A stretch of 64,000 bases of DNA. It comes from a virus (lineage: Duplodnaviria; Caudoviricetes). Below are positions 1 to 64,000 of this stretch, one piece after another. Under the pieces are notes generated by a model. It had not been told where the DNA came from and searched no databases. It saw only the letters and a program-made list of their open reading frames with translations. How positions within the stretch are numbered: the first letter of the stretch is position 1; every line of letters starts with the position of its first letter. The DNA lies in IMG/VR virus record IMGVR_UViG_2615840593_000003, positions 64,001 to 128,000 of that record. The stretch is one strand, 5' to 3'. Made by a program: the position numbers and the translations under genes.

Positions 1-395
1 CCAGAAATACTCCATTTACGAGGACGTAATCCTATTTCCATAGGATAATGAGTTAACCACATTGAATGCTTATTGTATTTGATTTCAATACCAACTTCAT
101 GATACTCATCCAGTAAACCTAACTTGTTAATTTTTGACCACGTTTTAGAGAAATCATGATTCCCTTTAATTAATCGAATCTTTCCTTTTAACAGTTGTAA
201 AATACTAACTGTCTGCTCATAGTTCCCTAAACAGAAATCACCTAAATGGTACACTATATCATTTTCATCAACTTGTTCATTCCATTTATTAATCATGTGT
301 TCGGTCATTTCTTCAACAGATGAGTATGGTCGATTCTCGAATTCTAAAATTTTCTTATGATGAAAATGTGTATCACTTGTAAACCAAATATTCAT
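1..395 (-). CDS. Calcineurin-like metallophosphoesterase (3' end runs off window)
   Basis: Not in ORF track; read manually: MNIWFTSDTHFHH...YHLGDF...KGNHD; RBS AAGGAGG upstream. Confidence 0.88.
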   Translation of the reverse strand, partial: MNIWFTSDTHFHHKKILEFENRPYSSVEEMTEHMINKWNEQVDENDIVYHLGDFCLGNYEQTVSILQLLKGKIRLIKGNHDFSKTWSKINKLGLLDEYHEVGIEIKYNKHSMWLTHYPMEIGLRPRKWSIS

Positions 396-529
396 TATGT
401 ATTTTCCTCCTTAATTTGTATTTCTCATAAATACATTACTATACCATAAACAAATACAATTCTATCGTTTCATGTATTATGTATTTTCTAGAAGTACACT
501 ATTTTAAATAATATTCTCATATTATGCAA

Positions 530-787
530 TTATTCTATGTCTGCAACATAAATCCATCTAGCATCGTTCTTTTGATGTTCGTAAGGTAAATCTGTATAGT
601 ATTCACTGTCATAAAAATATACTTTTTTAGGAGAACCCAAATACATTGATTCCATCAAGCTATATTTATCGTCATAATGATAATTTTCATCATAATCATA
701 ATATGCCTCTCTTAAAGTAGCCATCTCCATATCACCATGAATTTCTAATACAGCTTTATAATGATTAACAACTTCACTTAATTTCAC
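530..787 (-). CDS. Hypothetical phage protein
   Basis: 85 aa ORF with AGGAG RBS. Confidence 0.7.
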   Translation of the reverse strand: MKLSEVVNHYKAVLEIHGDMEMATLREAYYDYDENYHYDDKYSLMESMYLGSPKKVYFYDSEYYTDLPYEHQKNDARWIYVADIE

Positions 788-803
788 ACTAACATCTCCT
801 TGC

Positions 804-1016
804 TCAAAATTTCTTTGCTAACCATGTTGAAACTTTAGAGATAATTGGTTCATATACGTATTTATCTAATCCAAACATTATCTCCTCAATGTTATAAGCC
901 AAACATCTTAAAATAAATAATGGGAATGTGAATGGTAGCATAACAATTCTCATGGTATTTTCAATAAAACTTTTTACTTTCATTTGCTTTTTCGTACCAA
1001 CAAAATGATTTATCAT
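804..1016 (-). CDS. Hypothetical protein with one hydrophobic segment
   Basis: 70 aa ORF, RBS, IVMLPFTFPLFIL stretch. Confidence 0.7.
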   Translation of the reverse strand: MINHFVGTKKQMKVKSFIENTMRIVMLPFTFPLFILRCLAYNIEEIMFGLDKYVYEPIISKVSTWLAKKF

Positions 1017-1049
1017 CTAATCAATTCCTTTTATAATAGGCTCGTTTTA

Positions 1050-1391
1050 TCAAAAGTATTTTATATGTAATTGTTTATTTTCTTCATATTGCTCACTAGT
1101 GTCATACAATTGTCTTGCCAGTGGCTCTATACTGTATTTCATCATTAGATAAGCATCTGAATCATAGTCTGAACCCTTATCAATCCAAATAAAATGATTC
1201 TTAATACCTCTACTATTTTGTCTAATCGGTGCAGTTTGAATGATCTCTGTATCTGATTCGAAATAGCATTGTGACCTAGTTTTGTATAATCTAATAGCTA
1301 CTTTATTTTTGATTAGCTCTTCGAATTTCAATTTTCCGCGTTCGTAATTATTTGTGTAGATAGATATTTTTATCTTCATATTTACCTCCAT
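1050..1391 (-). CDS. Hypothetical phage protein
   Basis: ORF; probable start at second Met after GGAGGT. Confidence 0.7.
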   Translation of the reverse strand: MEVNMKIKISIYTNNYERGKLKFEELIKNKVAIRLYKTRSQCYFESDTEIIQTAPIRQNSRGIKNHFIWIDKGSDYDSDAYLMMKYSIEPLARQLYDTSEQYEENKQLHIKYF

Positions 1392-1393
1392 GT

Positions 1394-1834
1394 TTATTTA
1401 ATTAATTTGTTCCATAGTTTATCGTATAAATAGTCATCATCAACATATCTCAATATGTATAATATTATCTTTTGCTTGATTCTATCGATAAATGAATATC
1501 TTATGTATATTGACAATTCTTTTTCGTTTTCTTCATTTACATAAGTTGTATACAATTCTATTTCTCTATTTTCTCTACCTTCATACAGCTCTACAACTTC
1601 GTTCTTTATCCTCTCACTCACTAATTCTTTTATCTTATTTTTAGAAGCTATTGAAGCATCTAGAGAAAGCAATCTGATCATATTTTCAGTTTGATTAGGC
1701 TTATCATCTATATTGAGAAATGATTCTTCTACCGTATTAACTATATCTCCAAAGGTTTTTATCCTATTTGATATATCGTTATTTCTCTTTTCTATTTCCT
1801 CAAGCCTATTCCATAACTCATCATAATGAAACAT
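1394..1834 (-). CDS. Hypothetical phage protein
   Basis: 146 aa ORF, AAGGTGAG RBS. Confidence 0.7.
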   Translation of the reverse strand: MFHYDELWNRLEEIEKRNNDISNRIKTFGDIVNTVEESFLNIDDKPNQTENMIRLLSLDASIASKNKIKELVSERIKNEVVELYEGRENREIELYTTYVNEENEKELSIYIRYSFIDRIKQKIILYILRYVDDDYLYDKLWNKLIK

Positions 1835-1868
1835 ATCTCACCTTCTAAACTTTAATAATACTTTGTTT

Positions 1869-2147
1869 TTATTTAATTTCTTCAAATGAAAAATTTATTC
1901 TAACCTTAATCACTTCTTTAACTTTAACGCTGTTTTCATTATAGGTAGGGCTGAAATCATAAGTACTATTATTTTTTATTGCATTAAATACTTCATTAGC
2001 CTTATCAATTTCATCGAAAATAATATTTCTACAATGAGAAACATCAAGGTATACCTCATCAACTACATACTCATCGAAGCGTTCGTCCAATGTGATGTGT
2101 ACAAACTTATTATTTTCAGTTTTTATTACATAGTATTCTTTGTTCAT
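1869..2147 (-). CDS. Hypothetical phage protein
   Basis: 92 aa ORF in co-directional array. Confidence 0.7.
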   Translation of the reverse strand: MNKEYYVIKTENNKFVHITLDERFDEYVVDEVYLDVSHCRNIIFDEIDKANEVFNAIKNNSTYDFSPTYNENSVKVKEVIKVRINFSFEEIK

Positions 2148-2151
2148 AATA

Positions 2152-2346
2152 TTAGATCGCCTCTTTTTTATTTAATCTAACTTCAGCAGTTGTAAATTGA
2201 TTATAAACCCAATAATCATACTCATTATCACCTGAATCGTATATAAAACCTTTATTAAGTAGAAATGAATTCGCTTCTTTTAATGTCTCGAAAAAGTGTA
2301 TCTCATGTATAACAGTATAATGAAATGCGATCTCAACCTTATACAA
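2152..2346 (-). CDS. Hypothetical phage protein
   Basis: 64 aa ORF, AAGGAG RBS. Confidence 0.65.
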   Translation of the reverse strand: MYKVEIAFHYTVIHEIHFFETLKEANSFLLNKGFIYDSGDNEYDYWVYNQFTTAEVRLNKKEAI

Positions 2347-2490
2347 ATAATCTACTCCTTATATTTAATAAAATGACTGTTTCATCAAATTTTATAAGAA
2401 ATATAATAATCAAATTCGCTCCAAAATATCTTTGTTATCATTGAACAAAAATAACAAATGTTGTAATATTTACTTTAAGGAGGGATTATT

Positions 2491-2697
2491 ATGAAAAAAC
2501 TATTAGCTACTCTATTAACAGCAACACTTATATTCTCGTTTATACCAACTGGTAGTGATGATGCTTCAGCCGCAGAATCATATAAGAATTGCAAAGAGCT
2601 GAATAAGAAGTATCCTAACGGTGTTAAGAAAGGTCATCCAGCATACTCAGCTAAACTTGACCGAGATAAAGACGGATGGGCTTGCGAAAAAAATTAA
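2491..2697 (+). CDS. Secreted excalibur calcium-binding domain protein
   Basis: Signal peptide plus YKNCKEL...LDRDKDGWACE excalibur motif; own RBS AAGGAGG and terminator. Confidence 0.9.
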   Translation: MKKLLATLLTATLIFSFIPTGSDDASAAESYKNCKELNKKYPNGVKKGHPAYSAKLDRDKDGWACEKN

Positions 2698-2711
2698 TAT
2701 TTAATAACACT

Positions 2712-2740
2712 TCCACCTATTTAATTAGGTGGATTTTATT
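2712..2740 (+). terminator. Intrinsic terminator after excalibur gene
   Basis: TCCACCTA-loop-TAGGTGGA followed by T-rich run. Confidence 0.7.
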
Positions 2741-2749
2741 GTAATAGAG

Positions 2750-2902
2750 CTATTTTATTGAATCTTTGAATGATTTATCAACATCAGAATCACAAGTTAT
2801 ATGATATTCATCCCAATCCTCACCATATAAACCACCTTCTCGTATATCAATTTCGTCATTTTCACATTTTCTATTACAAACTGGACAATAAAATTCGTAC
2901 AT
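2750..2902 (-). CDS. Small Cys-containing protein (50 aa)
   Basis: Below ORF cutoff; MYEFYCPVCNRKC...; AAAGGGG RBS; bounded by junction sites. Confidence 0.65.
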   Translation of the reverse strand: MYEFYCPVCNRKCENDEIDIREGGLYGEDWDEYHITCDSDVDKSFKDSIK

Positions 2903-2938
2903 ATAAACAAACCCCTTTTAATAATAAGTCTCTTTCAT

Positions 2939-3175
2939 TTAAAATCGGAAACTATAGTTTATTTGCTTATCATGAATTTCTAATAATTTTAAAACTTCCT
3001 CATATACATTCTGTAATTGTTCTGGATTTGCCTTTTTAGGAAAGATTTCACGACTAACATCTAATTCAAATCCATTCTTCCAATGTCTCAAAATTACATT
3101 CTTACGAAAATGATAAATGCTTACACCTAGATCTTTCATGACTTTTGAAAAATCCCCATAATGATTTATTGTCAT
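2939..3175 (-). CDS. Hypothetical phage protein
   Basis: 78 aa ORF, AAGGAG RBS. Confidence 0.7.
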   Translation of the reverse strand: MTINHYGDFSKVMKDLGVSIYHFRKNVILRHWKNGFELDVSREIFPKKANPEQLQNVYEEVLKLLEIHDKQINYSFRF

Positions 3176-3393
3176 TGTTTTTCTCCTTTAGTTGATTAAT
3201 CGAATAACATTTTTCTAGTTTCCTTTTAGAAATCTTCTAATTCACCTGCTAATAGAAGATGTTCAATGTGTTCTTCTGCTTGCATTAAACTAAAACCATG
3301 TGTCATTAAATAATCAATTACTTCATCTTTCATATTCATTTCACATTCTCCTTTTTATGTATTTGTTTTGATAAAAGCATGATATTACTTAAA

Positions 3394-3636
3394 TCATTTA
3401 GCACAAACATCTCTTAAATCTATATCTAGCTTATTACCTATATCATCTTCGATGAATTCTCCATTATATTTACGATGTTTCATTTCCTTTAAAATTTCTT
3501 CTGTGCTATTAAATTCAACCCTATGGAGTGTTCCTTTAAACCCTTCTGAATCCTTATGAATATTATCAATATGACATAAATAAACGCTCACAATATCATT
3601 TCCTTTATTTTTAAGTTTCTCTCTATCGTTTTCCAA
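3394..3636 (-). CDS. Hypothetical phage protein
   Basis: 80 aa ORF. Confidence 0.6.
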   Translation of the reverse strand: MENDREKLKNKGNDIVSVYLCHIDNIHKDSEGFKGTLHRVEFNSTEEILKEMKHRKYNGEFIEDDIGNKLDIDLRDVCAK

Positions 3637-3865
3637 GTATTCTATTCATTTTCTTACCCTCTAGGAATCCATTAGTTTTCTTTTCTGATTTAGACGTCAT
3701 CACTTCACTCATTCTATTGTATTCTTCTACAGTGATACCTAAATTAATTGGATTAGTTTTTTCATCCTTACATGCTTCCATTAAAGATTTAGCTAATTCT
3801 CCAACACTCGTAAAGCATTTTGCTCCTACCCCACCAATAATCATTGATTTATTTATTTCCTCCAT
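3623..3865 (-). CDS. Hypothetical phage protein
   Basis: 80 aa ORF, AGGAGTGG RBS. Confidence 0.65.
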   Translation of the reverse strand: MEEINKSMIIGGVGAKCFTSVGELAKSLMEACKDEKTNPINLGITVEEYNRMSEVMTSKSEKKTNGFLEGKKMNRILGKR

Positions 3866-3875
3866 TTAACCACTC

Positions 3876-4217
3876 CTAAATTTGAAATTCATCCGACTCA
3901 TAAAGGCTCATCATATTATGTCCATATCTTAAAATTCGTTTTGTTGTATCTTGTAGGCATTTAAACTTACCGTTACTATAAATAAACGTGTCTTCAATCT
4001 TGAAGTAACTGCCTTCTCTTACATATCTCATGAATCTACTATCAGCCGTAACGATAATTACATCTTTTTCTTCATCATTAAGTGCATCTACAATTTCCTT
4101 AGTTGCTAGTCCATCATATTCAAATTCAGCAAGAACCCCATTTAATTGTTTTGCTATTTCCAACTTACTTCTTGTGTTACACCAGTGATCAGTCATAACT
4201 AACTTCACTAAAATCAC
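3876..4217 (-). CDS. Hypothetical phage protein
   Basis: 113 aa ORF translationally coupled to upstream gene. Confidence 0.7.
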   Translation of the reverse strand: MILVKLVMTDHWCNTRSKLEIAKQLNGVLAEFEYDGLATKEIVDALNDEEKDVIIVTADSRFMRYVREGSYFKIEDTFIYSNGKFKCLQDTTKRILRYGHNMMSLYESDEFQI

Positions 4218-4453
4218 TCCTTTTCCAAATGAACATTTCCTTTTATCTCATAACTTTCTCCACTTTCTAATTGTCTCCAAGATTCAAAATTATCACGTTG
4301 CTCATACCACCCGATTGGCATACCAAGACAACCTTCTACACTATTATCTACCCATGCAATAATCCATTTTGTATCAGACCCTTCAATAGTCGTATAATCT
4401 CCTTCGTAAATAATATTTCCTGACATATCTATAAAGCTTCTTAACTCAGTCAC
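4214..4453 (-). CDS. YopX-C-terminal-like small protein
   Basis: DMSGNIIYEGD...YEIKGNVH resembles the YopX C-terminal half. Confidence 0.55.
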   Translation of the reverse strand: MTELRSFIDMSGNIIYEGDYTTIEGSDTKWIIAWVDNSVEGCLGMPIGWYEQRDNFESWRQLESGESYEIKGNVHLEKE

Positions 4454-4495
4454 GATTATTCCTCCTAGGTTTTAATAATAATATATTGGTTTCAT

Positions 4496-4711
4496 TTAAT
4501 TTCGATTTGTTAATGCTTCTTGGTATGCTTCAGCATAAGTATTCATTTGTCCTTCTGTATATACTGGATTAAATTCATTTGCAATTTGTTGTAATTTTCC
4601 TGCAATACCAAGAAGGAAATTAATATCATCATCATTAAATTCAGTTATTAATCCATTATCTGCTAATCCTTGTAGGTATTGAATTCTTTCTTGTTCGTTC
4701 ATTTCAATCAC
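4496..4711 (-). CDS. Hypothetical phage protein
   Basis: 71 aa ORF with upstream promoter and RBS. Confidence 0.65.
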   Translation of the reverse strand: MIEMNEQERIQYLQGLADNGLITEFNDDDINFLLGIAGKLQQIANEFNPVYTEGQMNTYAEAYQEALTNRN

Positions 4712-4812
4712 TCCTTTTATTATTTAACTAAATATTACCACACAATAAACATTATCGCAACACATTTTATGTATTTTATTATTTAAAAGTAATAGAGCAA
4801 GGAATATTCTCC

Positions 4813-5259
4813 TCACTCTTTATTATTTGTTTTAATATTTAACGCCTCTTTAATTGCAGTTTGTAATAATTGAGAAAAGTTCAGTCCTGCATCTTCACCT
4901 GCATCACGTAGCCATCTTGGCAATGTGCAATTTTTAGTCACAGCTTTATTAGCAGATTCATTTCGATATGGTGGTATATAAACATCAATAAAAATAATTC
5001 TGTCAGTTGAATCATGTAATTCGATACTTTCAGGATTTGAAGGGATAGGTGATTCTAAATCTTTTTCTTCTAATTCGAGGATGCGAAAAGCTAACATGGT
5101 TTTTGCTTCTCGAATACCTTCTGTGATTTCATCAACTAAAATAGCTGTACCAGTGAAGTCTGGAAAATACATAGAATAATTGTCCTCAGATTGCTCAACT
5201 ACAACTGGATAAATAAAATGATTATAAGTAGACAAATTTATCACTCCTTTTTCATCCAA
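4813..5259 (-). CDS. hicB: HicB-family antitoxin (no adjacent hicA)
   Basis: YPVVVEQ...YSMYFPDF...EAKTML and C-terminal KNCTLPRWL...AGLNFSQLLQTAI RHH motif. Confidence 0.88.
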   Translation of the reverse strand: MDEKGVINLSTYNHFIYPVVVEQSEDNYSMYFPDFTGTAILVDEITEGIREAKTMLAFRILELEEKDLESPIPSNPESIELHDSTDRIIFIDVYIPPYRNESANKAVTKNCTLPRWLRDAGEDAGLNFSQLLQTAIKEALNIKTNNKE

Positions 5260-5304
5260 TTATAGCACGTATAAATGATGCTTGTTAAGAAAAATTAATA
5301 GTCC

Positions 5305-5775
5305 TTATTCCTGCTCCATTGAGCGAAGTGTGAGTATAAAAGCTTTAGCTAAGTTCAATTCTATATCAGTTGCGTGCTCTCCGTCCCCTAATGATAGAAA
5401 GTCATTTTGAATACTATAATCAACAAATAAACCATTTTTATCTTTGGAGTTCATTATTCTATCAAATTCATTGCGAATGCTTACTGGTGTTAACTCTTTA
5501 TAAGTGTTAACTGTATTTATTATTGTTTCTTCCCTAAGTTTTACTAATTCTTCTTCAGATACTTGATAAACTGGTGCTAATTTTAATAATACCGTTGGAG
5601 AAGGCATTCTCTTTGATCGTTCACATAAGCTTATAGCCTGTGCTGATATACCAGTACGTGTAGAAACCTCTTCCATAGTAAGATTTCTTGCTTTACGAAA
5701 AGCCTTCATATTTTTACCTATAATAGGACTTAGATGATAATCGCTTCTTTCGTCTTTCCCTTTGCTGTTCGCCAT
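5305..5775 (-). CDS. XRE-family HTH transcriptional regulator
   Basis: IGKNMKAFRKARNLTMEEVSTRTGISAQAISLCERSKRMPS. Confidence 0.88.
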   Translation of the reverse strand: MANSKGKDERSDYHLSPIIGKNMKAFRKARNLTMEEVSTRTGISAQAISLCERSKRMPSPTVLLKLAPVYQVSEEELVKLREETIINTVNTYKELTPVSIRNEFDRIMNSKDKNGLFVDYSIQNDFLSLGDGEHATDIELNLAKAFILTLRSMEQE

Positions 5776-6013
5776 GATAACACCTCTACTGTTTAAATAA
5801 ATTAATAATTAAACCTACTGTTTATATAGAAGTTATCATGGTAACATAGCAAAGTCAATTTGATATAACTATTTAACCTTCATTTACTTATAATTTATAC
5901 ATGCTGTTCAATGTAATTTCTGTTTTTTAAAGATCATTAATTTTTACCACCATCTACTATTGATATGCTCAATTTCGAATTTACGATTAATTATGTATTT
6001 TCCACTTTAATTG

Positions 6014-6230
6014 TTAATTAAACTTATCAGTATTCAAAATATAATCTGTATCACAAATTATACCTTCACTAAGTTTGATTTCTTCTACTTCCACATTTCT
6101 TCTGTTCTGATCTTTCCATTTATCCATCGCAATACCTTTTTGCCTTTTTCCAATCTCTCGCAACTACAATCATTCCTCTGTTCTCTGTATAACAGCTATA
6201 CTTAATTTTATAAACGTAAAAAATCTTCAC
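6014..6230 (-). pseudogene. Small frameshifted gene (about 71 aa if one A is removed)
   Basis: GGAGTG RBS plus GTG; VKIFYVY...DWKKAK then +1 shift in A-run near 6137-6141; other frame continues GIAMDKW...TDKFN*. Confidence 0.5.
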
Positions 6231-6270
6231 ATTGTTCACTCCATAGCTCTTCATAATACAAATATATTAT

Positions 6271-6483
6271 TTAATCTTCTAACTTTAATTCGTTAATGTA
6301 GTAATAATTATTACCATTGACGTATCGATGATCGCTCCCTAACACCATTTTTGCTACTGAATTCAGTTTATATTTTTCTTCGAGTTTATTGATAGCTGAG
6401 TTCTTATTTTTAAAATAACCAATAACCTCATGTACAGGCTCAATTTGATGAACGTATTTATATTCTGCTTGATAGATAATCAT
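6271..6483 (-). CDS. Hypothetical phage protein
   Basis: 70 aa ORF, AAGGAG RBS. Confidence 0.7.
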   Translation of the reverse strand: MIIYQAEYKYVHQIEPVHEVIGYFKNKNSAINKLEEKYKLNSVAKMVLGSDHRYVNGNNYYYINELKLED

Positions 6484-6529
6484 AGTTGTTCTCCTTTTGT
6501 TTTGTATCTATTTTTATAAAACGTGACTA

Positions 6530-6850
6530 TTATTTAACGTTAATTTCACGAGCTTTATTTCCTTTGTCTAATGTAATTTCTGAATCGTAATATTCGCTAT
6601 TAAACGGACTTCTATATTTTTGTATATAATTATCCTCATTAGCATAAAAATCTAACGCATTTTCTAATTCTTTAATTCGAGCATCCTTTTCAACGATTAA
6701 TCTTTCATAACCTTTATTGATATGGTATCGAGCGTGACACACTTCCTCTAATTCGTTGATTTTACTTTTCATTTCCTCGAACACTTGCCAAATCTTAGGG
6801 GTAGTTCCTACTGAGTTCAGCATTTTCTCCCATTTATCAAAGTTTTCCAT
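6530..6850 (-). CDS. Hypothetical coiled-coil phage protein
   Basis: RIKELENALDFYANEDNY motif seen in Bacillus phage small proteins. Confidence 0.7.
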   Translation of the reverse strand: MENFDKWEKMLNSVGTTPKIWQVFEEMKSKINELEEVCHARYHINKGYERLIVEKDARIKELENALDFYANEDNYIQKYRSPFNSEYYDSEITLDKGNKAREINVK

Positions 6851-6892
6851 TACTATCTCTCCTTTTTTGTTTTCTATAATAGAATCATTTGA

Positions 6893-7171
6893 TTAAATAT
6901 ATACGTATTCACCTAACTCGTATATTGCATCGTTTATTATAATACCTATATCATCAGGCATTTTCCTTTTTTCAAAGTATTGTCTAAGATTATACTTCTC
7001 GTCTAAATAGCTGCTCCATTTTGGGTACAGTTTCACTGGTGAATTATCAGGAAATGGTTCTCCTTGAAGATATTCAAGTACCTCTTTAATTTTACTTATA
7101 CATTCATCAGACATCATCCACCAAGAATATACACTTAATAAAACTTCTGTTTTTACTTTCATAAACATCAC
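6893..7171 (-). CDS. Hypothetical phage protein
   Basis: 92 aa ORF coupled to upstream gene. Confidence 0.65.
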   Translation of the reverse strand: MMFMKVKTEVLLSVYSWWMMSDECISKIKEVLEYLQGEPFPDNSPVKLYPKWSSYLDEKYNLRQYFEKRKMPDDIGIIINDAIYELGEYVYI

Positions 7172-7443
7172 TCCTCACAATAGGGTACTGTTACGCCATT
7201 CTTTTCTATCATCATTTGAGTAGGTGCATTTGAAGTGGTAGAGCCACTACCACGTACATAAGTATAGTAGCAACCTGTACTTTTATGCTTAAGTATAACT
7301 GCTTCGCCACGATATACTTCATCTACTGATACAACATTCATTTCTCCATTATTACTTGCACTCACGTTTCCTTCATTACTCTGATTGCATCCGAATAAAA
7401 CTGTGAATCCTAACATTCCTAATATTATTAATTTACGCTTCAT
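7168..7443 (-). CDS. Small lipoprotein (DUF6440-like)
   Basis: Lipobox VLFGC; ILKHKSTGCYY motif. Confidence 0.7.
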   Translation of the reverse strand: MKRKLIILGMLGFTVLFGCNQSNEGNVSASNNGEMNVVSVDEVYRGEAVILKHKSTGCYYTYVRGSGSTTSNAPTQMMIEKNGVTVPYCEE

Positions 7444-7481
7444 TATGTATTTCCTCCTGTAATTTTAATAAAACTCCTCTT

Positions 7482-7916
7482 TTACTTAATTAACTCTGGA
7501 TTTTCATAAATATTCCCAATCGCTTCTAGTTTATCTAATTCTACAGCGATATTTAGTTGCCAACTACCACAAGGCGACTCTAAATAGTAGCCGTAAACTT
7601 CTCTACTCAATCCACCAACTAATTCATCTCTTGAATCATACACATGCATTCCTTTATTAACTACTAATTTTTGACCATGTGTTTCAATGATATCTTTTTC
7701 ATAAATTGCAATTCCATACTTATCATATAAACCTGTGTTTTGCATAATTTCTAAAGCGTCTAAATTCATAACAGCATAACTTCCGTGTAACCATTGTTCG
7801 TTAGAAGGCAGTGCAAATCTTTTTGCGTCAAATCCATCTGCTTTTAAATATAATGCGAAATTCATATAATGCATATTCTTGTTTAACGGTTCCCATACTC
7901 TAAATTCTTTGTTCAT
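7482..7916 (-). CDS. yopX: YopX family protein
   Basis: KEFRVW...IMQNTGLYDKYGIAIYEKDII...IGNIYENPELI. Confidence 0.9.
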   Translation of the reverse strand: MNKEFRVWEPLNKNMHYMNFALYLKADGFDAKRFALPSNEQWLHGSYAVMNLDALEIMQNTGLYDKYGIAIYEKDIIETHGQKLVVNKGMHVYDSRDELVGGLSREVYGYYLESPCGSWQLNIAVELDKLEAIGNIYENPELIK

Positions 7917-7956
7917 TATATTAATTCTCCTTTTCTGTTTTAATAAAACGGTTCTA

Positions 7957-8211
7957 TTATAGGTTGCCGTTCACTTTATTGTACTCTGTCATTAAATCTT
8001 TATCGCTCAAGATGTCTTGATAAGATTCTGGAAAGGCATCTACAGTCTTCATTGAAATTGCTCTATTGTCACTTGGCTCATCGCTATATCTGAAAATAAT
8101 TACATTATTACAAACGTACATATCGCACATTGTTCCGAAGTCATCTTTATCAACTTTTACAAACTTGCAACAATCTGAATCATGCTTATACATCGGATTC
8201 ATTGTGATCAC
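7957..8211 (-). CDS. Hypothetical phage protein
   Basis: 84 aa ORF; PMYKHDSDCC...FRYSDEPSD. Confidence 0.7.
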   Translation of the reverse strand: MITMNPMYKHDSDCCKFVKVDKDDFGTMCDMYVCNNVIIFRYSDEPSDNRAISMKTVDAFPESYQDILSDKDLMTEYNKVNGNL

Positions 8212-8217
8212 TCCACA

Positions 8218-8406
8218 TTATGTATTTTTGATAATTTCTTGATTTTCTACAGCATAACTATTTCCACGATCCTTTAACTGCCCTATTACAATGTCTTTAC
8301 CTTTAAACATTTTCTTTCCTTCTGCTCTAGCATCTATTTCGCTATAAAATGTTTCATGTACCCACTCAATATTGTGTGCTTCTGTGAAAGTCCATTGATT
8401 ATGCAT
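8218..8406 (-). CDS. Hypothetical phage protein
   Basis: 62 aa ORF, AGGAGG RBS, upstream promoter. Confidence 0.7.
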   Translation of the reverse strand: MHNQWTFTEAHNIEWVHETFYSEIDARAEGKKMFKGKDIVIGQLKDRGNSYAVENQEIIKNT

Positions 8407-8593
8407 TTATCAAAACCTCCTAAATTTTAGTACCTCTTTACCTCTTACATCCATATTAACACTACAACCCATTTAATTCAATAATAATTTATGTATTTTA
8501 TTATTTAAAATTAACATGTTCTTTTGAAAAAGCATAAATTAATTGTTTAGTGAATATAATAAATGTTGATATCTAAATATTAAAATCAAGGAT

Positions 8594-9151
8594 GTGGTAA
8601 CTTTGGACATACTTACTCAAGATGCTTTAGATAAAGAAATGTTGGATAAATATAGTTTAAATAATTGTGTAAATTCAACCACAATTAAAGAAAGTATCTA
8701 TGTTAGATTGATTTCATACGCATTAATATTGGCTTCTGGGTATATGATGAAGATTGAATTTTTCAATTATCCATTAACTTTTAATAAAACATTTATATCT
8801 GTGATTTTATCTTATTTATTAATTATCCCTATTCATGAAATGTTACATTATATTCCTTTTAAAATCCTTAAATACAATCCAAAATTAAATTTACTAAATA
8901 ATACAATTGATGGAGCAATAAAAAGAGAAGATTTAATGATCATTTCGATATCACCATTAATTATTATCTCTACCTTTTTGATTATTTTAATGACTATTTT
9001 TACTTCTTATATTCCATTACTCGTAATGATCATTGGGATTCACTTACTTACTTGTATTAATGATTTAGCTCAATTTAGCATCGCAAAGAAATTCCATAAA
9101 AACTGCTATATAGGAGTTGCTAATAAAACTGAGTACAGAGGATATTTATAA
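8594..9151 (+). CDS. DUF3267-like membrane zinc metalloprotease
   Basis: Several TM helices with IHEMLH (HExxH), ISPLII and CINDL motifs. Confidence 0.75.
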   Translation: MVTLDILTQDALDKEMLDKYSLNNCVNSTTIKESIYVRLISYALILASGYMMKIEFFNYPLTFNKTFISVILSYLLIIPIHEMLHYIPFKILKYNPKLNLLNNTIDGAIKREDLMIISISPLIIISTFLIILMTIFTSYIPLLVMIIGIHLLTCINDLAQFSIAKKFHKNCYIGVANKTEYRGYL

Positions 9152-9504
9152 CTTCTGTACTCAGTTTTTAATATTATATAAACAATTTTACTAATACACT
9201 CTCTCAAAGTAAAGGCAGTACCCACTCTCTCGTTCCTAGACTTACTGATAATTTCGTTATGATTTAATTCCGTCATCATTTTCCTCCTTTACTGTATATT
9301 ATTTAGTTCCTATGTATTGATTCCATAGCGATATCAAACCATCTTTGAGCATCTAAATTTAATCTCCGTGAATTATTTCTCTCATCCTCTAATTGTTTTC
9401 TCAATTTGTTATTTTCATCTTCCAAATACTCTGTTCGTGCTTTCAATTCTTCGTAATTTAGATTTTTCATTTAAATATCTCCTTTTATAAAATGAACATA
9501 TTGT

Positions 9505-9690
9505 TTAATCTTCTAAGTAAGTAACTATTACACCGCTAAATAAACCTATGTATCCGCCAATGAGAATTGATACAAAAGTAGCTCCTTCATAAAAATTAAA
9601 ATAACTACGAGTAATCACTTGTACATAGTTTAATAAAATAACTAAAATTGAAAATGTAATAATTTTTTTCAAATTCACAAAAGATACCAC
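9505..9690 (-). CDS. Small two-TM membrane protein
   Basis: 61 aa hydrophobic ORF. Confidence 0.6.
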   Translation of the reverse strand: MVSFVNLKKIITFSILVILLNYVQVITRSYFNFYEGATFVSILIGGYIGLFSGVIVTYLED

Positions 9691-9740
9691 CTTTTTTATT
9701 TATGTATTTAATCGAATAATTTATAATTAATCACTGTTAT

Positions 9741-9983
9741 TTAACCTTCTTCTAGACCGTATTCTTTCATTTTCTTTTCTAATTCGTGAATTCTGATTTT
9801 CCTACGCATCTTTTCAATTCTTAATAATTCTTCTCTCGCCTCCATTTCTTCTTTATCTCTTGTTAATCGTTCCATCGTTTTCATTGCCTCAATACGTAGT
9901 CGACTTTCATATTCTGTAGAAGCACTGTGATAATTCCTATATTCATAACGCTTATTATTTTTTGACTTGAATAAACCGAACAT
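9741..9983 (-). CDS. Hypothetical coiled-coil protein
   Basis: 80 aa ORF, AAGGAGGAG RBS. Confidence 0.7.
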   Translation of the reverse strand: MFGLFKSKNNKRYEYRNYHSASTEYESRLRIEAMKTMERLTRDKEEMEAREELLRIEKMRRKIRIHELEKKMKEYGLEEG

Positions 9984-10050
9984 GATTATTCTCCTCCTTT
10001 GATAATATTCAGTTTTTATTTATTTTATTATTTAGAAAAGGAAGGTGGCA

Positions 10051-10296
10051 TTAAGCCACCATATCCTTTCTTAATAGTAGAACGTGTTGATACAGTGATG
10101 TTCCTTCATATCGAATAGGTTTAATGCCATCTGGACGTTCTGATTTCATCTTATTCACTATTCCACTTGCACTTAATGAATTGTATTTTGAAATGTACTC
10201 TCTAATAATTGAATCCTCTAGATGTGACCAATGATCATTTTGTTTTCTCATCCTTACAATTCCACCCTTCTGTTGTTTGGTGATATTGTAGCACAA
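10051..10296 (-). CDS. Hypothetical protein (Myb-like WS..ED..I motif)
   Basis: HWSHLEDSII; start codon uncertain. Confidence 0.5.
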   Translation of the reverse strand: MCYNITKQQKGGIVRMRKQNDHWSHLEDSIIREYISKYNSLSASGIVNKMKSERPDGIKPIRYEGTSLYQHVLLLRKDMVA

Positions 10297-10717
10297 AACC
10301 TACCTATATTAATATTATATCTTGTTTGAAAGTATCGTATTTATATGATTATGTATTTAACAATTATTTGTTTTTTGTACACCTTCGATAATATCTATCT
10401 TTTATTTAACTTTTAATATTATTTCCAATTGATTTTAGCTGTTTAAATACTTCTCATAACACTTTATGCCTCCGATTAACTAAAGCTCTCTATTAATTAG
10501 CAGCGAGTTAATTCATTACTAAAGACGTTTGCAACATTTCCGAAAGTTCGATTACCAGTATCGACCAAGCGAAATGCAAGTAAAGGTTGCATAAATCTTT
10601 GTATATAAAGAATAATATATAAGATACATAATATACAGTATTTACGATTCATAATTTCACCTTTTCAGGTAAAATTCCAATCGTGAAAATTTTTCTCTTT
10701 TATCCTTCTTCTACTAT

Positions 10718-11338
10718 TCATAACTTATGTAAATTAACACTATAATGATTATTAAACTTTTCTAACCCACTATCACCAAATGGATCATATTCTGCTTTGT
10801 GCTTAGTGATAGTAACCAACTTTTCTTTTACTAACAATTTATTGTACTTTGTTACTGAGAAATTACTTATTCCTAAATCAATTTGAATGGTTTCATAAGA
10901 CGGATAACAAAATAACTTTGTCATGTCACTTCTGTTGATGTAGGATTCATAATAATACATTAATCTAAATCCTATTAAACCCACTCTATCAATTGATTTT
11001 AATAGCTCTAAAGGTAATTGAGTAAAGTAGTCACTTTTACAAGGATCTAACATTATAATCTGCAATGGTTTATTAATTGGTAACTTGTCTATTTGATACT
11101 TAATCAAACCTTGGTTATGTAAATTTGAAAAGCACTTCTTGAGAGTCCTATTATCAGTAACTCCTGTTACAAATTTTATATCTTTAAGTAAAACGTTTAT
11201 TTCACTATTATTGAATGCTTTAAATTTCTTAAAAAGTAAAAACGCATAAACAACAAAAGACTTCTCATCAATATTGAATCCTATGTTTCTAACAATTTCA
11301 GTTGGTACTTGCAGCCATATTTTATTATTATCTTTCAT
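10718..11338 (-). CDS. Tandem winged-helix DNA-binding / replication-initiator-like protein
   Basis: Two internal repeats (WLQVPTEIV / FTQLPLELL); CYPSYETIQIDLGIS HTH typical of phage Rep-like proteins. Confidence 0.6.
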   Translation of the reverse strand: MKDNNKIWLQVPTEIVRNIGFNIDEKSFVVYAFLLFKKFKAFNNSEINVLLKDIKFVTGVTDNRTLKKCFSNLHNQGLIKYQIDKLPINKPLQIIMLDPCKSDYFTQLPLELLKSIDRVGLIGFRLMYYYESYINRSDMTKLFCYPSYETIQIDLGISNFSVTKYNKLLVKEKLVTITKHKAEYDPFGDSGLEKFNNHYSVNLHKL

Positions 11339-11400
11339 TTTATTTCAACCTTTATGTATATTGTTTACTAAAATAAGATACCTCCACCTCCATTCTTATT

Positions 11401-11637
11401 TCACCTTGTAACAATAATTTTCCCTTTTTCATCATAATCCCAACTGTAACGGTTTCCACAATCTTCGCAACTCATCAATTGTTCATCTACTCCAAATTTC
11501 TCAAACTTATCGTAAATTTTTTTGGACTTTTCGCCCTTTTTAGTTATTCTATAATGAACTTCTGTGTATTCAAGTTCGACAAATAAAAGTTTTCCACCAC
11601 AAGAGCACACAGGAACTTGATATGCCAAAAATTTCAC
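11401..11637 (-). CDS. Small zinc-ribbon protein
   Basis: CSCGG...CEDCG; paralog of 12191-12439. Confidence 0.7.
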   Translation of the reverse strand: MKFLAYQVPVCSCGGKLLFVELEYTEVHYRITKKGEKSKKIYDKFEKFGVDEQLMSCEDCGNRYSWDYDEKGKIIVTR

Positions 11638-11665
11638 TCCCTAATTATATTTTTGTTTATAATAT

Positions 11666-11872
11666 TCAGTAATCTTTCAGAAATTCAATAAAGGAATCTG
11701 TCCAGTTACTGCCATTTTCAATGCAGTCAATATATTGATCTGCCACTGTATCATTTTCGTAGTACCCATTACTGTCTAGCCAATCTCTGACAATCTTTTC
11801 TTTTTCCCTTGCAATTTGAAAAGACTCTCCTGCTAATTTAATTGCTTCTTGGATTTCTTTTGGTACTCTCAT
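11666..11872 (-). CDS. Hypothetical phage protein
   Basis: 68 aa ORF, AAGGAG RBS. Confidence 0.7.
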   Translation of the reverse strand: MRVPKEIQEAIKLAGESFQIAREKEKIVRDWLDSNGYYENDTVADQYIDCIENGSNWTDSFIEFLKDY

Positions 11873-11900
11873 AATTTATTCTCCTTAACATACATTTTTT

Positions 11901-12092
11901 CTAATATGAATTAAGAACTTCAACCATTTTTTCTTTTATGTACTTTGGAATAGAACTCTGTTTCATTATTTCAAATCTATTGTCATGAATTCTTGTTGTT
12001 CTACCACTATAACTAAAAACTCTAACGCCATTTTTGAATTTGACAATGCTCCACTTACCATCATTAAAAACAATATCTCCCACACACACCAT
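11901..12092 (-). CDS. Hypothetical phage protein
   Basis: 63 aa ORF. Confidence 0.6.
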   Translation of the reverse strand: MVCVGDIVFNDGKWSIVKFKNGVRVFSYSGRTTRIHDNRFEIMKQSSIPKYIKEKMVEVLNSY

Positions 12093-12190
12093 CCTTCATA
12101 TTTTCAAACAATCTATAATGAATCTATTATTTTAACGCTCTACTTCCTTTGTTCTAGCATTACACTCATATTGATCATTAAGGAATTTGA

Positions 12191-12439
12191 TTAATATGTT
12201 TGATGATACCTTTCTTCAACGTCAATTACTCGCCCTTTATCATCTAAATCGTAATCGAATAATTCACCACAGCTACCGTTATCACACTCTAAATAATCTT
12301 TGCTTGTATCAAATACTTGTGGTATATTATCAGATTTGCGTTTAGAAATCGTATTTCGTTTAGTTAAAGGTATTCTATATACAAGCTCAGTTTCTTTATA
12401 AAGAAATAATTCACCTGTTTTACAAATAGGGCATTTCAA
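12191..12439 (-). CDS. Small zinc-ribbon protein
   Basis: CPIC...CDNGSCG; paralog of 11401-11637. Confidence 0.7.
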   Translation of the reverse strand: MKCPICKTGELFLYKETELVYRIPLTKRNTISKRKSDNIPQVFDTSKDYLECDNGSCGELFDYDLDDKGRVIDVEERYHQTY

Positions 12440-12481
12440 ATCAAATCACCTTCCAGTATATTTTTTAATAATAGATGTGTT

Positions 12482-12775
12482 TTACTTAATTGTTATTTCT
12501 TTAGCATAATACCAACCTACTCCCGTATTTCCCCACAATTTACTGATATCATCATATCGTTCTGATAGGTAACTATCATAAACCATAATATAGTTAACTC
12601 CATCTTTGACTATACAAGATATCATTTCGTCGCTTTCTAATTCTTTATTACAATACTCATCAAGATATTTGATTGCATCACTTATAGACGTATAAACTGT
12701 AAAATCTACCACATCATCTTGCTCATAATGATCTTCGATCCAATATTTCACCATTGGGATATAGCCTTTTTTCAC
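12482..12775 (-). CDS. Hypothetical phage protein
   Basis: 97 aa ORF, GGGAGG RBS. Confidence 0.7.
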   Translation of the reverse strand: MKKGYIPMVKYWIEDHYEQDDVVDFTVYTSISDAIKYLDEYCNKELESDEMISCIVKDGVNYIMVYDSYLSERYDDISKLWGNTGVGWYYAKEITIK

Positions 12776-12808
12776 TTTAAAATTCCTCCCTTTTATAATA
12801 GTTCTACA

Positions 12809-13039
12809 TTATTTAATATAGATTTGCTTTGTACGTAATGCTAAATCACCCAATGTTAGTTTCAAATCACGCTCAGTCAAAGTACCATCTTCATTCAAAA
12901 TATTTAAAATAGCTTCAATTGATTCTTCGACTAAAGCTTCACGATAATTATCTTTTGCTTCCTCTAATTTTTCTTGCTTATCCTCTAACTCATATTTTGC
13001 TTTGTTCATCATACTCCACACTTCATCTTTTTTACTCAT
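12809..13039 (-). CDS. Hypothetical coiled-coil protein
   Basis: Start reassigned to ATG after AAGGAG (MSKKDEV...). Confidence 0.7.
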   Translation of the reverse strand: MSKKDEVWSMMNKAKYELEDKQEKLEEAKDNYREALVEESIEAILNILNEDGTLTERDLKLTLGDLALRTKQIYIK

Positions 13040-13070
13040 TTGAATCTCTCCTTTTAATAATAACTTCATT

Positions 13071-13244
13071 TTACTTAGTTGTGAAAGTTACAACAAACTC
13101 AAACTTACAATTGAACTCTTTTTCACATTCTTCACACACCATATTAAAATTACCTTCCATATCATCAGTCTCAATACCATAATTCTGCCAATCCTCATAT
13201 TCATGTTTGCAATGTGGACATATGATTGCTTCATTTGACATCAT
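13071..13244 (-). CDS. Small zinc-ribbon protein (57 aa)
   Basis: Below ORF cutoff; CPHC...CEEC; GAGGTGA RBS; bounded by junction sites. Confidence 0.7.
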   Translation of the reverse strand: MMSNEAIICPHCKHEYEDWQNYGIETDDMEGNFNMVCEECEKEFNCKFEFVVTFTTK

Positions 13245-13289
13245 ACAAAAATCACCTCTCTTTCATTAATAGACTTCTATTATCTAATC

Positions 13290-13901
13290 TTAATCAATTC
13301 CTAATTCATCTTTTTCATATTCTTTTTTACTCTGAATCATTTCAGACATACAGTCTTTATTAACTTTTACTTCCTTATATACAGCTATAGCTTTTTCTTT
13401 AGAATCAAAGAATAAATACTTAAATTTATCAATTTTTAAATCAAGGTAGCTGACTACATATTCACTATCAACCTCTAATTTTGAAATTAAAATTTCAGCT
13501 TCTTTCTCTTCGTCATCTTCATATTCATCATAATCTTCATTATCTGTATTCTCTTCTTCATTAAAACAAGCTAAATATCGCTGTGGAACTAAATGAATTG
13601 AACCTGTTGTATCTTCACATAAAGCCATTCCATTATCGTATTTATAAATAACAATTAGCGTTGCATACCGTTCAAGACCTTCATGTGGCTCTTGAATTAT
13701 TGTTTCTATATCTAAGCATTCTTCCTCAACAGAATGTATACCTAATCTCAATAGCTGATCACGATATTCCATTGAATCATCTAATATTACATCTATATCA
13801 CTAGTAGACATACCTCTATCATCTAATTCATCATAAATCTTATCCTCAATTTTTTTAAATCCATTAATTATATCAAATGTTGCTTTATCCATTAATTGCA
13901 C
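13290..13901 (-). CDS. Hypothetical acidic protein
   Basis: 203 aa ORF. Confidence 0.7.
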   Translation of the reverse strand: MQLMDKATFDIINGFKKIEDKIYDELDDRGMSTSDIDVILDDSMEYRDQLLRLGIHSVEEECLDIETIIQEPHEGLERYATLIVIYKYDNGMALCEDTTGSIHLVPQRYLACFNEEENTDNEDYDEYEDDEEKEAEILISKLEVDSEYVVSYLDLKIDKFKYLFFDSKEKAIAVYKEVKVNKDCMSEMIQSKKEYEKDELGID

Positions 13902-13919
13902 TCCCTGTTATTTGTTACT

Positions 13920-14336
13920 TCAAAGTTTTTTATCAATAAATTTGATTAACTCATCTTTCATTAGTTCCTTAATGAAAACATGCATTGGCTTATTTGCTTT
14001 TAATTGATTACATCTTCTACAAGCACATACGACCATTTCCTCTGTGGTGAATATTTTATACTCAGATTGAGGAACAATATGATCTATTGTATTTCCAAAC
14101 TTTCCGCAATATTGACAGATATTTTTATCTCTTTTTAGCACTCTTTCTTTTAAAGGCGGTAGTTGAACTGTTAATTTTATAGTGTCAGGTGCAACAATTA
14201 TTGCGTATCCTTTTTTAACTTCATATAATGCTTTTTCAAAAAATGTTCTACCATGCTTACCTTCTTTATGCCAATCAGCTATTACTTTTATAAACGGTGC
14301 TGAATTATCTAATTCCATATCTAAAACCTCTTTCAT
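13920..14336 (-). CDS. HNH endonuclease
   Basis: RDKNICQYCG...TIDHIVP...CACRRCNQLK. Confidence 0.88.
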   Translation of the reverse strand: MKEVLDMELDNSAPFIKVIADWHKEGKHGRTFFEKALYEVKKGYAIIVAPDTIKLTVQLPPLKERVLKRDKNICQYCGKFGNTIDHIVPQSEYKIFTTEEMVVCACRRCNQLKANKPMHVFIKELMKDELIKFIDKKL

Positions 14337-14366
14337 TAAAGTAAACTATTATATAAAATGCTGATA

Positions 14367-14600
14367 TTACTTAAAATTGGAATTAAGCTTTATTTCTATA
14401 TTTTCAAATGGTATACCTCTTCTTGTACCCTCTTTAACCACTGCACTATCAATAAACATTTCCTTACCATCTTTATAAATTATTTTTACACCATTGTTAT
14501 GATTAATAAAACTTCCTATATCTTCCATATTAACAGTTATTACTTCACAATCATCAGTTTCATATGAAGTTCCATCATTTTTATAAATTTTCATAAGCAT
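14367..14600 (-). CDS. Hypothetical phage protein
   Basis: 77 aa ORF bounded by junction sites. Confidence 0.6.
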   Translation of the reverse strand: MLMKIYKNDGTSYETDDCEVITVNMEDIGSFINHNNGVKIIYKDGKEMFIDSAVVKEGTRRGIPFENIEIKLNSNFK

Positions 14601-14633
14601 TCTTCTTTTCGTAATATTATACTTTTATAGAAA

Positions 14634-14843
14634 TTAAATTTTACTGGCTAAATTATATGTAAGAGATTTAATTTCATCCAGTTTTTTACGTTCACACTTA
14701 ATAGAATCAATCAAATGAAATAAGTCAGACTCCAGTTCTTTATTATCACTAGCATGTTTCATCAATATAGACATAACTTCTTGTTCTAGTTTTGTAAAAT
14801 CTACTTTTTCAATATTTTCACTTACCATATTTAGCTCCTCCAA
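14634..14843 (-). CDS. Hypothetical phage protein
   Basis: 69 aa ORF. Confidence 0.6.
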   Translation of the reverse strand: MEELNMVSENIEKVDFTKLEQEVMSILMKHASDNKELESDLFHLIDSIKCERKKLDEIKSLTYNLASKI

Positions 14844-15012
14844 TTTTACCTAAATTAAATTTTACTTTATGTACAAATGGTATACAACTTCCAACTACAA
14901 ATTACAGTGAGTATTTATAGTTAGTTGAAGCCACCATTTTTCTTAAAACAAGATTACCACAATTCATGTACAATCGTCAATATATTTTGTGTATTTTATT
15001 ATTTAATTTCTT

Positions 15013-16071
15013 TTACGCTTCTATTTTCACCTTTTGATTATAGAACTCATCTAAATGTTTTTTGATCGATTCTAAGCGTCCTAATACATTTACCTTCTTT
15101 ATTCCCCACGATCCGGCAAACTCTTTGTAATTAGTAGGTATCTCATCTGATTCTCCTTGTATTGTACTGGAGAATAATGTTAACCAGTCAATAAGATACT
15201 GTTTATCATAAGCACTATCTTCAAAATGCTTCATAACATGTATTAACGTTGGTAGATTGATTTTTCTCAATAGGAACTTATCTGTTTCCTCTCCATAAGC
15301 ATCCTGTAAAAGTGTCATTGCTTTTTCTACAGTTTCAAAAATCCCTTCATTCATTCCTTCATGTAGCTTCTCAGAGTACTTTGTTAATTCATCGCTAGCG
15401 AATGATTTTAATTCATAGTCTTCATCAAATAACATAAGAGTCTGTAACAAAACTGCTTGATCTTCACCTTTTCGTAATTGTGTTGGAGTAAAGTGTGCGT
15501 TCTTGATCATAAATGGATGCTCAGATAGTCTATTTAATCTAATAGAAGCACTTATACCCATAACAGCTTTATTCTTCTGATGCACACTTAGGTAAACCCC
15601 ATTATTCAAACGATAGAATAATTCTACTTTTTCTTCCTCAGTAATGTCGCTTAAATAATACATATTTAATGTTTTAGTTTGAAATTCTAGCCTCACTGGT
15701 TCTGGTAATTCTTCAAATTTAGTTTTACTAATGTTGTAATACGTATCATCTATATTTACTGGTGGAGTATCTGGATGTAAAGCATAATCCCCTTTATAAT
15801 ACGACACCAAGTTCGTTATTCTTTGCTTACCATCAATTACTTCATAAGTGTTCGCTGTTTTATTATCTTTTGTTTCTACTTCCGCAGATGTAACTACTGG
15901 AGGAATAAAGTAATCGACTATTAATGATTGCACTAGTAATGATTTCTGCTTTAAACTCCATTGTTCATCTGCTCTTTGAATTGGAAAATCAAAATTCAAT
16001 CTTTCATCCGTGATTAGTTTATCAAATTTACTAACTGACATAGGCATACTTGCTTTTATCATTTTCTTCAC
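15013..16071 (-). CDS. DUF262 / ParB-Srx-fold (GmrS-like) domain protein
   Basis: IQR..QWS.KQKSLLVQSL....IPP, EVIDGKQRIT, ELFYRLNNG motifs. Confidence 0.85.
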   Translation of the reverse strand: MKKMIKASMPMSVSKFDKLITDERLNFDFPIQRADEQWSLKQKSLLVQSLIVDYFIPPVVTSAEVETKDNKTANTYEVIDGKQRITNLVSYYKGDYALHPDTPPVNIDDTYYNISKTKFEELPEPVRLEFQTKTLNMYYLSDITEEEKVELFYRLNNGVYLSVHQKNKAVMGISASIRLNRLSEHPFMIKNAHFTPTQLRKGEDQAVLLQTLMLFDEDYELKSFASDELTKYSEKLHEGMNEGIFETVEKAMTLLQDAYGEETDKFLLRKINLPTLIHVMKHFEDSAYDKQYLIDWLTLFSSTIQGESDEIPTNYKEFAGSWGIKKVNVLGRLESIKKHLDEFYNQKVKIEA

Positions 16072-16121
16072 TCCTTAAATTCTGTTGGATTTAAATTTCA
16101 AACCACACAATTAATAAATCA

Positions 16122-16329
16122 ACATTCTATATACCTCTATTTTCGCATTAGGAAATTCTACAGATTTCAATTTTTAAAATGTAAAATTCTACGATTTTGA
16201 TTTTTTAATTCTATAGTTTTGATTTTTCGCATTACAAAATTCTACCCATTTCATTTTTTGATTTCAGAAATTCTATAGGTTTCATTTTTCACATTTATAA
16301 ATTCTATATTTTCTGATTTTTCATTCATA
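16122..16329. repeat. Seven imperfect direct repeats, 31-bp period (core AATTCTA..T-tracts)
   Basis: Units start 16122, 16153, 16184, 16206, 16237, 16268, 16299 (spacing 31,31,22,31,31,31). Confidence 0.85.
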
Positions 16330-16580
16330 GAATTATAGTTTCTTCATAGTTTTATATGCCGAAAACATATTCGATATTACCTCATTTAAATACTTCGAAT
16401 TAAATAATATTGAGATATTACATAAACATATACAGTTAAACAACTTTTAACATATCTAGCGTAATCATAGAGAGTGTTTTCTGTTATTTACAGCACCAAT
16501 TACCACCTACCGAAAAACGTTATGTATATATTTATTTAACGATTAAAAAATAAGCCTTCTTACATATTATTATGTTACTT

Positions 16581-16910
16581 TTATTGATTAGCTAACAATT
16601 TCATATAGCCTTTTTGCAATTCTTTCATTTGATCTTTGTAGTAATCAGTTTCATCTTGAGTGAAGCTTGGTGCAAACAACGTAGGCATCTCCAGTTCTTC
16701 TTCAGAGTTATTTACTGAAATTTCATATCGAGCAAGATCATACTTATCAACTAATTCAAATCCATACTCTTCATTTATATTGTTAATGCATTCATCTCTT
16801 AATTCCTCATTCATATGTAACAACGTGTTATAAACCTCATATTTATTGTAGCTTATTTGTTGATTGTACCCCACTGAATTATTCGCAACTAATTTTAATT
16901 GATTCATCAT
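16581..16910 (-). CDS. Hypothetical phage protein
   Basis: 109 aa ORF, AAGGGG RBS. Confidence 0.7.
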   Translation of the reverse strand: MMNQLKLVANNSVGYNQQISYNKYEVYNTLLHMNEELRDECINNINEEYGFELVDKYDLARYEISVNNSEEELEMPTLFAPSFTQDETDYYKDQMKELQKGYMKLLANQ

Positions 16911-17184
16911 TTTCTATTTCCCCTTTTAATGTATTTTATTTATTTTGTTATTTTATGTTTTTTATCTTTAGTATATCACATCAACTTAACTTGTATAACT
17001 GTAGAATTGGATTATTTTTCATATTCTGAATTAAATGTCTAATTAATTAATGGATAATATGTAAGTTTTATTTATTTTATTAATTTAAATTTTAATTGTT
17101 AATCTCAACATTAATAACTCCAATCAATTCAGATCCAGAAAACCTTTATAAATCAACGTTTTTCATGTTTTCTAAGAATTTACC

Positions 17185-17239
17185 TTACAAGTAAGCTATA
17201 AGTAAATTATATATATCTTATAAGTAAGATACAAGTGTT
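17185..17239. repeat. Four 11-bp iteron-like repeats (TAYAAGT core)
   Basis: ttacaagtaag 17185, ctataagtaaa 17196, ttataagtaag 17218, atacaagtgtt 17229. Confidence 0.55.
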
Positions 17240-17880
17240 TTTTAAAAATAATCTAGAAATAATTTTTAACTTTATATTCATTTTCTGATCATGATCAGTA
17301 TTAGATTGTGTTTCTTCCTATTAATATGTACAAATTAAATTTTCATTAGTAATGATCCTAGCCACCATTAATAAAGGAATAAGACAACGATAAGTAAATT
17401 CTTAGCAATTTATATTTGGACACTTATTGATTAATAGTTAAGTTGAATGATCTTGTTTGTATGAACCCCCTACTCCAAACAAATTTAATGAGACTATTTA
17501 TTTGATCAACCATTTACCACCTATAACAGTGCTTTCGGTAACTGTACAGAATGGAAAAGTGTCAGCTCGATTTTTAGCTTGCTGTTACTTAATGTGAATT
17601 TTCCATTTTAAATTTCTCAAAAAAGTCGTGGCGATATTTTCGTTTTGCTGTTACTAATAAGCAGTTTTTAATTTTAATTTCGATGGACAATGGATCTACC
17701 AAAAACGATTCCAGTAGACATAGACAGTAATCATTTAAAAATCAAACATTCGTTCTCATTTATCTAGATCTTAGTTTCACTTTTAATCATTTAATAGGAA
17801 GAAATTCGATATTTATATGTTATACTTCTAATAAACCCAGTAGTATCAACGTTTTAAAGGATATATCAAAAATTAAATAA

Positions 17881-17928
17881 TAAAATACATAAAATTTGTT
17901 GACGGATATAATCTAGACATGGTAATAT
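17881..17928 (+). promoter_or_regulatory. sigmaA-type promoter with upstream AAAATACATAA motif
   Basis: TAAAATACATAA...TTGACG-18 nt-(TG)TAATAT. Confidence 0.7.
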
Positions 17929-18036
17929 AAGGACAGTTAAGAAAACGAAATAACTTGATCTCAAGAAACGTTAAAAATAAGGCTTGTAATTAAGTTTAAG
18001 TAGTTATAAAATTTAATTAATAAAATACATAAACAA

Positions 18037-18141
18037 TAAGTGCTTTATAAAGTCACCTAGTTGCCATGACCTCTAAAGAGTGAGCGTACAATGAAACAAA
18101 GTAGCGATGATATGAGCATAGGTTATTTTATAAAGTACTTA
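18037..18141 (+). ncRNA. Structured leader RNA (long closing stem with branched interior)
   Basis: UAAGUGCUUUAUAAAGUCACCUA pairs with UAGGUUAUUUUAUAAAGUACUUA including G.U pairs; ends just before RBS of 18162. Confidence 0.55.
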
Positions 18142-18161
18142 CTTCTATAGGAGGAATTAAA

Positions 18162-18752
18162 ATGACAACTGTAACTGTTGAGCAAATTCAAAACTCTATT
18201 CAAAAAGGTATCACATTTGTACCAGAAGTTGATTTACGTAAAGATCTTATTGTTGGTTATAACTACACATTGGAACAAACTTTATCGATGTCAGATGATG
18301 AAGTTTATGCATTCTTTGACAAATTAGAATATGGTGAAGAGGAGAAAGAAATGTATCCTATATCTTGTAAATGCGGACATTATGAAATGGAATGCACAGG
18401 ATACGATAACAGCGCAATGATTCCAGATCACTATATGTTTGAATGTCCTAAGTGTAAAGAAGTAACTCATATCCATGAATGCGCAATGGATAACATCTAT
18501 GAAGAAATGGATTTCAAAAACAAATTGAATCCTGAAATGAAAAAGATTTATGCTATTGAAGGTACATGGAGTCACCTTAAAACTATAAAGAAAGATGACA
18601 TGGATTTAGAATCATATACTAATGGTTGGACACACATTCAAACTTTTGAAGTTGAAGAGAAGCATAGCTTCTATAAGAATGGTAATGTATACATGACTAT
18701 TGAATATAACTATATACATAAAAAATATAGTGTATATATTAAAACAGTTTAA
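18162..18752 (+). CDS. Hypothetical zinc-finger protein
   Basis: CKCGH...CPKC; AGGAGG RBS. Confidence 0.75.
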   Translation: MTTVTVEQIQNSIQKGITFVPEVDLRKDLIVGYNYTLEQTLSMSDDEVYAFFDKLEYGEEEKEMYPISCKCGHYEMECTGYDNSAMIPDHYMFECPKCKEVTHIHECAMDNIYEEMDFKNKLNPEMKKIYAIEGTWSHLKTIKKDDMDLESYTNGWTHIQTFEVEEKHSFYKNGNVYMTIEYNYIHKKYSVYIKTV

Positions 18753-18761
18753 TAATATATA

Positions 18762-18830
18762 AACTCGACTAGATGAGTTTAAAAAGACATTAAGTCTAGT
18801 GCGTTCCTTCCATATCGGAAGGAGGTTGTA
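18762..18830 (+). ncRNA. Pistol self-cleaving ribozyme
   Basis: P1 ACUC/GAGU; loop ACUAGA pseudoknots with UCUAGU; UUAAA linker; P2 ACA/UGU; UUAAG; GCGU; P3 CCUUCC/GGAAGG; AGGU cleavage motif. Confidence 0.88.
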
Positions 18831-18866
18831 ACACAAAATACATAAAACCAAAAGGAGAGAAACAAA

Positions 18867-19330
18867 GTGAAATTACTAAACAAAATCAGTGCTCTATCTA
18901 CTATGAAAGCTAAGGAGTTACAAGTAGAGGCAAACAAAGAAGGTTTAGCATGGTATAACCGTGACGAAAAGCGCAAAATGCGAAAAGATGAAATTCTTGC
19001 AATGTTGACAAATCACTACACTGAATTAGCTAACAAAGAAGTAAGTACACAAAATAATGAATTAGAGATCGAAACTCTACTACAGTACAGCTTGTTACCT
19101 ACTTTAAAGAACTTGCATCCAATGTAATAACAACAGCTAAAAACGATTATCAGCAAGCTACACAACAGTTAAGTAATGTTAAACAGTTATTATCAGATGC
19201 AATGTTAAAGCTTAATGACAAGCTATCTGACAAGAAAAACAAACTACTAGCTCGTAATTGGAATCTAACGATCAATAATATTAAATGCATTGTATCAACA
19301 GCAGAACGAAAAATTAGTGCGGTTGCTTAA
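18867..19330 (+). pseudogene. Frameshifted gene (or sequence error)
   Basis: ORF 18867-19127 shifts near 19077 into a frame open to TAA 19328-19330 (TTVQLVTYFKEL...ERKISAVA*). Confidence 0.55.
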
Positions 19331-19363
19331 TAAAGATATCTTATCTAATTGGAGGAATAGTAA

Positions 19364-19555
19364 ATGAAAACTTTGAGAAAAGAAGTTCTTAAAAATGGAA
19401 TTACTGTAGAGTTAGTCGAATGTGAAGGTAATTATCAAGTTATTACAAGTGTTACTAGCTATCCAGAAACAATTACTTTCCTTGATAAAGCTATTTTAAC
19501 ATTCGAGAAACGTATAAAATTATACTCTAGATTTTCAAAATGTGTTATAAATTAA
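19364..19555 (+). CDS. Hypothetical phage protein
   Basis: 63 aa ORF, GGAGG RBS. Confidence 0.7.
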   Translation: MKTLRKEVLKNGITVELVECEGNYQVITSVTSYPETITFLDKAILTFEKRIKLYSRFSKCVIN

Positions 19556-19639
19556 GTTTCAGTAAAAAGTAAATATTGATGAGAGGTATTCCCTCCACTG
19601 TTCATTAAATAACAAAATAAAAAAGGATGGTAATTTATT

Positions 19640-20005
19640 ATGAAAATCAAAAACATTTTACTTTCAATCGTTACAGCTTTCACTCTATTCACTGGAGCAA
19701 CTACAAATACAGATGTTATAGCTAAAGAAACAAATAATTCTTCAAATGAATGTACTCAAGTACAAGTAAATGAATTAAAAGACAATCAAACAGAATTATT
19801 CTATATGTACAGCACTAAAGAAGGACATTTCTTCTTAGATCCAAAAGCAGAAACTGAAAATGTTGTTTATGTTGGGTTGAATGATTATAAAATAGATGAA
19901 AATTTCAAAATTGATACTGCTACTCTTCATCATGGTAAAAAGTTTATCGGTACATTTACAGACGATTCACTGTGGGAATTGATTAAAATTGAAGAAATAA
20001 AATAA
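19640..20005 (+). CDS. Secreted hypothetical protein
   Basis: N-terminal signal peptide. Confidence 0.7.
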   Translation: MKIKNILLSIVTAFTLFTGATTNTDVIAKETNNSSNECTQVQVNELKDNQTELFYMYSTKEGHFFLDPKAETENVVYVGLNDYKIDENFKIDTATLHHGKKFIGTFTDDSLWELIKIEEIK

Positions 20006-20019
20006 TTGGAGTGGTTTAA

Positions 20020-20193
20020 ATGAAGACTTTTGAATATGTCATTACAAATGAATTGCTCGGTGATATTGAAGGTCATATAAATGCTGAGTCATTAGAAAGT
20101 GCCATTGATGAATTGAAAGATTATTATGCTCATACATTAGGAATCAGCTATGATTCAATTAATATTCAATCAATAGTTGAAATAAACGATTAA
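20020..20193 (+). CDS. Hypothetical protein (57 aa)
   Basis: Below ORF cutoff; GGAGTGG RBS; MKTFEYVITNE... Confidence 0.6.
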   Translation: MKTFEYVITNELLGDIEGHINAESLESAIDELKDYYAHTLGISYDSINIQSIVEIND

Positions 20194-20251
20194 TTAACAG
20201 TAAATAACTACCCTCCTCCAGTAAGGTTATACATAAAGGAGGTAGAATAAA

Positions 20252-20467
20252 TTGAAAGTATATGCAGATTTAAGGTACATCATAGATGATTTACAGGCAA
20301 GTAAGAATTACAATGAACTATACAGCAAGATCCAAAAATATATGGATAATATCAATAATATCGCAATAAATAATAATACCAGTATTATTGTTGAAGTGAT
20401 TCAAAATGAATTGATTGTTGTTGCTGATAACGTGGATAAACATATTAAATTAAAATTTGATGATTGA
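20252..20467 (+). CDS. Hypothetical phage protein
   Basis: AAGGAGG RBS plus TTG start. Confidence 0.7.
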   Translation: MKVYADLRYIIDDLQASKNYNELYSKIQKYMDNINNIAINNNTSIIVEVIQNELIVVADNVDKHIKLKFDD

Positions 20468-20507
20468 GAGGTATTCCCTACTCTCAATTTACATAGGAGG
20501 AATCGTT

Positions 20508-20651
20508 ATGATTAGTAAAATTAAGTCTGCAATAGATGATTTTTTATGGATGGATGATGACTCGCAAGAAGATAAAGTTTCTTATTATAAATTTGGAACT
20601 ACTATAAATGTAATCGCACTTGCTTTATTCTTGATAACGAAAATTAATTAA
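20508..20651 (+). CDS. Small protein with C-terminal TM segment
   Basis: AGGAGG RBS then ATG 20508. Confidence 0.6.
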   Translation: MISKIKSAIDDFLWMDDDSQEDKVSYYKFGTTINVIALALFLITKIN

Positions 20652-20828
20652 TAAAATACATAATAATACTTTACAATATTGTGTATTTGTAGTAATATAA
20701 AGACAAGGAAATAGTAACGAGTCATTAAGTTGACTACTTAAAACCTAATCTAAGTAAGTAAATTAGATGCCATTATTTATTTAGATTAGGTTTTAAGTTA
20801 GAATGAAGCTACATACTAACTACTGGGA

Positions 20829-21224
20829 GTGCTACTAATGGCAAACAAATATAATGTAATCAATAAACATTTTACAGGAACTTCTTTGATTGAAGTAATT
20901 AAAAATAATGAATCAACTATTATTAGTGAAATTAGAAATGAAATAAATAATTTTCTATCTAAAAAGTATATTAAAATTGAAGAAATCGATGTTAATAGCG
21001 ATGTTAAAATTACAATAAAAAGAAGTAGCATATTGCAATTCTTTATTGAAGATAAAGCAGTCAATCAATTTGAATTAACAGTGTATTACCTTACAAACGA
21101 ATTAAAACATACTTCTGTAGATATTTACGATGTATATGGATATGAGAATTATTTTTCGGATGAACATATAAAAAGTGATGAAATTGTTATCATTGATACC
21201 TCATTAGCAGTTGATAAAAATTAG
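20829..21224 (+). CDS. Hypothetical phage protein
   Basis: ORF; likely start MANKY after GGGAGTG. Confidence 0.7.
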   Translation: MLLMANKYNVINKHFTGTSLIEVIKNNESTIISEIRNEINNFLSKKYIKIEEIDVNSDVKITIKRSSILQFFIEDKAVNQFELTVYYLTNELKHTSVDIYDVYGYENYFSDEHIKSDEIVIIDTSLAVDKN

Positions 21225-21235
21225 GAGGAATTGAA

Positions 21236-21712
21236 ATGACTTATACAAAAGAATATCTCATTGATAATATAGCGAAAGATGATTATGAACGTGAATATAT
21301 AAACAATTTAACAGATGAAATTTTTAACCAAATAGTAGAAGCTATTGAACACAATGAAAAGGAATCTGTAACATTTAAAGATATTCAAGAGTACGGTATG
21401 ATACTTAGTGTAATGAAGTATGATTTCATTACTAGAGAAAAACTCAAAAAACGATATCCTAATGAGGAGTATGCTGATTTTCATTTAAAAGAAATGTCAA
21501 GTAAATGGGAAATATATAGAAATGTAAATGATGATACTTCTATGAAAATAGTTATGGCAGACCAACATTTTTACAATATGGAACGATTCGGTACAGATTT
21601 AGATTTATCGGCTTATGTGAAATTTAATTATGTTGCTGATTGGTTTACGATTGTTGACCTTAATGGTAGAGAAATGTGCGGATTCCCAGTATATCCAAAG
21701 AAAAGTATATAA
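21236..21712 (+). CDS. Hypothetical phage protein
   Basis: 158 aa ORF, AGGAGG RBS. Confidence 0.75.
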   Translation: MTYTKEYLIDNIAKDDYEREYINNLTDEIFNQIVEAIEHNEKESVTFKDIQEYGMILSVMKYDFITREKLKKRYPNEEYADFHLKEMSSKWEIYRNVNDDTSMKIVMADQHFYNMERFGTDLDLSAYVKFNYVADWFTIVDLNGREMCGFPVYPKKSI

Positions 21713-21853
21713 GTGATTCATATAGTCAATTTCCTTTTTTTCGAAATCAAATAATAAATAAAAGAGTTTATATTTATTATTTGATTTTTTTTAAGTAATA
21801 TATGCTTTTTATAAAATAGTAAGATGCAAAACAAGAGAGGAGTAAATGTGTAG

Positions 21854-22183
21854 ATGGCTATGATTACACGTAGAGAGCATCATAGGAACTTTGGCATTAA
21901 AGATCGTGTAAGCAAGTTGATAAGTAGGATTGTAAATAAAGCAGATTTACCATCACATTATCAACTACCTATTACAAATTTAAAGTTTGAAAAGTGGAAA
22001 TGTGAACCGCTTCATAATGGACAGAAACATTTTATTACGGTATGTAACGATGATATAAAAGAAAGTTTACGTGGTATAGAATTATTGAATGGGAAAGTAA
22101 TTGAAATGATTAAAAAGTCAGATGATGAATATAAAATAAGATTTAAAAATAATAGAGTGTATAAATTGATTAAGTATATTTAG
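21854..22183 (+). CDS. Hypothetical basic protein
   Basis: 109 aa ORF, GAGGAG RBS. Confidence 0.7.
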   Translation: MAMITRREHHRNFGIKDRVSKLISRIVNKADLPSHYQLPITNLKFEKWKCEPLHNGQKHFITVCNDDIKESLRGIELLNGKVIEMIKKSDDEYKIRFKNNRVYKLIKYI

Positions 22184-22284
22184 TTGGAATTTTATTTAAT
22201 AAAATACATAAAATATATTGTGTTTTATTAATTTATGGTATATAATAGTAGTATATTAAAGGAAAGGAGTTGAAACAGTGAAGT

Positions 22285-22440
22285 ATGGATATTGAACACA
22301 TTATCATGGTGACAGGCTCAGTCGTAGCAATCTTAAAAGGAATTACTTCTTCCTTAAAGGACATACACGACATGAGGACAAGCAAAAAGCGACCATCTTC
22401 CAAGCCGTCGGCAAAACGCAAGAAGAATAGTCGCAAGTAG
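22285..22440 (+). CDS. Small hydrophobic peptide with basic tail (51 aa), toxin/holin-like
   Basis: MDIEHIIMVTGSVVAILKGITSSLKDIHDMRTSKKRPSSKPSAKRKKNSRK*; own promoter; followed by hairpin. Confidence 0.6.
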   Translation: MDIEHIIMVTGSVVAILKGITSSLKDIHDMRTSKKRPSSKPSAKRKKNSRK

Positions 22441-22499
22441 TCGGAGGGGATATATTCCCCTTCCCTATTGATAATAATATTACCATACTCACTTAAAAT

Positions 22500-22685
22500 A
22501 TGCTAAAGAAAATTGGTTATCTAAATTTATTTTTTATATTGTTCTTACCATTCTTGATGTATCAATGGATTGATTTTAAAAATTTAAATGTATTTGATTG
22601 GATCGTTATTGTAGTGTACGGAATACTTGTGATTGTATTTATAGTTAGAGTTGTAATTGCTGTGATTAAATCAAAGGAAACTTAA
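22500..22685 (+). CDS. Small two-TM membrane protein
   Basis: 61 aa, two hydrophobic helices. Confidence 0.6.
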   Translation: MLKKIGYLNLFFILFLPFLMYQWIDFKNLNVFDWIVIVVYGILVIVFIVRVVIAVIKSKET

Positions 22686-22853
22686 CCATGAACGTTATAA
22701 TATTTGGAGTAGCCAACTTGTATTTTTGGTTACTCCCTCCTTTTGATTTTATTTAATAAAATACATAAATATTGTTGTAATTAGTTTTATTAAGTGATAT
22801 AATGTAATTAAGAGGTAAGGCGATCATACATAATCACTTAGGAGGAATTCAAA

Positions 22854-23339
22854 ATGACAGAATTACAATTTGCTTTAGAAAACGGTGTACAGGTTGAAGT
22901 AAAAGAATTAAATGAAAATGAAATTATGGTATCTTGGAATAATGGTTCTAATGTTGAGGTTATTTCTAAAGAAGAAGCTGTTGAACTAGGATTAGTAAAA
23001 GAAGAAGTTAAAACAACAGAAGCGATATTTTTCTTAAACTCAAAAGAATACACATCAATGGATGAAATTACTTTCATAGAAGAAGCTAACAAACTTGCAG
23101 AAAGTTTACACGGTGCTAAACGTCGTGTGAAGTATGGAGTTAAATTTGAGAATAAAGACGCATTGTTAGCATTCACAGGTGATAATTGGAACTTCTTTTC
23201 AAGTAACATTAATTCATTTGCAGAAAACGGTAAAGTTAAATGGAAAGTAGAATTCTTTACTACAGTATCAAATGGAGTGTTTACTAATAACCATGTTAAT
23301 AAACGTTTATCTACAACAATCAAACACTTCAATAAATAA
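22854..23339 (+). CDS. Hypothetical phage protein
   Basis: 161 aa ORF with promoter, AGGAGG RBS and terminator. Confidence 0.8.
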   Translation: MTELQFALENGVQVEVKELNENEIMVSWNNGSNVEVISKEEAVELGLVKEEVKTTEAIFFLNSKEYTSMDEITFIEEANKLAESLHGAKRRVKYGVKFENKDALLAFTGDNWNFFSSNINSFAENGKVKWKVEFFTTVSNGVFTNNHVNKRLSTTIKHFNK

Positions 23340-23520
23340 TTTTAGAACCACTTAAAGTGGTTTCTTTTTTGCGTTATAGTCACTTATTAATTTGTTTTTA
23401 AAATAATAAATACATAAGAAAGGATTAGCATTATTTGAATATGATTAGAGCCGATACATTGTATAGTTGTACCGCTTCCCCACTCGACTTGTAAATTAAA
23501 ATTGAAAAGGATGATTAACA

Positions 23521-24576
23521 ATTAATACTTCTAATATTAAAGCAGGAAATACATATAAAAATTATAAAGAGTTATGCTTTGCGCTCTATGAAAAAGTTAA
23601 GTCTGGAAATGCTAAAAAGTATCAATTGATTGATTGGGATAGATATTTTAAATATGAAAAGCAAGGTAATAAATTTGTTATTAAAAAAGTATTTGAAGAA
23701 GCCAAAGATAAGATTGACAATAGAGGAAAATACAATCAATTACCATTCATCGAAGAAATGGAACTACTTCTAATAGATATGATGATTAAAAATAAGGACA
23801 TGGTTATCTCTGATAGTAAGTTAATGCTTGAGCTTTGTATGATTAATCCTAATTATCATAGTTATTTCATGGATAGAGAAAAGCTATCAGAATTGCTGAA
23901 TATGGATATTGAATACATAGTTGACTTCTACGATACATCTAATGGAACGTTTAAAGGAGCAATTGACACTGTAATTAAAAGTCTTGAAAATAAAAAGTTA
24001 ATGCTACATCAAAATGTATATATGGTTAATCACGTTAGTATGCCTAAGATTGATAATGTAGATGATGTATTTGATTTTGACGCTGATACTGGGCTATTTA
24101 AAAGTAAACCAATTAAACCTAAAATAGAGTATAGACAAGCAACTAAAGAAGAATCTGAATCTATATTGGGAATAGAAAGAAGAACATTGGTAGATGATTT
24201 TAAATGTGACAATGTGGGTCAGGTGATTAGGAAAGGTTTAGGTAATCAATACTATACGAAAGTAAATAAATTAGTATTAGATCATTTAAGCATCGTAAAG
24301 TTTTATAAGGCTAATAAATTTATATATAACATTCATGAATTAGCGAGACAAAAATATAAAGTACTAAACCAACATAAAGTAAAAGAGATACAAGAATTAC
24401 TCAACTTAAAAGTAATGATACGTATTGATAAGAATGCTACCAACAGATATGAGAAAGCTATAGGTTTATTGAAGGAGTATGATGATAAAGCCCATAGAAT
24501 AAATGATGATTACATAGACAATATAAATACCTTAAGTAATAACTTAATTGATATACATAATACAGATGGAATATAA
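23521..24576 (+). CDS. Putative DNA-binding/Rep-like phage protein (probable ATT start)
   Basis: Frame open 35 codons upstream of the TTG call (INTSNIKAGNTYKNYKELC...) back to TGA 23512; RBS AAAGGATG precedes ATT 23521. Confidence 0.6.
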   Translation: MNTSNIKAGNTYKNYKELCFALYEKVKSGNAKKYQLIDWDRYFKYEKQGNKFVIKKVFEEAKDKIDNRGKYNQLPFIEEMELLLIDMMIKNKDMVISDSKLMLELCMINPNYHSYFMDREKLSELLNMDIEYIVDFYDTSNGTFKGAIDTVIKSLENKKLMLHQNVYMVNHVSMPKIDNVDDVFDFDADTGLFKSKPIKPKIEYRQATKEESESILGIERRTLVDDFKCDNVGQVIRKGLGNQYYTKVNKLVLDHLSIVKFYKANKFIYNIHELARQKYKVLNQHKVKEIQELLNLKVMIRIDKNATNRYEKAIGLLKEYDDKAHRINDDYIDNINTLSNNLIDIHNTDGI

Positions 24577-24584
24577 GACGTATA

Positions 24585-24645
24585 AAAGTTGTCCGTTCTT
24601 AACCACTTAATAGTATTTATATAGGGAGCAAGAACGGACAACTTT
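24585..24645. repeat. Perfect 16-bp inverted repeat with 29-nt spacer
   Basis: AAAGTTGTCCGTTCTT ... AAGAACGGACAACTTT. Confidence 0.85.
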
Positions 24646-24702
24646 AATGCAATAAATACATAATATAATAAAATATATTATAATTACAAAGGAGACAATT
24701 AT

Positions 24703-25392
24703 ATGACTAAAGCGAGAGAATATAAAGGATTAAAATTTGGAGATTATACAGTAATAGAAAGGACAGAAGCACCAGATTATGTTAAAAATAAAAGAATGGC
24801 ATATTGGTTAGTTAGATGTGATAAATGTGGAGACGAGAAAATAACACCTTCTTATCGTCTAACAAATGGAGAAATTAAAGTATGTAGAAAGTGTGAAATT
24901 GAGAATAATAAAATAGAGCGTGAAAAATGGGAAAAGGATAATATAGAATTAGTTAGATTCAAAAGAATTTGGTATGGAATTAATAAAAGATGTAAGCCTG
25001 AGTATGAAGAGTCTCAGTGGTACTATGATAAAGGAATTAAAGTATGTGATAGATGGTTAGAATTTGAAAACTTTAAGGAAGATATGTTTAAAGAATACAT
25101 AGAATTTGAAAAAGAGTATGGAGAAAATTCAGCAACAATAGATAGAGTTGATTCCGACAAAGGTTATTCACCAGACAATTGTAAATGGGCAACATATACC
25201 GAACAAGCTAGGAATAGAAGTAGTAATATTAAAATCGAATTGAATGGGATTGAATATAATACTCTTACTGAATTAGGAGAAGCATATGGAATAAAGCAAA
25301 GTGTTATTATAAATAGATACGGAAGAGGTAAAAGAGGATTAGAATTAGTTAAAACTCCGAGAAAGTCGCCTACAAAAAACAATAATACATAA
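24703..25392 (+). CDS. Free-standing HNH-type homing endonuclease
   Basis: CDKCG/CRKC zinc motifs; KGIKVCDRW; ATIDRVDSDKGYSPDNCKWATYTEQARNR; C-terminal HTH. Confidence 0.8.
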   Translation: MTKAREYKGLKFGDYTVIERTEAPDYVKNKRMAYWLVRCDKCGDEKITPSYRLTNGEIKVCRKCEIENNKIEREKWEKDNIELVRFKRIWYGINKRCKPEYEESQWYYDKGIKVCDRWLEFENFKEDMFKEYIEFEKEYGENSATIDRVDSDKGYSPDNCKWATYTEQARNRSSNIKIELNGIEYNTLTELGEAYGIKQSVIINRYGRGKRGLELVKTPRKSPTKNNNT

Positions 25393-25431
25393 GTATTTAA
25401 ATTTATAACAAATAATACATAATACTATATT

Positions 25432-25480
25432 TAACCGTACTAGTTTCCCAAAAAATATAAGACTAGTACGGTTATTTTTT
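25432..25480 (+). terminator. Intrinsic terminator
   Basis: TAACCGTACTAGT...ACTAGTACGGTTA plus T run. Confidence 0.75.
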
Positions 25481-26427
25481 AGATTAAATACTTATGTATA
25501 AATAAATATTGTGAATATCATGTGAATATGTAATAGTATCACTTAGAGTTTCCTGCATATGTTATACAACGAATATAACATCACATTTCAAATTTCAGCC
25601 ATTTAAAAAAGCTAATATTAAATTTTATGTAATATAGTTATACTTTCATGGTTATAGGAACTCTTGTTCGTATTTTATAGTGAGTTATGAGAGAGTTTTA
25701 GGCGTGTTAGAGATGGTATTTATTGTAAGATATAGGTAAAATAATATACATTATATCCTTTAAACACTGGATATGGGGGTTAGTTTACATCTGGAGGTTA
25801 TATGAGTGATCAAATATCAGGTCTACCACATCTATTTCCACACCATGATAATTTTTACGTTTTCATATTTTCACCACCAACCCATCACATCCCCTATCCA
25901 TAATCCAATATACCTAAAATTAGTTCTACCTGCCTATTTTGTACTTTTGCCATTACTCGTAATCGTAATCGTAAATTTCATCAAATATCCTTACCAGTAT
26001 TGAATATTAACGTATAGTAAAATAGTAACAAAATACACTTTTCTACCAATTATCACCCTATTTTCACCTCTAATATCCGCATAAACACTACATATTTACG
26101 ACTAATCATAGACGACTATTTTACACCTTCACCGCATAAGCAACCGCAATTCCCTTATGAACATTGGATATCTGCCTATTTATTATCCTTTTCTTAAACA
26201 TAAAAATAACTCGAAAATAAACGACTATTTAGTATCAATTCCCTTATATAACCTACATTTCTACTATTGAAATTAGATTAAATTACGAGTAATGATACTT
26301 TCATTAGAAATCGTCTTTTCGAGTCAAATTATATAGTTATTTTTTAAACCTATGTATTCTTACTAAATAACTCATGATATTAATTTATTATTTATAGTAA
26401 GATATTGATATGTAATTGTAACTTAAA

Positions 26428-26628
26428 CTAACTTAGATAACTTCTCTTCTCAACAATGTCGAGTGCATAATTTAAAATGCTCATTTTAGGTATATCCTCC
26501 TTTGCACACATTGCCAATAGCTTCAATGACTCTTCTGGTTGATTAATAGATAATTTACTGATCACTAAAAGTAATGCAGATTCAACGGACTCATCCTTCT
26601 TTATATGTACTCTTTTCACATTATTCAT
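26428..26628 (-). CDS. Hypothetical protein
   Basis: 66 aa ORF, AAGGGG RBS. Confidence 0.55.
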   Translation of the reverse strand: MNNVKRVHIKKDESVESALLLVISKLSINQPEESLKLLAMCAKEDIPKMSILNYALDIVEKRSYLS

Positions 26629-27014
26629 TTTAATAACTCATTCCCCTTTCTAATTATATATTAATAATTATTGGAAACTTTTCTATAAATTACAAGTAAA
26701 AGTTACTACTTGTTCTATTTTTAAGGTCTGACATATCATTCACTATAGTCAATGATACAACAATTCAAATATGAATGAAATGATATTCTTTATTATTCTA
26801 CACGTTTCGACAATATTTCTTACCATTTAATAGAAAATAGTAGATGATTATTATTTTTTATTTTATTATTTAAATTTATTTTGTAACTTCACTAGCTGTT
26901 TGACTAGTTTCGTATTATTATATAAGTAGACACAAATTAAATAATAAAATACATAAAGATGTTGACTTTATATTTACCTATGATATTATTTAATTAAATA
27001 CATAATAAAGGAGA

Positions 27015-27257
27015 ATGATATTATTGGAAAACTATGAAACTATTAATGAAGAGGTATTTGAAATGACTAAAACTAAGGAGGATAACTTTAGTAACAGTGA
27101 GATCATGTATTACTTGGAAGAAATGATTAGTATGGGTATGGTAGAAGATTATGAATTAGAAGCATATCAGGATATTAAGCGATATGGGAAAGTTAAAAAA
27201 AGTTCCTTGAAGAAAATTAAGCGTAACATGTTTAATTTATATAATGAGAAATTTTAA
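27015..27257 (+). CDS. Hypothetical phage protein
   Basis: ORF behind promoter TTGACT..TATTAT and AAGGAG. Confidence 0.65.
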   Translation: MILLENYETINEEVFEMTKTKEDNFSNSEIMYYLEEMISMGMVEDYELEAYQDIKRYGKVKKSSLKKIKRNMFNLYNEKF

Positions 27258-27460
27258 GAAAAATACATATGAAGTATGAATTGAAATTGTCAGGAATTAA
27301 TACAGCGTTTTAGGAAATGATACTTACTATTAGAAAAGAATAAAGACTTGTTAAATCAATTGGAATTAATTAAAAATGCATACATAAGTAATATGAAGTT
27401 AAGTTTTAAAATTAATGCACTAAATACATAAAATATAATTAAATAAGGAGCAGCTGAATA

Positions 27461-29209
27461 ATGAATGTAAATCTATGGTTTGCAAGAGATAATCATGGTG
27501 AGATTGCAACAATTTTGAATTCAAATATTGAAAATACATATACATGTCCTATTTGTAATAGCGAAGTAATTCCAAAAGCATTACAGTCAAAACAAATCAC
27601 TCCGCACTTCGCACATATTGATAGAAATAAATGTACAGGCGAATCATTTGTACACTTTTGGATGAAGCATGGATTTATTGAACGTGGAGATACCTTTACG
27701 ATCATTTCAGATGATAAGCACACTTTCACATGCAAGGATTTTAAAACTGAGGTTACTTTTAACTTAGAATCCGGAGTGTATCGTCCTGATATTCTAGTAG
27801 AAACTGAATGTGGTAATGAAATTGTTTTTGAAATGGCTAATACTAATAAGAAGCAAGTTAAAGATTATATTGATCGTTGGATCGAGTTAGATAAGATTAT
27901 TGTTGAAGTAGATGTTCCTACTTTGACTGGTCAAAATGAAGTAAAAGAATTTAAAGCCTTGTACTATAAAGGTAAATGTTTCAACTTTAATAAACGTGAT
28001 GGTGGTTATTACAATACAATAGGTAAGTTGAAAGAGGAAATGATTAGAAGTAACAAGTACGATATTGAAAAGGTTAAGAAGTTGGACTGGTTTTGGGACA
28101 CTGTAATAGATTATCGAACAGGAAAATTAAATATCATTGATTTAACAACTTGTATCGATGAAATACTATCTAATGATACTGAATCTGAATTAAGAGAGCT
28201 TTCTAGAGAATTTCTAATAAGTAAAAAGTGTTCTAATATATTCACTGACTACCTTAAATATAAAGCTTCAAAAATAAAAGAAGAAGTTATGAATGGCGTA
28301 GTTATCCCTGGGTATATGAGAGATTTTATAGAAGTGACTGAAAATGCTTATTTTAATAAGTATAATCAAAGCTATTCAGTGGCAGTAAAAGATAACTACA
28401 ATTTCTTTAATGAAACATTTTATAAATATGAGGTGAATTCTGCTAGAGAAAAACTAATAAAAGCCATTGATTCAAATATAGATAATCCTGAAATATTGTT
28501 ATATAGAAAAATACAAATAAATAAAGATTTGATTCAAAATGCTATTGAACAAGCTAAAATTGAAATAAACAATGATAAGGTAGAATTAAGTTTAAGTGAA
28601 TCATTATCTAAATTTAATCTAAACAGAATTATTATGAAATACAAAGGTTGTTATATACAACAGTATATAGAGATTACAGAAGATGTAGCTGAAAGCAGTG
28701 ATTTAAATTATATAGTTAGTTTTATTATTAACCAATTCAAAAAGTATGAATGTTTATTAAAGGATAGTAATGATTATGAATATATTGAAAAAATTCTGAG
28801 TTTGAATTTTAGAGTAAGTGATAGTTATATTGTATCCAATAAGATAACTCCTAATCTATTCAATATACACAGTATTAATTCTAAGGCACGTATAGATCTA
28901 TTAATTTATGATGGAAATGTGTACCTAGATAAGAAACCAAATGAATACTCTTATAGTAATTTTGAAAAACAATTAAGTAGAATGGATTTACATAATCCGA
29001 TAATTCGTAAAGTTGAATGTGAGAACCTAACGGATAAAATAAAGAGTTACATAGAATATAAATTGCACCACTTCAAAATGTGTAAGGACTGTTATATGGA
29101 GTTTGAAATATGTGAAAGTGAAATGGATTTCTTTAATAAGAACGGACTTCAATTACCGAAGAGATGTAAGTCATGTCGCAATAAACGTAAACTAGGAGGA
29201 GTAAAATGA
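27461..29209 (+). CDS. CoiA-like nuclease-domain protein with C-terminal zinc ribbon
   Basis: YTCPIC...PHFAH...ESFVH, YRPDILV..IVFEM (PD-(D/E)XK-like); C-terminal CKDC...FF...PKRCKSCR. Confidence 0.7.
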   Translation: MNVNLWFARDNHGEIATILNSNIENTYTCPICNSEVIPKALQSKQITPHFAHIDRNKCTGESFVHFWMKHGFIERGDTFTIISDDKHTFTCKDFKTEVTFNLESGVYRPDILVETECGNEIVFEMANTNKKQVKDYIDRWIELDKIIVEVDVPTLTGQNEVKEFKALYYKGKCFNFNKRDGGYYNTIGKLKEEMIRSNKYDIEKVKKLDWFWDTVIDYRTGKLNIIDLTTCIDEILSNDTESELRELSREFLISKKCSNIFTDYLKYKASKIKEEVMNGVVIPGYMRDFIEVTENAYFNKYNQSYSVAVKDNYNFFNETFYKYEVNSAREKLIKAIDSNIDNPEILLYRKIQINKDLIQNAIEQAKIEINNDKVELSLSESLSKFNLNRIIMKYKGCYIQQYIEITEDVAESSDLNYIVSFIINQFKKYECLLKDSNDYEYIEKILSLNFRVSDSYIVSNKITPNLFNIHSINSKARIDLLIYDGNVYLDKKPNEYSYSNFEKQLSRMDLHNPIIRKVECENLTDKIKSYIEYKLHHFKMCKDCYMEFEICESEMDFFNKNGLQLPKRCKSCRNKRKLGGVK

Positions 29210-31959
29210 TTAAACTGCAACAATATTATGTTTTCAAACTAACTACCTCTAGACTTGCAGAATTTGATTATGATATTAAAGATTTAACTGTCTCCCATGC
29301 TAGATTAAATGGAGAGCTAGTACAGATCGGTGATAACCAAGTGTTTAGGATGATTCGCAAGATAAAAAATACTAAAACAGAATTTGAATCATTAAATTTA
29401 GCAATCAATGAGCGTAACGATCTTAAGAAGTTAGATTCAAATGATGAAAACTCTATAAAAATAGCACAGAAACAAAAAAACATAGATGACATCTTATTTG
29501 TTCCAGACATTATCAATATTAAAGTTGATGATAAAAAAGTTTATAAAAAGATATTCAAAGAAGGATTCACTGTAAATGGTATCACTTTTAAACGTTTTTG
29601 TAGTGGTGCAGGACAATCGAGACAATCTGTAGCGTCATTCTGTAATATTGACATTATAGAAGAATTAACAAGACGCTTGAATTGTGGATTAAGCATTAAA
29701 GAAATTAACGTTGCAAAGTATAATGCTTACTTCGGGTTATATATGTCTGCTACATACCCTGTTCGAACTCCCAATGTATGCGTCATTCCTGATTATGAGG
29801 ACGAAGAGTTAGTTAAAAAGGTTGATTGGATTGATGATGTAGAAATTGACGGTAAAGATAAGCGTATTGTGTATGAGAAAGATGATTTTATATTTAAGCC
29901 TAATATGTGGGATGGACAAGGATTGGTTTCCCCTACTTTTGCAGAAAAATGGCAAGAGGATTTAAAACTTGAATATCTCCCTTCTCAATTTGTAGTTCGT
30001 AGTAGCTTCGTTAAAGGTGCGTTAGCTGTTTTCGATTTTCATAAGTTTGCACAGGAAGAAGCTAAAACAAATAAAATTAAAGATATTTATGGAGATGAGT
30101 GGGATATTGATGATATAGATGTAATACTCTCTGCCTCTCAGTTCAAAATGAATAAATTTTACTCGTCATGGGAGCAGTTTTTACAACTTCAAGAACATCA
30201 TGGTTTAACTTGGGGAGTTACTAAGGTCAATCCTAAAGCAGATAATGAAGTTAGTTTGCTGAATTACCAATACATGCAATCATTAAATCTAGATAAAGAA
30301 AAAATTCAACAGCTTATCTCCCCTACTGTTGATTGGATTGAAAAGATTTGCCGAGGAGATAAACTTTACACTTTGTTATTCTTACTAGGATCGTCTAATA
30401 AAACAGATACAATTGAAGCCATTTTTAATAAAACAAATAATAACTATGTAAAAGCTATCTTATATAATGACAAATTACTGAATGATCCTTTTATAAAGAA
30501 GAAAATTTATGACAATATCTCAACGAAAATCGATGAAGCTAAGATTGGTCGCATTTGGGTGAATGGGAACTATCAATTCATGATTAGTGACCCTTATGCA
30601 CAAGCTCAATTTGCATTTGGAATGAAAGTTACTGGTCTACTGAATGAATTTGAACATTATTCACATTTCTGGAACGAACTCGAAGTTAATAAAGTAGATG
30701 CCTTGCGTAGCCCATTAGTTGATTTCCATGAGCATAATATGTTGAATCTAGTTGACAATGAAAAAGTAAATGAATGGTTTAAATATCAACCATCAGGAAT
30801 AATTTATAATGTGTGGGGTGTTGACACAATACGTCACTCGGATTCTGATTATGATGGGGATATCGTTTTTACTACAAATAACGAAATTGTGATGGATAAT
30901 ATTGTACCGAATTTAAATGTCATTACTTATGATAAAGCAAGTGCAAAACCACAAAGATTAAATCCGACTAATATTCTGGCAACAGATTTACGTAGCTTTA
31001 ACTCAAAGATAGGTACAATCACTAACTACTCTACTACTTTTATCTCTATGCTTGCTAATTTTAAAGAGAATTCAGATGAATATAAAGAAATACTGAATCG
31101 CATTAAATTGCTACGTCGTTATATTGGTGATTCAATAGATCAAGCAAAAGGAATTAAAACTAAGCCATTCCCTACTGAATGGAAAAAACGTAAATTCGTT
31201 GATAAGGATGATAGCGATGAGGTTAAGCAACAAAAATATTATCACAACAGATTGGTTGCTAATAAGAAACCTTACTTTATGATCTATATTTATGAAAAAT
31301 TAAGAACTGAATATAGAGAACATCGGAGTAAAACTGATCGCACATGTAAAGAGAAATTTGGTTGTAATCTACATCAGCTAATGAACAAGCAAGATAAAAC
31401 CAAAGATGAATCATATTATCTATATAGTTACTATCGTGACATGCCTGTGATTAAGAATGATTCTGTGATGAATATGCTGTGCAAAATGATCGAAGAAATT
31501 GACTTCAATTATAAACGAGTTAAAAATGATGAAAATGTAAATGAAATATTTGATATTCTTTATGATTACGAAATTGGTATTGATGAAGAAAGATTGGAAA
31601 AATTAATTAAATTACGTTCAAAATTCAATAATAAGCGCAACTTCAAATTCAAATCTAATGCTATTGAGAACGTTTCAGAAAATAATTCAGATGAATTAAT
31701 TAATGAATTTTATAATGAAATACGTACTGAAGCATATGAAATTTGCTCAAATATGAAAGAACTAGCAAATCATTTAATTTACATAACTTATAAGCTATAC
31801 CCTAAAGACTCTAAAAATTTCGCATGGCATATTGCAACTGAAGGCATTTTAGAAATACTTGAATCCAAATCAGACATGAATATCGAATTACCAATGAAAG
31901 ATAAAGAAGGAGTTGAGTATTTAGGTAATAGATATTCGTTAAGGAGTGTTGTTGTTTGA
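29206..31959 (+). CDS. yonO: YonO-type single-subunit double-psi-beta-barrel RNA polymerase
   Basis: 917 aa; WDGQG, RSP and catalytic DSDYDGD (DxDGD) motifs; position at head of late module. Confidence 0.92.
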   Translation: MIKLQQYYVFKLTTSRLAEFDYDIKDLTVSHARLNGELVQIGDNQVFRMIRKIKNTKTEFESLNLAINERNDLKKLDSNDENSIKIAQKQKNIDDILFVPDIINIKVDDKKVYKKIFKEGFTVNGITFKRFCSGAGQSRQSVASFCNIDIIEELTRRLNCGLSIKEINVAKYNAYFGLYMSATYPVRTPNVCVIPDYEDEELVKKVDWIDDVEIDGKDKRIVYEKDDFIFKPNMWDGQGLVSPTFAEKWQEDLKLEYLPSQFVVRSSFVKGALAVFDFHKFAQEEAKTNKIKDIYGDEWDIDDIDVILSASQFKMNKFYSSWEQFLQLQEHHGLTWGVTKVNPKADNEVSLLNYQYMQSLNLDKEKIQQLISPTVDWIEKICRGDKLYTLLFLLGSSNKTDTIEAIFNKTNNNYVKAILYNDKLLNDPFIKKKIYDNISTKIDEAKIGRIWVNGNYQFMISDPYAQAQFAFGMKVTGLLNEFEHYSHFWNELEVNKVDALRSPLVDFHEHNMLNLVDNEKVNEWFKYQPSGIIYNVWGVDTIRHSDSDYDGDIVFTTNNEIVMDNIVPNLNVITYDKASAKPQRLNPTNILATDLRSFNSKIGTITNYSTTFISMLANFKENSDEYKEILNRIKLLRRYIGDSIDQAKGIKTKPFPTEWKKRKFVDKDDSDEVKQQKYYHNRLVANKKPYFMIYIYEKLRTEYREHRSKTDRTCKEKFGCNLHQLMNKQDKTKDESYYLYSYYRDMPVIKNDSVMNMLCKMIEEIDFNYKRVKNDENVNEIFDILYDYEIGIDEERLEKLIKLRSKFNNKRNFKFKSNAIENVSENNSDELINEFYNEIRTEAYEICSNMKELANHLIYITYKLYPKDSKNFAWHIATEGILEILESKSDMNIELPMKDKEGVEYLGNRYSLRSVVV

Positions 31960-32714
31960 TTATTTTTGATGAAAAGAGATACGCTGAAGCATTGCTTAAA
32001 AATGGTTTTGCGACAAAGAATAAAAATGTGTATGAGTTAAATATTCTAGCAAAGTATCTATTTTACAAAGGCTTTAAAGAAGATATTGTGAAGCAAAGAT
32101 TGATTAAATTCTGTGAAAAACACCTCGAACACTTCAATATTGATGAATGGTATAAAGTGATTAACACCACTGTATCTTATGCTAAGAATGGAAATTTGAA
32201 GACTGATAAAGAAGTCAATATTACTGAAAAAGAATTAGAAATAATAAAAGATTTAGATACTTTACGTGAGCAAAAATTAACCTTTGTCATGTTAGTGCTG
32301 TACAAATTTTATAATTATAACAAATTCACAGTAAGTCTAGAAGATTTATTTACTTTGAGTGAACTTACAACGATAAATTCTAAAACAAGACTACAGTTGT
32401 TACATAAGCTTACATCTAAAGGTTTAATTGATATTAATATGAAAGGAAGAAGATGGGTTAAATTCGCTGAAAAGAAAAGTGACCCAATGATTACCATAAA
32501 AACTTTTGAAAATTTCATATGGGAGTACTTATTTTATATTGGTGAAGGTAAGTATAAAAGATGCGAAGAGTGCAATTTGAATTTAGTTAAGATGAATATT
32601 CACAATCATTCATATTGTGAATATTGCCGAATAGAAATTAAAAAAATAAGAGATAGACTTTATCAAAAAGAACGATATAATTCTCGTAAAGCAAGTAAAC
32701 ATTCAAAGCCTTGA
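31956..32714 (+). CDS. Protein coupled to YonO, C-terminal zinc finger
   Basis: Overlapping stop/start; CEEC...YCEYC. Confidence 0.75.
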   Translation: MIIFDEKRYAEALLKNGFATKNKNVYELNILAKYLFYKGFKEDIVKQRLIKFCEKHLEHFNIDEWYKVINTTVSYAKNGNLKTDKEVNITEKELEIIKDLDTLREQKLTFVMLVLYKFYNYNKFTVSLEDLFTLSELTTINSKTRLQLLHKLTSKGLIDINMKGRRWVKFAEKKSDPMITIKTFENFIWEYLFYIGEGKYKRCEECNLNLVKMNIHNHSYCEYCRIEIKKIRDRLYQKERYNSRKASKHSKP

Positions 32715-32847
32715 TAATATTGGTTTTTGTTGGTAATGAGTCTGAATACATATATGATAGAAAGAATAATAAAGACTATTTAACAAATTTTTTAATCTAA
32801 TAAATACATAAACTAACTTTAAGTGGAGAAAAGGAGAAAATTAAATT

Positions 32848-33198
32848 ATGACAGTAAAAATTAACACTCAAGAATTAGGTAAAGATTTACAAGAAATTTT
32901 AGAAACAAAAGGAATCGTTATTAAAGCTAAAGAAGGTAAAGAAATTGTAGATGAATTTGTAGATGCAATTTTCGAACGAGTAAACAAAGGCGAAACTGTA
33001 AAATTAGGAGCATATGCTGACTTAGTTCCTAAAACTCGATCAGCTCGTAAAGGTCATAACCCTAAATTGCTTAAAGATTTAAAAGATCAAGGTGTACCAG
33101 AAGTAGAAGCTAAAAAACAAGCTGAAATTGACATTGCTGAAAAACGTGCTGTAGGTTTAAAATCTCATAAGAAATTAAATGACTTATTAGAAGGTTAA
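32848..33198 (+). CDS. HU/IHF-family DNA-binding protein with extended arm
   Basis: GETVKL....RSARKGHNPK...IDIAEKR. Confidence 0.88.
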   Translation: MTVKINTQELGKDLQEILETKGIVIKAKEGKEIVDEFVDAIFERVNKGETVKLGAYADLVPKTRSARKGHNPKLLKDLKDQGVPEVEAKKQAEIDIAEKRAVGLKSHKKLNDLLEG

Positions 33199-33395
33199 TT
33201 TTAATACATAGCGAATTAATACAGACGTTTTAAATACAAAATGGAGTTAGTGGTAGGGTTATCCCCTACTCTTCTCTATTAATTAAATTTTAATTAAATA
33301 ATCCTATCTGTAAAATCAGAACAATTAGTTCCTTAAAATTTTGCAGATAGGATTATTTTTGTACTTTTACTATACGGAGAAAAGGATGATGAAAT

Positions 33396-33593
33396 ATGGC
33401 TAAAATAAAAAAGAACTATGAATATAAAAACGCAGAAGTGAATTTAGAAGAAGGTTTGATCTATGAATATGGTAAAACTGATGATGATTTAAAAACTCAT
33501 TCATTAAATGAAGTTTTAAAAGAATTGGCTTCTTGTGGGCGTACTGATTTTTCTGTTAATACAACTACTACTCCTACACCAATTGAAGAGTAA
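33396..33593 (+). CDS. yonK: YonK-like protein
   Basis: 65 aa, EGLIYEYGK...HSLNEVLK; syntenic after HU. Confidence 0.7.
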   Translation: MAKIKKNYEYKNAEVNLEEGLIYEYGKTDDDLKTHSLNEVLKELASCGRTDFSVNTTTTPTPIEE

Positions 33594-33604
33594 GGAGTGA
33601 TTGA

Positions 33605-34822
33605 ATGACTTCTTATGATTTAAAACGTAAAAATACAGAATCACTCGACGATTACCACGTGCGTTTATTTGAAGATATACCAATACATGAATTAGGTTCG
33701 GATGAATTGGCTGAAATACTTAATAAAGAGTATGGTGTTAACTATTCTGAATCTAAATGGCGCAAGGATTATGCTCAATATGCAAAATGGAAAGATTATA
33801 TCCTATCCAAACATGTAGATGATTCAGAATTAGATAAGCTTACCGTTAAAAAGCTAGAATTACAAAAAGAACGCAATAAATTGTCTTCAGAGAAAAATGA
33901 GTTGAATAAATGGATACGTGAACAAGCTCGTGCTGAGAACGTGTATGAGAAAATTGAACAAGCAATTACAAACCTCTCCACTATTCAAGTACCTGAGATT
34001 CAAATCAAAGAATACAACAGTAAACGTACAGCTATTATTGATATTGCCGATGCTCATGTAGGTAGTCAATGGAAGATTACAGGATTTAATAATGAAGTTA
34101 TTTCAGAATACAGTATAGAAATATTTAAACGTCGTATGTGGGAACTGTTAGAAAGTACAATTGCAATTATTGATAAAGAAAAATTGACTAACGTTACCGT
34201 ATTAAACTTATCAGATTCGATTGACGGATTAATACATATGAATCAATTGCAGTATCAGCAATTAGGGGTAGCAGATCAAGTAATGTTCTTTGCTGAATTT
34301 ATGAGTGAATGGCTAAACGCCTTGTCTGAATACGTGACAATTGAATATCGTTCAGTGTTAGGAAATCACTCTGAAAATAGATATTTAAATAGTTCTCGTG
34401 GAGAACTTCCTCAAGAAAATATGGAACGTTTAATGGTATGGTATTTGAAGACAAGATTGCATGAAAATAAAAGAATTACAGTACATGATGCTAATAATAT
34501 CATCTACTTTGACGTTTTAGGCACTAAATTACTTTGTACACATGGTCAAGATGAGAAAAATTTAGAGTCATCAATTAAAGATTATATGATGATTTATGAT
34601 GTGAAAGTGCATATGTTGAAGACTGGACATCTACATCATTTACATAATAAAGTAATTGGTGTGGACGGATTACAGAATATTGAACATGTACAATCCCCTG
34701 CTATCTGTGGATTTAATTCATATAGTCTAAAACTTAAAAAGACAGCTAATGCAGGTACACTAATTACCATTTTTGAAGAAGGTTACGGTAAAAGTAATAC
34801 ATATGATATTCGATTTAAATAG
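33605..34822 (+). CDS. Metallophosphoesterase-fold protein (YonJ-like)
   Basis: DAHVG, SDSIDG, GNH, THG, GHLHH motifs. Confidence 0.82.
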   Translation: MTSYDLKRKNTESLDDYHVRLFEDIPIHELGSDELAEILNKEYGVNYSESKWRKDYAQYAKWKDYILSKHVDDSELDKLTVKKLELQKERNKLSSEKNELNKWIREQARAENVYEKIEQAITNLSTIQVPEIQIKEYNSKRTAIIDIADAHVGSQWKITGFNNEVISEYSIEIFKRRMWELLESTIAIIDKEKLTNVTVLNLSDSIDGLIHMNQLQYQQLGVADQVMFFAEFMSEWLNALSEYVTIEYRSVLGNHSENRYLNSSRGELPQENMERLMVWYLKTRLHENKRITVHDANNIIYFDVLGTKLLCTHGQDEKNLESSIKDYMMIYDVKVHMLKTGHLHHLHNKVIGVDGLQNIEHVQSPAICGFNSYSLKLKKTANAGTLITIFEEGYGKSNTYDIRFK

Positions 34823-34977
34823 GTGGTACATATGAAAAGTTTAATATTTGAAATTAAATTTACTGCTTTTGTATACATACAGCAATTTAAAAATTTATTA
34901 AAACGGTTATTTTATTTAAATTAATACATAATTATACTTACATTTAAGGTAAGTTATTGGAATGAGGTGAATTATAT

Positions 34978-35979
34978 TTGTCTACTATTCTAGATAAGGA
35001 TAAATATAAAAACTGTTCCATGTGTGGAGATAATAAACGGCTCACTGACTATTATAAATCGTATAGCCCTATGGATAAAATTGATGAGCGTTTGCGTGTT
35101 TGTAAGAAATGCTTAAAAGATAATACAGACAATAATAATATTGACAGTGTAAAGAATACTCTTAGACAAGTAGATAAGCCATATAACATGCATTTATGGG
35201 AGTCTGCTTTAACAAAACCAGACGTTATTGGTGAGTATTTTAAGCTTATCAATGCTAAAGATTATAGGCATGATACATGGGAACAGAGCATTTTCGAAGA
35301 AGATTCATTGGTAAATGACAATAATTTAAATATCTCCATAGAAACGAAAAATACATTCATGAAATCCAAGTTCATTTTAACAGATGAAATAATGGATAAA
35401 TGGGGATACGGTTACACTGAAGAAGAATATCAAAATTTCGAAAAAAAATATGATAAATTAATTCGAAATTACGGTGAGAAAACAGCACTACATACTGAAG
35501 GTTTACTTATCTATATTAGATTTCGTGTTAAAGAAGAAATGGCAACAGCTAAAGGTGACGTTAAAGAAGCTAAAGAATGGGGTCAATTGGCTCAAAAACA
35601 AGCTCTCGACGCTAAAATAAACGTTTCTCAATTGAGTAAAAGTGATATCAGTGGCGGAGTCGATGTTCTTTCACAATTATTTGAAGCAGTAGAAACTGAA
35701 GTCGGGGTAATACCACTTCTCCCTAAGATCACTGAACAACCTTATGATGATGCAGATTTAATCATTTGGTCTATTATCAATTATTATCGAAGACTAGAAG
35801 ACAAGCCAAAAGTTGCTTATAAAAATATTTATGATTTTTATGATGAAATGCTTTCAGAGCATTTTGCTACTCATGGATATACGGATATTGAAATAGAAGA
35901 ATTCAAAGCAAAAAGAAATAATGTCTTTCGGGATTTAGAGAACGTTTACAAAGAGCCATTATATGAAGGTGATGAATAA
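34978..35979 (+). CDS. Zinc-finger protein, probable terminase small subunit
   Basis: CSMC...CKKC; immediately upstream of terL. Confidence 0.6.
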   Translation: MSTILDKDKYKNCSMCGDNKRLTDYYKSYSPMDKIDERLRVCKKCLKDNTDNNNIDSVKNTLRQVDKPYNMHLWESALTKPDVIGEYFKLINAKDYRHDTWEQSIFEEDSLVNDNNLNISIETKNTFMKSKFILTDEIMDKWGYGYTEEEYQNFEKKYDKLIRNYGEKTALHTEGLLIYIRFRVKEEMATAKGDVKEAKEWGQLAQKQALDAKINVSQLSKSDISGGVDVLSQLFEAVETEVGVIPLLPKITEQPYDDADLIIWSIINYYRRLEDKPKVAYKNIYDFYDEMLSEHFATHGYTDIEIEEFKAKRNNVFRDLENVYKEPLYEGDE

Positions 35980-37742
35980 TGGTAAGCCACAAAAATTTTA
36001 CTTCTAAAAATAAAAAACATTCTAATGATAGGAATAATATCTATGAATCAGCATTTAATTCTCCTGTAAATCCTACTGATAATACTAATTTAATAACTAG
36101 AAACATCAGTAAATGGACTGAGTTTTGTGCATTTATTAGGTTTTACCCCGACATTTTTTACGATATGTTGAAGCCTGATACAGGTGGAATTGAATTAGAT
36201 CTATATCAACGTGTCATGATGAGAACTTTAAGTAGATTTCAAGAAAATTATTTTTGTATACCTCGTGGAGGCAGTAAAACGCTGACTCAAATTATGGTAG
36301 CATATCATACTGCTATATGTTTTCCTAACATTACATTAGCGATTACAGCGAGTACAAAAGAATCTGCTGTTAAAATATGGAAGGAAAAACACGACGAAAT
36401 ACTAAGATTTTACCCTTCAATTAAAGACGAAATTAGAACAGAGAACTTTTCCAAAGATAGTGGTCGAGTTATATTTCAAAATGGCGCAATAATTGATAAC
36501 TTAGCTAATGCTCAATCTTCAAAAGGTTTGCGTAGACGTAGAGGTAGTTTAGAAGAAAGTGCATTAATTGATAAAGATTTATATGAAGATGCAATTGAGC
36601 CAATTTTCAACGTACCTAGAACCACTATGACAGGAGATACTGACCCTACTGAATTGAATGGACAGATTAATAGATTTTCTACATCTGGATATAAAAATAG
36701 CGATGAGTACGAAAAGATTCTGAAAATGGTAAAAGATACAGGTGACTTAAAAGGCACATTTGTATTTGGTTCTGATTGGCGTATCCCTATTCATTTTGGT
36801 AGACAAAAGATGTCCACAATCAATAAAGCTAGACAAGGTAATGTAACACGATTCCGACAAAATTATTTGTGCGATTGGATCGGTGCGTCGTCAGGAGCGT
36901 TAATCAACATAAGTAAGCTAATTAAAGCCAGAACATTAACTATGCCTGAATTAGAGTGTCCTAAAGATAAGAAAGGTAATTTAGCGTTAGTCGAGTATGT
37001 ACTATCAGTAGATGTAGCCCGTTCATCGTCAGATTCAAACAATAAGAGTGCAATTGTAGTCTTGAAAATAATTAGAAATGCGAATGGTATTATTAGACAA
37101 ATTCACATAGTTAATATAATTACTCCACCTAATGGATTAAATTACAAGGAGCAAGCAACGATTGTGAAACAGACTTTTTATAAGTATGGTGGAAATTTAG
37201 ACTTGAATAAATCAAGAGTTAAAGCCGTAGTCATAGACGCAAACTCGATTGGTCAAGGTTTAGTTGAGGCTTTATTAGAGGATACTACTGATCCAGAGAC
37301 AAATGAAGAATTGGGATGTTGGGCTACTATCAATACAGAAGATAAATCAGATGTTCCTAATTCACCAGAAATAGTGTATGCATTAAAATCACAAGGTATA
37401 AATGGTGCGATCATTAGAACATTTATTGATAATGTAGAATCAAATAGACTTAAATTAGTGAAGCAGTTCAGTGATATTAAGGAACATTTAACTAAGGAAG
37501 ATGACGAAAATGAAGTAGAAGTTACTTCTACTCAAACTCAATTGTTTATTGATGAAGTGGCTAATCTAAGATTAAAAGAAACACAAACAACGATAACTGT
37601 GGAGCAAGTTGTGAAAAGGATTGATAAAGACCGCTATTCAGCTACAGCTTACGGTTTATACTATATTAGCTTATTCTTGGAAAAAGAAGAAGATAACGAA
37701 AGCTTTGAAGACTACCTTTTCTTTATGCAATCAGGTTTTTAA
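35979..37742 (+). CDS. terL: Terminase large subunit
   Basis: PRGGSKT Walker A, GLRR..LEE Walker B, SVDVAR and KDRYSA nuclease motifs. Confidence 0.92.
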   Translation: MVSHKNFTSKNKKHSNDRNNIYESAFNSPVNPTDNTNLITRNISKWTEFCAFIRFYPDIFYDMLKPDTGGIELDLYQRVMMRTLSRFQENYFCIPRGGSKTLTQIMVAYHTAICFPNITLAITASTKESAVKIWKEKHDEILRFYPSIKDEIRTENFSKDSGRVIFQNGAIIDNLANAQSSKGLRRRRGSLEESALIDKDLYEDAIEPIFNVPRTTMTGDTDPTELNGQINRFSTSGYKNSDEYEKILKMVKDTGDLKGTFVFGSDWRIPIHFGRQKMSTINKARQGNVTRFRQNYLCDWIGASSGALINISKLIKARTLTMPELECPKDKKGNLALVEYVLSVDVARSSSDSNNKSAIVVLKIIRNANGIIRQIHIVNIITPPNGLNYKEQATIVKQTFYKYGGNLDLNKSRVKAVVIDANSIGQGLVEALLEDTTDPETNEELGCWATINTEDKSDVPNSPEIVYALKSQGINGAIIRTFIDNVESNRLKLVKQFSDIKEHLTKEDDENEVEVTSTQTQLFIDEVANLRLKETQTTITVEQVVKRIDKDRYSATAYGLYYISLFLEKEEDNESFEDYLFFMQSGF

Positions 37743-37774
37743 ATTATTAAATACATAAAGAAAGGAGGAATAAG

Positions 37775-39283
37775 GTGTCAGAAGAAAATTTTCAGGATTT
37801 TAATGAGTGGATTGAAGTTGCAGGATTAACAGATTTTATTACTCAATATGGCTCAGGTAGTTCTTTGCGTGATATAGCGCTTACGGATCTATACAAATAC
37901 TTACAAAACCCATATTCAAATATAACAGAAATTCAAAAAGCATCCAAGTATCTTACAAATAAACATGGAATAATCAAAGAAGTATTACGCTCTCTAAAGT
38001 CCCTCCCATCACTTGACTACATTATTTCATGGTCAACAGTAGATGATGAAAAGAAACTTAAAAATTACGAAAGAAAAGTAAATGATTTTCTCAAAGAAAT
38101 CGATATAAAAACTTTCGTAAGAGATGGTCTTTTTGAAGTCGGAGAAATGGGTACGATTGTTACCTGCTTAAGAAATAAAAGATACGTTCAATTTTTAGAT
38201 CTAGATGATTTACGAATTAATAAACAAAGAAATGGACGTTGGGTAGTTGAATATGACTTAAATTCTATAAAACAGCATAAAACTGTAAATGACAAGTTAG
38301 TTATTATCGAGTCATTACCAGACGAAATAACATTGGCAAAATATAACCTTTTTATTAATAAAGGTGAAGATTACAGATACATAGAATTAAGAGATGCTGA
38401 TGTTATTAATATTGACGGAAATAGAAATATGCCATATGGATTACCATTGACTATAGGTGCATGGTCATCTATTTTACAAAAGGAAATCATTGATAGAGTT
38501 GAACGTTCTGTAGCAGATCGATTATTAAAAACAATCGTTATCTTATCCGCAGGACATTTAGATAAAGAAGGAACAAAGCCTGTACCTAAAGAAGTAATTA
38601 CAGCTTACTTCAATGAGGTAAGTAAATTATTTAACAAAAAGAATGGTATGAGTTTTAATACAGGTAAAGAAAGTTCTGGAACTGGCACAATTGCCCTCCC
38701 CCACTTTTTTAAATTAGACACTTTAGAAGTTAATACTGAGTTATTTAAAAAAGAACTGTATGACAAAATCGAAAATGACATCTATTCTAATCTAGGTATA
38801 AGTCCTGCTGTTCTATGGGGTGGTGGAGGAAATAACTTCAGTTCAGCACAATTAAACAGTCAGAAATTTTTCAGATACATATTCACTTTATTAGAGAAAT
38901 TTGAAGTATTAATTAACAGATATTTAAAGCAGATATTACCTAAGTCTGTTTCTTGTGAATTTGTCTTTGCTAAATCAACAATGTTAGATAAAGATAAATA
39001 TGTTGATAAGTACAAGGATTTATATATGCAGACTGGAATTTCTAAGTTTTGGATTGAATCTCTTACTGGTCTTCCTTATGAGAATGTTATTGGACAAGCA
39101 GAATATGAGCGTAAAGTATTGAAAACAGAAAGTATCATATACCCTGCCTCTAATGCTTATACTCAAAGTGGAAATGGTGACAATAAAGGTGGAGCGCCTA
39201 CAGTTGATGAGCCTACCAATGAAAATACTATAAAAAGTAAGTCTAATGGAGGCAATAATAATCCAAAACCATCCACTAGCTAA
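37775..39283 (+). CDS. Portal protein
   Basis: 502 aa directly after terL; YGLP motif; synteny. Confidence 0.8.
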   Translation: MSEENFQDFNEWIEVAGLTDFITQYGSGSSLRDIALTDLYKYLQNPYSNITEIQKASKYLTNKHGIIKEVLRSLKSLPSLDYIISWSTVDDEKKLKNYERKVNDFLKEIDIKTFVRDGLFEVGEMGTIVTCLRNKRYVQFLDLDDLRINKQRNGRWVVEYDLNSIKQHKTVNDKLVIIESLPDEITLAKYNLFINKGEDYRYIELRDADVINIDGNRNMPYGLPLTIGAWSSILQKEIIDRVERSVADRLLKTIVILSAGHLDKEGTKPVPKEVITAYFNEVSKLFNKKNGMSFNTGKESSGTGTIALPHFFKLDTLEVNTELFKKELYDKIENDIYSNLGISPAVLWGGGGNNFSSAQLNSQKFFRYIFTLLEKFEVLINRYLKQILPKSVSCEFVFAKSTMLDKDKYVDKYKDLYMQTGISKFWIESLTGLPYENVIGQAEYERKVLKTESIIYPASNAYTQSGNGDNKGGAPTVDEPTNENTIKSKSNGGNNNPKPSTS

Positions 39284-39297
39284 ATGAGGTGAACTAT

Positions 39298-39444
39298 ATG
39301 AAGGGTTACTCCCCTACTTTTAATATTAATCCTAAGTCAGAAATTGCTTCGAAAGTACAATCAGCATTTTTTGAGTTAGGAGTTAAAAATATTAAACACA
39401 AAGAAAATTGCACATGTGAAGAATGTAATAACAAAAATACATAA
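39298..39444 (+). CDS. Small Cys-rich protein (48 aa)
   Basis: GAGGTGA RBS; MKGYSPTFN...HKENCTCEEC. Confidence 0.55.
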   Translation: MKGYSPTFNINPKSEIASKVQSAFFELGVKNIKHKENCTCEECNNKNT

Positions 39445-39474
39445 TAATTTAATTAATTTAAAGGAGGTGAAATA

Positions 39475-40920
39475 TTGAACGAGATTTTAAGTATTAAACC
39501 AATATCACTTGAATTAAATGAATCAAATGATATTTATATGCTTTTGAATATAGGTATTCTATCAAATGTTGCTAACTACAATGATGCACAATTTACGGAT
39601 GAATTCATTGAATATATTGTTTCGAATAAAGATACATATATTGGACTTCCACTTCAAGTTAATAAGGAAAAGTTAGAAAATGCTGAGTACGAGAATCTAA
39701 CTCACGAATTAGTAAATGGTAAGTTGATGACAGATTCTATTGGTTCTTTTGTGGACTATTGGACTGAAATTGTTGATGATGCAACAGTTCTGATGGGCAG
39801 TGTTAAGATTTGGAAGAGATACCCTAATACATGTAATGCCATTCTTGAATTATATGAGAACGGAGATTTAGAATCCTCTTGCGAAGTAATGGTTAAAGAA
39901 TATAAAGAAATTACTGAAGACGGTATTCGTATCATTGACCACGCAGAAGGAAGCAACGCATTCATTGGTTCTGCAATTGTTTCTAGTCCTGCTGAAGTTA
40001 GAGCAAAAGCTACCCTATTAGTTGCAGAAGCATATGAAAAAGATTTGAGTATTGAAAATGAAGGAAAAGGAGATGACAATGTGGCTGAAAAAGAAGTATT
40101 TAACAAAGGTCATAAAATTCAGTATAAAGGAAAATTTGAAACAGCTTCACTTAAATACAGTGAGATTTCAAATCAAATTTATAATAAATTGAATCCAATT
40201 AACGCAAAAACAAATGGTCGTCAGTACAACTATTATATTCATACAATTTATAATGACAATGTTATTGTTGAAGATTGGGACGATTATGAGGTATTATTCA
40301 AAATTCCTTATTCAATTGAGAATGATGAAGTAATTATTTCACCATCAGACCAATGGGAACAAGGTAAGTTAGGGTTTATTCCTGACAACACTACAGAATT
40401 AGCTAATATCTTAGCTGATAAAGAGAAAGAATTAAGTGATATTCAAGATGAATTGACACAGGTTAAAGAGGAGTTAGCATCGATGAAAAATAACGAAACA
40501 AAAGAAGTGACCGACTTTGACGATAAAATCAAAGAGCTTAATGGTACTATCGTAAATCAAGCGCAAACTGAATCTGAATTAAAAAATGAGATTGCCGAAC
40601 TTAAATCTACTATTGATGATTTAAATCAATATAAGGAGAAAGTTGAAAAAGCTGAAAAAGAAGCTGAGATCACTGAGTTAAGTAACAAGTATTCCAAATT
40701 ACTTTCAGAGGAAGCATTTAAATCAGAAGAAGTTCAAAATGCTATTCAAGAATTGAATTCTGAAAAATTAAATGAAATTGTTGTGAATGAAGTAACAAAG
40801 CAAAAAAATGATGTAGAAGTTGCATCTAAACAGAATGATGATGTTGTCGTTGTGGCAAACAAACAAGAAGATTTAATTGTAAAAGATAAGCGTGAGTTCT
40901 GGGCTTCCCCTCGCTCATAA
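39475..40920 (+). CDS. Prohead protease / scaffold protein
   Basis: N-terminal protease-like region (ESSCEV, SSPAE), acidic coiled-coil C-terminus; between portal and capsid. Confidence 0.75.
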   Translation: MNEILSIKPISLELNESNDIYMLLNIGILSNVANYNDAQFTDEFIEYIVSNKDTYIGLPLQVNKEKLENAEYENLTHELVNGKLMTDSIGSFVDYWTEIVDDATVLMGSVKIWKRYPNTCNAILELYENGDLESSCEVMVKEYKEITEDGIRIIDHAEGSNAFIGSAIVSSPAEVRAKATLLVAEAYEKDLSIENEGKGDDNVAEKEVFNKGHKIQYKGKFETASLKYSEISNQIYNKLNPINAKTNGRQYNYYIHTIYNDNVIVEDWDDYEVLFKIPYSIENDEVIISPSDQWEQGKLGFIPDNTTELANILADKEKELSDIQDELTQVKEELASMKNNETKEVTDFDDKIKELNGTIVNQAQTESELKNEIAELKSTIDDLNQYKEKVEKAEKEAEITELSNKYSKLLSEEAFKSEEVQNAIQELNSEKLNEIVVNEVTKQKNDVEVASKQNDDVVVVANKQEDLIVKDKREFWASPRS

Positions 40921-40973
40921 ATATTTATTTAAAATAATACATAAAAATTTAAATTAAATGGAGGAATTATATA

Positions 40974-41408
40974 ATGGCAGGTTTTGTAGCTTTAGGAAAT
41001 GATTTATATATTGGTACTTACAAAAGTACAGTTAAAAATGGAGTAGAAAATGGTCAATGGGTAGTCTTAGATCATAAGGCAAAAACAGGCACATTGACAG
41101 ACGCTACAACTGGTGATAAGGAAGTTTATTTTGTAGTTAATGAAGTTGATACAGTCGATGAGCAATCTATCGATACTATTGATTATGAAGTCAAGGAAGG
41201 TGTATATCTTCGCCTGAAAAAACCACAAGAAGGTGAAATTCTTGTAACTACAAAGTTCAATGGTACTTTAGCTGAAGGTGATGAAGTTGCAGTGGGTGTA
41301 GATGGAAATGTTGAAGCAATCGGCTCTCGTACCCCTTCTACTAAATTAGTAGTAAAAGAGAAAACAAATGAATATGGCGTAGAAACTCTACGTTTATTAG
41401 TTCTTTAA
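40974..41408 (+). CDS. Capsid decoration/cement protein
   Basis: 144 aa beta-rich ORF just before the major capsid gene. Confidence 0.6.
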   Translation: MAGFVALGNDLYIGTYKSTVKNGVENGQWVVLDHKAKTGTLTDATTGDKEVYFVVNEVDTVDEQSIDTIDYEVKEGVYLRLKKPQEGEILVTTKFNGTLAEGDEVAVGVDGNVEAIGSRTPSTKLVVKEKTNEYGVETLRLLVL

Positions 41409-41447
41409 TATTAAATAATACATAAATTATCGGAGGAATTAGAAATT

Positions 41448-42428
41448 ATGACTATTAGTAAAGATTCTCGTATTGTAGAGGTATTTTCAAAAGATTTATT
41501 AAAAGCACAAGTTGAAGTAAATGAATTAAAGAATGCAAATGAATACATCAAAGAATTAGCTTCAAACCCTAGTCCAGATAACCGTTATGAAATTGCACAA
41601 ATCATGTCTTATGTAATTGACGAAGGTTTACGTCAACGTCTGAACTATTTCGAAGAACTAGCAGATGTAAAAAATACAGGTCTTGGAGAAAAGGCTCAAT
41701 TTAAAATTAATGTTAATGGAATTAAAGCTATGTTCCAAGCTAAATCAGCATCTACTGAACGTTCTAAAGTTTCAAATAAGTTCGTATCTCTTGATACTGA
41801 AGAAGTTTCTGTGCGACCAGTTGTCAATTTCCTTGACTTAGCTACTGGTAAAGTGGATTTAATTAAAATTGCAGAACAAGCAGTCGTTGAAATGGAAATG
41901 GCAATTGTAAAACGTATCCAAGATTCTATTTATGCGGCATTTTCAGCAATGGCGACACCTAACTATGCTCCTGGTTCTGGTATTGTTAAAGGTACATTTG
42001 ACCCTATTTTACATGCAATGAATCGTGTTGGAGGTTCTGCTTCTATCGTAGGCGATATCGAAGCATTAAGTAAATTTACTGCAATTGCAGGTTTCAATAA
42101 TAATATTCCAGATGCATTAGCTGTAGAACATAATCAAAATGGTATGATTGGTTCTTATTTAGGTGGTAAATTAATGAAGTTGAACAATCCGTTTATTCCA
42201 AACTCTTTAACTGAGACAGAGTTACGAAAAGATTTAATCTATGTAATTCCATCAGGAGACTCTTCATTACGTCCAGTTAAGGTTCATTTCGAAGGTGGAG
42301 TTCAAACTACAGATGCACCTGTAAATATCAACTCTAAAGAAGTAGAATTCCGTTTTGACCAATATGTTGGTGTAGGCGCTGTCGGAGTTCGTAAATTACT
42401 TGGAGTATATGAAGATACAACTCTATAA
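41448..42428 (+). CDS. Major capsid protein
   Basis: 326 aa, strong RBS, downstream terminator, synteny. Confidence 0.8.
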   Translation: MTISKDSRIVEVFSKDLLKAQVEVNELKNANEYIKELASNPSPDNRYEIAQIMSYVIDEGLRQRLNYFEELADVKNTGLGEKAQFKINVNGIKAMFQAKSASTERSKVSNKFVSLDTEEVSVRPVVNFLDLATGKVDLIKIAEQAVVEMEMAIVKRIQDSIYAAFSAMATPNYAPGSGIVKGTFDPILHAMNRVGGSASIVGDIEALSKFTAIAGFNNNIPDALAVEHNQNGMIGSYLGGKLMKLNNPFIPNSLTETELRKDLIYVIPSGDSSLRPVKVHFEGGVQTTDAPVNINSKEVEFRFDQYVGVGAVGVRKLLGVYEDTTL

Positions 42429-42512
42429 AATTCAATAATACATAAGTGAGAGGAATCGCACTTCCTCTCTACTTTATTTTTTTCACAAGATTTACAAGGA
42501 GGATATACTAAA

Positions 42513-42944
42513 ATGGTTAAATACAAAGTTTTAAATGATAACCCTTTTAATGTAGGTATTCGTTTTGAAAATGAAGCAAATCGAGAAATTACAATTAGAA
42601 GTAAATCATTCGTTTTAATGGAAGAAGATGACGTTCTTTATACAGATTCAGTAAGTAAATTATTTCGCAATGGTGTAATTACTGTAGATGACAGTGATTT
42701 AATGATTAAGATGGGGTATATGGAGAAAAGCTCTAATGCTATTTCTGAATCAGAAATTGAAGCATTATTCAAAGGTACTCCACAAAAGATTAAAAAGGAA
42801 CTTGAAAAAATAGATGCTAAACATGCCATCGAAAAAATAGTTGACTATGTAAAAAAATCAGATTTGCCACCATCAAAATCAAAAGTTGTTAAAGAAGTAT
42901 TTAATATTGAAATTTTCGAAGAGCTTGACCAAGAAATTGTTTAA
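42513..42944 (+). CDS. Virion morphogenesis protein
   Basis: Synteny after capsid. Confidence 0.6.
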   Translation: MVKYKVLNDNPFNVGIRFENEANREITIRSKSFVLMEEDDVLYTDSVSKLFRNGVITVDDSDLMIKMGYMEKSSNAISESEIEALFKGTPQKIKKELEKIDAKHAIEKIVDYVKKSDLPPSKSKVVKEVFNIEIFEELDQEIV

Positions 42945-42959
42945 AGTAGGTGTTATCTT

Positions 42960-43385
42960 ATGACATTTACATCTTATTCAGAGATTTATGGTTCATTCTT
43001 GGATAAAATCAATGACTATTATATAAAGAATCAATTAGAAACTAATCCAGTTTTTGCAGATGAAATACTTCTAGGTTATTTAAGGTCAGCTATTCCAAAG
43101 TTCACCTACTCTACAAAAGATTTATCTAAAAGAGACGATGTTTTATTTCAGTTTAATACTTGTTTGTCTGATATGGAGAAAGAAATATTAGCAACTTTGA
43201 TGATTGCTGAACATCTATCTCCTAAAATCAATAGTGAAGACTACATGTATAATAAAATTGGTTCAAAAGACTACAATCAATTTTCTCCTCACAATCAATT
43301 AGCTCAGTTGAGATTACTCCGTAAAAGTATAATAGACGAAGCTAACTTATTAATGATTGAGTATTATTATAGGCAAGGTGTTTAA
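42960..43385 (+). CDS. Head-tail adaptor protein
   Basis: TSYSEIYGSFL...KDYNQFSP motif; synteny. Confidence 0.6.
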   Translation: MTFTSYSEIYGSFLDKINDYYIKNQLETNPVFADEILLGYLRSAIPKFTYSTKDLSKRDDVLFQFNTCLSDMEKEILATLMIAEHLSPKINSEDYMYNKIGSKDYNQFSPHNQLAQLRLLRKSIIDEANLLMIEYYYRQGV

Positions 43386-43683
43386 TATGAATATTTCAGT
43401 TGAATACATTAAATATTTAAAAGATAGATTCTATGAAACTCTTTGCTTATTTGAAGAGAAAAATGACGGGCTTTCACGTTATATTGAATCATTTAGTTAT
43501 GAGTTATATGGGCTACAGTATTTAGTAGAAGATACAAAAACAATCATTACTCTATTGAGTATTCTAGAACATTTTTATGATGATAGTCTTGCTCCTGAAC
43601 CAGATGTAAAAGTAATCCGAGGAGAAGTTTTTCATTGTATTAGTTTAATAAATAGGATGTTTAAAGTTGGTGATAGCACTTGA
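43357..43683 (+). CDS. Virion-module hypothetical protein
   Basis: ORF; probable start MNISVEY. Confidence 0.6.
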   Translation: MSIIIGKVFNMNISVEYIKYLKDRFYETLCLFEEKNDGLSRYIESFSYELYGLQYLVEDTKTIITLLSILEHFYDDSLAPEPDVKVIRGEVFHCISLINRMFKVGDST

Positions 43684-44372
43684 ATTACAGAGCTAAATAT
43701 ATACAGCGTTTGAATAGTGATGGACATAATTCAAGAGATGCTTATCATAATAAGTCTAAAATTATTGCTAAACAGCAAATTTTAAACTCTCCTAATAGAT
43801 ATGACGTTTATTTAAATTTGGATAAATCAGTAACACATTATTCCATCACTAAAGATAGAGACACATACAAAAAACGTAAATTTATCTTCATTCCTGATAC
43901 AAAAGTTGACATGGGACATTATGTAACTCAAGGAGAACTTACTTATTTACTGACAGGTAAAGACACAAATGAAATTACACCTCAATTTTTAGGCGAGCTT
44001 TGTAGTGCTGAATTTCCAGTTAAATATGCTGATGAACAAAAGTTTCTAAGTTATGACAAACTTGATAGACCTGTTTATAAGACTATTCCAGGAGAAGTTA
44101 CAAATTTACCTTGCGTGGTTAAAATGAATGATGCCTCTACAGCGATTGCAGATGCAAATGAACCTGTTAACTTATTAGCTAATCAGGTAATGGTAACTAT
44201 CCCATACACTGAAGCACCTTCTATAGAGTTAAATGAACAATTTGATTTATATAACGAAACATATCGCATCATAAGAATTGACCCTTCTAGCTCAATCAAT
44301 AAAGTAGGCATTTTAAGAATTACTGGCGAACGTGAAGGAAGAAAGAATTCTAGTGAGGAGGTGTATGAATGA
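43680..44372 (+). CDS. Head closure/neck protein
   Basis: Synteny; beta-rich. Confidence 0.55.
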   Translation: MNYRAKYIQRLNSDGHNSRDAYHNKSKIIAKQQILNSPNRYDVYLNLDKSVTHYSITKDRDTYKKRKFIFIPDTKVDMGHYVTQGELTYLLTGKDTNEITPQFLGELCSAEFPVKYADEQKFLSYDKLDRPVYKTIPGEVTNLPCVVKMNDASTAIADANEPVNLLANQVMVTIPYTEAPSIELNEQFDLYNETYRIIRIDPSSSINKVGILRITGEREGRKNSSEEVYE

Positions 44373-44914
44373 AGCTAAAAGAATCACTAGAGAAATTATT
44401 CATAGAGTTGTCTAAAGACGAAGAATTGTTAAGACTTCTTCATTATGTTCCAAAAGATGCATTAGATGATCCCTTAGATAAATCAAAAGCTGATATCACT
44501 AGTTTAAAAGATAAGTATAAAATCATTTCAAAAGCAATAATACCATCAGATAAAACCTATGATTTAGTCTTAGAATCTAAAATGTCTCGTATTTGCTTTT
44601 ATACTGGCACTCGTAAACCTCAAACAAGTAATAATAGTTATACAGGAAGATTACAAGACAATCCATATTCATCTAACCAAGTTTATAATTTTGACGTATA
44701 TGTACATGTGGATATTGATATAGTTGATTTTCGTATGACTTGGATTTGCGATAGATTAGATGAATTACTACTCCTCAACAAGATTACAGATGTTGGGGAT
44801 TTTATTTTGGCATTCAGCTCCCCTATTAATAATACACCCAAAGGTTTTATCGGGTATAAATTAGCCTATGCTACTACTTCACTTCAAGAATCACCTAAGA
44901 GAGTCCAAAAATGA
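44369..44914 (+). CDS. Tail completion/terminator protein
   Basis: DEELLRLLHY...FDVYVH motif; synteny. Confidence 0.55.
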   Translation: MKLKESLEKLFIELSKDEELLRLLHYVPKDALDDPLDKSKADITSLKDKYKIISKAIIPSDKTYDLVLESKMSRICFYTGTRKPQTSNNSYTGRLQDNPYSSNQVYNFDVYVHVDIDIVDFRMTWICDRLDELLLLNKITDVGDFILAFSSPINNTPKGFIGYKLAYATTSLQESPKRVQK

Positions 44915-45669
44915 AAATTGATTTGGATAATGTATGGGGGAATCCTAAATACCATCGCAACATTCCAGTATATCCTGTTCAAATGGAAAATATTGAACAG
45001 TTGTATGATGCAGTACAATGTCTACTTATTCCTAAAAATACAATTCAAGATCCAATGATTATTAAGATGTCTTATTTGGCATTTTTGATACTTATCAGTT
45101 CAGACGGTGTGAACAAGCACTTCTTCGATAAATTAGTAACTCTAATAAAGTTAATTAGTAGAAGTGAAAATATCAGGTTTGATGTTGACGAAAAGAATAA
45201 GTACACAATTGTAATTGATGATGAAATTGTAATTAGAGAAAGAGACTTCGACAAAATAAAGGTGATTATTGGAGAGCAAAATCTAATCGATGTTTCAGAT
45301 GAAAGTTTAGGTACTGAGTTTGATAGAGCAAAGAGTGAAGCTAGAGCGTTTATGAATAAAAGAAACAAAAAAATGGCTGATTTAGAACAACAAATAATTG
45401 CTTATAAATGTGTATCGAAGTCTTCTTATGAGGATATCAAAAATATGACAATCTATCAATTCAGAAAAGAATTAGAGAGATATGATCTAATCAAGTCTGC
45501 TGATATTCTTCAGAATGCACAATATTCTGGAATGGTTTCATTTAAAGAAGGTGCAGAAATTCCGCATTGGTTAGACCAAATTGAAACTAAGAATCCAGAT
45601 GATGACATCGTTATGTCAAAAGAACAATTAGATAAATTGGTGTCTGATAAGGGATTAGCTAATAATTAA
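44911..45669 (+). CDS. Tail-module protein
   Basis: IKNMTIYQF motif; synteny. Confidence 0.6.
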   Translation: MKIDLDNVWGNPKYHRNIPVYPVQMENIEQLYDAVQCLLIPKNTIQDPMIIKMSYLAFLILISSDGVNKHFFDKLVTLIKLISRSENIRFDVDEKNKYTIVIDDEIVIRERDFDKIKVIIGEQNLIDVSDESLGTEFDRAKSEARAFMNKRNKKMADLEQQIIAYKCVSKSSYEDIKNMTIYQFRKELERYDLIKSADILQNAQYSGMVSFKEGAEIPHWLDQIETKNPDDDIVMSKEQLDKLVSDKGLANN

Positions 45670-45708
45670 CAAAATACATATAATCAAAAGAAAGAAGGAA
45701 TATTATTA

Positions 45709-46689
45709 ATGAAAAAATTATTCGCAGTATCAGTTGCCGATGCTCTACTTTTAGACCCTAATACTGATAACCTCTTAGTAAAAGGTAAAGCACTTTTAAG
45801 TTCTTCTATGGAACAAACTATTCAAGAACAAGAGTTATTTGCAGGTCGAGGCTCTCAGTTACAATATGTACACAACTATCAAAAAGTTATTGCATTCCAA
45901 ATTGAAACTGCTGACTTCTCCCCTACTTACCTAGCTCTACAAACAGGCTCAGAAATCAAAAATAAATTAAGTAAATACTTTACTGAAGAGACAGTGGAAT
46001 TTGATGCTAACGGTAATGGTACGCTTAAAGAAAGTCCAATTGGAAACGTGTATGTTGAAATGGATGCAGGTAATCAAACTATTGTACCAAATGTAAAAGA
46101 TGTGACTGTTCCTGCGCTAGCTGATAAGAAGGCTTTGGTTGTATACCAATACGAAGCAACTGTAGATGTAATGACAATTCCTGCTAACTCATTCCCGAAA
46201 GCTCTTAAGTTAGTATTAACTTCAGGTTTATTTGACGAAGATGGTGACCATGTTTACGAAGTACAAATTGAAGTTCCTCGCTACAAACTTGATGGTGCAA
46301 TGTCATTATCATTATCACATGATGGTGTATCACAATCCACTCTAAACGGTAAATCATTAGTTGATGATGAAGGTAACTATGCTTACGTTAAATATTTAAA
46401 ACTTGCAGGTCAAAAAGTAGAAATTTCAATGTTGGCAAGTAATCCTTCAGAAGTTGTATTAGATTCTGCAATTCCTAATGACTCTGAACAAGTAACTGTT
46501 TATGGTATCCGTGGTGGTGGATACGGTAACATTATCATGAATAATGCAGACCTAACATTTAGTTCGGATGATCCTACAATTGCAACAGTAGACGTCAAAG
46601 GTAAAATTACTGCTGTAGCTGTCGGTAATACAACTGTTCGTGTTACAGATGGTAAATACAAAGAAGTAATTGATGTAGAAGTAGTTTAA
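45709..46689 (+). CDS. Major tail protein with C-terminal Ig-like (Big_2) domain
   Basis: LTFSSDDPTIATVDVKGKITAVAVGNTTVRVT; followed by terminator. Confidence 0.8.
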   Translation: MKKLFAVSVADALLLDPNTDNLLVKGKALLSSSMEQTIQEQELFAGRGSQLQYVHNYQKVIAFQIETADFSPTYLALQTGSEIKNKLSKYFTEETVEFDANGNGTLKESPIGNVYVEMDAGNQTIVPNVKDVTVPALADKKALVVYQYEATVDVMTIPANSFPKALKLVLTSGLFDEDGDHVYEVQIEVPRYKLDGAMSLSLSHDGVSQSTLNGKSLVDDEGNYAYVKYLKLAGQKVEISMLASNPSEVVLDSAIPNDSEQVTVYGIRGGGYGNIIMNNADLTFSSDDPTIATVDVKGKITAVAVGNTTVRVTDGKYKEVIDVEVV

Positions 46690-46704
46690 TAAATACATAT
46701 TAAC

Positions 46705-46735
46705 GAGTAGGGTTAACTCCCCTACTCTATTTTTA
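46705..46735 (+). terminator. Intrinsic terminator
   Basis: GAGTAGGG-ttaactc-CCCTACTC plus T run. Confidence 0.75.
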
Positions 46736-46764
46736 TTATTTGAGGAGAAAAGGAGAATCTACAC

Positions 46765-47253
46765 ATGGGACAATTAAAATTATCTGAAGTAAAAAAGCGA
46801 ATTGAAGAGTTACACAAGAAACAAAAATTCTATCTAGATAAAGAAAATGATGAATTCATCTATTATTATCCTAAGTTCTCTGAGAAAAAAATTAATGAAC
46901 TTTTAGATGAATTGCTTATAACAATTAAATATTGTCAAGAAAACAAATTAGACAAATTAAAAGATGAAGATAAAATTTTACAGTATCTTCAATTTCTCAT
47001 CATAAAACATTTCACTTCTTTAAAAGATGAGTTAGATAATAAACCTTTTAATATTCACCTTGAAACAAAGGAATCTTTAGAGGAATCTGGATTATATCGG
47101 ATATTCTTAGACCATATGTTTGATCCATCTGAGGTACATGACGTGTTAGATAGATTCAATGACATTGTTAAGTTAGGTGCTGATATTATAAATGAATTAG
47201 AAAAAGAATCTGAAGATAAAAACCTAAAAGTTGTAGATAAATTAGGTAAGTAA
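46765..47253 (+). CDS. Probable tail assembly chaperone
   Basis: Follows major tail gene. Confidence 0.5.
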   Translation: MGQLKLSEVKKRIEELHKKQKFYLDKENDEFIYYYPKFSEKKINELLDELLITIKYCQENKLDKLKDEDKILQYLQFLIIKHFTSLKDELDNKPFNIHLETKESLEESGLYRIFLDHMFDPSEVHDVLDRFNDIVKLGADIINELEKESEDKNLKVVDKLGK

Positions 47254-47254
47254 T

Positions 47255-47755
47255 ATGGTTCAGGTAAAAGATTTAAGCCAATTGAAACGCTACTTAGAAC
47301 GTGGAGACATTATTAATAATGTGTTTAAAGATAAAGGTATTGAAAATGTATTAGCTAAAGAAATGTCTAAAGCAGTACAAGATGTAGTTTATCGTCGTTA
47401 CATACCAGTTGAATATTTACGTAGAGGTAATGATGGTGGTTTATCTGATGTTCGTAATATGAAGATCACTAAGGTTGAAGTTAATAATGGGAAAGTAAGA
47501 GTTCTATTTGAAAACTTAACATTAGGGCAAGGACACTTTTCCCCTATCTATGAACAAAGTTACGACTCGCTACGAGGCGACTTTATTACTGACACTATAG
47601 AAGATGGAATTACTGAAAATTGGTATCGTACTGGTAAATGGAGTGAAGCGAGACCATTTGTACAAACTACAATTGAACGTATACAGACAAACCCTATACC
47701 ACTTATAAACGCAATTAAAAATGCATATAGAAAACTTGGATTTGAAGTTAGATAA
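47255..47755 (+). CDS. Neck/tail component (HK97 gp10-like)
   Basis: VQDVVYRRY.P.EY.R...GGLSD..N and ARPFVQ motifs. Confidence 0.6.
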   Translation: MVQVKDLSQLKRYLERGDIINNVFKDKGIENVLAKEMSKAVQDVVYRRYIPVEYLRRGNDGGLSDVRNMKITKVEVNNGKVRVLFENLTLGQGHFSPIYEQSYDSLRGDFITDTIEDGITENWYRTGKWSEARPFVQTTIERIQTNPIPLINAIKNAYRKLGFEVR

Positions 47756-47800
47756 GCTTCAAGTCTTTTTTATTTCATTCTTATGAAAGGAGAATGATTA

Positions 47801-48829
47801 ATGAGTAAAATTACAAAAATACGATATTTCACTAAAGAAAAGCTAAACAAAGTAAATCCTGACAATGTGAAGTTGTATGATAAATATTTAAAAAGTAATA
47901 TACAGAAAAATAGAGATGTCAAGGACACAACTTACAAAGTATACAAGAACTACTTCAATCAATTTTTAGTATACCTTATGGAAGAATGCGACAACATTAA
48001 CCTATACGATGAAGACTTTTTAGAGGATGCTGTTGATATTATGGAAGGCTTTATTAGCTTCTGTCAAGAAACTCTTGGTAATAATAAAAAAGTAATTAAC
48101 ACTAAACTAAGTGTAATTTCTAGCTTCTATAATTGGTCTGAAAAGAGACAATTTATTGATAAGCATCCATTTGCAAATAAATTGGAACGGATGAAAGGTG
48201 CTAACGAGGAAAGTATCATCACATCTCATTATCTCACTCAAGAAGAGATTGATATGATTACAAATGGATTAATTGAAGATAAAAGATATGATATTCAAGA
48301 TAGACTTATTTGGAACATCATGATTCAATCTTGCAATCGTGTAGGAGCTATTTCAAAGTTAACTTTATCATCTTTAGATTTAGAAGGAATGTTATTTGAA
48401 GATATTCGTGAAAAGCGTGGATATAAAGTTGAAGTAATATTCGAAGAAGATACTAAGTCTTTAATTGAAGAATGGTTAGAGATACGTAAAGAAATGGATA
48501 GCTCTGAAGTAGATGCATTATTTATAACTAAACATAACGGCGAATATCGACAAATGGTTAAAGAGACAATTCAATGGAGAATTAAACGTTTCGGTGAAAT
48601 TATTGGAATCGATGATTTTCGTTCACACAGCATTCGCAAAACTGCACTAAATCAAATTTATGAAACAACTGGAGACTTAGCTTTAGCGGCCGAAATGGGC
48701 AATCATAAATCTGTAGAGACCACTCGACAATCATATATTAAACCTGCATCCAAAGCCGATGTTCGTAAAAAGATCGCTAAGTTAAAAGAAGAGAAAGCTA
48801 AAAAGAAATTAGAAGAAGCAAATACATAA
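47801..48829 (+). CDS. Tyrosine recombinase (YomM-like, Xer/integrase family)
   Basis: Catalytic set intact: CNRVGAI (R), EKRG (K), HSIR (HxxR), GNH (H), QSY (Y). Confidence 0.92.
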   Translation: MSKITKIRYFTKEKLNKVNPDNVKLYDKYLKSNIQKNRDVKDTTYKVYKNYFNQFLVYLMEECDNINLYDEDFLEDAVDIMEGFISFCQETLGNNKKVINTKLSVISSFYNWSEKRQFIDKHPFANKLERMKGANEESIITSHYLTQEEIDMITNGLIEDKRYDIQDRLIWNIMIQSCNRVGAISKLTLSSLDLEGMLFEDIREKRGYKVEVIFEEDTKSLIEEWLEIRKEMDSSEVDALFITKHNGEYRQMVKETIQWRIKRFGEIIGIDDFRSHSIRKTALNQIYETTGDLALAAEMGNHKSVETTRQSYIKPASKADVRKKIAKLKEEKAKKKLEEANT

Positions 48830-49019
48830 ATAACTGAACTACTCCCCTACTCTTTTTAGGGGTTTACTTGAGTTATTTATATGATATCAGGTTTTTATTT
48901 AACAAAATACATAAATACACTTGAAATAATTTAACTCTCCTGTTATTATTGATTTGTAGGTAAGAATTTCACATGACATCTACTAATTAATAAAATACAT
49001 AATTCAAGGGAGAGATTCA

Positions 49020-49943
49020 GTGACAGAAATTAAACTATTTCAAAGTGGTATGGTAAAAAGCAAGGACAGAGAATTTACTCGTCTAGTCGGTGGATTTAAT
49101 GAAAAAGAAAGTATAATTACAACTAAACAAATTGCAGAGTTGATGGGTTATGAGAACAGTATAGTTAATAGAACTATAAAAAGAAATTTTGAATCATTTG
49201 AAGAAAACGTTGATATCATTGACTTGAAATCTGCTATGCCTGAGTGGCAGAGCGAAATTGGGTATACTAAAAATGCTTTTAATGCTAGTAAGAATATCTA
49301 CATTTTATCAAAATCTGGATTCTTACTCTACTTAAAGTTTGCTGAAGGTGAAAAAGCTGTTGAAGTTTACAAAGACTTCTTAGAGGATTACTTCCAGACT
49401 AAAGCCGAAAACGAACATATGAAAACAGGCATTCATGATCAGATTGAAAAGTGGAAAGAAAAGAAAGCTCTCGCATTTGGTATGAGTATTATGGCTAAGT
49501 CAGATGATGACAGGTTAAAGTATTTAACTGATGTTGAGGAAGCTGATACTCAAATTTTAGAATTAGAAAAACTCTCTTCTAAGGAAGAAGTCATAAAAAG
49601 TTTACAGTCTAAAATTCATATGAGCGAATTGATTGAAAATACAAACGATCATTACGATATCGGAAACTTTGCTAAGATAATAAGTATCAATGGTCTTGGT
49701 AGGAATAATTTATTTAAATGGTTACGTGAACAAAAGATTCTACAAGGTGATAATATCCCCTACCAGAAATACATGAATTACTTTAAAGTCATCCCTGTCG
49801 TAAATCAATTTGGTAAAACAAACAATAAGCCTTTACTGAAATCAAAAGGTGTAGACTTCCTAGTTAAAAGATTAATTAAGGATGGTAAAATTGTAACCAA
49901 AACTGTTAGTCAAATACTTAATGAATTACCTCAAGCGAATTAA
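49020..49943 (+). CDS. Phage antirepressor (ORF6N-like plus KilAC/ANT domain)
   Basis: GGF..ITTKQIAE, IYILSKSG; GRNNLFKWLREQKIL...PYQKYM. Confidence 0.85.
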   Translation: MTEIKLFQSGMVKSKDREFTRLVGGFNEKESIITTKQIAELMGYENSIVNRTIKRNFESFEENVDIIDLKSAMPEWQSEIGYTKNAFNASKNIYILSKSGFLLYLKFAEGEKAVEVYKDFLEDYFQTKAENEHMKTGIHDQIEKWKEKKALAFGMSIMAKSDDDRLKYLTDVEEADTQILELEKLSSKEEVIKSLQSKIHMSELIENTNDHYDIGNFAKIISINGLGRNNLFKWLREQKILQGDNIPYQKYMNYFKVIPVVNQFGKTNNKPLLKSKGVDFLVKRLIKDGKIVTKTVSQILNELPQAN

Positions 49944-49991
49944 TTTAACAAATACATATATTTAATTTATAAAACAAAAGGAGATAATTCA

Positions 49992-50192
49992 ATGACAGAA
50001 GAACAGTTATTTTTTATCGATGATTTAATTCATATGTTATCAGATACATGTCAAGATAAGAGTGAATCTTATGAAATTATTACGACTAATAAGAACGGCA
50101 AGGGTAGACGAGTGCTTAGTCGTGAAGAATATTTAGAGCATGTTATTTCTACAACGATCGAAGACTTAAGGAAATATGTTTCATCATGTTGA
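49992..50192 (+). CDS. Hypothetical protein
   Basis: 66 aa ORF, AGGAG RBS. Confidence 0.65.
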   Translation: MTEEQLFFIDDLIHMLSDTCQDKSESYEIITTNKNGKGRRVLSREEYLEHVISTTIEDLRKYVSSC

Positions 50193-50249
50193 TTACATGA
50201 AGCACATAAAAAGGTGAGAAAATAATCACTCTCACCTTTCTTATTAAAA

Positions 50250-50750
50250 TTAATAAATATCAATTACATTAATTTTGACAATTTCAACTACTTTCATATC
50301 CAATTCAAAGAAGAATGCTTCATCCTTGAACATAAAGTTTTGAATTGTAATATTGTCAGGTTTAAGTAAATTATCAATATCATTAAGTAGATCATCGTGT
50401 ACATTTTCAATCGATACACATAAATCAAATTCAGCTCTCCCCTTCTTTATTACGTTGAAGGTAAAGTAATTGGTGAATTTGTATGTAGAGTTAGGTAGGC
50501 TATTTATTGACATATTAAAGTTTTCGATACTGAAATCTAAGTGGTTATCTTCGTCATAATTGTATTCTTGGTAGATGACTTCAAACGTTTTAATTTTACC
50601 ATTTTCATAAATTGGCTTTCCCATTAGCTCAACTTGTGATGGAATATTACCTTTTGCAATAAGTTTGATTGATGCGATTAATGTATTCATTTTCATTCTC
50701 CCCTTCTTTTGTGAATTATATTGTGTACGTTTGTACGTATTTAAGTACAA
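50250..50750 (-). CDS. Hypothetical protein (moron)
   Basis: Likely start at Met after AAGGGGAG near 50690-50696. Confidence 0.65.
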   Translation of the reverse strand: MYLNTYKRTQYNSQKKGRMKMNTLIASIKLIAKGNIPSQVELMGKPIYENGKIKTFEVIYQEYNYDEDNHLDFSIENFNMSINSLPNSTYKFTNYFTFNVIKKGRAEFDLCVSIENVHDDLLNDIDNLLKPDNITIQNFMFKDEAFFFELDMKVVEIVKINVIDIY

Positions 50751-50822
50751 ATAAAATGTATCATGAACTGAAAAATTATGTCAATACATTTCTGTACGGA
50801 AATTCGTAAATAAGATATAATC

Positions 50823-51071
50823 ATGTTAAGTACTTTTAGGATGGAGCGTTTAGTTACTATGAGAACAATAGAAGTTAAACTTAAACAGCTAATGAAAGAA
50901 AACAATCTAACCCAAGAACAACTATCTGAGATGACTGGTATTAGAAGAGCGACCATTAGTGAAATTAGTACAAATGGAAAAACTGCAATGAATAGAGTAC
51001 ATTTGACTCGTATAGCAGAAGTATTAGAAATTGACGACATACGAGAACTTATAGACTTTAAAGAAGAATAA
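50823..51071 (+). CDS. Cro/C1-type HTH regulator
   Basis: LKQLMKENNLTQEQLSEMTGIRRATISEI. Confidence 0.85.
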   Translation: MLSTFRMERLVTMRTIEVKLKQLMKENNLTQEQLSEMTGIRRATISEISTNGKTAMNRVHLTRIAEVLEIDDIRELIDFKEE

Positions 51072-51330
51072 TAAGTTAATATAATCTTGAATTTATATTC
51101 CCCTATTGTATGTAAATGTATCTTGGTATTATTTTGAATAATTGTGAAATTTAGTAAAAAAGAACTACTTTTACAAAATTAAAATTGAATATAAACGCCC
51201 TCTTTTTACAGCAAATAAAATAAAATCACATCAAAAATATAACATAATTACAGAAATACGTAAATATGTAATAAATTGAATTCTATTCCTCTTGTGCATA
51301 TAATGATTTTTAGTAGATTTTTATATACAT

Positions 51331-51573
51331 TTGAGGTGTAGAATATTGATAAAATTAACAATTGATAAAGCAGCTAGTTCTAAAGGAGTTAGTTCTCAAA
51401 AAGAATTGAGGGAATTGATCATAGAAAAAACTGGAGTAGAATTACGAGCAGCTACTATTTCAGATTTATACAGAAACAATAAAAACCAAATTAACAGAGA
51501 ACACCTTTTTGCTGTAATGGACGCATTAGAAATAACAGATTTCAATGAAGTACTTACAATAAAGAGGAGATAA
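51331..51573 (+). CDS. Cro/C1-type HTH regulator (paralog)
   Basis: LRAATISDLYRN...REHL..MDALEI. Confidence 0.75.
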   Translation: MRCRILIKLTIDKAASSKGVSSQKELRELIIEKTGVELRAATISDLYRNNKNQINREHLFAVMDALEITDFNEVLTIKRR

Positions 51574-51624
51574 CTTCAAAATCTTTCATAAATTACATAA
51601 ACATGTTATCATTTAACCAAGAGT

Positions 51625-52161
51625 ATGCTTATTCTTGGAGGTGTTTTTATGCAATTTAGGAAGTATTTTTTATTCATTATTTTATGTGCAACCATTCTGT
51701 TAACTGCTTGTGGGAAAGAAAGTGATGAAAAAGCGAGTGCTAGTAGTGAAGCAAAAGTAGATTTATCAGGATACCCTATTGGTGTACAAGAAGCGAAAGT
51801 TTCACTTGAATATTTCACTATTTTAGATGAAACTATGACAGAGTATTTTACTATTGACAAGAATATTAAAAATCTAGTTAGCAATGATGCTGAAGCTAAG
51901 AAGGAACTATACAGGGATTACTTGTTGTATATAAACGGTTTAAATTACGCTTTGTCAAATGATGTTGAAAAGGAAATTGATAATTATTTCTCTTCATTTC
52001 TTTATAACACTAAACATTGGGCAGAATACAGAATTAAAAATATCGATACTAAATCTAGTTCGGATAATTCTGTAGCAAGTGATTATTTTACTAATGCTAA
52101 AAATGATATGATGATGGTTACTGAAATCATGCAAAAATATCAATTGTTCCATGAGGATTAA
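51625..52161 (+). CDS. Lipoprotein (moron)
   Basis: Start likely MQFRK after GGAGGTG; lipobox LTAC. Confidence 0.75.
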   Translation: MLILGGVFMQFRKYFLFIILCATILLTACGKESDEKASASSEAKVDLSGYPIGVQEAKVSLEYFTILDETMTEYFTIDKNIKNLVSNDAEAKKELYRDYLLYINGLNYALSNDVEKEIDNYFSSFLYNTKHWAEYRIKNIDTKSSSDNSVASDYFTNAKNDMMMVTEIMQKYQLFHED

Positions 52162-52249
52162 AATCAGTGAAATTTATACAAATAAAAAGAAGAAGTTGAG
52201 TGATTTATTTCGCTCGCCTTCTTTTTATTTTGCAAATTAATAAAGGAGG

Positions 52250-54550
52250 ATGAAAATGGCTACCAATAACCCAATCGAATTGCTAATTGCATTAGGAGTT
52301 AACGATGCTAAGTCCAGAAGCAACATTCAAAGCTACTTAGACAATATAAAAAAAGATTTAAAATTAGATGTTGAATTAAATGCAATAAAAGGCAATGGGA
52401 ACACCTTTGATAATATGCGTAAAAAAATTGAGTCTTTACAAAAGCAAGTATCTCAATTAAATCAAGAGCTAAGTAATATAGGTATGGGTAAGTCTCACTC
52501 CCCTACCCTATCTCAAGGAATCAAACAAGATGTTGTAGAGTCAATGAAGTCTCTGGATCAGTTGAAGAATCACATCAAACAGCAAAATGGTGAATACAGA
52601 ATTAAGACCGTTGTAGATGCACAAGGATTAGAGAAGATTGATTCTGTTGTTACAAGAGTTAAAACTGGTTTAAATCAGATTCAGGAAACGCATCTGAAGC
52701 CAATATTAGATACTAATAACCTAGTCGTGGGATTGAAGCAAGTAGGTCAAACTGTTCACGATATCAGCTCTAAAGATTTAAAATTGAATGTTTCTAAAGG
52801 TATTGAAGAGTTAAATAAGTTTGCTCGACAAGGTGAATTATCTAAAGAACAATATGAGAAGTTTAAAAGCAGTATATCTTCTTCAATCAACAATACTGAG
52901 CTAAGTAAAGTTCTGGAATCGATGAGGAGTATCAACAAAGAAACTGCTCATGAAAACAAGATGCAAAATTCAATGGCTAATATTAACCAACAAGCTATTG
53001 AATTATCTCAAAAGCTAAATCAGTTTACTAAAGATAAAAATAACGCTTTCGATCCCGTTATTGTAGATAAATTTATTGGCAAATTGGATAAATTAGCAGG
53101 TGTAAATTTTGATTCAGTTAAAGGTATGAAATCTGCTAATAATGACTTCTCTTCCGTTGAAAAAGAAATAAATACATATATTAAGCTACAAGAAAAATAT
53201 AAAGATGTTACGGATAATTTAGAATTACTTCAACGTCAAGGTAAAATTACATCATCTGATTTAGCTAAATTCACTCAAGATGCGAAGGTTGCTAATACTG
53301 TAACTGAGTTAAACAATTTAAATAAAGAAATAAATAAATTTGCTAAGAATACACAAATTGACGCTCAAACGTCAAATGCTTTTAAGAATATTGGTAATGA
53401 AGTTGAACAATTAAATAATAAATTTAAAAATGTTACAAACAAGTTCACGGTATCTCCAAATAATACTTTATTTACTCAGATCAAATCAGATATTTATTCT
53501 ATCAATAGTATGAAGATCAATACACCTGAATGTATTAAAACTCTTAATAAATTGATTACTGATACGTCTAAGAATATTCGACAACTCGGACAAGACAGTA
53601 ACAATTTACAGCAATTTGAAACTAAGACTCGTGAAATAAATACCTTGCTACAACAAATGAAAGAGTCTGGATTACTTACTAATAAAGAAATACATAAGTT
53701 TACTGATTCATTATCAAGAATTGAAACTGGTAATTTAGCTAATGTTAATAACCTGTTAACTCAAATGAGTGATAAGTTTAATAAGTTAAAATCCAGCGAA
53801 AAGAATTTAGATACATTTGAAAAACAGCAAAATTCGCTTTCTCGACTTAACAGTGAGTTAACTAGAACTGAAAAACTTTTTCCTCGTACAATGGATAAAT
53901 CCAAAGCTGAAGAGTTAAGAAAAGAAATTGAGAAGCTTAGTAAGTTAAACCTTATTAATCCAACTGCATTAAAAGATAACCAGAAAGAAATAGATAAATT
54001 AAAAGAAAAAGTTAAACAGTTTAACGCTGAATCTACTCAGGCTTCTAAAGGCTCTACAGGAGTACTAGAGGCGTTTGGTGTGGCAATGCAAAAATTCCCA
54101 ATTTGGATGTCGGCAACAACGATTTTCTATGGAGCTGTTCGCACAGCCAAGGAATTTGGAACTGTATTGGTTGATATTGATTCTAAATTAGTATCCATTC
54201 AAAAAGTAGTAGATAACGGTACAGATATGGGTGCAATATTTGATAGAGCAACTCAATCTGCTGAGAAATTTGGACAATCAATTTCTCAAGCGTTAGATGC
54301 CTATATCGAATTTGCACGACAAGGATATAAAGGTGCTGAGTTAGGGACTCTTGCAGACGCAGGTTTAGTTGCTTCTAATGTAGGCGAGATCTCAGCACAG
54401 CAAGCAAGTGAGTACATGACGGCAAGTCTCGTGCAATGGAAGAAAGATGCATCAGAGGCTATGGGTATTATTGATAGTTGGAATAACATTTCCAACAATT
54501 TCGCAACAACGACAGAAAAGTTAGCTCGTGGTCAAGCTCGCGCAGGCGCT
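52250..54550 (+). CDS. Tape measure protein, exon 1
   Basis: Coiled-coil then TMP core (FARQG..., IIDSWNNISNNFATTTEKLARG); ends GCU at the intron 5' splice site. Confidence 0.9.
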
Positions 54551-54825
54551 TAATAAAATAGGCATTCGTAGAAGCGATTCTACGTCTAAACTTCCCTAAA
54601 CGGTGGAACTCTCTTTGAGACAATACCGTGCTAAATCGAAATAAATATTTTCGTAAATGCCGAACGACTAGTAAGACCTATTTATATAGGCATACACTAC
54701 AAGCTAATGGTAGTGGAAATGGGAAGGCTCTCAATGAGAGTTTGATATAGTCTACTCTTTATGGTGACATAAAGCAGTTCATAAGAGAACGATATAAGTT
54801 TTGCGAACTTATATGAATATAAAGG
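54551..54825 (+). ncRNA. Group I intron 1 (ORF-less, 275 nt, IA-like)
   Basis: P1 GCU|UA/UAGGC with U.G; P3 CUUCCC/GGGAAG; P7 GACUA/UAGUC; two hairpins between P7 and P3; terminal G; removal restores frame. Confidence 0.9.
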
Positions 54826-54906
54826 ACTGCCAATGCTATGGGACTTGAGTATGACCAACTCAATGCAATTATCGGAACCGTTACAGCGTCAACCAAACAA
54901 TCGGGT
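54826..54906 (+). CDS. Tape measure protein, exon 2 (27 codons)
   Basis: TANAMGLEYDQLNAIIGTVTASTKQSG bridges the TMP core between exons 1 and 3. Confidence 0.88.
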
Positions 54907-55314
54907 AAACTTTATCGCCCCTTTGCACAGCAATGTGCATAGCAAACCCTGAATATGCTGGGAACTCCTTAGAGCCATCATTAGTAGTTATATTTAGAAA
55001 TTTATATAACACCTCAAAATATGAAGGATTGGACAATCAGCAGAGATAGACCTAAGTGTAATTTACATATGGTAAGCTCTCAACGACTATCAAGGGGTAA
55101 CTCATAATTAAATTAAAATTAATCACATTCCACTTTTTAATAAACAAAATACATAAAATCATATTTTTACATTGTGCATAATTATATATTATGTTAATAT
55201 TTAACTATAGGGATTGATTAGGGAGTAGTTAACCTAATTGACAAGTAAAGCCTCCTAACTTTACTTCCATATTTAATATAATTAGGAAAATTACTGTAGG
55301 AGGTAATTTAATTT

Positions 55315-57156
55315 ATGTGTGAAAATACATATGTAAACATTCAAACTAGTGAAGTTTTAGACTTAAACAGACTGGAAGATATAAAATCTAATGCATTATT
55401 AAAACACTCCCCTCACCTATTCGAAGAATGGGATTTTGAGAAGAATAATGAATTGGGATTGGACATATACAATGTTACAAAAGGTAGTCAGAAAAAAGCT
55501 TGGTGGTACTGTACTAAATGTAAAAGTAAGTATGATATGGAAGTAGTATACCGCAAAAAAGGTTCTAATTGTCCATTTTGCTCAGGAAGAAGAGTGAACA
55601 ATACGAATTCATTAAAAACTATTAAGCCATTATTGGCTGAAGAATGGGATTATGTCAGAAATAACAAGTCACCAAGCGATGTTACATGTAATTCTAGAGA
55701 AGTTGTATGGTGGAAATGCATAGACTGCAAAGAGTCATATGATATGGCAGTTTATAATAAATCAAAAGGTAAAGGCTGTCGTTACTGTAGTGGAAGAACA
55801 GTATCGTTATCAAACTGTCTTGCAACTAAAGATTTAAAGTTAGCAAAAGAATGGCATCAGAAGCTAAACGGCGAATTAACTCCTTATGATGTTACTTGTG
55901 GAGAAAGTAGAGTTGTTTGGTGGCTATGTCCAGATTGCGAAAGTTCTTATAACATGAGTTTAAATGACAGAACTTCTAAAAAATGCAATTGTCCTTATTG
56001 TAATGGTCGAAGAGTAAATATAACAAATTCTTTAAAGTCAATGAACACTGTAATAGCATCTCAATGGCATCCAACAAAGAATGGTGATTTGACTACAGAG
56101 AGTATACATTATCATTCTTCTGAAGTTGTCTGGTGGTTAGGAGAATGTGGTCATGAATGGGAAAACGCAGTAAGGAATAGGAGATTTGGAAATGCAGATT
56201 GTCCAGAATGTAGTAAATTATCTAATAAAGCACCTCACATTGCACGTCTCTTACTTAATAAAAGTGAATCATGTGAATTCACTGTAGGCAGTAATAAAAA
56301 GGTTGACTGGCAATGCGATTGCGGACAAATAGTAAAAAATAAAACTATAAATGAAATTTGTAGTAAGGGTTATTTACCATGTGCGAATTGTTCAGATGGC
56401 AAATCGTATCCTGAAAAGTACATGTTCACTGTTTTAAAATTATTGAAGGTGGATTTTGAATGGGAGAAAGTTTTTGAGTGGTCGAACAACAAAAGGTACG
56501 ATTTTTATATAGAATATTTAGGAAGTAAAATATTAATAGAATGTCACGGCATGCAACACTATGAATCTAGTTTCGAATACTTAGGCAGTAGAACACTAAT
56601 AGAAGAAATAGAAAATGATGCAGTTAAATATAAAATGGCAATCAGTAATGGTATAGATAAATATATTATTATTGACTGTAGAAAATCTTCATCTACATTT
56701 ATAAAAAACTCCATACTAAACAGTGAACTAGTTAAGATATTTGATATAAAAAACTTAGAATGGAATAAAGTTTCATTATTGGCAGAAAAAAGCCTAGTAT
56801 TATACATCAATGAAATATGGAACAATGGTAACAAGAGTATAAAAAATATATCTAAAGAGATGAATTTATGCTCAGCCACTGTAACTTCGTATTTAAAAAG
56901 AGGTATGGAAAATGGGTGGAATGATTATTCTCCTAATAAATCAAGGAAAAATGGCAGTAAGTCAAGAAAGAAGGAAATTGTCAAGATTGATTACGATACT
57001 ATTGTTATTTTTGAAAGTGCTAGTAAAGCATACCTTGATACCAACATAGACTCTTCTAGTATTATTGCAGTTTGTAGAGGTAAGAGAAAAACAGCAGGTG
57101 GATTTAAATGGATGTATCTAGAGGATTATGAAAAAGAATATGGAAAACTTTCATGA
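55315..57156 (+). CDS. Intron-encoded homing endonuclease (zinc-ribbon repeats, Vsr/PD-(D/E)XK-like nuclease, NUMOD1)
   Basis: Repeated EW...N...VWW.C..C...CPYC units; SYPE...YDFY...IECHGMQH; C-terminal CRGKRKTAGGFKW. Confidence 0.85.
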   Translation: MCENTYVNIQTSEVLDLNRLEDIKSNALLKHSPHLFEEWDFEKNNELGLDIYNVTKGSQKKAWWYCTKCKSKYDMEVVYRKKGSNCPFCSGRRVNNTNSLKTIKPLLAEEWDYVRNNKSPSDVTCNSREVVWWKCIDCKESYDMAVYNKSKGKGCRYCSGRTVSLSNCLATKDLKLAKEWHQKLNGELTPYDVTCGESRVVWWLCPDCESSYNMSLNDRTSKKCNCPYCNGRRVNITNSLKSMNTVIASQWHPTKNGDLTTESIHYHSSEVVWWLGECGHEWENAVRNRRFGNADCPECSKLSNKAPHIARLLLNKSESCEFTVGSNKKVDWQCDCGQIVKNKTINEICSKGYLPCANCSDGKSYPEKYMFTVLKLLKVDFEWEKVFEWSNNKRYDFYIEYLGSKILIECHGMQHYESSFEYLGSRTLIEEIENDAVKYKMAISNGIDKYIIIDCRKSSSTFIKNSILNSELVKIFDIKNLEWNKVSLLAEKSLVLYINEIWNNGNKSIKNISKEMNLCSATVTSYLKRGMENGWNDYSPNKSRKNGSKSRKKEIVKIDYDTIVIFESASKAYLDTNIDSSSIIAVCRGKRKTAGGFKWMYLEDYEKEYGKLS

Positions 57157-57184
57157 GTAGGGCTAACTCCCCTACTCTTTTTTT
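57155..57184 (+). terminator. Intrinsic terminator inside intron 2
   Basis: GAGTAGGG-ctaactc-CCCTACTC followed by T7. Confidence 0.7.
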
Positions 57185-57308
57185 ATTTATCTCACCTTAT
57201 TAAGCAGTGGAATGTGATTAAAGGTGATTTATATTATGAGTTAATGGTATAGTCTACTCCCACTTCTTTGTGAAGTGTTAAAATATAGCGAAAGCTAGGG
57301 TATATTTG

Positions 57309-60300
57309 GATGAAGTTGGTAACTTCGTAAAAAATGTGCTACCTCGTTTAGTTAGTGCACCTGCTCAAGATGCATTAAGTATGGTTAATGTTTCTCTAAC
57401 AGACAAACAAGGAAACATGCGTGACATCATTCAGGTTTATACTGAAGTAGCTAATAAAGTTAAAGATCTGAATGATACTGAACGGATTTCAGTAATGGAA
57501 GGTCTTGCAGGAAAATATCACATATCTCGTATGCAAGCATTACTAGATGACTTAGGTTCTGCTAAATCAATGTACAGAGAAATGTATGAGACATCTAAAA
57601 ATTCAGCAGGTTCAGCAATGCGAGAAAATGAAATCTACATGAAATCATTAGAAGCACGTATTGCATTAACACGAGTGGAATTCGAGAAGCTCGCAGTCTC
57701 AATAGGAGACGCTTTTCTGACAGATGGCATGGTATCATTCCTTCAATTAGCTTCAGGTGGATTAGGTGTAATAACGAGTCTTGTGAATGGAGTTGGATTA
57801 CTCCCTGTAGTTTTAGGTACAACAGGAATGGCAACTTTTTTATTATCTACCAAGTTTAAAGAACTAAGCGTAAGTGTCGGAAGCTCTATTGTTTCATTAG
57901 TAGGATTTAGAGGAACTGCGACAGCAGTAACTACGGCTACCAACCTATTATCTGTAGCGACAAAAGGTCTAGGAAATGCGTGGAAAGGATTCTTATCATC
58001 TCTTGGCGTTGGACTACCTCTTGTTGCCATCGGTTTTGTTATTGAAAAACTAATGAGTAAGATGGGTGAAGCTCGTCAAAAAGCCGAAGAATTAGAATCT
58101 GCTAACAAGGAAATGCTTAATTCATATAGTCAAAATGCTTCTAATATAGATGAGTTATCAAAGAAGTATGAAGAATTAGAAGAAAAAATGGCATTACCTA
58201 ATGTAGATTCTAAAACTATTAATGAATATCGTGACATCCAAAATGAAATAGGTACAAAGCTTCCTTCTTTGGTTACTGGGGAAGATTCGTATGGTAACAA
58301 ATTAATAGGTACTAGTAATGCACTTAAAGTTAAAATCGATTTACTCAAACAGCAACTAGAGATAGACAAGCAGATAGCTGAAGCAGAAGCAAATTCTAGA
58401 AGAAATGAAGACATTGAAACTTATAATTCAGATATGAGTTCGGCTAATGATAAAATGCAAGGACGTCTACAGGTATTAGCAAACTATGATGAAAATTCTT
58501 TAAAATGGGCGGATAAATTTGATATTCCTGATAAATTAGTTATTAGATTAGCTGATGAAAATGGAAAACCATTATTAACTACTGCTGATGAGATTGCAAA
58601 AAAATTAAATGATATTAAAACTAAACACCTTGAAGCTAAAAATTCAGGTGATGATGGCTTAGTAGAGTACTATGGTAAATTATTATTCATGTTAGAAGAT
58701 ACGTATAAGGCTGTATTACCACATGAACTTGAGATGAATAAATCAACTGCTAACCTAAAATCTCAATATGTAGCATCCTTAAATGCAATGATAGGAACAA
58801 ACTCATCATTGCAAGATTCTACAAAAGAAATGGCTCAAGTCTTCTCATCACAATTACTTTCAATGTCTGATTCCAGTAACATTAATGATTTAAAAAGTGG
58901 CTTAGAAACACTATTCTCTTATAACGGTAATGATGAACTATCTAGCAAGGCAAATGAGATTACTACCAATATTTCTAAATCATTCAGCGATATGGCTAAT
59001 GCTACAGAAGAAGATTTCGGAAAATCTTCAGCAAGCGTCAAAACTATGTTGGATGGATTGCCAAAAAGTCTAGAGGCAGTTATTAGTAAAGAAAAAGACA
59101 GAAAAGCTGTAATGGATTTACTAAACAAGACATATGAAAATGCCATTACAGAGCATAGTAAACTGGCTAACGAAGCTAAAGCGACTGGCAAAAGCTTCGA
59201 TGAAGTAAGAGCAGGTATGGATGCAGTCAGTGAAGGTGCAGAGCAATCTTCTGAATCAGTATCGGAATTAGCCTCAAAAATGCAAGACTTCAAAGATGTA
59301 ACTGAGCAAATGGCAGGTGTATCTCAATCTGGAGTCGATGCGTTAAACGACCTAATTTTCCAATATGACTCACTTACTAACAAATTAGCAGGTTACACAC
59401 AACAACAACTTCAAGATATTTACACTAAAGAAAATTTAACATCCAAAGAACGAGAAGTTAAAAAGGTTCTAGATGATCGTGTAGCTATAATGAAGGAATT
59501 ATCCAGTGTCTACCCTGACTTATTAGGTAAAGATGGTAAAGCTATTGTCTTATCAGATGAGAAGCGTAGTGCTATCATAGCAGAAAATAAAGCAAATGAA
59601 ATACTATTAAAAGGTTACAAACTTGCTCGTGATGGAAAGTTAACTGCTGAACAGCAAGCTACATTAGCATCTGCTAGTGGGGCTAAAGCACGTATCAATA
59701 ACTTAAAAGTAGAAATTTCGATGCTTGAAAAGTATGTCAGAGCTAATGAAATAGCATTAGGTTCTGCTGTAGCAATTAATGCAATGCCGTTATCTGGCGT
59801 TGCAGGTTCAGCCATGAAAATGGCAATGGAAGCACAACAAAGTATACTTCAAGGTAGACTTGCAGGAGCTAGAGCAGAATTAGACGGACTTGCAGGTAGT
59901 CTTAGTACTAATATTGGAAATATAAGTGATTTCTCTGCTGAAATCGAAAATTCGTCTAAATCAACTAATAGTAATACTAAAGCTACAAAAGAGAACAATG
60001 CTGAAAAAGAGAAATCCATTTGGATTACTGACAAGTATAAGCAAAAATTAGAAGAGCTTAATTTAGCAATCGAAAAACAGCAAAAAATACAAGCTAGATT
60101 TCCTGAACATTCTAAGGAGTACCGCAAATCACTAGAAGCTCAAATTAAACTTGAAAAAGAAAAATTAGCACTCCAAGAAAAGCAAGTCAAAGCAATACAA
60201 TCTCAAATTGCATCAGGTAAAATTCAGCAAACTGGTAACATTTCAGTTAATTCCTCAAACGGTAAAATTAATGGATATAACGGTAAAATTTCTTCTGGTT

Positions 60301-63300
60301 ATGGTGAACGTACAGACAATCATCGTGGTGTTGATATTGCAATGCCTACTGGTTCCCGAGTAGATGCCCCTGTTTCTGGCAAAGTAATTCGTGCAGGTTC
60401 TGCAACTTCAAAACAAAACAATATGCACTGGTCATACGGTAATGTTGTGATGATTGAAGACCAACAAGGTATTCGACATTTACTAGCTCACCTTGACAAA
60501 ACAATGGTTAAGATTGGTGACTATGTAGAAGCAGGAGCTCAAATTGGTAATAGTGGTAGCACTGGTAAGTCTACGGGTCCCCACTTACACTACGAACAAA
60601 ATAATTCAAAGGGACAGACAATTAACCCTACTGCTACATTAAATTCTATTCGTGCAGGCAGTACCTCTACCCCATCTGCATCGAGTCAACAAGCTACAGT
60701 TTGGAACTACTTTAAAAACAAAGGCTTAAATGATAAAGCTATTGCAGGACTTATGGGTAACATCCAACAGGAATCAACCTTTAATACAAACGCAGGCAAG
60801 AACGCTCCTAAGAATGCTTACGGATTAGTTCAATGGAGAGATGGTCGCAGAGAAGGACTTAACTCTTACGCAAAAAGTATGGGTAAAAGTGCTAATGATT
60901 TACAAGTTCAATTAGACTACATCTGGAAAGAATTAAATGATAAAGAGAAAAGCGCTCTTGCTTCCCTTCAACGTTCTGATTTGTCATCTTCGCAACATGC
61001 TTCTGAATTTGAAAGATTATTTGAGCGTTCAGGCGGTTCGCAAGTTGGAAAACGTCAAAACTATGCTAATCAATATTACAGTCAATATGCAGGTACTAAT
61101 GGCGGTGCAGGAGTTGGTATTGACTCAGGACAACAAGCTATTGACCAAGCTAAATCTGATTTTTTAAGCTTACAAAAAGACGTACTTAACTCTAAGGAAA
61201 CAATTGAAAACTTAAATGACATGTTGGTTAAAGCTAACGTTGCTTATTACGATGACCTTATTAATGGTATAGATCGTTCTATTAATAAGTCTAATGTTTT
61301 AGCCGAACAACAATTAGAGCACTCACAAGCATATCGAGATGAATTAGATAAACAAACTAAACATCTAAAATACAAACAATCTTTACTACATAAAGAAGCT
61401 AATTACATTCGTGAGCAACTTAAACGTACTGACATCTCCCCTGCTTACAAAGATGAATTAACTAATCAACTAAGCGAATTATCTTTAGCTTGGTGGGATG
61501 TTAACGAAAGTATTACGGAAGTAGACGAGAAGATTCAAAATAGTAAAGTTGAATCAATCATAGTTAAATATGAAGAACTACGTCAAATACAAGATAAAGC
61601 TATTAACAGTGAAAAAGCAAAAATTGAAGAATTGGACACTTCTTCTGCTAGATATGTAAAAACTCTCGCAAATATAAACAATGCAATGAGAGAAAAGCAA
61701 AATTCCAATCGCTATGAATTGACTCAGTTAACTGCTTTGGTAAATGGCAATAAGCTATCTGGTGAAGCTTTAGAATCTGCTAAAAACCGTATAGAAGAAT
61801 TGACTACTGGTATTAAAGAATTACAAATTGCCATTCAGAATGGTGATTACGATATTTTAATTAATATTAAAACTCAATCTGACGAAAAAGTCGGTTTAAT
61901 GGAATCTGCTATAAATCAAGCTGAAGCAATTCGTAAAATGTTTGACGAAGGTTCTGCCGATTACGTTAAGTATACAAAAATTATTCTTGAAGAGTATGAA
62001 AAAATAGCTGATCAGCATTTAGTAACTAGAGATGCTTTAGCTGAAGAATTACAGCAACGTGATATTACTGCCGAACGTATCAAAGAAGTAAAAAAACTAA
62101 TAACAGATGAACAACTTGCATATCTGAACGCTACCCTATCAATTAAAGATTATACAAAGCAAGTCGAGGAAGCTAATAAATCTCAACTCGAGAGTATTGC
62201 AGATAAAGCTATCAATGCATATAAGGAATATATCCAAGAGCGTAGAGATGAACATATAAAAACACTAGATGATGAAATTAAGAGAGAAAATGAAAAGCAT
62301 GAGCAAATCATAAAAAATCTTAATGATGAGATGGATTTATTTAGAAAGAATGTAGATGAGAAGCTAAAACTTATTGATCGTCAAGAATCGCAGCGAAGTT
62401 ATGACATGGAAATTTCTGATTTAGAAAAAGAACGTAATGATATTCAAAGTCAATACGATAATCTAGCCTTAGATAAATCTCATGAAGGTAAGGCGAAACG
62501 CAAAAAGCTTAAAGAACAACTAGATGAAATTGACAAGCAAATTGAAGAAAAACGCCATAATCGTGAAATTGAATTACGTAAAGAGTCTTTAAATGATGCA
62601 CTGGAAACTAAAGAAGAAGAAGTAAATGAAAAAATTGAGCTTCAAGATAAAGAGCATGAGAATGTAATCAATAAGATTAATCGTGAAAAAGAATATTGGG
62701 AAAAGCATTATAAAGATCTGCTTAATGATGAACGAAAGTTTGCCGAAATAAGAGAAGCTATATTATCTGGTCATTTTGAAAAAGTAGATGCTGAATTCAA
62801 AAAGTTTGCGGATGAAATGAAAGCTACAATGCCTGAACTTGCCGATACGCTTGATGACACAATGAAAGCTGTAGGTATGACGATTCGTCAAAATGTAATT
62901 GATAATTTGGAAGAAGCACTCAAATTATTTGAAGACTTCAACAAAAGTCAAATTTCAAAGGATGATGGCTCATTCAATTTCAATCCTAATAACGGCAATG
63001 AAGTTAAATCATCTAATGGTAATCTATCCAAAGGCGATTTACAAGTATTACTAGGTAAATTCTTGTATGACAATGTATCTGCACAAACATCTGGAAAAGA
63101 TAAAGATACTGTTCGTCAAACGGCTACACAATTAGCTGAACAGGGCAGAAAAAATGGTAGTACTCAATTCACTAAAGATGACGTTAATTTTAATGATTCG
63201 ATTAAAGGTCTTACTCAAGCAGATATGGATGCTTTATATGAATATTTTGATAGCAATAAAGGCATTTTAGGTGGAAAATATGACGGCTTCATTGATCAAT

Positions 63301-63983
63301 TCATCGGTAGCATTTCTGGTAATAAACATGAATCTACAAATGACGGAAGTTTATCAAAAGCCGATATGCAAGTTATGTTAGGTAAATTTATTTATGAAAA
63401 GGTTGTACCTGATAAATCATTAAACGCCAATACTAAAACAGCATTAAAAGCTAAAGCAGATGGAGTTGCTGCACAAGGAAGAAATGGTGATTCAAAGCTT
63501 TCAGAAAGTGTAACATTCGATTCTATCAAGAGCACATACTCATCGCTACAAGTTAATCAATTGAAATCGTTCTTTGAATCTAATCTAGGTATGATTGATA
63601 ATGCTACAACTAGAGATTTAATGCAGAAAAAGATAGCTTCACTTGATACAGGTGGATTTATGAATTGGGCTGGAACAGGTATTGACGGTAAAGGTGGGAA
63701 AGCAATTATTGCTCATCCTAATGAAATCATGTTGAATAAAGTTGATACAAAAGGATTTTTCAGTTCAATAAATGTAATGGACAAAATTATGTCTAGTCTA
63801 TCCCCTCTCCTATCTAAGTTTACTCCACCACAAAAAACATCACATATTGTTAGTGGAGATACTTATGGCGATATTAAAATAAACTTCAATATTGACAAAA
63901 TGAACGGTGACAGAAACGATTTAAATAAATTTAATAAAATGATTGATGATGATCTATTACGTAGGAAAGGAATGAGAAAGTAA
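57309..63983 (+). CDS. Tape measure protein, exon 3, with M23 peptidase and phage tail lysozyme domains (YomI/CwlP-like)
   Basis: DEVGNFVK..., LAGKYH; HRGVD...STGPHLHYE (M23); IAGLMGNIQQES...YGLVQW (lysozyme); spliced product about 3018 aa. Confidence 0.9.
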   Translation, partial: DEVGNFVKNVLPRLVSAPAQDALSMVNVSLTDKQGNMRDIIQVYTEVANKVKDLNDTERISVMEGLAGKYHISRMQALLDDLGSAKSMYREMYETSKNSAGSAMRENEIYMKSLEARIALTRVEFEKLAVSIGDAFLTDGMVSFLQLASGGLGVITSLVNGVGLLPVVLGTTGMATFLLSTKFKELSVSVGSSIVSLVGFRGTATAVTTATNLLSVATKGLGNAWKGFLSSLGVGLPLVAIGFVIEKLMSKMGEARQKAEELESANKEMLNSYSQNASNIDELSKKYEELEEKMALPNVDSKTINEYRDIQNEIGTKLPSLVTGEDSYGNKLIGTSNALKVKIDLLKQQLEIDKQIAEAEANSRRNEDIETYNSDMSSANDKMQGRLQVLANYDENSLKWADKFDIPDKLVIRLADENGKPLLTTADEIAKKLNDIKTKHLEAKNSGDDGLVEYYGKLLFMLEDTYKAVLPHELEMNKSTANLKSQYVASLNAMIGTNSSLQDSTKEMAQVFSSQLLSMSDSSNINDLKSGLETLFSYNGNDELSSKANEITTNISKSFSDMANATEEDFGKSSASVKTMLDGLPKSLEAVISKEKDRKAVMDLLNKTYENAITEHSKLANEAKATGKSFDEVRAGMDAVSEGAEQSSESVSELASKMQDFKDVTEQMAGVSQSGVDALNDLIFQYDSLTNKLAGYTQQQLQDIYTKENLTSKEREVKKVLDDRVAIMKELSSVYPDLLGKDGKAIVLSDEKRSAIIAENKANEILLKGYKLARDGKLTAEQQATLASASGAKARINNLKVEISMLEKYVRANEIALGSAVAINAMPLSGVAGSAMKMAMEAQQSILQGRLAGARAELDGLAGSLSTNIGNISDFSAEIENSSKSTNSNTKATKENNAEKEKSIWITDKYKQKLEELNLAIEKQQKIQARFPEHSKEYRKSLEAQIKLEKEKLALQEKQVKAIQSQIASGKIQQTGNISVNSSNGKINGYNGKISSGYGERTDNHRGVDIAMPTGSRVDAPVSGKVIRAGSATSKQNNMHWSYGNVVMIEDQQGIRHLLAHLDKTMVKIGDYVEAGAQIGNSGSTGKSTGPHLHYEQNNSKGQTINPTATLNSIRAGSTSTPSASSQQATVWNYFKNKGLNDKAIAGLMGNIQQESTFNTNAGKNAPKNAYGLVQWRDGRREGLNSYAKSMGKSANDLQVQLDYIWKELNDKEKSALASLQRSDLSSSQHASEFERLFERSGGSQVGKRQNYANQYYSQYAGTNGGAGVGIDSGQQAIDQAKSDFLSLQKDVLNSKETIENLNDMLVKANVAYYDDLINGIDRSINKSNVLAEQQLEHSQAYRDELDKQTKHLKYKQSLLHKEANYIREQLKRTDISPAYKDELTNQLSELSLAWWDVNESITEVDEKIQNSKVESIIVKYEELRQIQDKAINSEKAKIEELDTSSARYVKTLANINNAMREKQNSNRYELTQLTALVNGNKLSGEALESAKNRIEELTTGIKELQIAIQNGDYDILINIKTQSDEKVGLMESAINQAEAIRKMFDEGSADYVKYTKIILEEYEKIADQHLVTRDALAEELQQRDITAERIKEVKKLITDEQLAYLNATLSIKDYTKQVEEANKSQLESIADKAINAYKEYIQERRDEHIKTLDDEIKRENEKHEQIIKNLNDEMDLFRKNVDEKLKLIDRQESQRSYDMEISDLEKERNDIQSQYDNLALDKSHEGKAKRKKLKEQLDEIDKQIEEKRHNREIELRKESLNDALETKEEEVNEKIELQDKEHENVINKINREKEYWEKHYKDLLNDERKFAEIREAILSGHFEKVDAEFKKFADEMKATMPELADTLDDTMKAVGMTIRQNVIDNLEEALKLFEDFNKSQISKDDGSFNFNPNNGNEVKSSNGNLSKGDLQVLLGKFLYDNVSAQTSGKDKDTVRQTATQLAEQGRKNGSTQFTKDDVNFNDSIKGLTQADMDALYEYFDSNKGILGGKYDGFIDQFIGSISGNKHESTNDGSLSKADMQVMLGKFIYEKVVPDKSLNANTKTALKAKADGVAAQGRNGDSKLSESVTFDSIKSTYSSLQVNQLKSFFESNLGMIDNATTRDLMQKKIASLDTGGFMNWAGTGIDGKGGKAIIAHPNEIMLNKVDTKGFFSSINVMDKIMSSLSPLLSKFTPPQKTSHIVSGDTYGDIKINFNIDKMNGDRNDLNKFNKMIDDDLLRRKGMRK

Positions 63984-64000
63984 TGTTGGAGTCTATTCAT

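Follow-up and report, generated by a model that had tools for sequence, protein, structure and literature searches.

Putative position-addressed recombination junctions between accessory genes of a distant SPbeta relative

The core sites of dif/XerCD, loxP/Cre and FRT/Flp consist of inverted arms around a centre of 6-8 bp that must be identical in the two partners, and engineered heterospecific lox or FRT sites with different centres are mutually incompatible, so that cassette exchange keeps order and orientation. No array in nature is known to us in which dozens of tyrosine-recombinase sites are incompatible with one another. The promoter-early stem-loops (PeSLs) of T4-type phages are reported, in the sections cited of PMC2839356 and PMC4122927, to be short conserved intergenic elements that, like the sites described here, bracket small non-essential genes of hyperplastic regions and mark the boundaries of insertions, deletions and replacements among related phages; PeSLs are cassettes of a sigma-70 promoter and a terminator, mutually similar, that undergo homologous recombination and are able to form mini-circles. 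The present sites, in contrast, lack a promoter or terminator signal, carry a unique conserved spacer each, and follow one another in a fixed order.

The phage, a prophage of Lysinibacillus, is distantly related to SPbeta; the window is the whole 64-kb stretch of its 154.8-kb record that was analysed (Table 1). The window contains 19 exact matches to RTAAWA-N6-TWTTAY, where 1.36 would be expected (sd 1.11, maximum 5; none of 100 dinucleotide shuffles reached 19), and 24 to the looser pattern DTAAWA-N6-TWTTAH, where 3.92 would be; the whole record holds 51 exact sites versus 2 for a reversed-pattern control, which bears out the claim of a preliminary description, made from the sequence alone, that the motif exceeds chance. 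About 22 copies, 14 of them exact, had been counted there at 508-14628. All eight sites given as examples were recovered, 15 of the 19 exact window sites fall in this range, and seven degenerate copies (2368, 2921, 6876, 9487, 9723, 12795, 13266), counted when 1-2 arm mismatches went with a spacer at an order-consistent place in a relative, bring the total to 22. The first 85 kb of the record, a block of minus-strand genes, holds 46 of the 51 sites, and in all six records compared the sites are restricted to one gene block. The statement that the structural module has none was nearly right: one exact site, at 55153, lies in the plus-strand (late/structural) region of the window, in addition to that at 21795 near the block boundary.

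Table 1. Junction sites and related features (window coordinates unless stated; exact, match to RTAAWA-N6-TWTTAY; G001-G005, related phage records)
Feature	Coordinates	Strand	Remarks
Junction site, sense-strand spacer TGAGAA	508..525		exact; same spacer in G001, G002, G003, G005
Junction site, spacer CGAGCC	1033..1050		exact; cognates G001, G003, G004; 1-nt variant CGAGTC in G005
Junction site, spacer ACAAAG	1855..1872		exact; cognates G001, G003, G004
Degenerate site (1 arm mismatch), spacer CAGTCA	2368..2385		order-consistent cognate G003
Junction site, spacer TAGCTC	2741..2758		exact; no identical cognate; 1-nt variant TCGCTC in G002, downstream flank homologous
Degenerate site (1 mismatch), spacer GAGACT	2921..2938		order-consistent cognate G001
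Junction site, spacer TCATGC	3371..3388		exact; cognates in 5/5 other records
Junction site, spacer TATTTG	6253..6270		exact; exact cognates G001, G005; degenerate-arm cognates G002, G003
Junction site, spacer GTCACG	6516..6533		exact; cognates in 5/5 other records, flanks unrelated
Degenerate site (1 mismatch), spacer TGATTC	6876..6893		order-consistent cognates G001, G004
Junction site, spacer GAGGAG	7468..7485		exact; cognates G002-G005
Junction site, spacer GAACCG	7943..7960		exact; sole cognate has a degenerate arm (G003)
Degenerate site (1 mismatch), spacer TGTTCA	9487..9504		cognate G005
Degenerate site (2 mismatches), spacer GTGATT	9723..9740		cognates G001, G003, G005
Junction site, spacer ACTGAA	10002..10019		exact; cognates G001, G003, G004, G005
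Junction site, spacer GATAGA	10388..10405		exact; homology to relatives stops 4-8 nt past site
Junction site, spacer CACATC	12468..12485		exact; cognates in 5/5 other records
Degenerate site (1 mismatch), spacer TAGAAC	12795..12812		cognates G001, G002
Junction site, spacer TGAAGT	13057..13074		exact; cognates G001, G003, G005
Junction site, T at position 1, spacer GAAGTC	13266..13283		cognates G002, G003, G005
Junction site, spacer TCAGCA	14353..14370		exact; cognates G001, G002, G004, G005
Junction site, spacer GTATAA	14611..14628		exact; cognates G001, G002, G003, G005
Junction site beyond the range first described, spacer TCTCAA	16404..16421		exact; cognate G002
Junction site, spacer CTTACA	17054..17071		exact; 1-nt variant ATTACA in G002, downstream flank homologous
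Site near start of plus-strand block, spacer AGCATA (read on minus strand)	21795..21812		exact; cognates G001-G004, flanks unrelated
Part of ~81-kb early/accessory block with the array (genome 1 to ~81,500)	1..17500	-	GC skew, ORF strand
YomM-like tyrosine recombinase, 342 aa, candidate site-binding protein	47801..48829	+	PHROG integrase 4.4e-29
YopP-like gene, candidate site-binding protein	genome 51796-52872, outside window	-	tyrosine-recombinase fold
MrpR-like gene, candidate site-binding protein	genome 49421-50395, outside window	-	tyrosine-recombinase fold

Nearly every copy is found in the minus-strand early/accessory block, with a stop codon before it and the RBS of the next gene behind it, as noted before. 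By rough gene calls none of 46 sites lies inside a gene; in 31 of the 46 the upstream stop codon, often the TAA within ATAA, has its end somewhere from 12 nt ahead of the site to 9 nt within it, and in 30 the next start codon follows 15-42 nt past the site. The extended arm consensus is TTAA-ATAAWA ... TWTTAT-WAAA. The sites had been described as palindromic, and the arms are indeed inverted, but 36 of 46 sites (136 of 179 across four genomes) have a pair of W positions that is not complementary, so most sites are imperfect palindromes. Inverted repeats between genes of one strand block could form hairpins serving as terminators, processing sites or stabilisers of early polycistronic transcripts, a reading that we find barely credible. 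The 28-nt site RNA has a mean minimum free energy of -0.80 kcal/mol, as against -0.58 for shuffles, folding pairs the arms in only 11 of 47 sites, neither covariation nor a T-tract was seen, and the non-complementary W positions likewise speak against it, as does the core, which faces either way with respect to the genes (AA 18, TT 18). A sigma-A promoter reading is also unsupported, the promoter consensus being absent at the sites.

The comparison set comprised six related phage records (the present one and G001-G005) and two Lysinibacillus isolate prophages. Pairs of genomes share 19-27 identical spacers (0.7-1.3 expected, largest 6) in perfectly colinear order (Spearman 1.000, 0 inversions), while within any one genome every spacer is unique, without a single repeat. 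The order graph of 99 spacers from the six genomes, 61 of them found in at least two records, contains no conflict, and 14 of 18 spacers in one isolate prophage and 16 of 17 in the other are shared, again in the same order. Among 246 cognate pairs located by position, at most 3 mismatches being allowed, the spacer has 11-24 mismatches per position, the fixed arm positions have 5-42 and the R/W/Y positions 37-71, and identity drops to background past about -4/+21; the spacers are the most informative part of the sites. Palindromic, reverse-complement and duplicated spacers are absent, which is compatible with an address design, although not significant (nulls of ~1.0, 0.5 and 0.45 per genome). 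The same site family occurs in SPbeta (37 sites), phi3T and Mammaliicoccus phages, with arms common to all, whereas spacer sharing between genera does not exceed chance (1 vs 3.0, 2 vs 1.65, 1 vs 0.77); common arms with lineage-specific spacers would be the pattern expected of recombination-compatibility groups. Integron-like shuffling, with the tolerance of non-matching spacers known from Tn916-type integrases, as proposed in the preliminary description, does not agree with spacers that are unique, conserved between cognates across genomes and strictly ordered.

The same description offered an operator array as its alternative. If purely regulatory, the array would consist of operators or 'stoperator'-type sites read by a repressor or by a regulator of early genes, and mosaic boundaries would fall at the sites merely through selection that retains joints at gene ends. 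The location at gene ends within one transcription block, the arm-6-arm geometry, which also suits dimeric helix-turn-helix operators, and the MrpR-like protein of the phage would agree with such an array, and repressor-site arrays at gene ends are reported for cluster A mycobacteriophages in the section cited of PMC9283540. We nevertheless regard it as improbable, and as unsupported as the whole story because position-specific spacers, identical across genomes despite unrelated flanks, are left unexplained, as are arm variants segregating with flanks. The SPbeta master repressor MrpR is reported to bind a different element, SPBRE, at which all ten of its ChAP-seq peaks in SPbeta lie (PMC10516654, in the part cited); the derived SPBRE (about AAATACAAAWAATATGTATATA) differs from the present site, although SPbeta has sites of both kinds, and an MrpR operator reading is thus unsupported.

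The flanks of cognate sites are mostly unrelated: among 373 pairs, DNA similarity in the 100 nt flanks was detected on neither side in 280, upstream only in 38, downstream only in 39 and on both sides in 16, and protein comparison found a flanking homologue on neither side in 74 of 140 pairs. For 51 shared slots, content was classed as unrelated in 100 of 173 comparisons, as partial in 47 and as homologous in 26, and the genome pairs that share a slot allele differ from slot to slot (identities 68-100%). Judged by these comparisons, the spacer is tied to the position rather than to the gene. Junctions with an exact site are broken in 37 cases and kept in 4, those without the motif broken in 46 and kept in 32; breakpoints are not exclusive to sites, as 18 of 57 informative site-less junctions also switch between SPbeta and phi3T. 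The alignments support the coincidence of gene presence/absence breakpoints with the sites, and hence the earlier view of them as gene-cassette boundaries with a tyrosine-recombinase-like core geometry. Of the 38 pairs with homology on the upstream side only, 33 have identical left arms and 25 identical right arms; of the 39 with homology on the downstream side only, the counts are 23 and 34 (Fisher p=0.0097 and 0.033, values that are optimistic because the cognate pairs lack phylogenetic independence). The variants of an arm go together with the flank on their own side, and the crossovers are thereby placed between the two arms, in line with the suggestion that breakpoints be sought in the spacer.

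Crossovers between the arms agree equally well with PeSL-like linkers, in which the palindrome would be a binding or regulatory signal needed in every infection, e.g. for a dimeric helix-turn-helix protein, and cassette exchange a by-product of short-homology recombination at islands of ~18-26 bp; the agents would be a phage Sak4-like annealing protein, a RecJ-like exonuclease or RecA, and cognate specificity would come from the longer identity of cognate islands alone. There is precedent in T4-type phages, whose promoter/terminator cassettes are reported to drive modular shuffling by homologous recombination (sections cited of PMC2839356 and PMC4122927). In phi3Ts-SPbeta laboratory hybrids, homologous regions held 15 of 16 recombination sites according to the part cited of 10.1101/2020.05.06.055103. 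The present phage encodes a RecJ-like protein and probably a Sak4-like annealing recombinase (a 379-aa protein with a weak UvsX-like match, at the position of SPbeta YorG, which is annotated as Sak4-like), and therefore short-homology recombination could yield the same comparative pattern. However, the perfect-identity tract around the spacer, with both flanks unrelated, has a median of 18 bp (<=15 bp in 63 of 280), which is short by the thresholds for homologous recombination, and is often broken at W and R/Y positions. Plain homology would also give mismatches in arm and spacer the same weight, yet the W/R/Y positions vary 2-4 times more than the spacer; one palindromic frame common to all linkers is unexplained by homology alone, and the search for a stable hairpin, promoter consensus or MrpR element revealed no regulatory function. 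We consider such linkers the chief alternative, a possible but rather doubtful explanation.

The reading that we prefer, and to which we give an even chance, is that the sites are position-addressed double-stranded DNA recombination junctions with address-matched exchange; they are probably tyrosine-recombinase core sites. The shared arms would be bound by one protein recognising every junction, the 6-bp spacer would act like the overlap region of a core site, and exchange would occur only between sites with the same spacer, i.e. at the same junction of two related phages, either co-infecting or as prophage and incoming phage. Two crossovers would swap the gene(s) of one slot and leave gene order undisturbed. 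Position-addressed junctions predict order-preserving, cognate-only exchange rather than circle excision or reshuffling within a genome and, if real, would constitute a built-in system for swapping phage gene cassettes position by position. In the literature we found no earlier description of such addressed junctions. The likeliest catalyst would be a phage tyrosine recombinase. The YomM-like protein singled out in the preliminary description retains its candidacy (motifs R...HSIR...H...Y, read by eye), but is one of three genes with this fold, the YopP-like and MrpR-like genes lying outside the window. The first candidate is the YopP-like protein, since all relatives retain it; in 5 relatives its R174, H262, K265, H289 and Y298 are invariant. 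Its family has Lys (HSFK) at the usual place of the second catalytic Arg, as does SPbeta YomM, and the first Arg is missing from the MrpR-like protein. The YomM-like protein or host Xer recombinases may act instead.

With dif, loxP and FRT the present sites have in common two inverted arms around a centre (6 bp here), but the arms (6 bp, ~10 with flanks) are short relative to known tyrosine-recombinase core sites, and the candidate enzymes are only putatively competent for catalysis, given the Lys of the YopP family. Integrons (IntI, attI, attC) likewise combine small, mostly promoterless accessory genes between imperfect palindromic sites with a tyrosine recombinase; attC travels with its cassette, which may occupy any position, whereas the present spacer belongs to the position, and no attI/Pc platform was seen. 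The pdif modules of Acinetobacter plasmids, to which the preliminary description had pointed, also have arm-6-arm Xer-type sites at their borders, and the spacers of these differ; pdif sites resemble chromosomal dif and alternate in orientation, their modules are found in varied contexts, and to our knowledge no ordered address system has been described for them. SPBRE sites are repeated, intergenic and spread over the SPbeta prophage, and MrpR has a tyrosine-recombinase fold (PMC10516654, in the part cited), but they differ in sequence, number about ten and lack position-specific conserved spacers. The stoperators of cluster A mycobacteriophages are repeated intergenic prophage sites as well, but asymmetric and with orientation tied to transcription (sections cited of PMC9283540 and PMC6550527). 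Position-specific conserved spacers are absent from them, too. In the modular theory of phage evolution (Botstein 1980), and for lambdoid boundary sequences, conserved short joint sequences are said to have been proposed to guide exchange; such boundary or linker sequences are sporadic and without a common palindromic frame, whereas here a scaffold is made up of ~45-50 framed sites in each genome.

All junctions between the variable genes share a palindromic frame of a size suited to a protein, RTAAWA-N6-TWTTAY, composed of two arms and a 6-bp spacer. It occurs 19 times in the window, against a mean of 1.36 in dinucleotide shuffles (largest 5; none of 100 reached 19), which bears out the enrichment noticed in a preliminary description made from the sequence alone. 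All eight sites quoted there as examples were recovered at their positions, and its estimate of about 22 sites in the region 508-14628 agrees with our count of 15 exact copies plus 7 further sites with 1-2 arm mismatches, whose spacers are matched at order-consistent places in a relative. A looser pattern, DTAAWA-N6-TWTTAH, matches the window 24 times (3.92 expected). The whole 154,764-bp record contains 51 sites, compared to 2 matches of a reversed-pattern control, and 46 of the 51 lie within its first 85 kb, the region of minus-strand genes. According to our own rough gene calls, used throughout, none of these 46 sites falls inside a gene; in 31 of them the site touches or overlaps the stop codon of the preceding gene, and in 30 the next start codon follows after 15-42 nt. 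On the gene strand the extended consensus is TTAA-ATAAWA-N6-TWTTAT-WAAA, with the TTAA / WAAA extension partly symmetric. As had been proposed, the site has the core geometry known from tyrosine recombinases (inverted arms around a 6-8-bp centre).

Each junction carries a private central 6-mer, which is conserved among genomes and hence can be regarded as an address, and the order of the junctions is fixed. Five related virus records were found with a 206-aa cassette protein and the YopP-like protein as queries and were fetched whole, while a 144-aa protein, used as the first query, was set aside (80 loci on unrelated contigs, 27-41% identity). They contain 36, 47, 45, 49 and 42 sites (controls: 0-2), in every record restricted to the early block. 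Pairs of genomes have 19-27 spacers in common (0.7-1.3 expected, largest 6), in perfectly colinear order (Spearman 1.000, 0 inversions), although these pairs have common ancestry and the counts are not independent. No spacer is repeated within a genome, and the order graph of the 99 spacers of all six records, 61 of which are present in at least two, is free of conflicts. In two prophages of Lysinibacillus isolates, 14 of 18 and 16 of 17 spacers are shared, again without any change of order. Picking cognate sites (the same spacer in different genomes) by identical spacers biases the first conservation profiles, a bias that is addressed by 246 cognate pairs defined by position (at most 3 mismatches over 18 bp). 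In the latter set the spacer is conserved to the same degree as the most constant arm positions, since it shows 11-24 mismatches per position, compared to 5-42 at the fixed arm positions and 37-71 at the R/W/Y arm positions. It is also retained at many sites whose arms are damaged.

The addresses are left unexplained by a purely regulatory array, which we regard as improbable, and the same applies to the operator array offered as an alternative in the preliminary description. They are equally unexplained by an RNA element, a reading to which we assign hardly any probability. A hairpin or terminator in the transcript is contradicted by the W pair, non-complementary in 36 of the 46 sites of this record, by the mean free energy of the 28-nt site RNA (-0.80 kcal/mol, compared to -0.58 in shuffles), and by folds in which the arms are paired in only 11 of 47 sites; terminator-like matches number 5, with 3.3 expected. 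A sigma-A promoter was rejected as well: in the aligned sites, no -35 and -10 elements stand at a usable distance from each other, and promoter-like matches number 119 (121.2 expected). SPBRE, the element bound by MrpR in phage SPbeta, coincides with every one of ten MrpR ChAP-seq peaks according to PMC10516654. Its sequence, derived from seven named SPbeta upstream regions as about AAATACAAAWAATATGTATATA, differs from the junction site, which argues against an MrpR operator. Neither does the site resemble an element of a stoperator array, where sites are asymmetric and oriented with transcription, as it is near-palindromic and its core is found in both orientations (AA 18, TT 18).

Two further features of these regions deserve mention. 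The W positions of a site mostly differ, so that an ATAAAA half-site is paired with an ATAATA one, whichever comes first (136 of 179 sites from four genomes), an asymmetry absent from the SPbeta sites; there could be two different half-site binders, or perfect palindromes could be avoided. A second motif, AATACATAA, has 35 copies in the window (3.13 expected), always on the local gene strand: 10 are on the minus strand, before 10.4 kb, and 25 on the plus strand, after 17.9 kb. The copies directly precede ribosome-binding sites, and many follow a junction site at a distance of 3-10 nt. Because it resembles one half of SPBRE (ATACA...TGTAT), it may be a half-site of the MrpR-like protein or a phage-specific transcription signal.

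The contents of the slots, i.e. of the intervals between two sites, are hypervariable. DNA similarity within 100 nt of the site is absent on both sides in 280 of 373 cognate pairs; in 38 pairs it is confined to the upstream side, in 39 to the downstream side, and 16 pairs have it on both. At the protein level (140 pairs from four genomes), homologues flank the site on neither side in 74 pairs and on both sides in 2. In 51 slots the same pair of addresses encloses the contents in two or more records, and 173 comparisons revealed unrelated contents in 100 cases, partially related in 47 and homologous in 26. Several slots have as many alleles as there are genomes, and the genome pairs that share an allele differ slot by slot (identities 68 to 100%). 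Identical spacers thus adjoin unrelated genes in a fixed order, which is at odds with the earlier suggestion of an integron-like system, since the attC site of an integron belongs to its cassette and moves with it. Homologous genes mostly retain their address (32 vs 13 upstream, 20 vs 6 downstream).

Cognate identity falls to background beyond about -4 and +21, and the combination of identical cognate spacers with unrelated flanks is a comparative signature suggestive of central-region identity between exchange partners. The crossover falls inside the site, in or at the spacer that separates the two arms, because variants of the left arm go with the upstream flank and those of the right arm with the downstream one: where only the upstream flank is homologous (n=38), the left arm is identical in 33 pairs and the right arm in 25, and where only the downstream flank is homologous (n=39), the respective numbers are 23 and 34 (Fisher test, p 0.0097 and 0.033 for left and right arm, respectively; the pairs are not independent). 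Breakpoints at the spacer among relatives are what the preliminary description had named as a check of its reading. Counted over informative comparisons with three relatives, 37 junctions with an exact site were broken and 4 kept; the respective numbers are 39 and 14 for a site with 1-2 mismatches, and 31 and 24 (gap under 35 nt) or 15 and 8 (gap of 35 nt or more) where the motif is missing. At window site 10388, homology to two relatives stops 4-8 nt beyond the site.

We propose that one protein binds the arms of every junction, that exchange would require identical spacers, like the overlap region of tyrosine recombinases, and that two cognate crossovers between related genomes would replace one slot. 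The requirement for overlap identity is known from the Cre/lox, Flp/FRT and Xer/dif core sites. Judged from the sequence comparisons, we consider it an even call whether the sites are such addressed recombinase-type junctions. The lack of palindromic, reverse-complement and duplicated spacers (all counts 0) is consistent with this model, but with nulls of about 0.4-1.2 per genome it is not significant. Its main rival, which we consider rather unlikely, is short-homology recombination of the PeSL kind by the probable Sak4-like and RecJ-like proteins of the phage, acting at a site kept for some other function. The recombinase is preferred to plain homology because all junctions have a common frame, because the identity is short and often interrupted (for the pairs with unrelated flanks, the perfect-identity tract has a median of 18 bp and is at most 15 bp long in 63 of 280), and because the R/W/Y arm positions vary more freely than the spacer.

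The same family of sites is found in other SPbeta-like phages. An unbiased scan of SPbeta for 5-mer inverted repeats ranks TAAAA-N6-TTTTA first (34 copies), and 37 sites of the form.TAAWA-N6-TWTTA. are present there, mostly behind stop codons of the early block. SPbeta and phi3T have 21 spacers in common (null 0.92, largest 5); several of these cognates lie in DNA that is unrelated on at least one side, and blocks of homology begin or end at sites. Cognates with unrelated flanks include the SPbeta sites that start at 69423, 88399, 116414, 117534 and 118469. Among informative junctions of the two phages, a switch between aligned and unaligned DNA was found at 10 of 16 with a site and 18 of 57 without. 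At SPbeta site 116414, the homology of 7 of 15 matching phage records stops precisely with the site's final base. In two SPbeta-like phages of Mammaliicoccus the palindrome that leads in SPbeta again ranks first, at 15 and 18 copies per 50 kb, and 9 spacers are common to both, while spacers common to different genera are not above chance. From these comparisons the arms appear to be family-wide and the addresses lineage-specific. One pair of SPbeta and phi3T cognates (spacer TATTCC, flanks unrelated) is situated between yorZ and yosA. The Dragos preprint (10.1101/2020.05.06.055103) places one "nonhomologous" phi3Ts-SPbeta recombination site "following yosA". The phi3Ts-SPbeta hybrids Hyb2 and Hyb3 carry SPbeta sequence across the yorZ/yosA site, and their parental switch lies upstream, in homologous DNA.

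Candidate enzymes are the YopP-like protein, the YomM-like protein or host Xer recombinases. A phmmer search of the YopP-like protein against PDB chains gave no match, therefore catalytic residues were read by eye from the motifs. The YopP-like protein exhibits R..H-x-x-K..H..Y, with Lys in place of the second Arg of the R-K-H-R-H/W-Y catalytic set, a trait of the YopP family that counts as a reservation about this candidate; it is 67-69% identical in five relatives, with R174, H262, K265, H289 and Y298 invariant. The YomM-like protein has the full R..HxxR..H..Y set, and the MrpR-like protein is missing the first catalytic Arg. In 5 of 6 records the YopP-like gene is directly preceded by a junction site with spacer GGAACA, and the recombinase-like genes are located within the array and not at its end, the place that IntI, attI and the cassette promoter take in an integron. 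A preprint (10.1101/2021.11.22.469490) reports transcription of SPbeta yopP in lysogens. With slightly less than even confidence, we suggest that SPbeta-like phages, SPbeta and phi3T included, practise natural recombinase-mediated cassette exchange, in which a dedicated YopP-family tyrosine recombinase would swap any single accessory slot and keep the genome order. It would act on about 45-50 mutually incompatible sites (about 80 in the pan-array) with one arm pair and private 6-bp overlaps, and the sets of addresses would delimit groups of exchanging phages, roughly at genus level.

The genome context is SPbeta-like in its late operon including the YonJ exonuclease, its recombinase, replication genes and yop trio, with low identity to SPbeta (about 24-29% for YopR/YopP). 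In the late region the gene order follows SPbeta yonO-yonD (YonO-like protein, 405-aa exonuclease, terminase-sized protein, portal); SPbeta YonO is the phage RNA polymerase. The early block encodes a large serine recombinase, ribonucleotide reductase, the DNA polymerase III alpha subunit, RecJ-like protein, helicase, primase and the yopP-yopQ-yopR-like trio, the last member of which matches Pfam MrpR domains. The host is most likely Lysinibacillus, because two Lysinibacillus genomes contain prophages whose YopP-like proteins are 85% and 70% identical. A megablast search of window 1-15000 against phage records gave no match, and a tRNA scan found no tRNA. Cassette products other than those in the table are mostly without a family match. 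The DNA of a 185-aa ORF, on the opposite strand within the minus-strand block, is 83-90% identical in three relatives, and is therefore a conserved island amid variable slots. A mobile endonuclease gene or an intron may split the tape measure (window 52250-63983).

Coordinates of the features discussed (window positions unless another sequence is named)
Feature	Position	Strand	Description
AATACATAA copy	3355-3363	-	
AATACATAA copy	7443-7451	-	
AATACATAA copy	17884-17892	+	
AATACATAA copy	37750-37758	+	
Cassette genes	4813-5259, 5305-5775, 13920-14336, 15013-16071	-	HicB-like antitoxin, Xre-type regulator, HNH endonuclease, GmrSD-N-like protein
185-aa ORF	8594-9151	+	
DNA conserved around the 185-aa ORF	about 9170-8575		
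917-aa protein	29206-31959	+	phrog_8308; at the SPbeta YonO position, neighbours colinear with yonJ-yonD
YomM-like gene	47801-48829		tyrosine-recombinase-fold candidate
Tape-measure-like ORF	52250-54553	+	767 aa
HNH/homing-endonuclease-like ORF	55315-57156	+	613 aa
2225-aa ORF	57306-63983	+	size of SPbeta YomI
yopP-yopQ-yopR-like trio	genome 49421-52872	-	outside the window; 358-aa tyrosine recombinase-like, 444-aa (phrog_5732) and 324-aa MrpR-like proteins
TATTCC site, SPbeta	NC_001884 116414-116431		
TATTCC site, phi3T	PP526178 106529-106546		

Phage mosaicism has been attributed in a long debate either to illegitimate recombination followed by selection or to guided exchange at linkers. The dense and regular scaffold described here, with framed junctions, conserved addresses and hypervariable contents, makes, to our knowledge, the clearest argument from sequence for exchange that is guided and position-specific. 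Since the site family is also present in SPbeta and phi3T, the mechanism is directly testable in Bacillus subtilis, for which mutants and crosses already exist. Should a recombinase prove responsible, the conserved YopP family would gain a function, the fast turnover of accessory (probably anti-defence and host-takeover) genes would be explained, and dozens of orthogonal recombination sites would become available for genome engineering.

Full-text searches and term look-ups in SPbeta papers other than the genome paper (Lazarevic et al. 1999), which may mention the repeat, yielded no prior description of the sites. Guided modular exchange at conserved intergenic sites is a process of an already known kind, but there is a substantial chance that the site-specific recombination system itself is new. 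SPBRE and stoperator arrays are regulatory and carry no addresses, unlike the junction sites. T4-type PeSLs have the same evolutionary role, and like them the junction sites are found at the boundaries of indels and replacements in hyperplastic regions; however, a PeSL is a promoter-terminator composite without addresses, and no strong sigma-70 early promoter with a terminator stem-loop was found here. In integrons the recombination site belongs to the cassette, whereas here the spacer belongs to the position. The pdif modules are among the closest analogues of these sites. We know of no natural array of the heterospecific lox/FRT type, and it is the engineered cassette exchange with such sites that follows the same logic as the one proposed here.

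What the first reader, a model, noticed from the sequence alone, without database searches (positions are those of the whole stretch)
52250..63983. Tape measure gene split by two group I introns around an 81-nt micro-exon
Removing 54551-54825 and 54907-57308 gives ...RGQARAGA|TANAMG...STKQSG|DEVGNFVK..., a continuous TMP of about 3018 aa. Both 5' sites end in U with a U.G pair in P1 and both introns end in G. The two differ in architecture (intron 1 has extra hairpins after P7, intron 2 does not), implying independent invasions. Phage group I introns mostly occupy DNA metabolism genes, so two in a tail-length ruler makes virion assembly splicing-dependent. Skipping exon 2 would stay in frame (27 aa shorter), and unspliced RNA would yield a 767-aa truncated product.
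Basis: partly seen in the sequence, partly recalled or inferred. Interest (0 to 1): 0.75.

Follow-up and report, generated by a model that had tools for sequence, protein, structure and literature searches.

The report
Two group I introns split tape-measure gene
The tail tape-measure gene of this SPbeta-like prophage is cut into three pieces by two self-splicing (group I) introns that sit only 81 bases apart, a real but already known kind of arrangement in phage tail genes.

Summary
Removing 54551-54825 (275 nt) and 54907-57308 (2402 nt) joins three open frames into a 3018-aa tape measure protein (TMP). The 27-aa micro-exon fills the 27 profile positions missing between the two halves of the TMP domain PF10145. 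Intron-less homologues align without gaps across both junctions, with exactly 81 nt between them.

Intron 1 matches Rfam Intron_gpI over the full model (48.0 bits, cut-off 50, E 2e-11) and resembles thymidylate-synthase introns of Bacillus phages. Intron 2 gets no Rfam hit. It has P1 with a U.G pair, a 9-bp P10, P2-P9 and a terminal G. It is homologous to the annotated Intron_gpI in the TMP of phage phiCD211, with compensatory changes in P2, P3, P4, P6a and one P9 hairpin. Its P8 loop holds an intact 613-aa endonuclease-like ORF: four DUF4379 zinc fingers, a Vsr/I-Bth0305I-like PD-(D/E)xK fold and a NUMOD-like tail.

The closest relative (88% aa) lacks intron 1, has intron 2 with a different cargo, and has a third intron 68 codons downstream. 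Three further relatives have none. Independent gain or loss is therefore supported. Splicing itself is not shown.

Group I introns in TMP genes, two per gene, were published in 2008, so this is a new member of a known kind.

The parts
52250..54550 (+). TMP exon 1 (767 aa). It ends in the first half of the PF10145/TIGR01760 tape-measure domain. Its last base, U54550, forms the U.G pair of P1.
54551..54825 (+). Intron 1: 275 nt, no ORF, td-like (IA2-like) group I intron. Helices: P1 54548-52/54559-63; P2 54567-84 (GCGA loop); P3 54591-96/54721-26; P4 54600-05/54624-29; P5 54609-19; P6/P6a 54630-60; P7 54666-70/54748-52; P7.1 54677-90; P7.2 54695-54715; P8 54727-41; P9 54757-74 (GUGA loop); two further 3' hairpins 54777-90 and 54792-54814; terminal G at 54825. 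Helix names are my assignment from the Rfam alignment and the MFE fold.
54826..54906 (+). TMP exon 2: micro-exon of 81 nt, 27 aa (TANAMGLEYDQLNAIIGTVTASTKQSG). It has no start codon or ribosome-binding site of its own. It is 78-92% identical to the same 27 residues of four IMG/VR relatives.
54907..57308 (+). Intron 2: 2402 nt group I intron without P7.1/P7.2. Helices: P1 54903-06/54917-20 (U54906.G54917); P10 54908-16 with exon 3 57309-17 (9 bp); P2 54924-39 (GCAA loop); P3 54946-50/55094-98; P4 54956-61/55037-42; P5 region 54966-55033; P6/P6a 55043-81; P7 55085-90/57249-54; P8 55098-55134/57206-57243 with the ORF in its loop; P9 57261-77; GAAA hairpin 57286-97; terminal G at 57308.
55315..57156 (+). 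Intron 2 ORF, 613 aa, intact. It has four DUF4379 treble-clef zinc fingers (aa ~30-300), a PD-(D/E)xK nuclease-like domain (aa ~365-460; invariant D396, E409, G412, H415, N434, D435, K438 in 36 aligned sequences), an HTH and an I-HmuI-type NUMOD-like C-terminus. It is a putative homing endonuclease.
55250..55305 (+). Hairpin that pairs the ORF's Shine-Dalgarno sequence (UAGGAGG, ~10 nt before ATG 55315) with an upstream CCUCCUA. It may limit translation of the endonuclease. Support is weak (z = -2.3).
57155..57187 (+). Intrinsic-terminator-like hairpin (8 pairs, 5 G-C) followed by a T run, overlapping the ORF stop codon by two bases. It lies inside intron 2, upstream of the 3' ribozyme half and of exon 3.
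57309..63983 (+). TMP exon 3 (2224 aa plus stop). It starts with the second half of PF10145 and carries Peptidase_M23 and Phage_lysozyme2 domains. An in-frame TTG at 57306 would let gene callers annotate it as a separate 2225-aa gene.

Best explanation
The tape measure gene of an SPbeta-like provirus is interrupted, in phase 0 and 81 nt apart, by two unrelated group I introns. Both lie inside the most conserved TMP domain (PF10145/TIGR01760). The late transcript must lose both introns by guanosine-initiated self-splicing to give mRNA for the 3018-aa TMP. Unspliced RNA stops at the TAA that opens intron 1 and would give a 767-aa fragment. Intron 1 is a small ORF-less td-like ribozyme, so it can move only passively or with an endonuclease supplied in trans. 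Intron 2 carries in its P8 loop an intact endonuclease-like gene (zinc-finger array, Vsr-like PD-(D/E)xK domain, NUMOD-like tail). That protein presumably cuts intron-less TMP alleles near the insertion site and drives homing by recombinational repair. The anatomy, the exact junctions, the homology to known introns and the presence/absence pattern among relatives are shown here. Splicing, endonuclease activity and homing are inferred.
For: Junctions and protein continuity:
- The exon arithmetic gives 3018 aa.
- The PF10145 profile is split at positions 104/132, leaving 27 positions for the 27-aa exon.
- Alignment across both junctions to four intron-less TMPs has no gap at the junctions, and the spacing in those genomes is exactly 81 nt.
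- 59 of the 60 sampled rows (of 163 matching phage records) span both sites in one uninterrupted tblastn piece.

Intron 1:
- RF00028 matches the full model 1-253 at 48.0 bits, E 2e-11 (same hit).
- blastn finds 621 phage records, including introns in thymidylate synthase genes of Bacillus phages and many places in AR9/PBS1.

Intron 2:
- The 5' half matches the misc_RNA 'Intron_gpI' in the phiCD211 TMP and an intron in the yonO-like gene of phage c-st.
- The 3' half matches 26 Enterococcus and Bacillus phage records, several in terminase genes.
- The fold of the ORF-deleted intron gives P1 with U.G, a 9/9 P10 to exon 3, P2, P4-P9 and a long P8 that brackets the ORF.
- In a 4-intron alignment, P2, P3, P4, P6a and the GAAA hairpin keep pairing through changes on both strands in phiCD211; in c-st only the GAAA hairpin does so fully (P3 4 of 5). 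P7 is identical in the window, L009 and phiCD211; c-st differs at one base (5 of 6 pairs).
- In L009 a U-to-C change in the guide turns a U.G of P10 into C-G.

Mobility:
- L009 (88% aa) has site 1 empty, site 2 filled by the same intron with another cargo, and a third intron that scores 53 bits against RF00028, above the cut-off.
- L010, L011 and L012 have no intron at sites 1 and 2.

Intron ORF:
- Pfam DUF4379, 4 stretches, 212.7 bits.
- PHROGs annotated as homing or intron-encoded nucleases.
- 7514 representative clusters match at E<=1e-3.
- The domain model (pLDDT 93.5) is closest to PD-(D/E)xK nucleases: I-Bth0305I (prob 1.00, TM 0.56/0.61) and Vsr (prob 0.99, TM 0.65/0.47).
Against: There is no RNA evidence of splicing. 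Intron 1 scores 2 bits below Rfam's gathering cut-off, and it was missed in the whole-window gathering scan and in a 3.3-kb E-value scan. Intron 2 gave no RF00028 match in either half at E<=10, so its assignment rests on homology, comparative pairing among only four sequences (two nearly identical) and hand-assigned helices. P1 is short in both introns (5 bp and 4 bp), and intron 1 has no evident P10. A terminator-like hairpin at 57155-57187 lies between the ORF and exon 3 and could reduce transcription into exon 3. The record is a provirus estimated 88% complete, so decay cannot be excluded. No Foldseek match of the nuclease domain reached E<=0.001.
Confidence: 0.9

Rival explanations
1. The insertions are former group I introns that no longer splice. 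The TMP is then a pseudogene in a decaying provirus, and only the 767-aa fragment is made.
For: The record is a provirus at 88% estimated completeness. Intron 1 is below the Rfam cut-off and intron 2 has no Rfam hit. A terminator-like hairpin lies inside intron 2. No splicing data exist.
Against: All three exons are open over 9 kb, with no stop or frameshift. Every core helix of both introns is intact, with the canonical U.G pair and terminal G. The 613-aa intron ORF is intact and keeps all invariant residues of its family. The homologous intron in L009 shows a pairing-preserving change in P10.
Confidence: 0.07
2. The gene is genuinely split at the protein level. Separate N-terminal and C-terminal TMP polypeptides are translated and assemble without RNA splicing, and the 81-nt piece is unused.
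For: An in-frame TTG at 57306 opens a 2225-aa ORF. phiCD211 is annotated with two TMP CDSs.
Against: The break falls inside one conserved domain, and the 27 residues that complete it are preserved at 78-92% identity to four relatives, although they have no start codon or ribosome-binding site. The TTG at 57306 lies in the last 3 nt of a structured intron, with no Shine-Dalgarno sequence visible upstream. All close homologues are single polypeptides.
Confidence: 0.02
3. The insertions are another kind of element, such as a group II intron, an IS element or an intein.
For: None specific.
Against: Inteins would be in frame, but both insertions carry stops. No group II or other Rfam family matched. 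No transposase was found; the only ORF is a nuclease-like protein with a NUMOD-like domain. The insertions show homology to annotated group I introns.
Confidence: 0.01

Closest known systems
TMP-IVS1, IVS2 and IVS3 group I introns in tape measure genes of Bacillus cereus-group prophages (Tourasse and Kolsto 2008, PMC2504315; section 8 read)
   Same: These are group I introns of phage type (IA1/IA2) inside prophage TMP genes. There are several insertion sites per gene and up to two introns in one TMP. Some have no complete endonuclease gene, and their distribution among related prophages is patchy.
   Different: The host lineage differs (an SPbeta-like 3018-aa TMP versus lambdaBa01-like >1200-aa TMPs). 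I could not compare insertion positions because the figures are not held. An 81-nt exon between two introns is not mentioned in the section read. Here the endonuclease-like ORF is of the DUF4379/PD-(D/E)xK type.
Intron_gpI annotated in the TMP of Clostridium (Clostridioides) phage phiCD211, NC_029048.2 28891-29156
   Same: It is homologous to intron 2 (blastn 73.9% over 88 nt). It shares P2-P9 with compensatory changes and lacks P7.1/P7.2. It also sits in the conserved TMP domain of a large temperate phage.
   Different: It is ORF-less and about 270 nt long. By my reading it is inserted roughly 10 codons downstream of the window's site 2, not at the same position. Only one intron is annotated there.
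Multi-intron phage genes with exon skipping: Twort orf142 (three introns, tail tube gene) and the SIOphi DNA polymerase (PMC11878797, discussion passages read). The Twort paper itself was not held.
   Same: Several group I introns lie in one phage gene, including a tail gene. Skipping of the exon between two introns was observed experimentally (47.2% of SIOphi polymerase transcripts).
   Different: No expression data exist for this window, and whether the 81-nt exon is ever skipped is unknown. The guide sequence of intron 2 (GCCC) does not match the end of exon 1 (GCGCU).
td-type introns of Bacillus phages and of T4-like phages (relatives of intron 1)
   Same: Intron 1 aligns at about 80% identity in two pieces (48% of the query) to sequences inside thymidylate synthase genes of Bacillus phages KKP_4047/4048/4050 and TimeGriffin, and matches 107 Escherichia phage records. 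It has a full-length RF00028 architecture with P7.1/P7.2.
   Different: The host gene is structural rather than nucleotide-metabolic. P1 is adapted to the TMP sequence.
I-Bth0305I, prototype of the EDxHD (Vsr-like) homing endonuclease family (PMC3239194, passages read; PDB 3R3P)
   Same: It is an intron-encoded phage protein whose nuclease domain is the best compact structural match of the intron 2 ORF (prob 1.00, TM 0.56/0.61, 22% identity). It also combines the nuclease with NUMOD-type DNA-binding modules.
   Different: The domain order is reversed: NUMOD is N-terminal in I-Bth0305I and C-terminal here. The window's ORF adds four DUF4379 zinc fingers. There was no sequence-level match to 3R3P at E<=1. 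The conserved residues (D...E-x-H-G-x-x-H...N-D-x-x-K) are not shown to equal the EDxHD motif.

Membership tests
Group I intron (Rfam RF00028): intron 1 | Match to the covariance model of the conserved core P1-P9 | tested here: inconclusive
   48.0 bits against a gathering score of 50. E is 2e-11 and the full model 1-253 is matched at 54541-54774 (same hit). The hit did not appear in the whole-window gathering scan or the 3.3-kb E-value scan.
Group I intron: intron 1 | The 5' exon ends in U paired with G of the internal guide (P1), and the intron ends in G | tested here: met
   U54550.G54561 lies within P1 (GCUUA/UAGGC). The last intron base, G54825, is as required.
Group I intron: intron 2 | Match to the covariance model RF00028 | tested here: not met
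   There was no RF00028 match at E<=10 in the 5' half, the 3' half or the 3.3-kb region. The 2-kb ORF in P8 splits the core, and the model is known to give only partial hits in such cases (PMC11878797, methods passage).
Group I intron: intron 2 | Core helices P3-P8 in canonical order, supported by comparison with homologous introns | tested here: met
   The intron is homologous to an annotated Intron_gpI. In phiCD211, P2, P3, P4, P6a and the GAAA hairpin keep 100% canonical pairs despite changes on both strands; in c-st only the GAAA hairpin does so fully (P3 4 of 5). P7 (GACUAU/AUAGUC) is identical in the window, L009 and phiCD211; c-st has GACUAC (5 of 6 pairs). Only 4 sequences were compared, and two are near-identical.
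Group I intron: intron 2 | U.G pair at the 5' splice site in P1, P10 with the 3' exon, terminal G | tested here: met
   P1 is GGGU/GCCC with U54906.G54917. P10 is AACUUUAUC/GAUGAAGUU, 9 of 9 pairs. The terminal G is G57308.
Group I intron: both introns | Excision restores an uninterrupted host gene at a position empty in homologues | tested here: met
Group I intron: both introns | Guanosine-dependent self-splicing of the RNA | not testable with these tools
   This needs in vitro transcription and splicing, or cDNA from an induced lysogen.
Phage tail tape measure protein (PF10145 PhageMin_Tail / TIGR01760 tape_meas_TP901) | Match above the curated cut-off, position after the tail genes, and great length | tested here: met
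   PF10145 scores 41.5 bits (cut-off 33.2) on exon 1 alone, and 28.5 bits on exon 3 for the other half of the profile. TIGR01760 scores 51.5 bits (cut-off 28.8). Homologues are annotated as TMP or yomI. M23 peptidase and tail lysozyme domains are present, as in SPbeta-type TMPs.
EDxHD / Vsr-like homing endonucleases (I-Bth0305I): intron 2 ORF | Vsr-like PD-(D/E)xK fold with the composite EDxHD catalytic residues | tested here: inconclusive
   The fold is supported, since the best compact matches are 3r3p and 1cw0, but every Foldseek E-value is above 0.001. There is no sequence match to PDB chains of this family. The correspondence of the invariant D/E/H/H/D/K residues to the EDxHD motif was not established.
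HNH, GIY-YIG and LAGLIDADG homing endonucleases: intron 2 ORF | Pfam catalytic domain of the family | tested here: not met
   No such Pfam domain was found at E<=0.01 on the whole ORF or at E<=10 on aa 327-613. One PHROG hit carries the name 'HNH endonuclease' (phrog_559), but that is only an annotation label.

The most novel reading that the evidence does not exclude
The 81-nt exon between the two ribozymes might be skipped in a fraction of transcripts, as seen for the SIOphi polymerase and Twort orf142. The prophage would then make two in-frame TMP isoforms (3018 and 2991 aa), and tail assembly would be gated by the efficiency and order of two independent ribozymes. The terminator-like hairpin inside intron 2 might be read through only by the phage's own YonO-type RNA polymerase. 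The intron 2 ORF might be the prototype of a very large, uncharacterised homing-endonuclease architecture (zinc-finger array, Vsr-like nuclease, C-terminal NUMOD).
Probability: 0.1. Interest if true: 0.55.

Novelty: new member of a known kind. Interest (0 to 1): 0.3.

Why it matters
For annotation, gene callers will report three genes here (767, 613 and 2225 aa) and miss the 27-aa exon. Recognising the introns restores a single 3018-aa TMP.

For biology, the locus adds a documented case in which the conserved TP901-type TMP domain is an intron hot spot. One lineage uses three sites within about 100 codons. It also shows the same intron carrying different cargo in close relatives.

The intron ORF belongs to a family with thousands of members that has no Pfam nuclease model, and no paper I could find names it as a homing endonuclease. 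A cleavage assay on the intron-less TMP allele would give that family a function.

The basic phenomenon, group I introns in tape measure genes, has been in print since 2008. The surprise for a specialist is therefore small.

Tried and rejected
- The Rfam gathering scan of the whole window found only a Pistol ribozyme.
- The 3.3-kb E-value scan found no group I hit, even for intron 1, which is a filter effect.
- The two halves of intron 2 gave no RF00028 hit.
- megablast of 53800-58200 against phages gave one 80-nt hit only, in BpSp.
- Sequencing runs: no RNA holder is listed, and the single holder is a DNA run that may be the source sample.
- The Twort paper PMC22036 is not held.
- The SPBc2 locus L005 gave no significant alignment to the 267-aa junction piece. 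SPbeta-type yomI genes do match the LC76P1 piece in one uninterrupted stretch.
- The genome-contig scan gave only two distant relatives (50% and 27%), so the host genus stays unknown.
- NCBIfam gave nothing useful for the intron ORF.
- The PDB sequence search matched only the DUF4379 fingers, in mitoribosomal proteins.
- Foldseek on the 274-residue model was diluted by its multi-domain nature, so a domain-only model was made.
- The promoter-like scan inside intron 2 found 19 sites against 14.6 +/- 4.2 expected, which is not informative.
- Exon skipping through the guide of intron 2 was considered. The guide GCCC pairs with GGGU of exon 2 but not with GCGCU of exon 1, so this route looks unfavourable. 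That is an inference only.
- Supplementary files of papers were not consulted. Supplementary Table S1 of PMC11878797, a list of split phage genes, may name further TMP cases.

Full report
**Where the window lies.** The window is bases 64001-128000 of a 154,764-bp IMG/VR provirus record with an estimated completeness of 88%. The record encodes an uninterrupted YonO-type RNA polymerase homologue (34% identity, E 1.7e-74, 922-aa open frame; window ~29218-30822). The genes upstream of the finding include a virion structural protein with an Ig-like domain, an integrase-like gene and an anti-repressor-like gene. An integrase next to the TMP is also seen in the Staphylococcus and Mammaliicoccus SPbeta-like phages. 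The closest isolated phage is Lysinibacillus phage LC76P1. The host genus could not be fixed.

**The observation.** Three + strand ORFs occupy the region: 52250-54553 (767 aa), 55315-57156 (613 aa) and 57306-63983 (2225 aa from an in-frame TTG).
- Taking exons 52250-54550, 54826-54906 and 57309-63983 gives 767 + 27 + 2224 = 3018 aa.
- Pfam PF10145 (PhageMin_Tail) matches exon 1 residues 669-766 to profile positions 2-104 and exon 3 residues 1-68 to positions 132-201. The missing 27 positions equal the length of the micro-exon. TIGR01760 (tape_meas_TP901) also ends at the last residue of exon 1.
- In LC76P1, Mammaliicoccus phi36, Staphylococcus SPbeta-like and Bacillus vB_BcoS-136, the tblastn match to the end of exon 1 and the match to the start of exon 3 are separated by exactly 81 nt.
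- A junction piece built in a script aligns across both junctions without a gap there. Identity is 72% to LC76P1, 48% to phi36, 46% to the Staphylococcus phage and 28% to vB_BcoS-136. The micro-exon reads TANAMGLEYDQLNAIIGTVTASTKQSG; LC76P1 has TAKAVGLEFDQLNALIGTLTARTKQSG.
- With the LC76P1 piece as query, 163 phage records match. Of the 60 rows shown, spread over the ranking, all are single pieces and 59 span both sites. Isolated phages in that collection therefore do not carry introns at these two sites.
- Moving either intron by -1 nt gives the same protein.

**Intron 1 (54551-54825, 275 nt, no ORF).**
- Scanned on its own, it matches Rfam Intron_gpI over the whole model (positions 1-253) at 48.0 bits, E 2e-11. 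That is 2 bits under the gathering score, and reproduced the hit. The wider scans missed it.
- The alignment and an MFE fold agree on the helices. P1 is GCUUA/UAGGC with U54550.G54561. P2 has a GCGA loop. P3 is CUUCCC/GGGAAG. P4, P5 and P6 follow. P7 is GACUA/UAGUC. Two hairpins lie between P7 and the return strand of P3 (P7.1/P7.2). P8 and a P9 with a GUGA loop follow, then two more 3' hairpins before G54825.
- blastn finds similar sequence in 621 phage records. These include places inside thymidylate synthase genes of Bacillus phages (about 80% identity in two pieces, 48% of the query), 12-18 places each in AR9, PBS1 and Internexus, and 107 Escherichia phage records.
- My recollection that its core closely resembles the T4 td intron is recalled and was not tested here.

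**Intron 2 (54907-57308, 2402 nt).**
- Rfam gave nothing for either half. The evidence is homology and anatomy.
- The 5' half matches the feature annotated 'Intron_gpI' that separates two TMP CDSs in Clostridium phage phiCD211. It also matches an ORF-less insertion that splits the yonO-like gene of phage c-st.
- The 3' half matches 26 Enterococcus and Bacillus phage records, several in terminase genes.
- Folding the intron with the ORF region left out gives the following. P1 is GGGU/GCCC with U54906.G54917. The 9 nt of the guide just 5' of it (AACUUUAUC) pair perfectly with the first 9 nt of exon 3 (GAUGAAGUU), forming P10. P2 has a GCAA loop. P4 and an extended P5 region follow, then P6/P6a. 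P7 is GACUAU/AUAGUC. A long P8 (55098-55134 with 57206-57243) has the ORF in its loop. P9 and a GAAA-capped hairpin come before G57308.
- P3 (ACCCU/GGGGU) was assigned by comparison. In a four-intron alignment (window, L009, phiCD211, c-st), the phiCD211 intron keeps P2, P3, P4, P6a and the GAAA hairpin fully paired through changes on both strands; in c-st only the GAAA hairpin does so fully, with P3 at 4 of 5. P7 is identical in the window, L009 and phiCD211, and c-st differs at one base (5 of 6 pairs). P6 and P9 are less well kept.
- The sample is small, and two of the four sequences are near-identical.
- The shared J8/7-P7 motif GNTATAGTCTA occurs only in the two introns in 64 kb.

**The intron ORF.**
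- It is 613 aa and intact, and a Shine-Dalgarno sequence precedes it. That sequence can pair with an upstream CCUCCUA (z = -2.3; 5 of 200 shuffles fold as well).
- It has four DUF4379 treble-clef zinc fingers (212.7 bits) and a weak I-HmuI-type NUMOD-like match at the C-terminus.
- It matches PHROGs annotated as homing endonuclease or intron-encoded nuclease.
- Residues 340-613 match 7514 representative clusters at E<=1e-3 and 1098 at E<=1e-30.
- In 36 aligned sequences, D396, E409, G412, H415, N434, D435 and K438 (full-protein numbering) are invariant.
- An AlphaFold model of residues 361-468 (pLDDT 93.5, pTM 0.84) has an alpha-beta-beta-beta-alpha-beta core. Its PDB neighbours are PD-(D/E)xK nucleases. 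These include I-Bth0305I (prob 1.00, TM 0.56/0.61, rmsd 3.5) and Vsr (prob 0.99, TM 0.65/0.47), and also R2 RLE domains, TnsA and Hjc. No Foldseek E-value is at or below 0.001.
- I-Bth0305I is an intron-encoded phage endonuclease of the Vsr-like 'EDxHD' family, but with NUMODs at the N-terminus (PMC3239194, passages read).
- A full-text search for 'DUF4379' found 7 papers; none of the 5 listed has it in the title or abstract, and none was read for this point. I therefore call the protein a putative homing endonuclease of an undescribed architecture. Its activity is inferred.

**Relatives show gain and loss.** Five IMG/VR loci encode relatives of the exon 1 end.
- L010 (80% aa), L011 (62%) and L012 (50%) have exon 1, the 27 codons and exon 3 contiguous. 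L013 (27%) is also uninterrupted.
- L009, the closest (88%), has site 1 empty (...GCAGGGGCA|ACTGCT...).
- Site 2 of L009 is filled by a 1458-nt intron homologous to intron 2. Identity is 80% over the micro-exon plus the first ~365 nt of the intron and 87% over its last ~130 nt plus the start of exon 3.
- L009 also has a third, 316-nt intron 68 codons into exon 3, a position that is uninterrupted in the window. That intron scores 53 bits against RF00028, above the cut-off.
- In L009 the guide has C where the window has U, which turns a U.G pair of P10 into C-G.
- The L009 copy of intron 2 carries a 140-aa PBECR3 (barnase/EndoU/colicin-like nuclease) ORF instead of the DUF4379 ORF. A 475-aa DUF4379/NUMOD homologue sits free-standing upstream of that TMP, next to ORF6N and PemK/MazF-like genes.

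**How it most likely works.** What is shown is the anatomy, the exact junctions, the homology and the polymorphism. What is inferred follows.
- The late operon is transcribed. In SPbeta it is transcribed by YonO as one operon (PMC5467207, passages read).
- Each ribozyme then folds and splices itself out with a guanosine cofactor, and the 81-nt exon is ligated on both sides.
- Ribosomes on unspliced RNA stop at the TAA that begins intron 1.
- The endonuclease made from intron 2 cuts intron-less TMP alleles of co-infecting or resident relatives and copies the intron in.
- Intron 1 has no endonuclease of its own.
- A terminator-like hairpin with a T run sits at the ORF stop codon, inside the intron and upstream of exon 3. 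It may end transcripts that serve only the endonuclease. YonO lacks the flap domain, which the same paper links to hairpin-dependent pausing and termination. Read-through by the phage polymerase is therefore conceivable, but it is pure inference.

**What is known already.**
[quoted passage not shown] The introns are of subclasses IA1 and IA2, and some lack a complete endonuclease gene. The authors discussed adaptation of P1/P10 to the sites (PMC2504315, section 8, part 1 of 2 read).
- phiCD211 carries an annotated TMP intron.
- Introns in capsid and minor tail genes of Cluster J mycobacteriophages are spliced (PMC3706429, passages read).
- Twort orf142 (tail tube, three introns) and the SIOphi polymerase show exon skipping (PMC11878797, passages read).
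- My only search for TMP introns in print was, with the terms 'group I intron' and 'tape measure': 38 papers, of which 25 were listed. I did not find an 81-nt exon between two TMP introns described, but I read only the passages named above and no supplements.

**Verdict.** The feature is a new member of a known kind. The points of moderate interest are the very short middle exon, the three-site hot spot inside one conserved domain, the cargo swap in the same intron between close relatives, and the uncharacterised endonuclease family.

Noticed in passing
window 18763-18830 (+): Full-length Pistol ribozyme match (RF02679): 63.3 bits against a cut-off of 34.5, E 3.6e-09. It was the only Rfam hit at gathering threshold in the window.
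   Followed up: no
window 57155-57187 (+): Strong intrinsic-terminator-like hairpin with a T run, overlapping the intron ORF's stop codon by two bases. It lies inside intron 2, ahead of exon 3, so late transcription must pass it to make the TMP.
   Followed up: partly
L009 6682-8139, ORF 7143-7565: The homologue of intron 2 in the closest relative carries a 140-aa PBECR3 (barnase/EndoU/colicin E5-D/RelE-like nuclease) ORF instead of the DUF4379 endonuclease-like ORF (Pfam 74.1 bits). The same ribozyme carries a different, RNase-like cargo.
   Followed up: partly
L009 8344-8659: A third group I intron (316 nt; RF00028 53 bits, above the cut-off) lies in the same TMP domain, 68 codons downstream of site 2. 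The corresponding position in the window (57512/57513) is uninterrupted.
   Followed up: yes
L009 532-4215: A 3.7-kb insertion relative to the window lies just upstream of the TMP start. It holds an ORF6N-domain gene, a free-standing 475-aa DUF4379/NUMOD homologue of the intron ORF (38-43% identity) and a PemK/MazF-like toxin gene.
   Followed up: partly
L007 (phiCD211) 2068-2360: About 290 nt lie between the end of the first annotated TMP CDS and the annotated Intron_gpI. A short stretch just before the intron reads like TMP sequence (...GTALKTIG). The phiCD211 TMP may also hold a small exon or a second insertion that is not annotated.
   Followed up: no
L008 (phage c-st) ~2455-2768: The yonO-like RNA polymerase gene of phage c-st is split (annotated as N-terminal and C-terminal halves). 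An ORF-less insertion there is homologous to intron 2 and is not annotated as an intron. A separate 355-aa ORF lies between the halves.
   Followed up: partly
window ~29218-30822 (+): An uninterrupted YonO-type single-chain RNA polymerase homologue (922-aa open frame) marks the provirus as SPbeta-like.
   Followed up: partly
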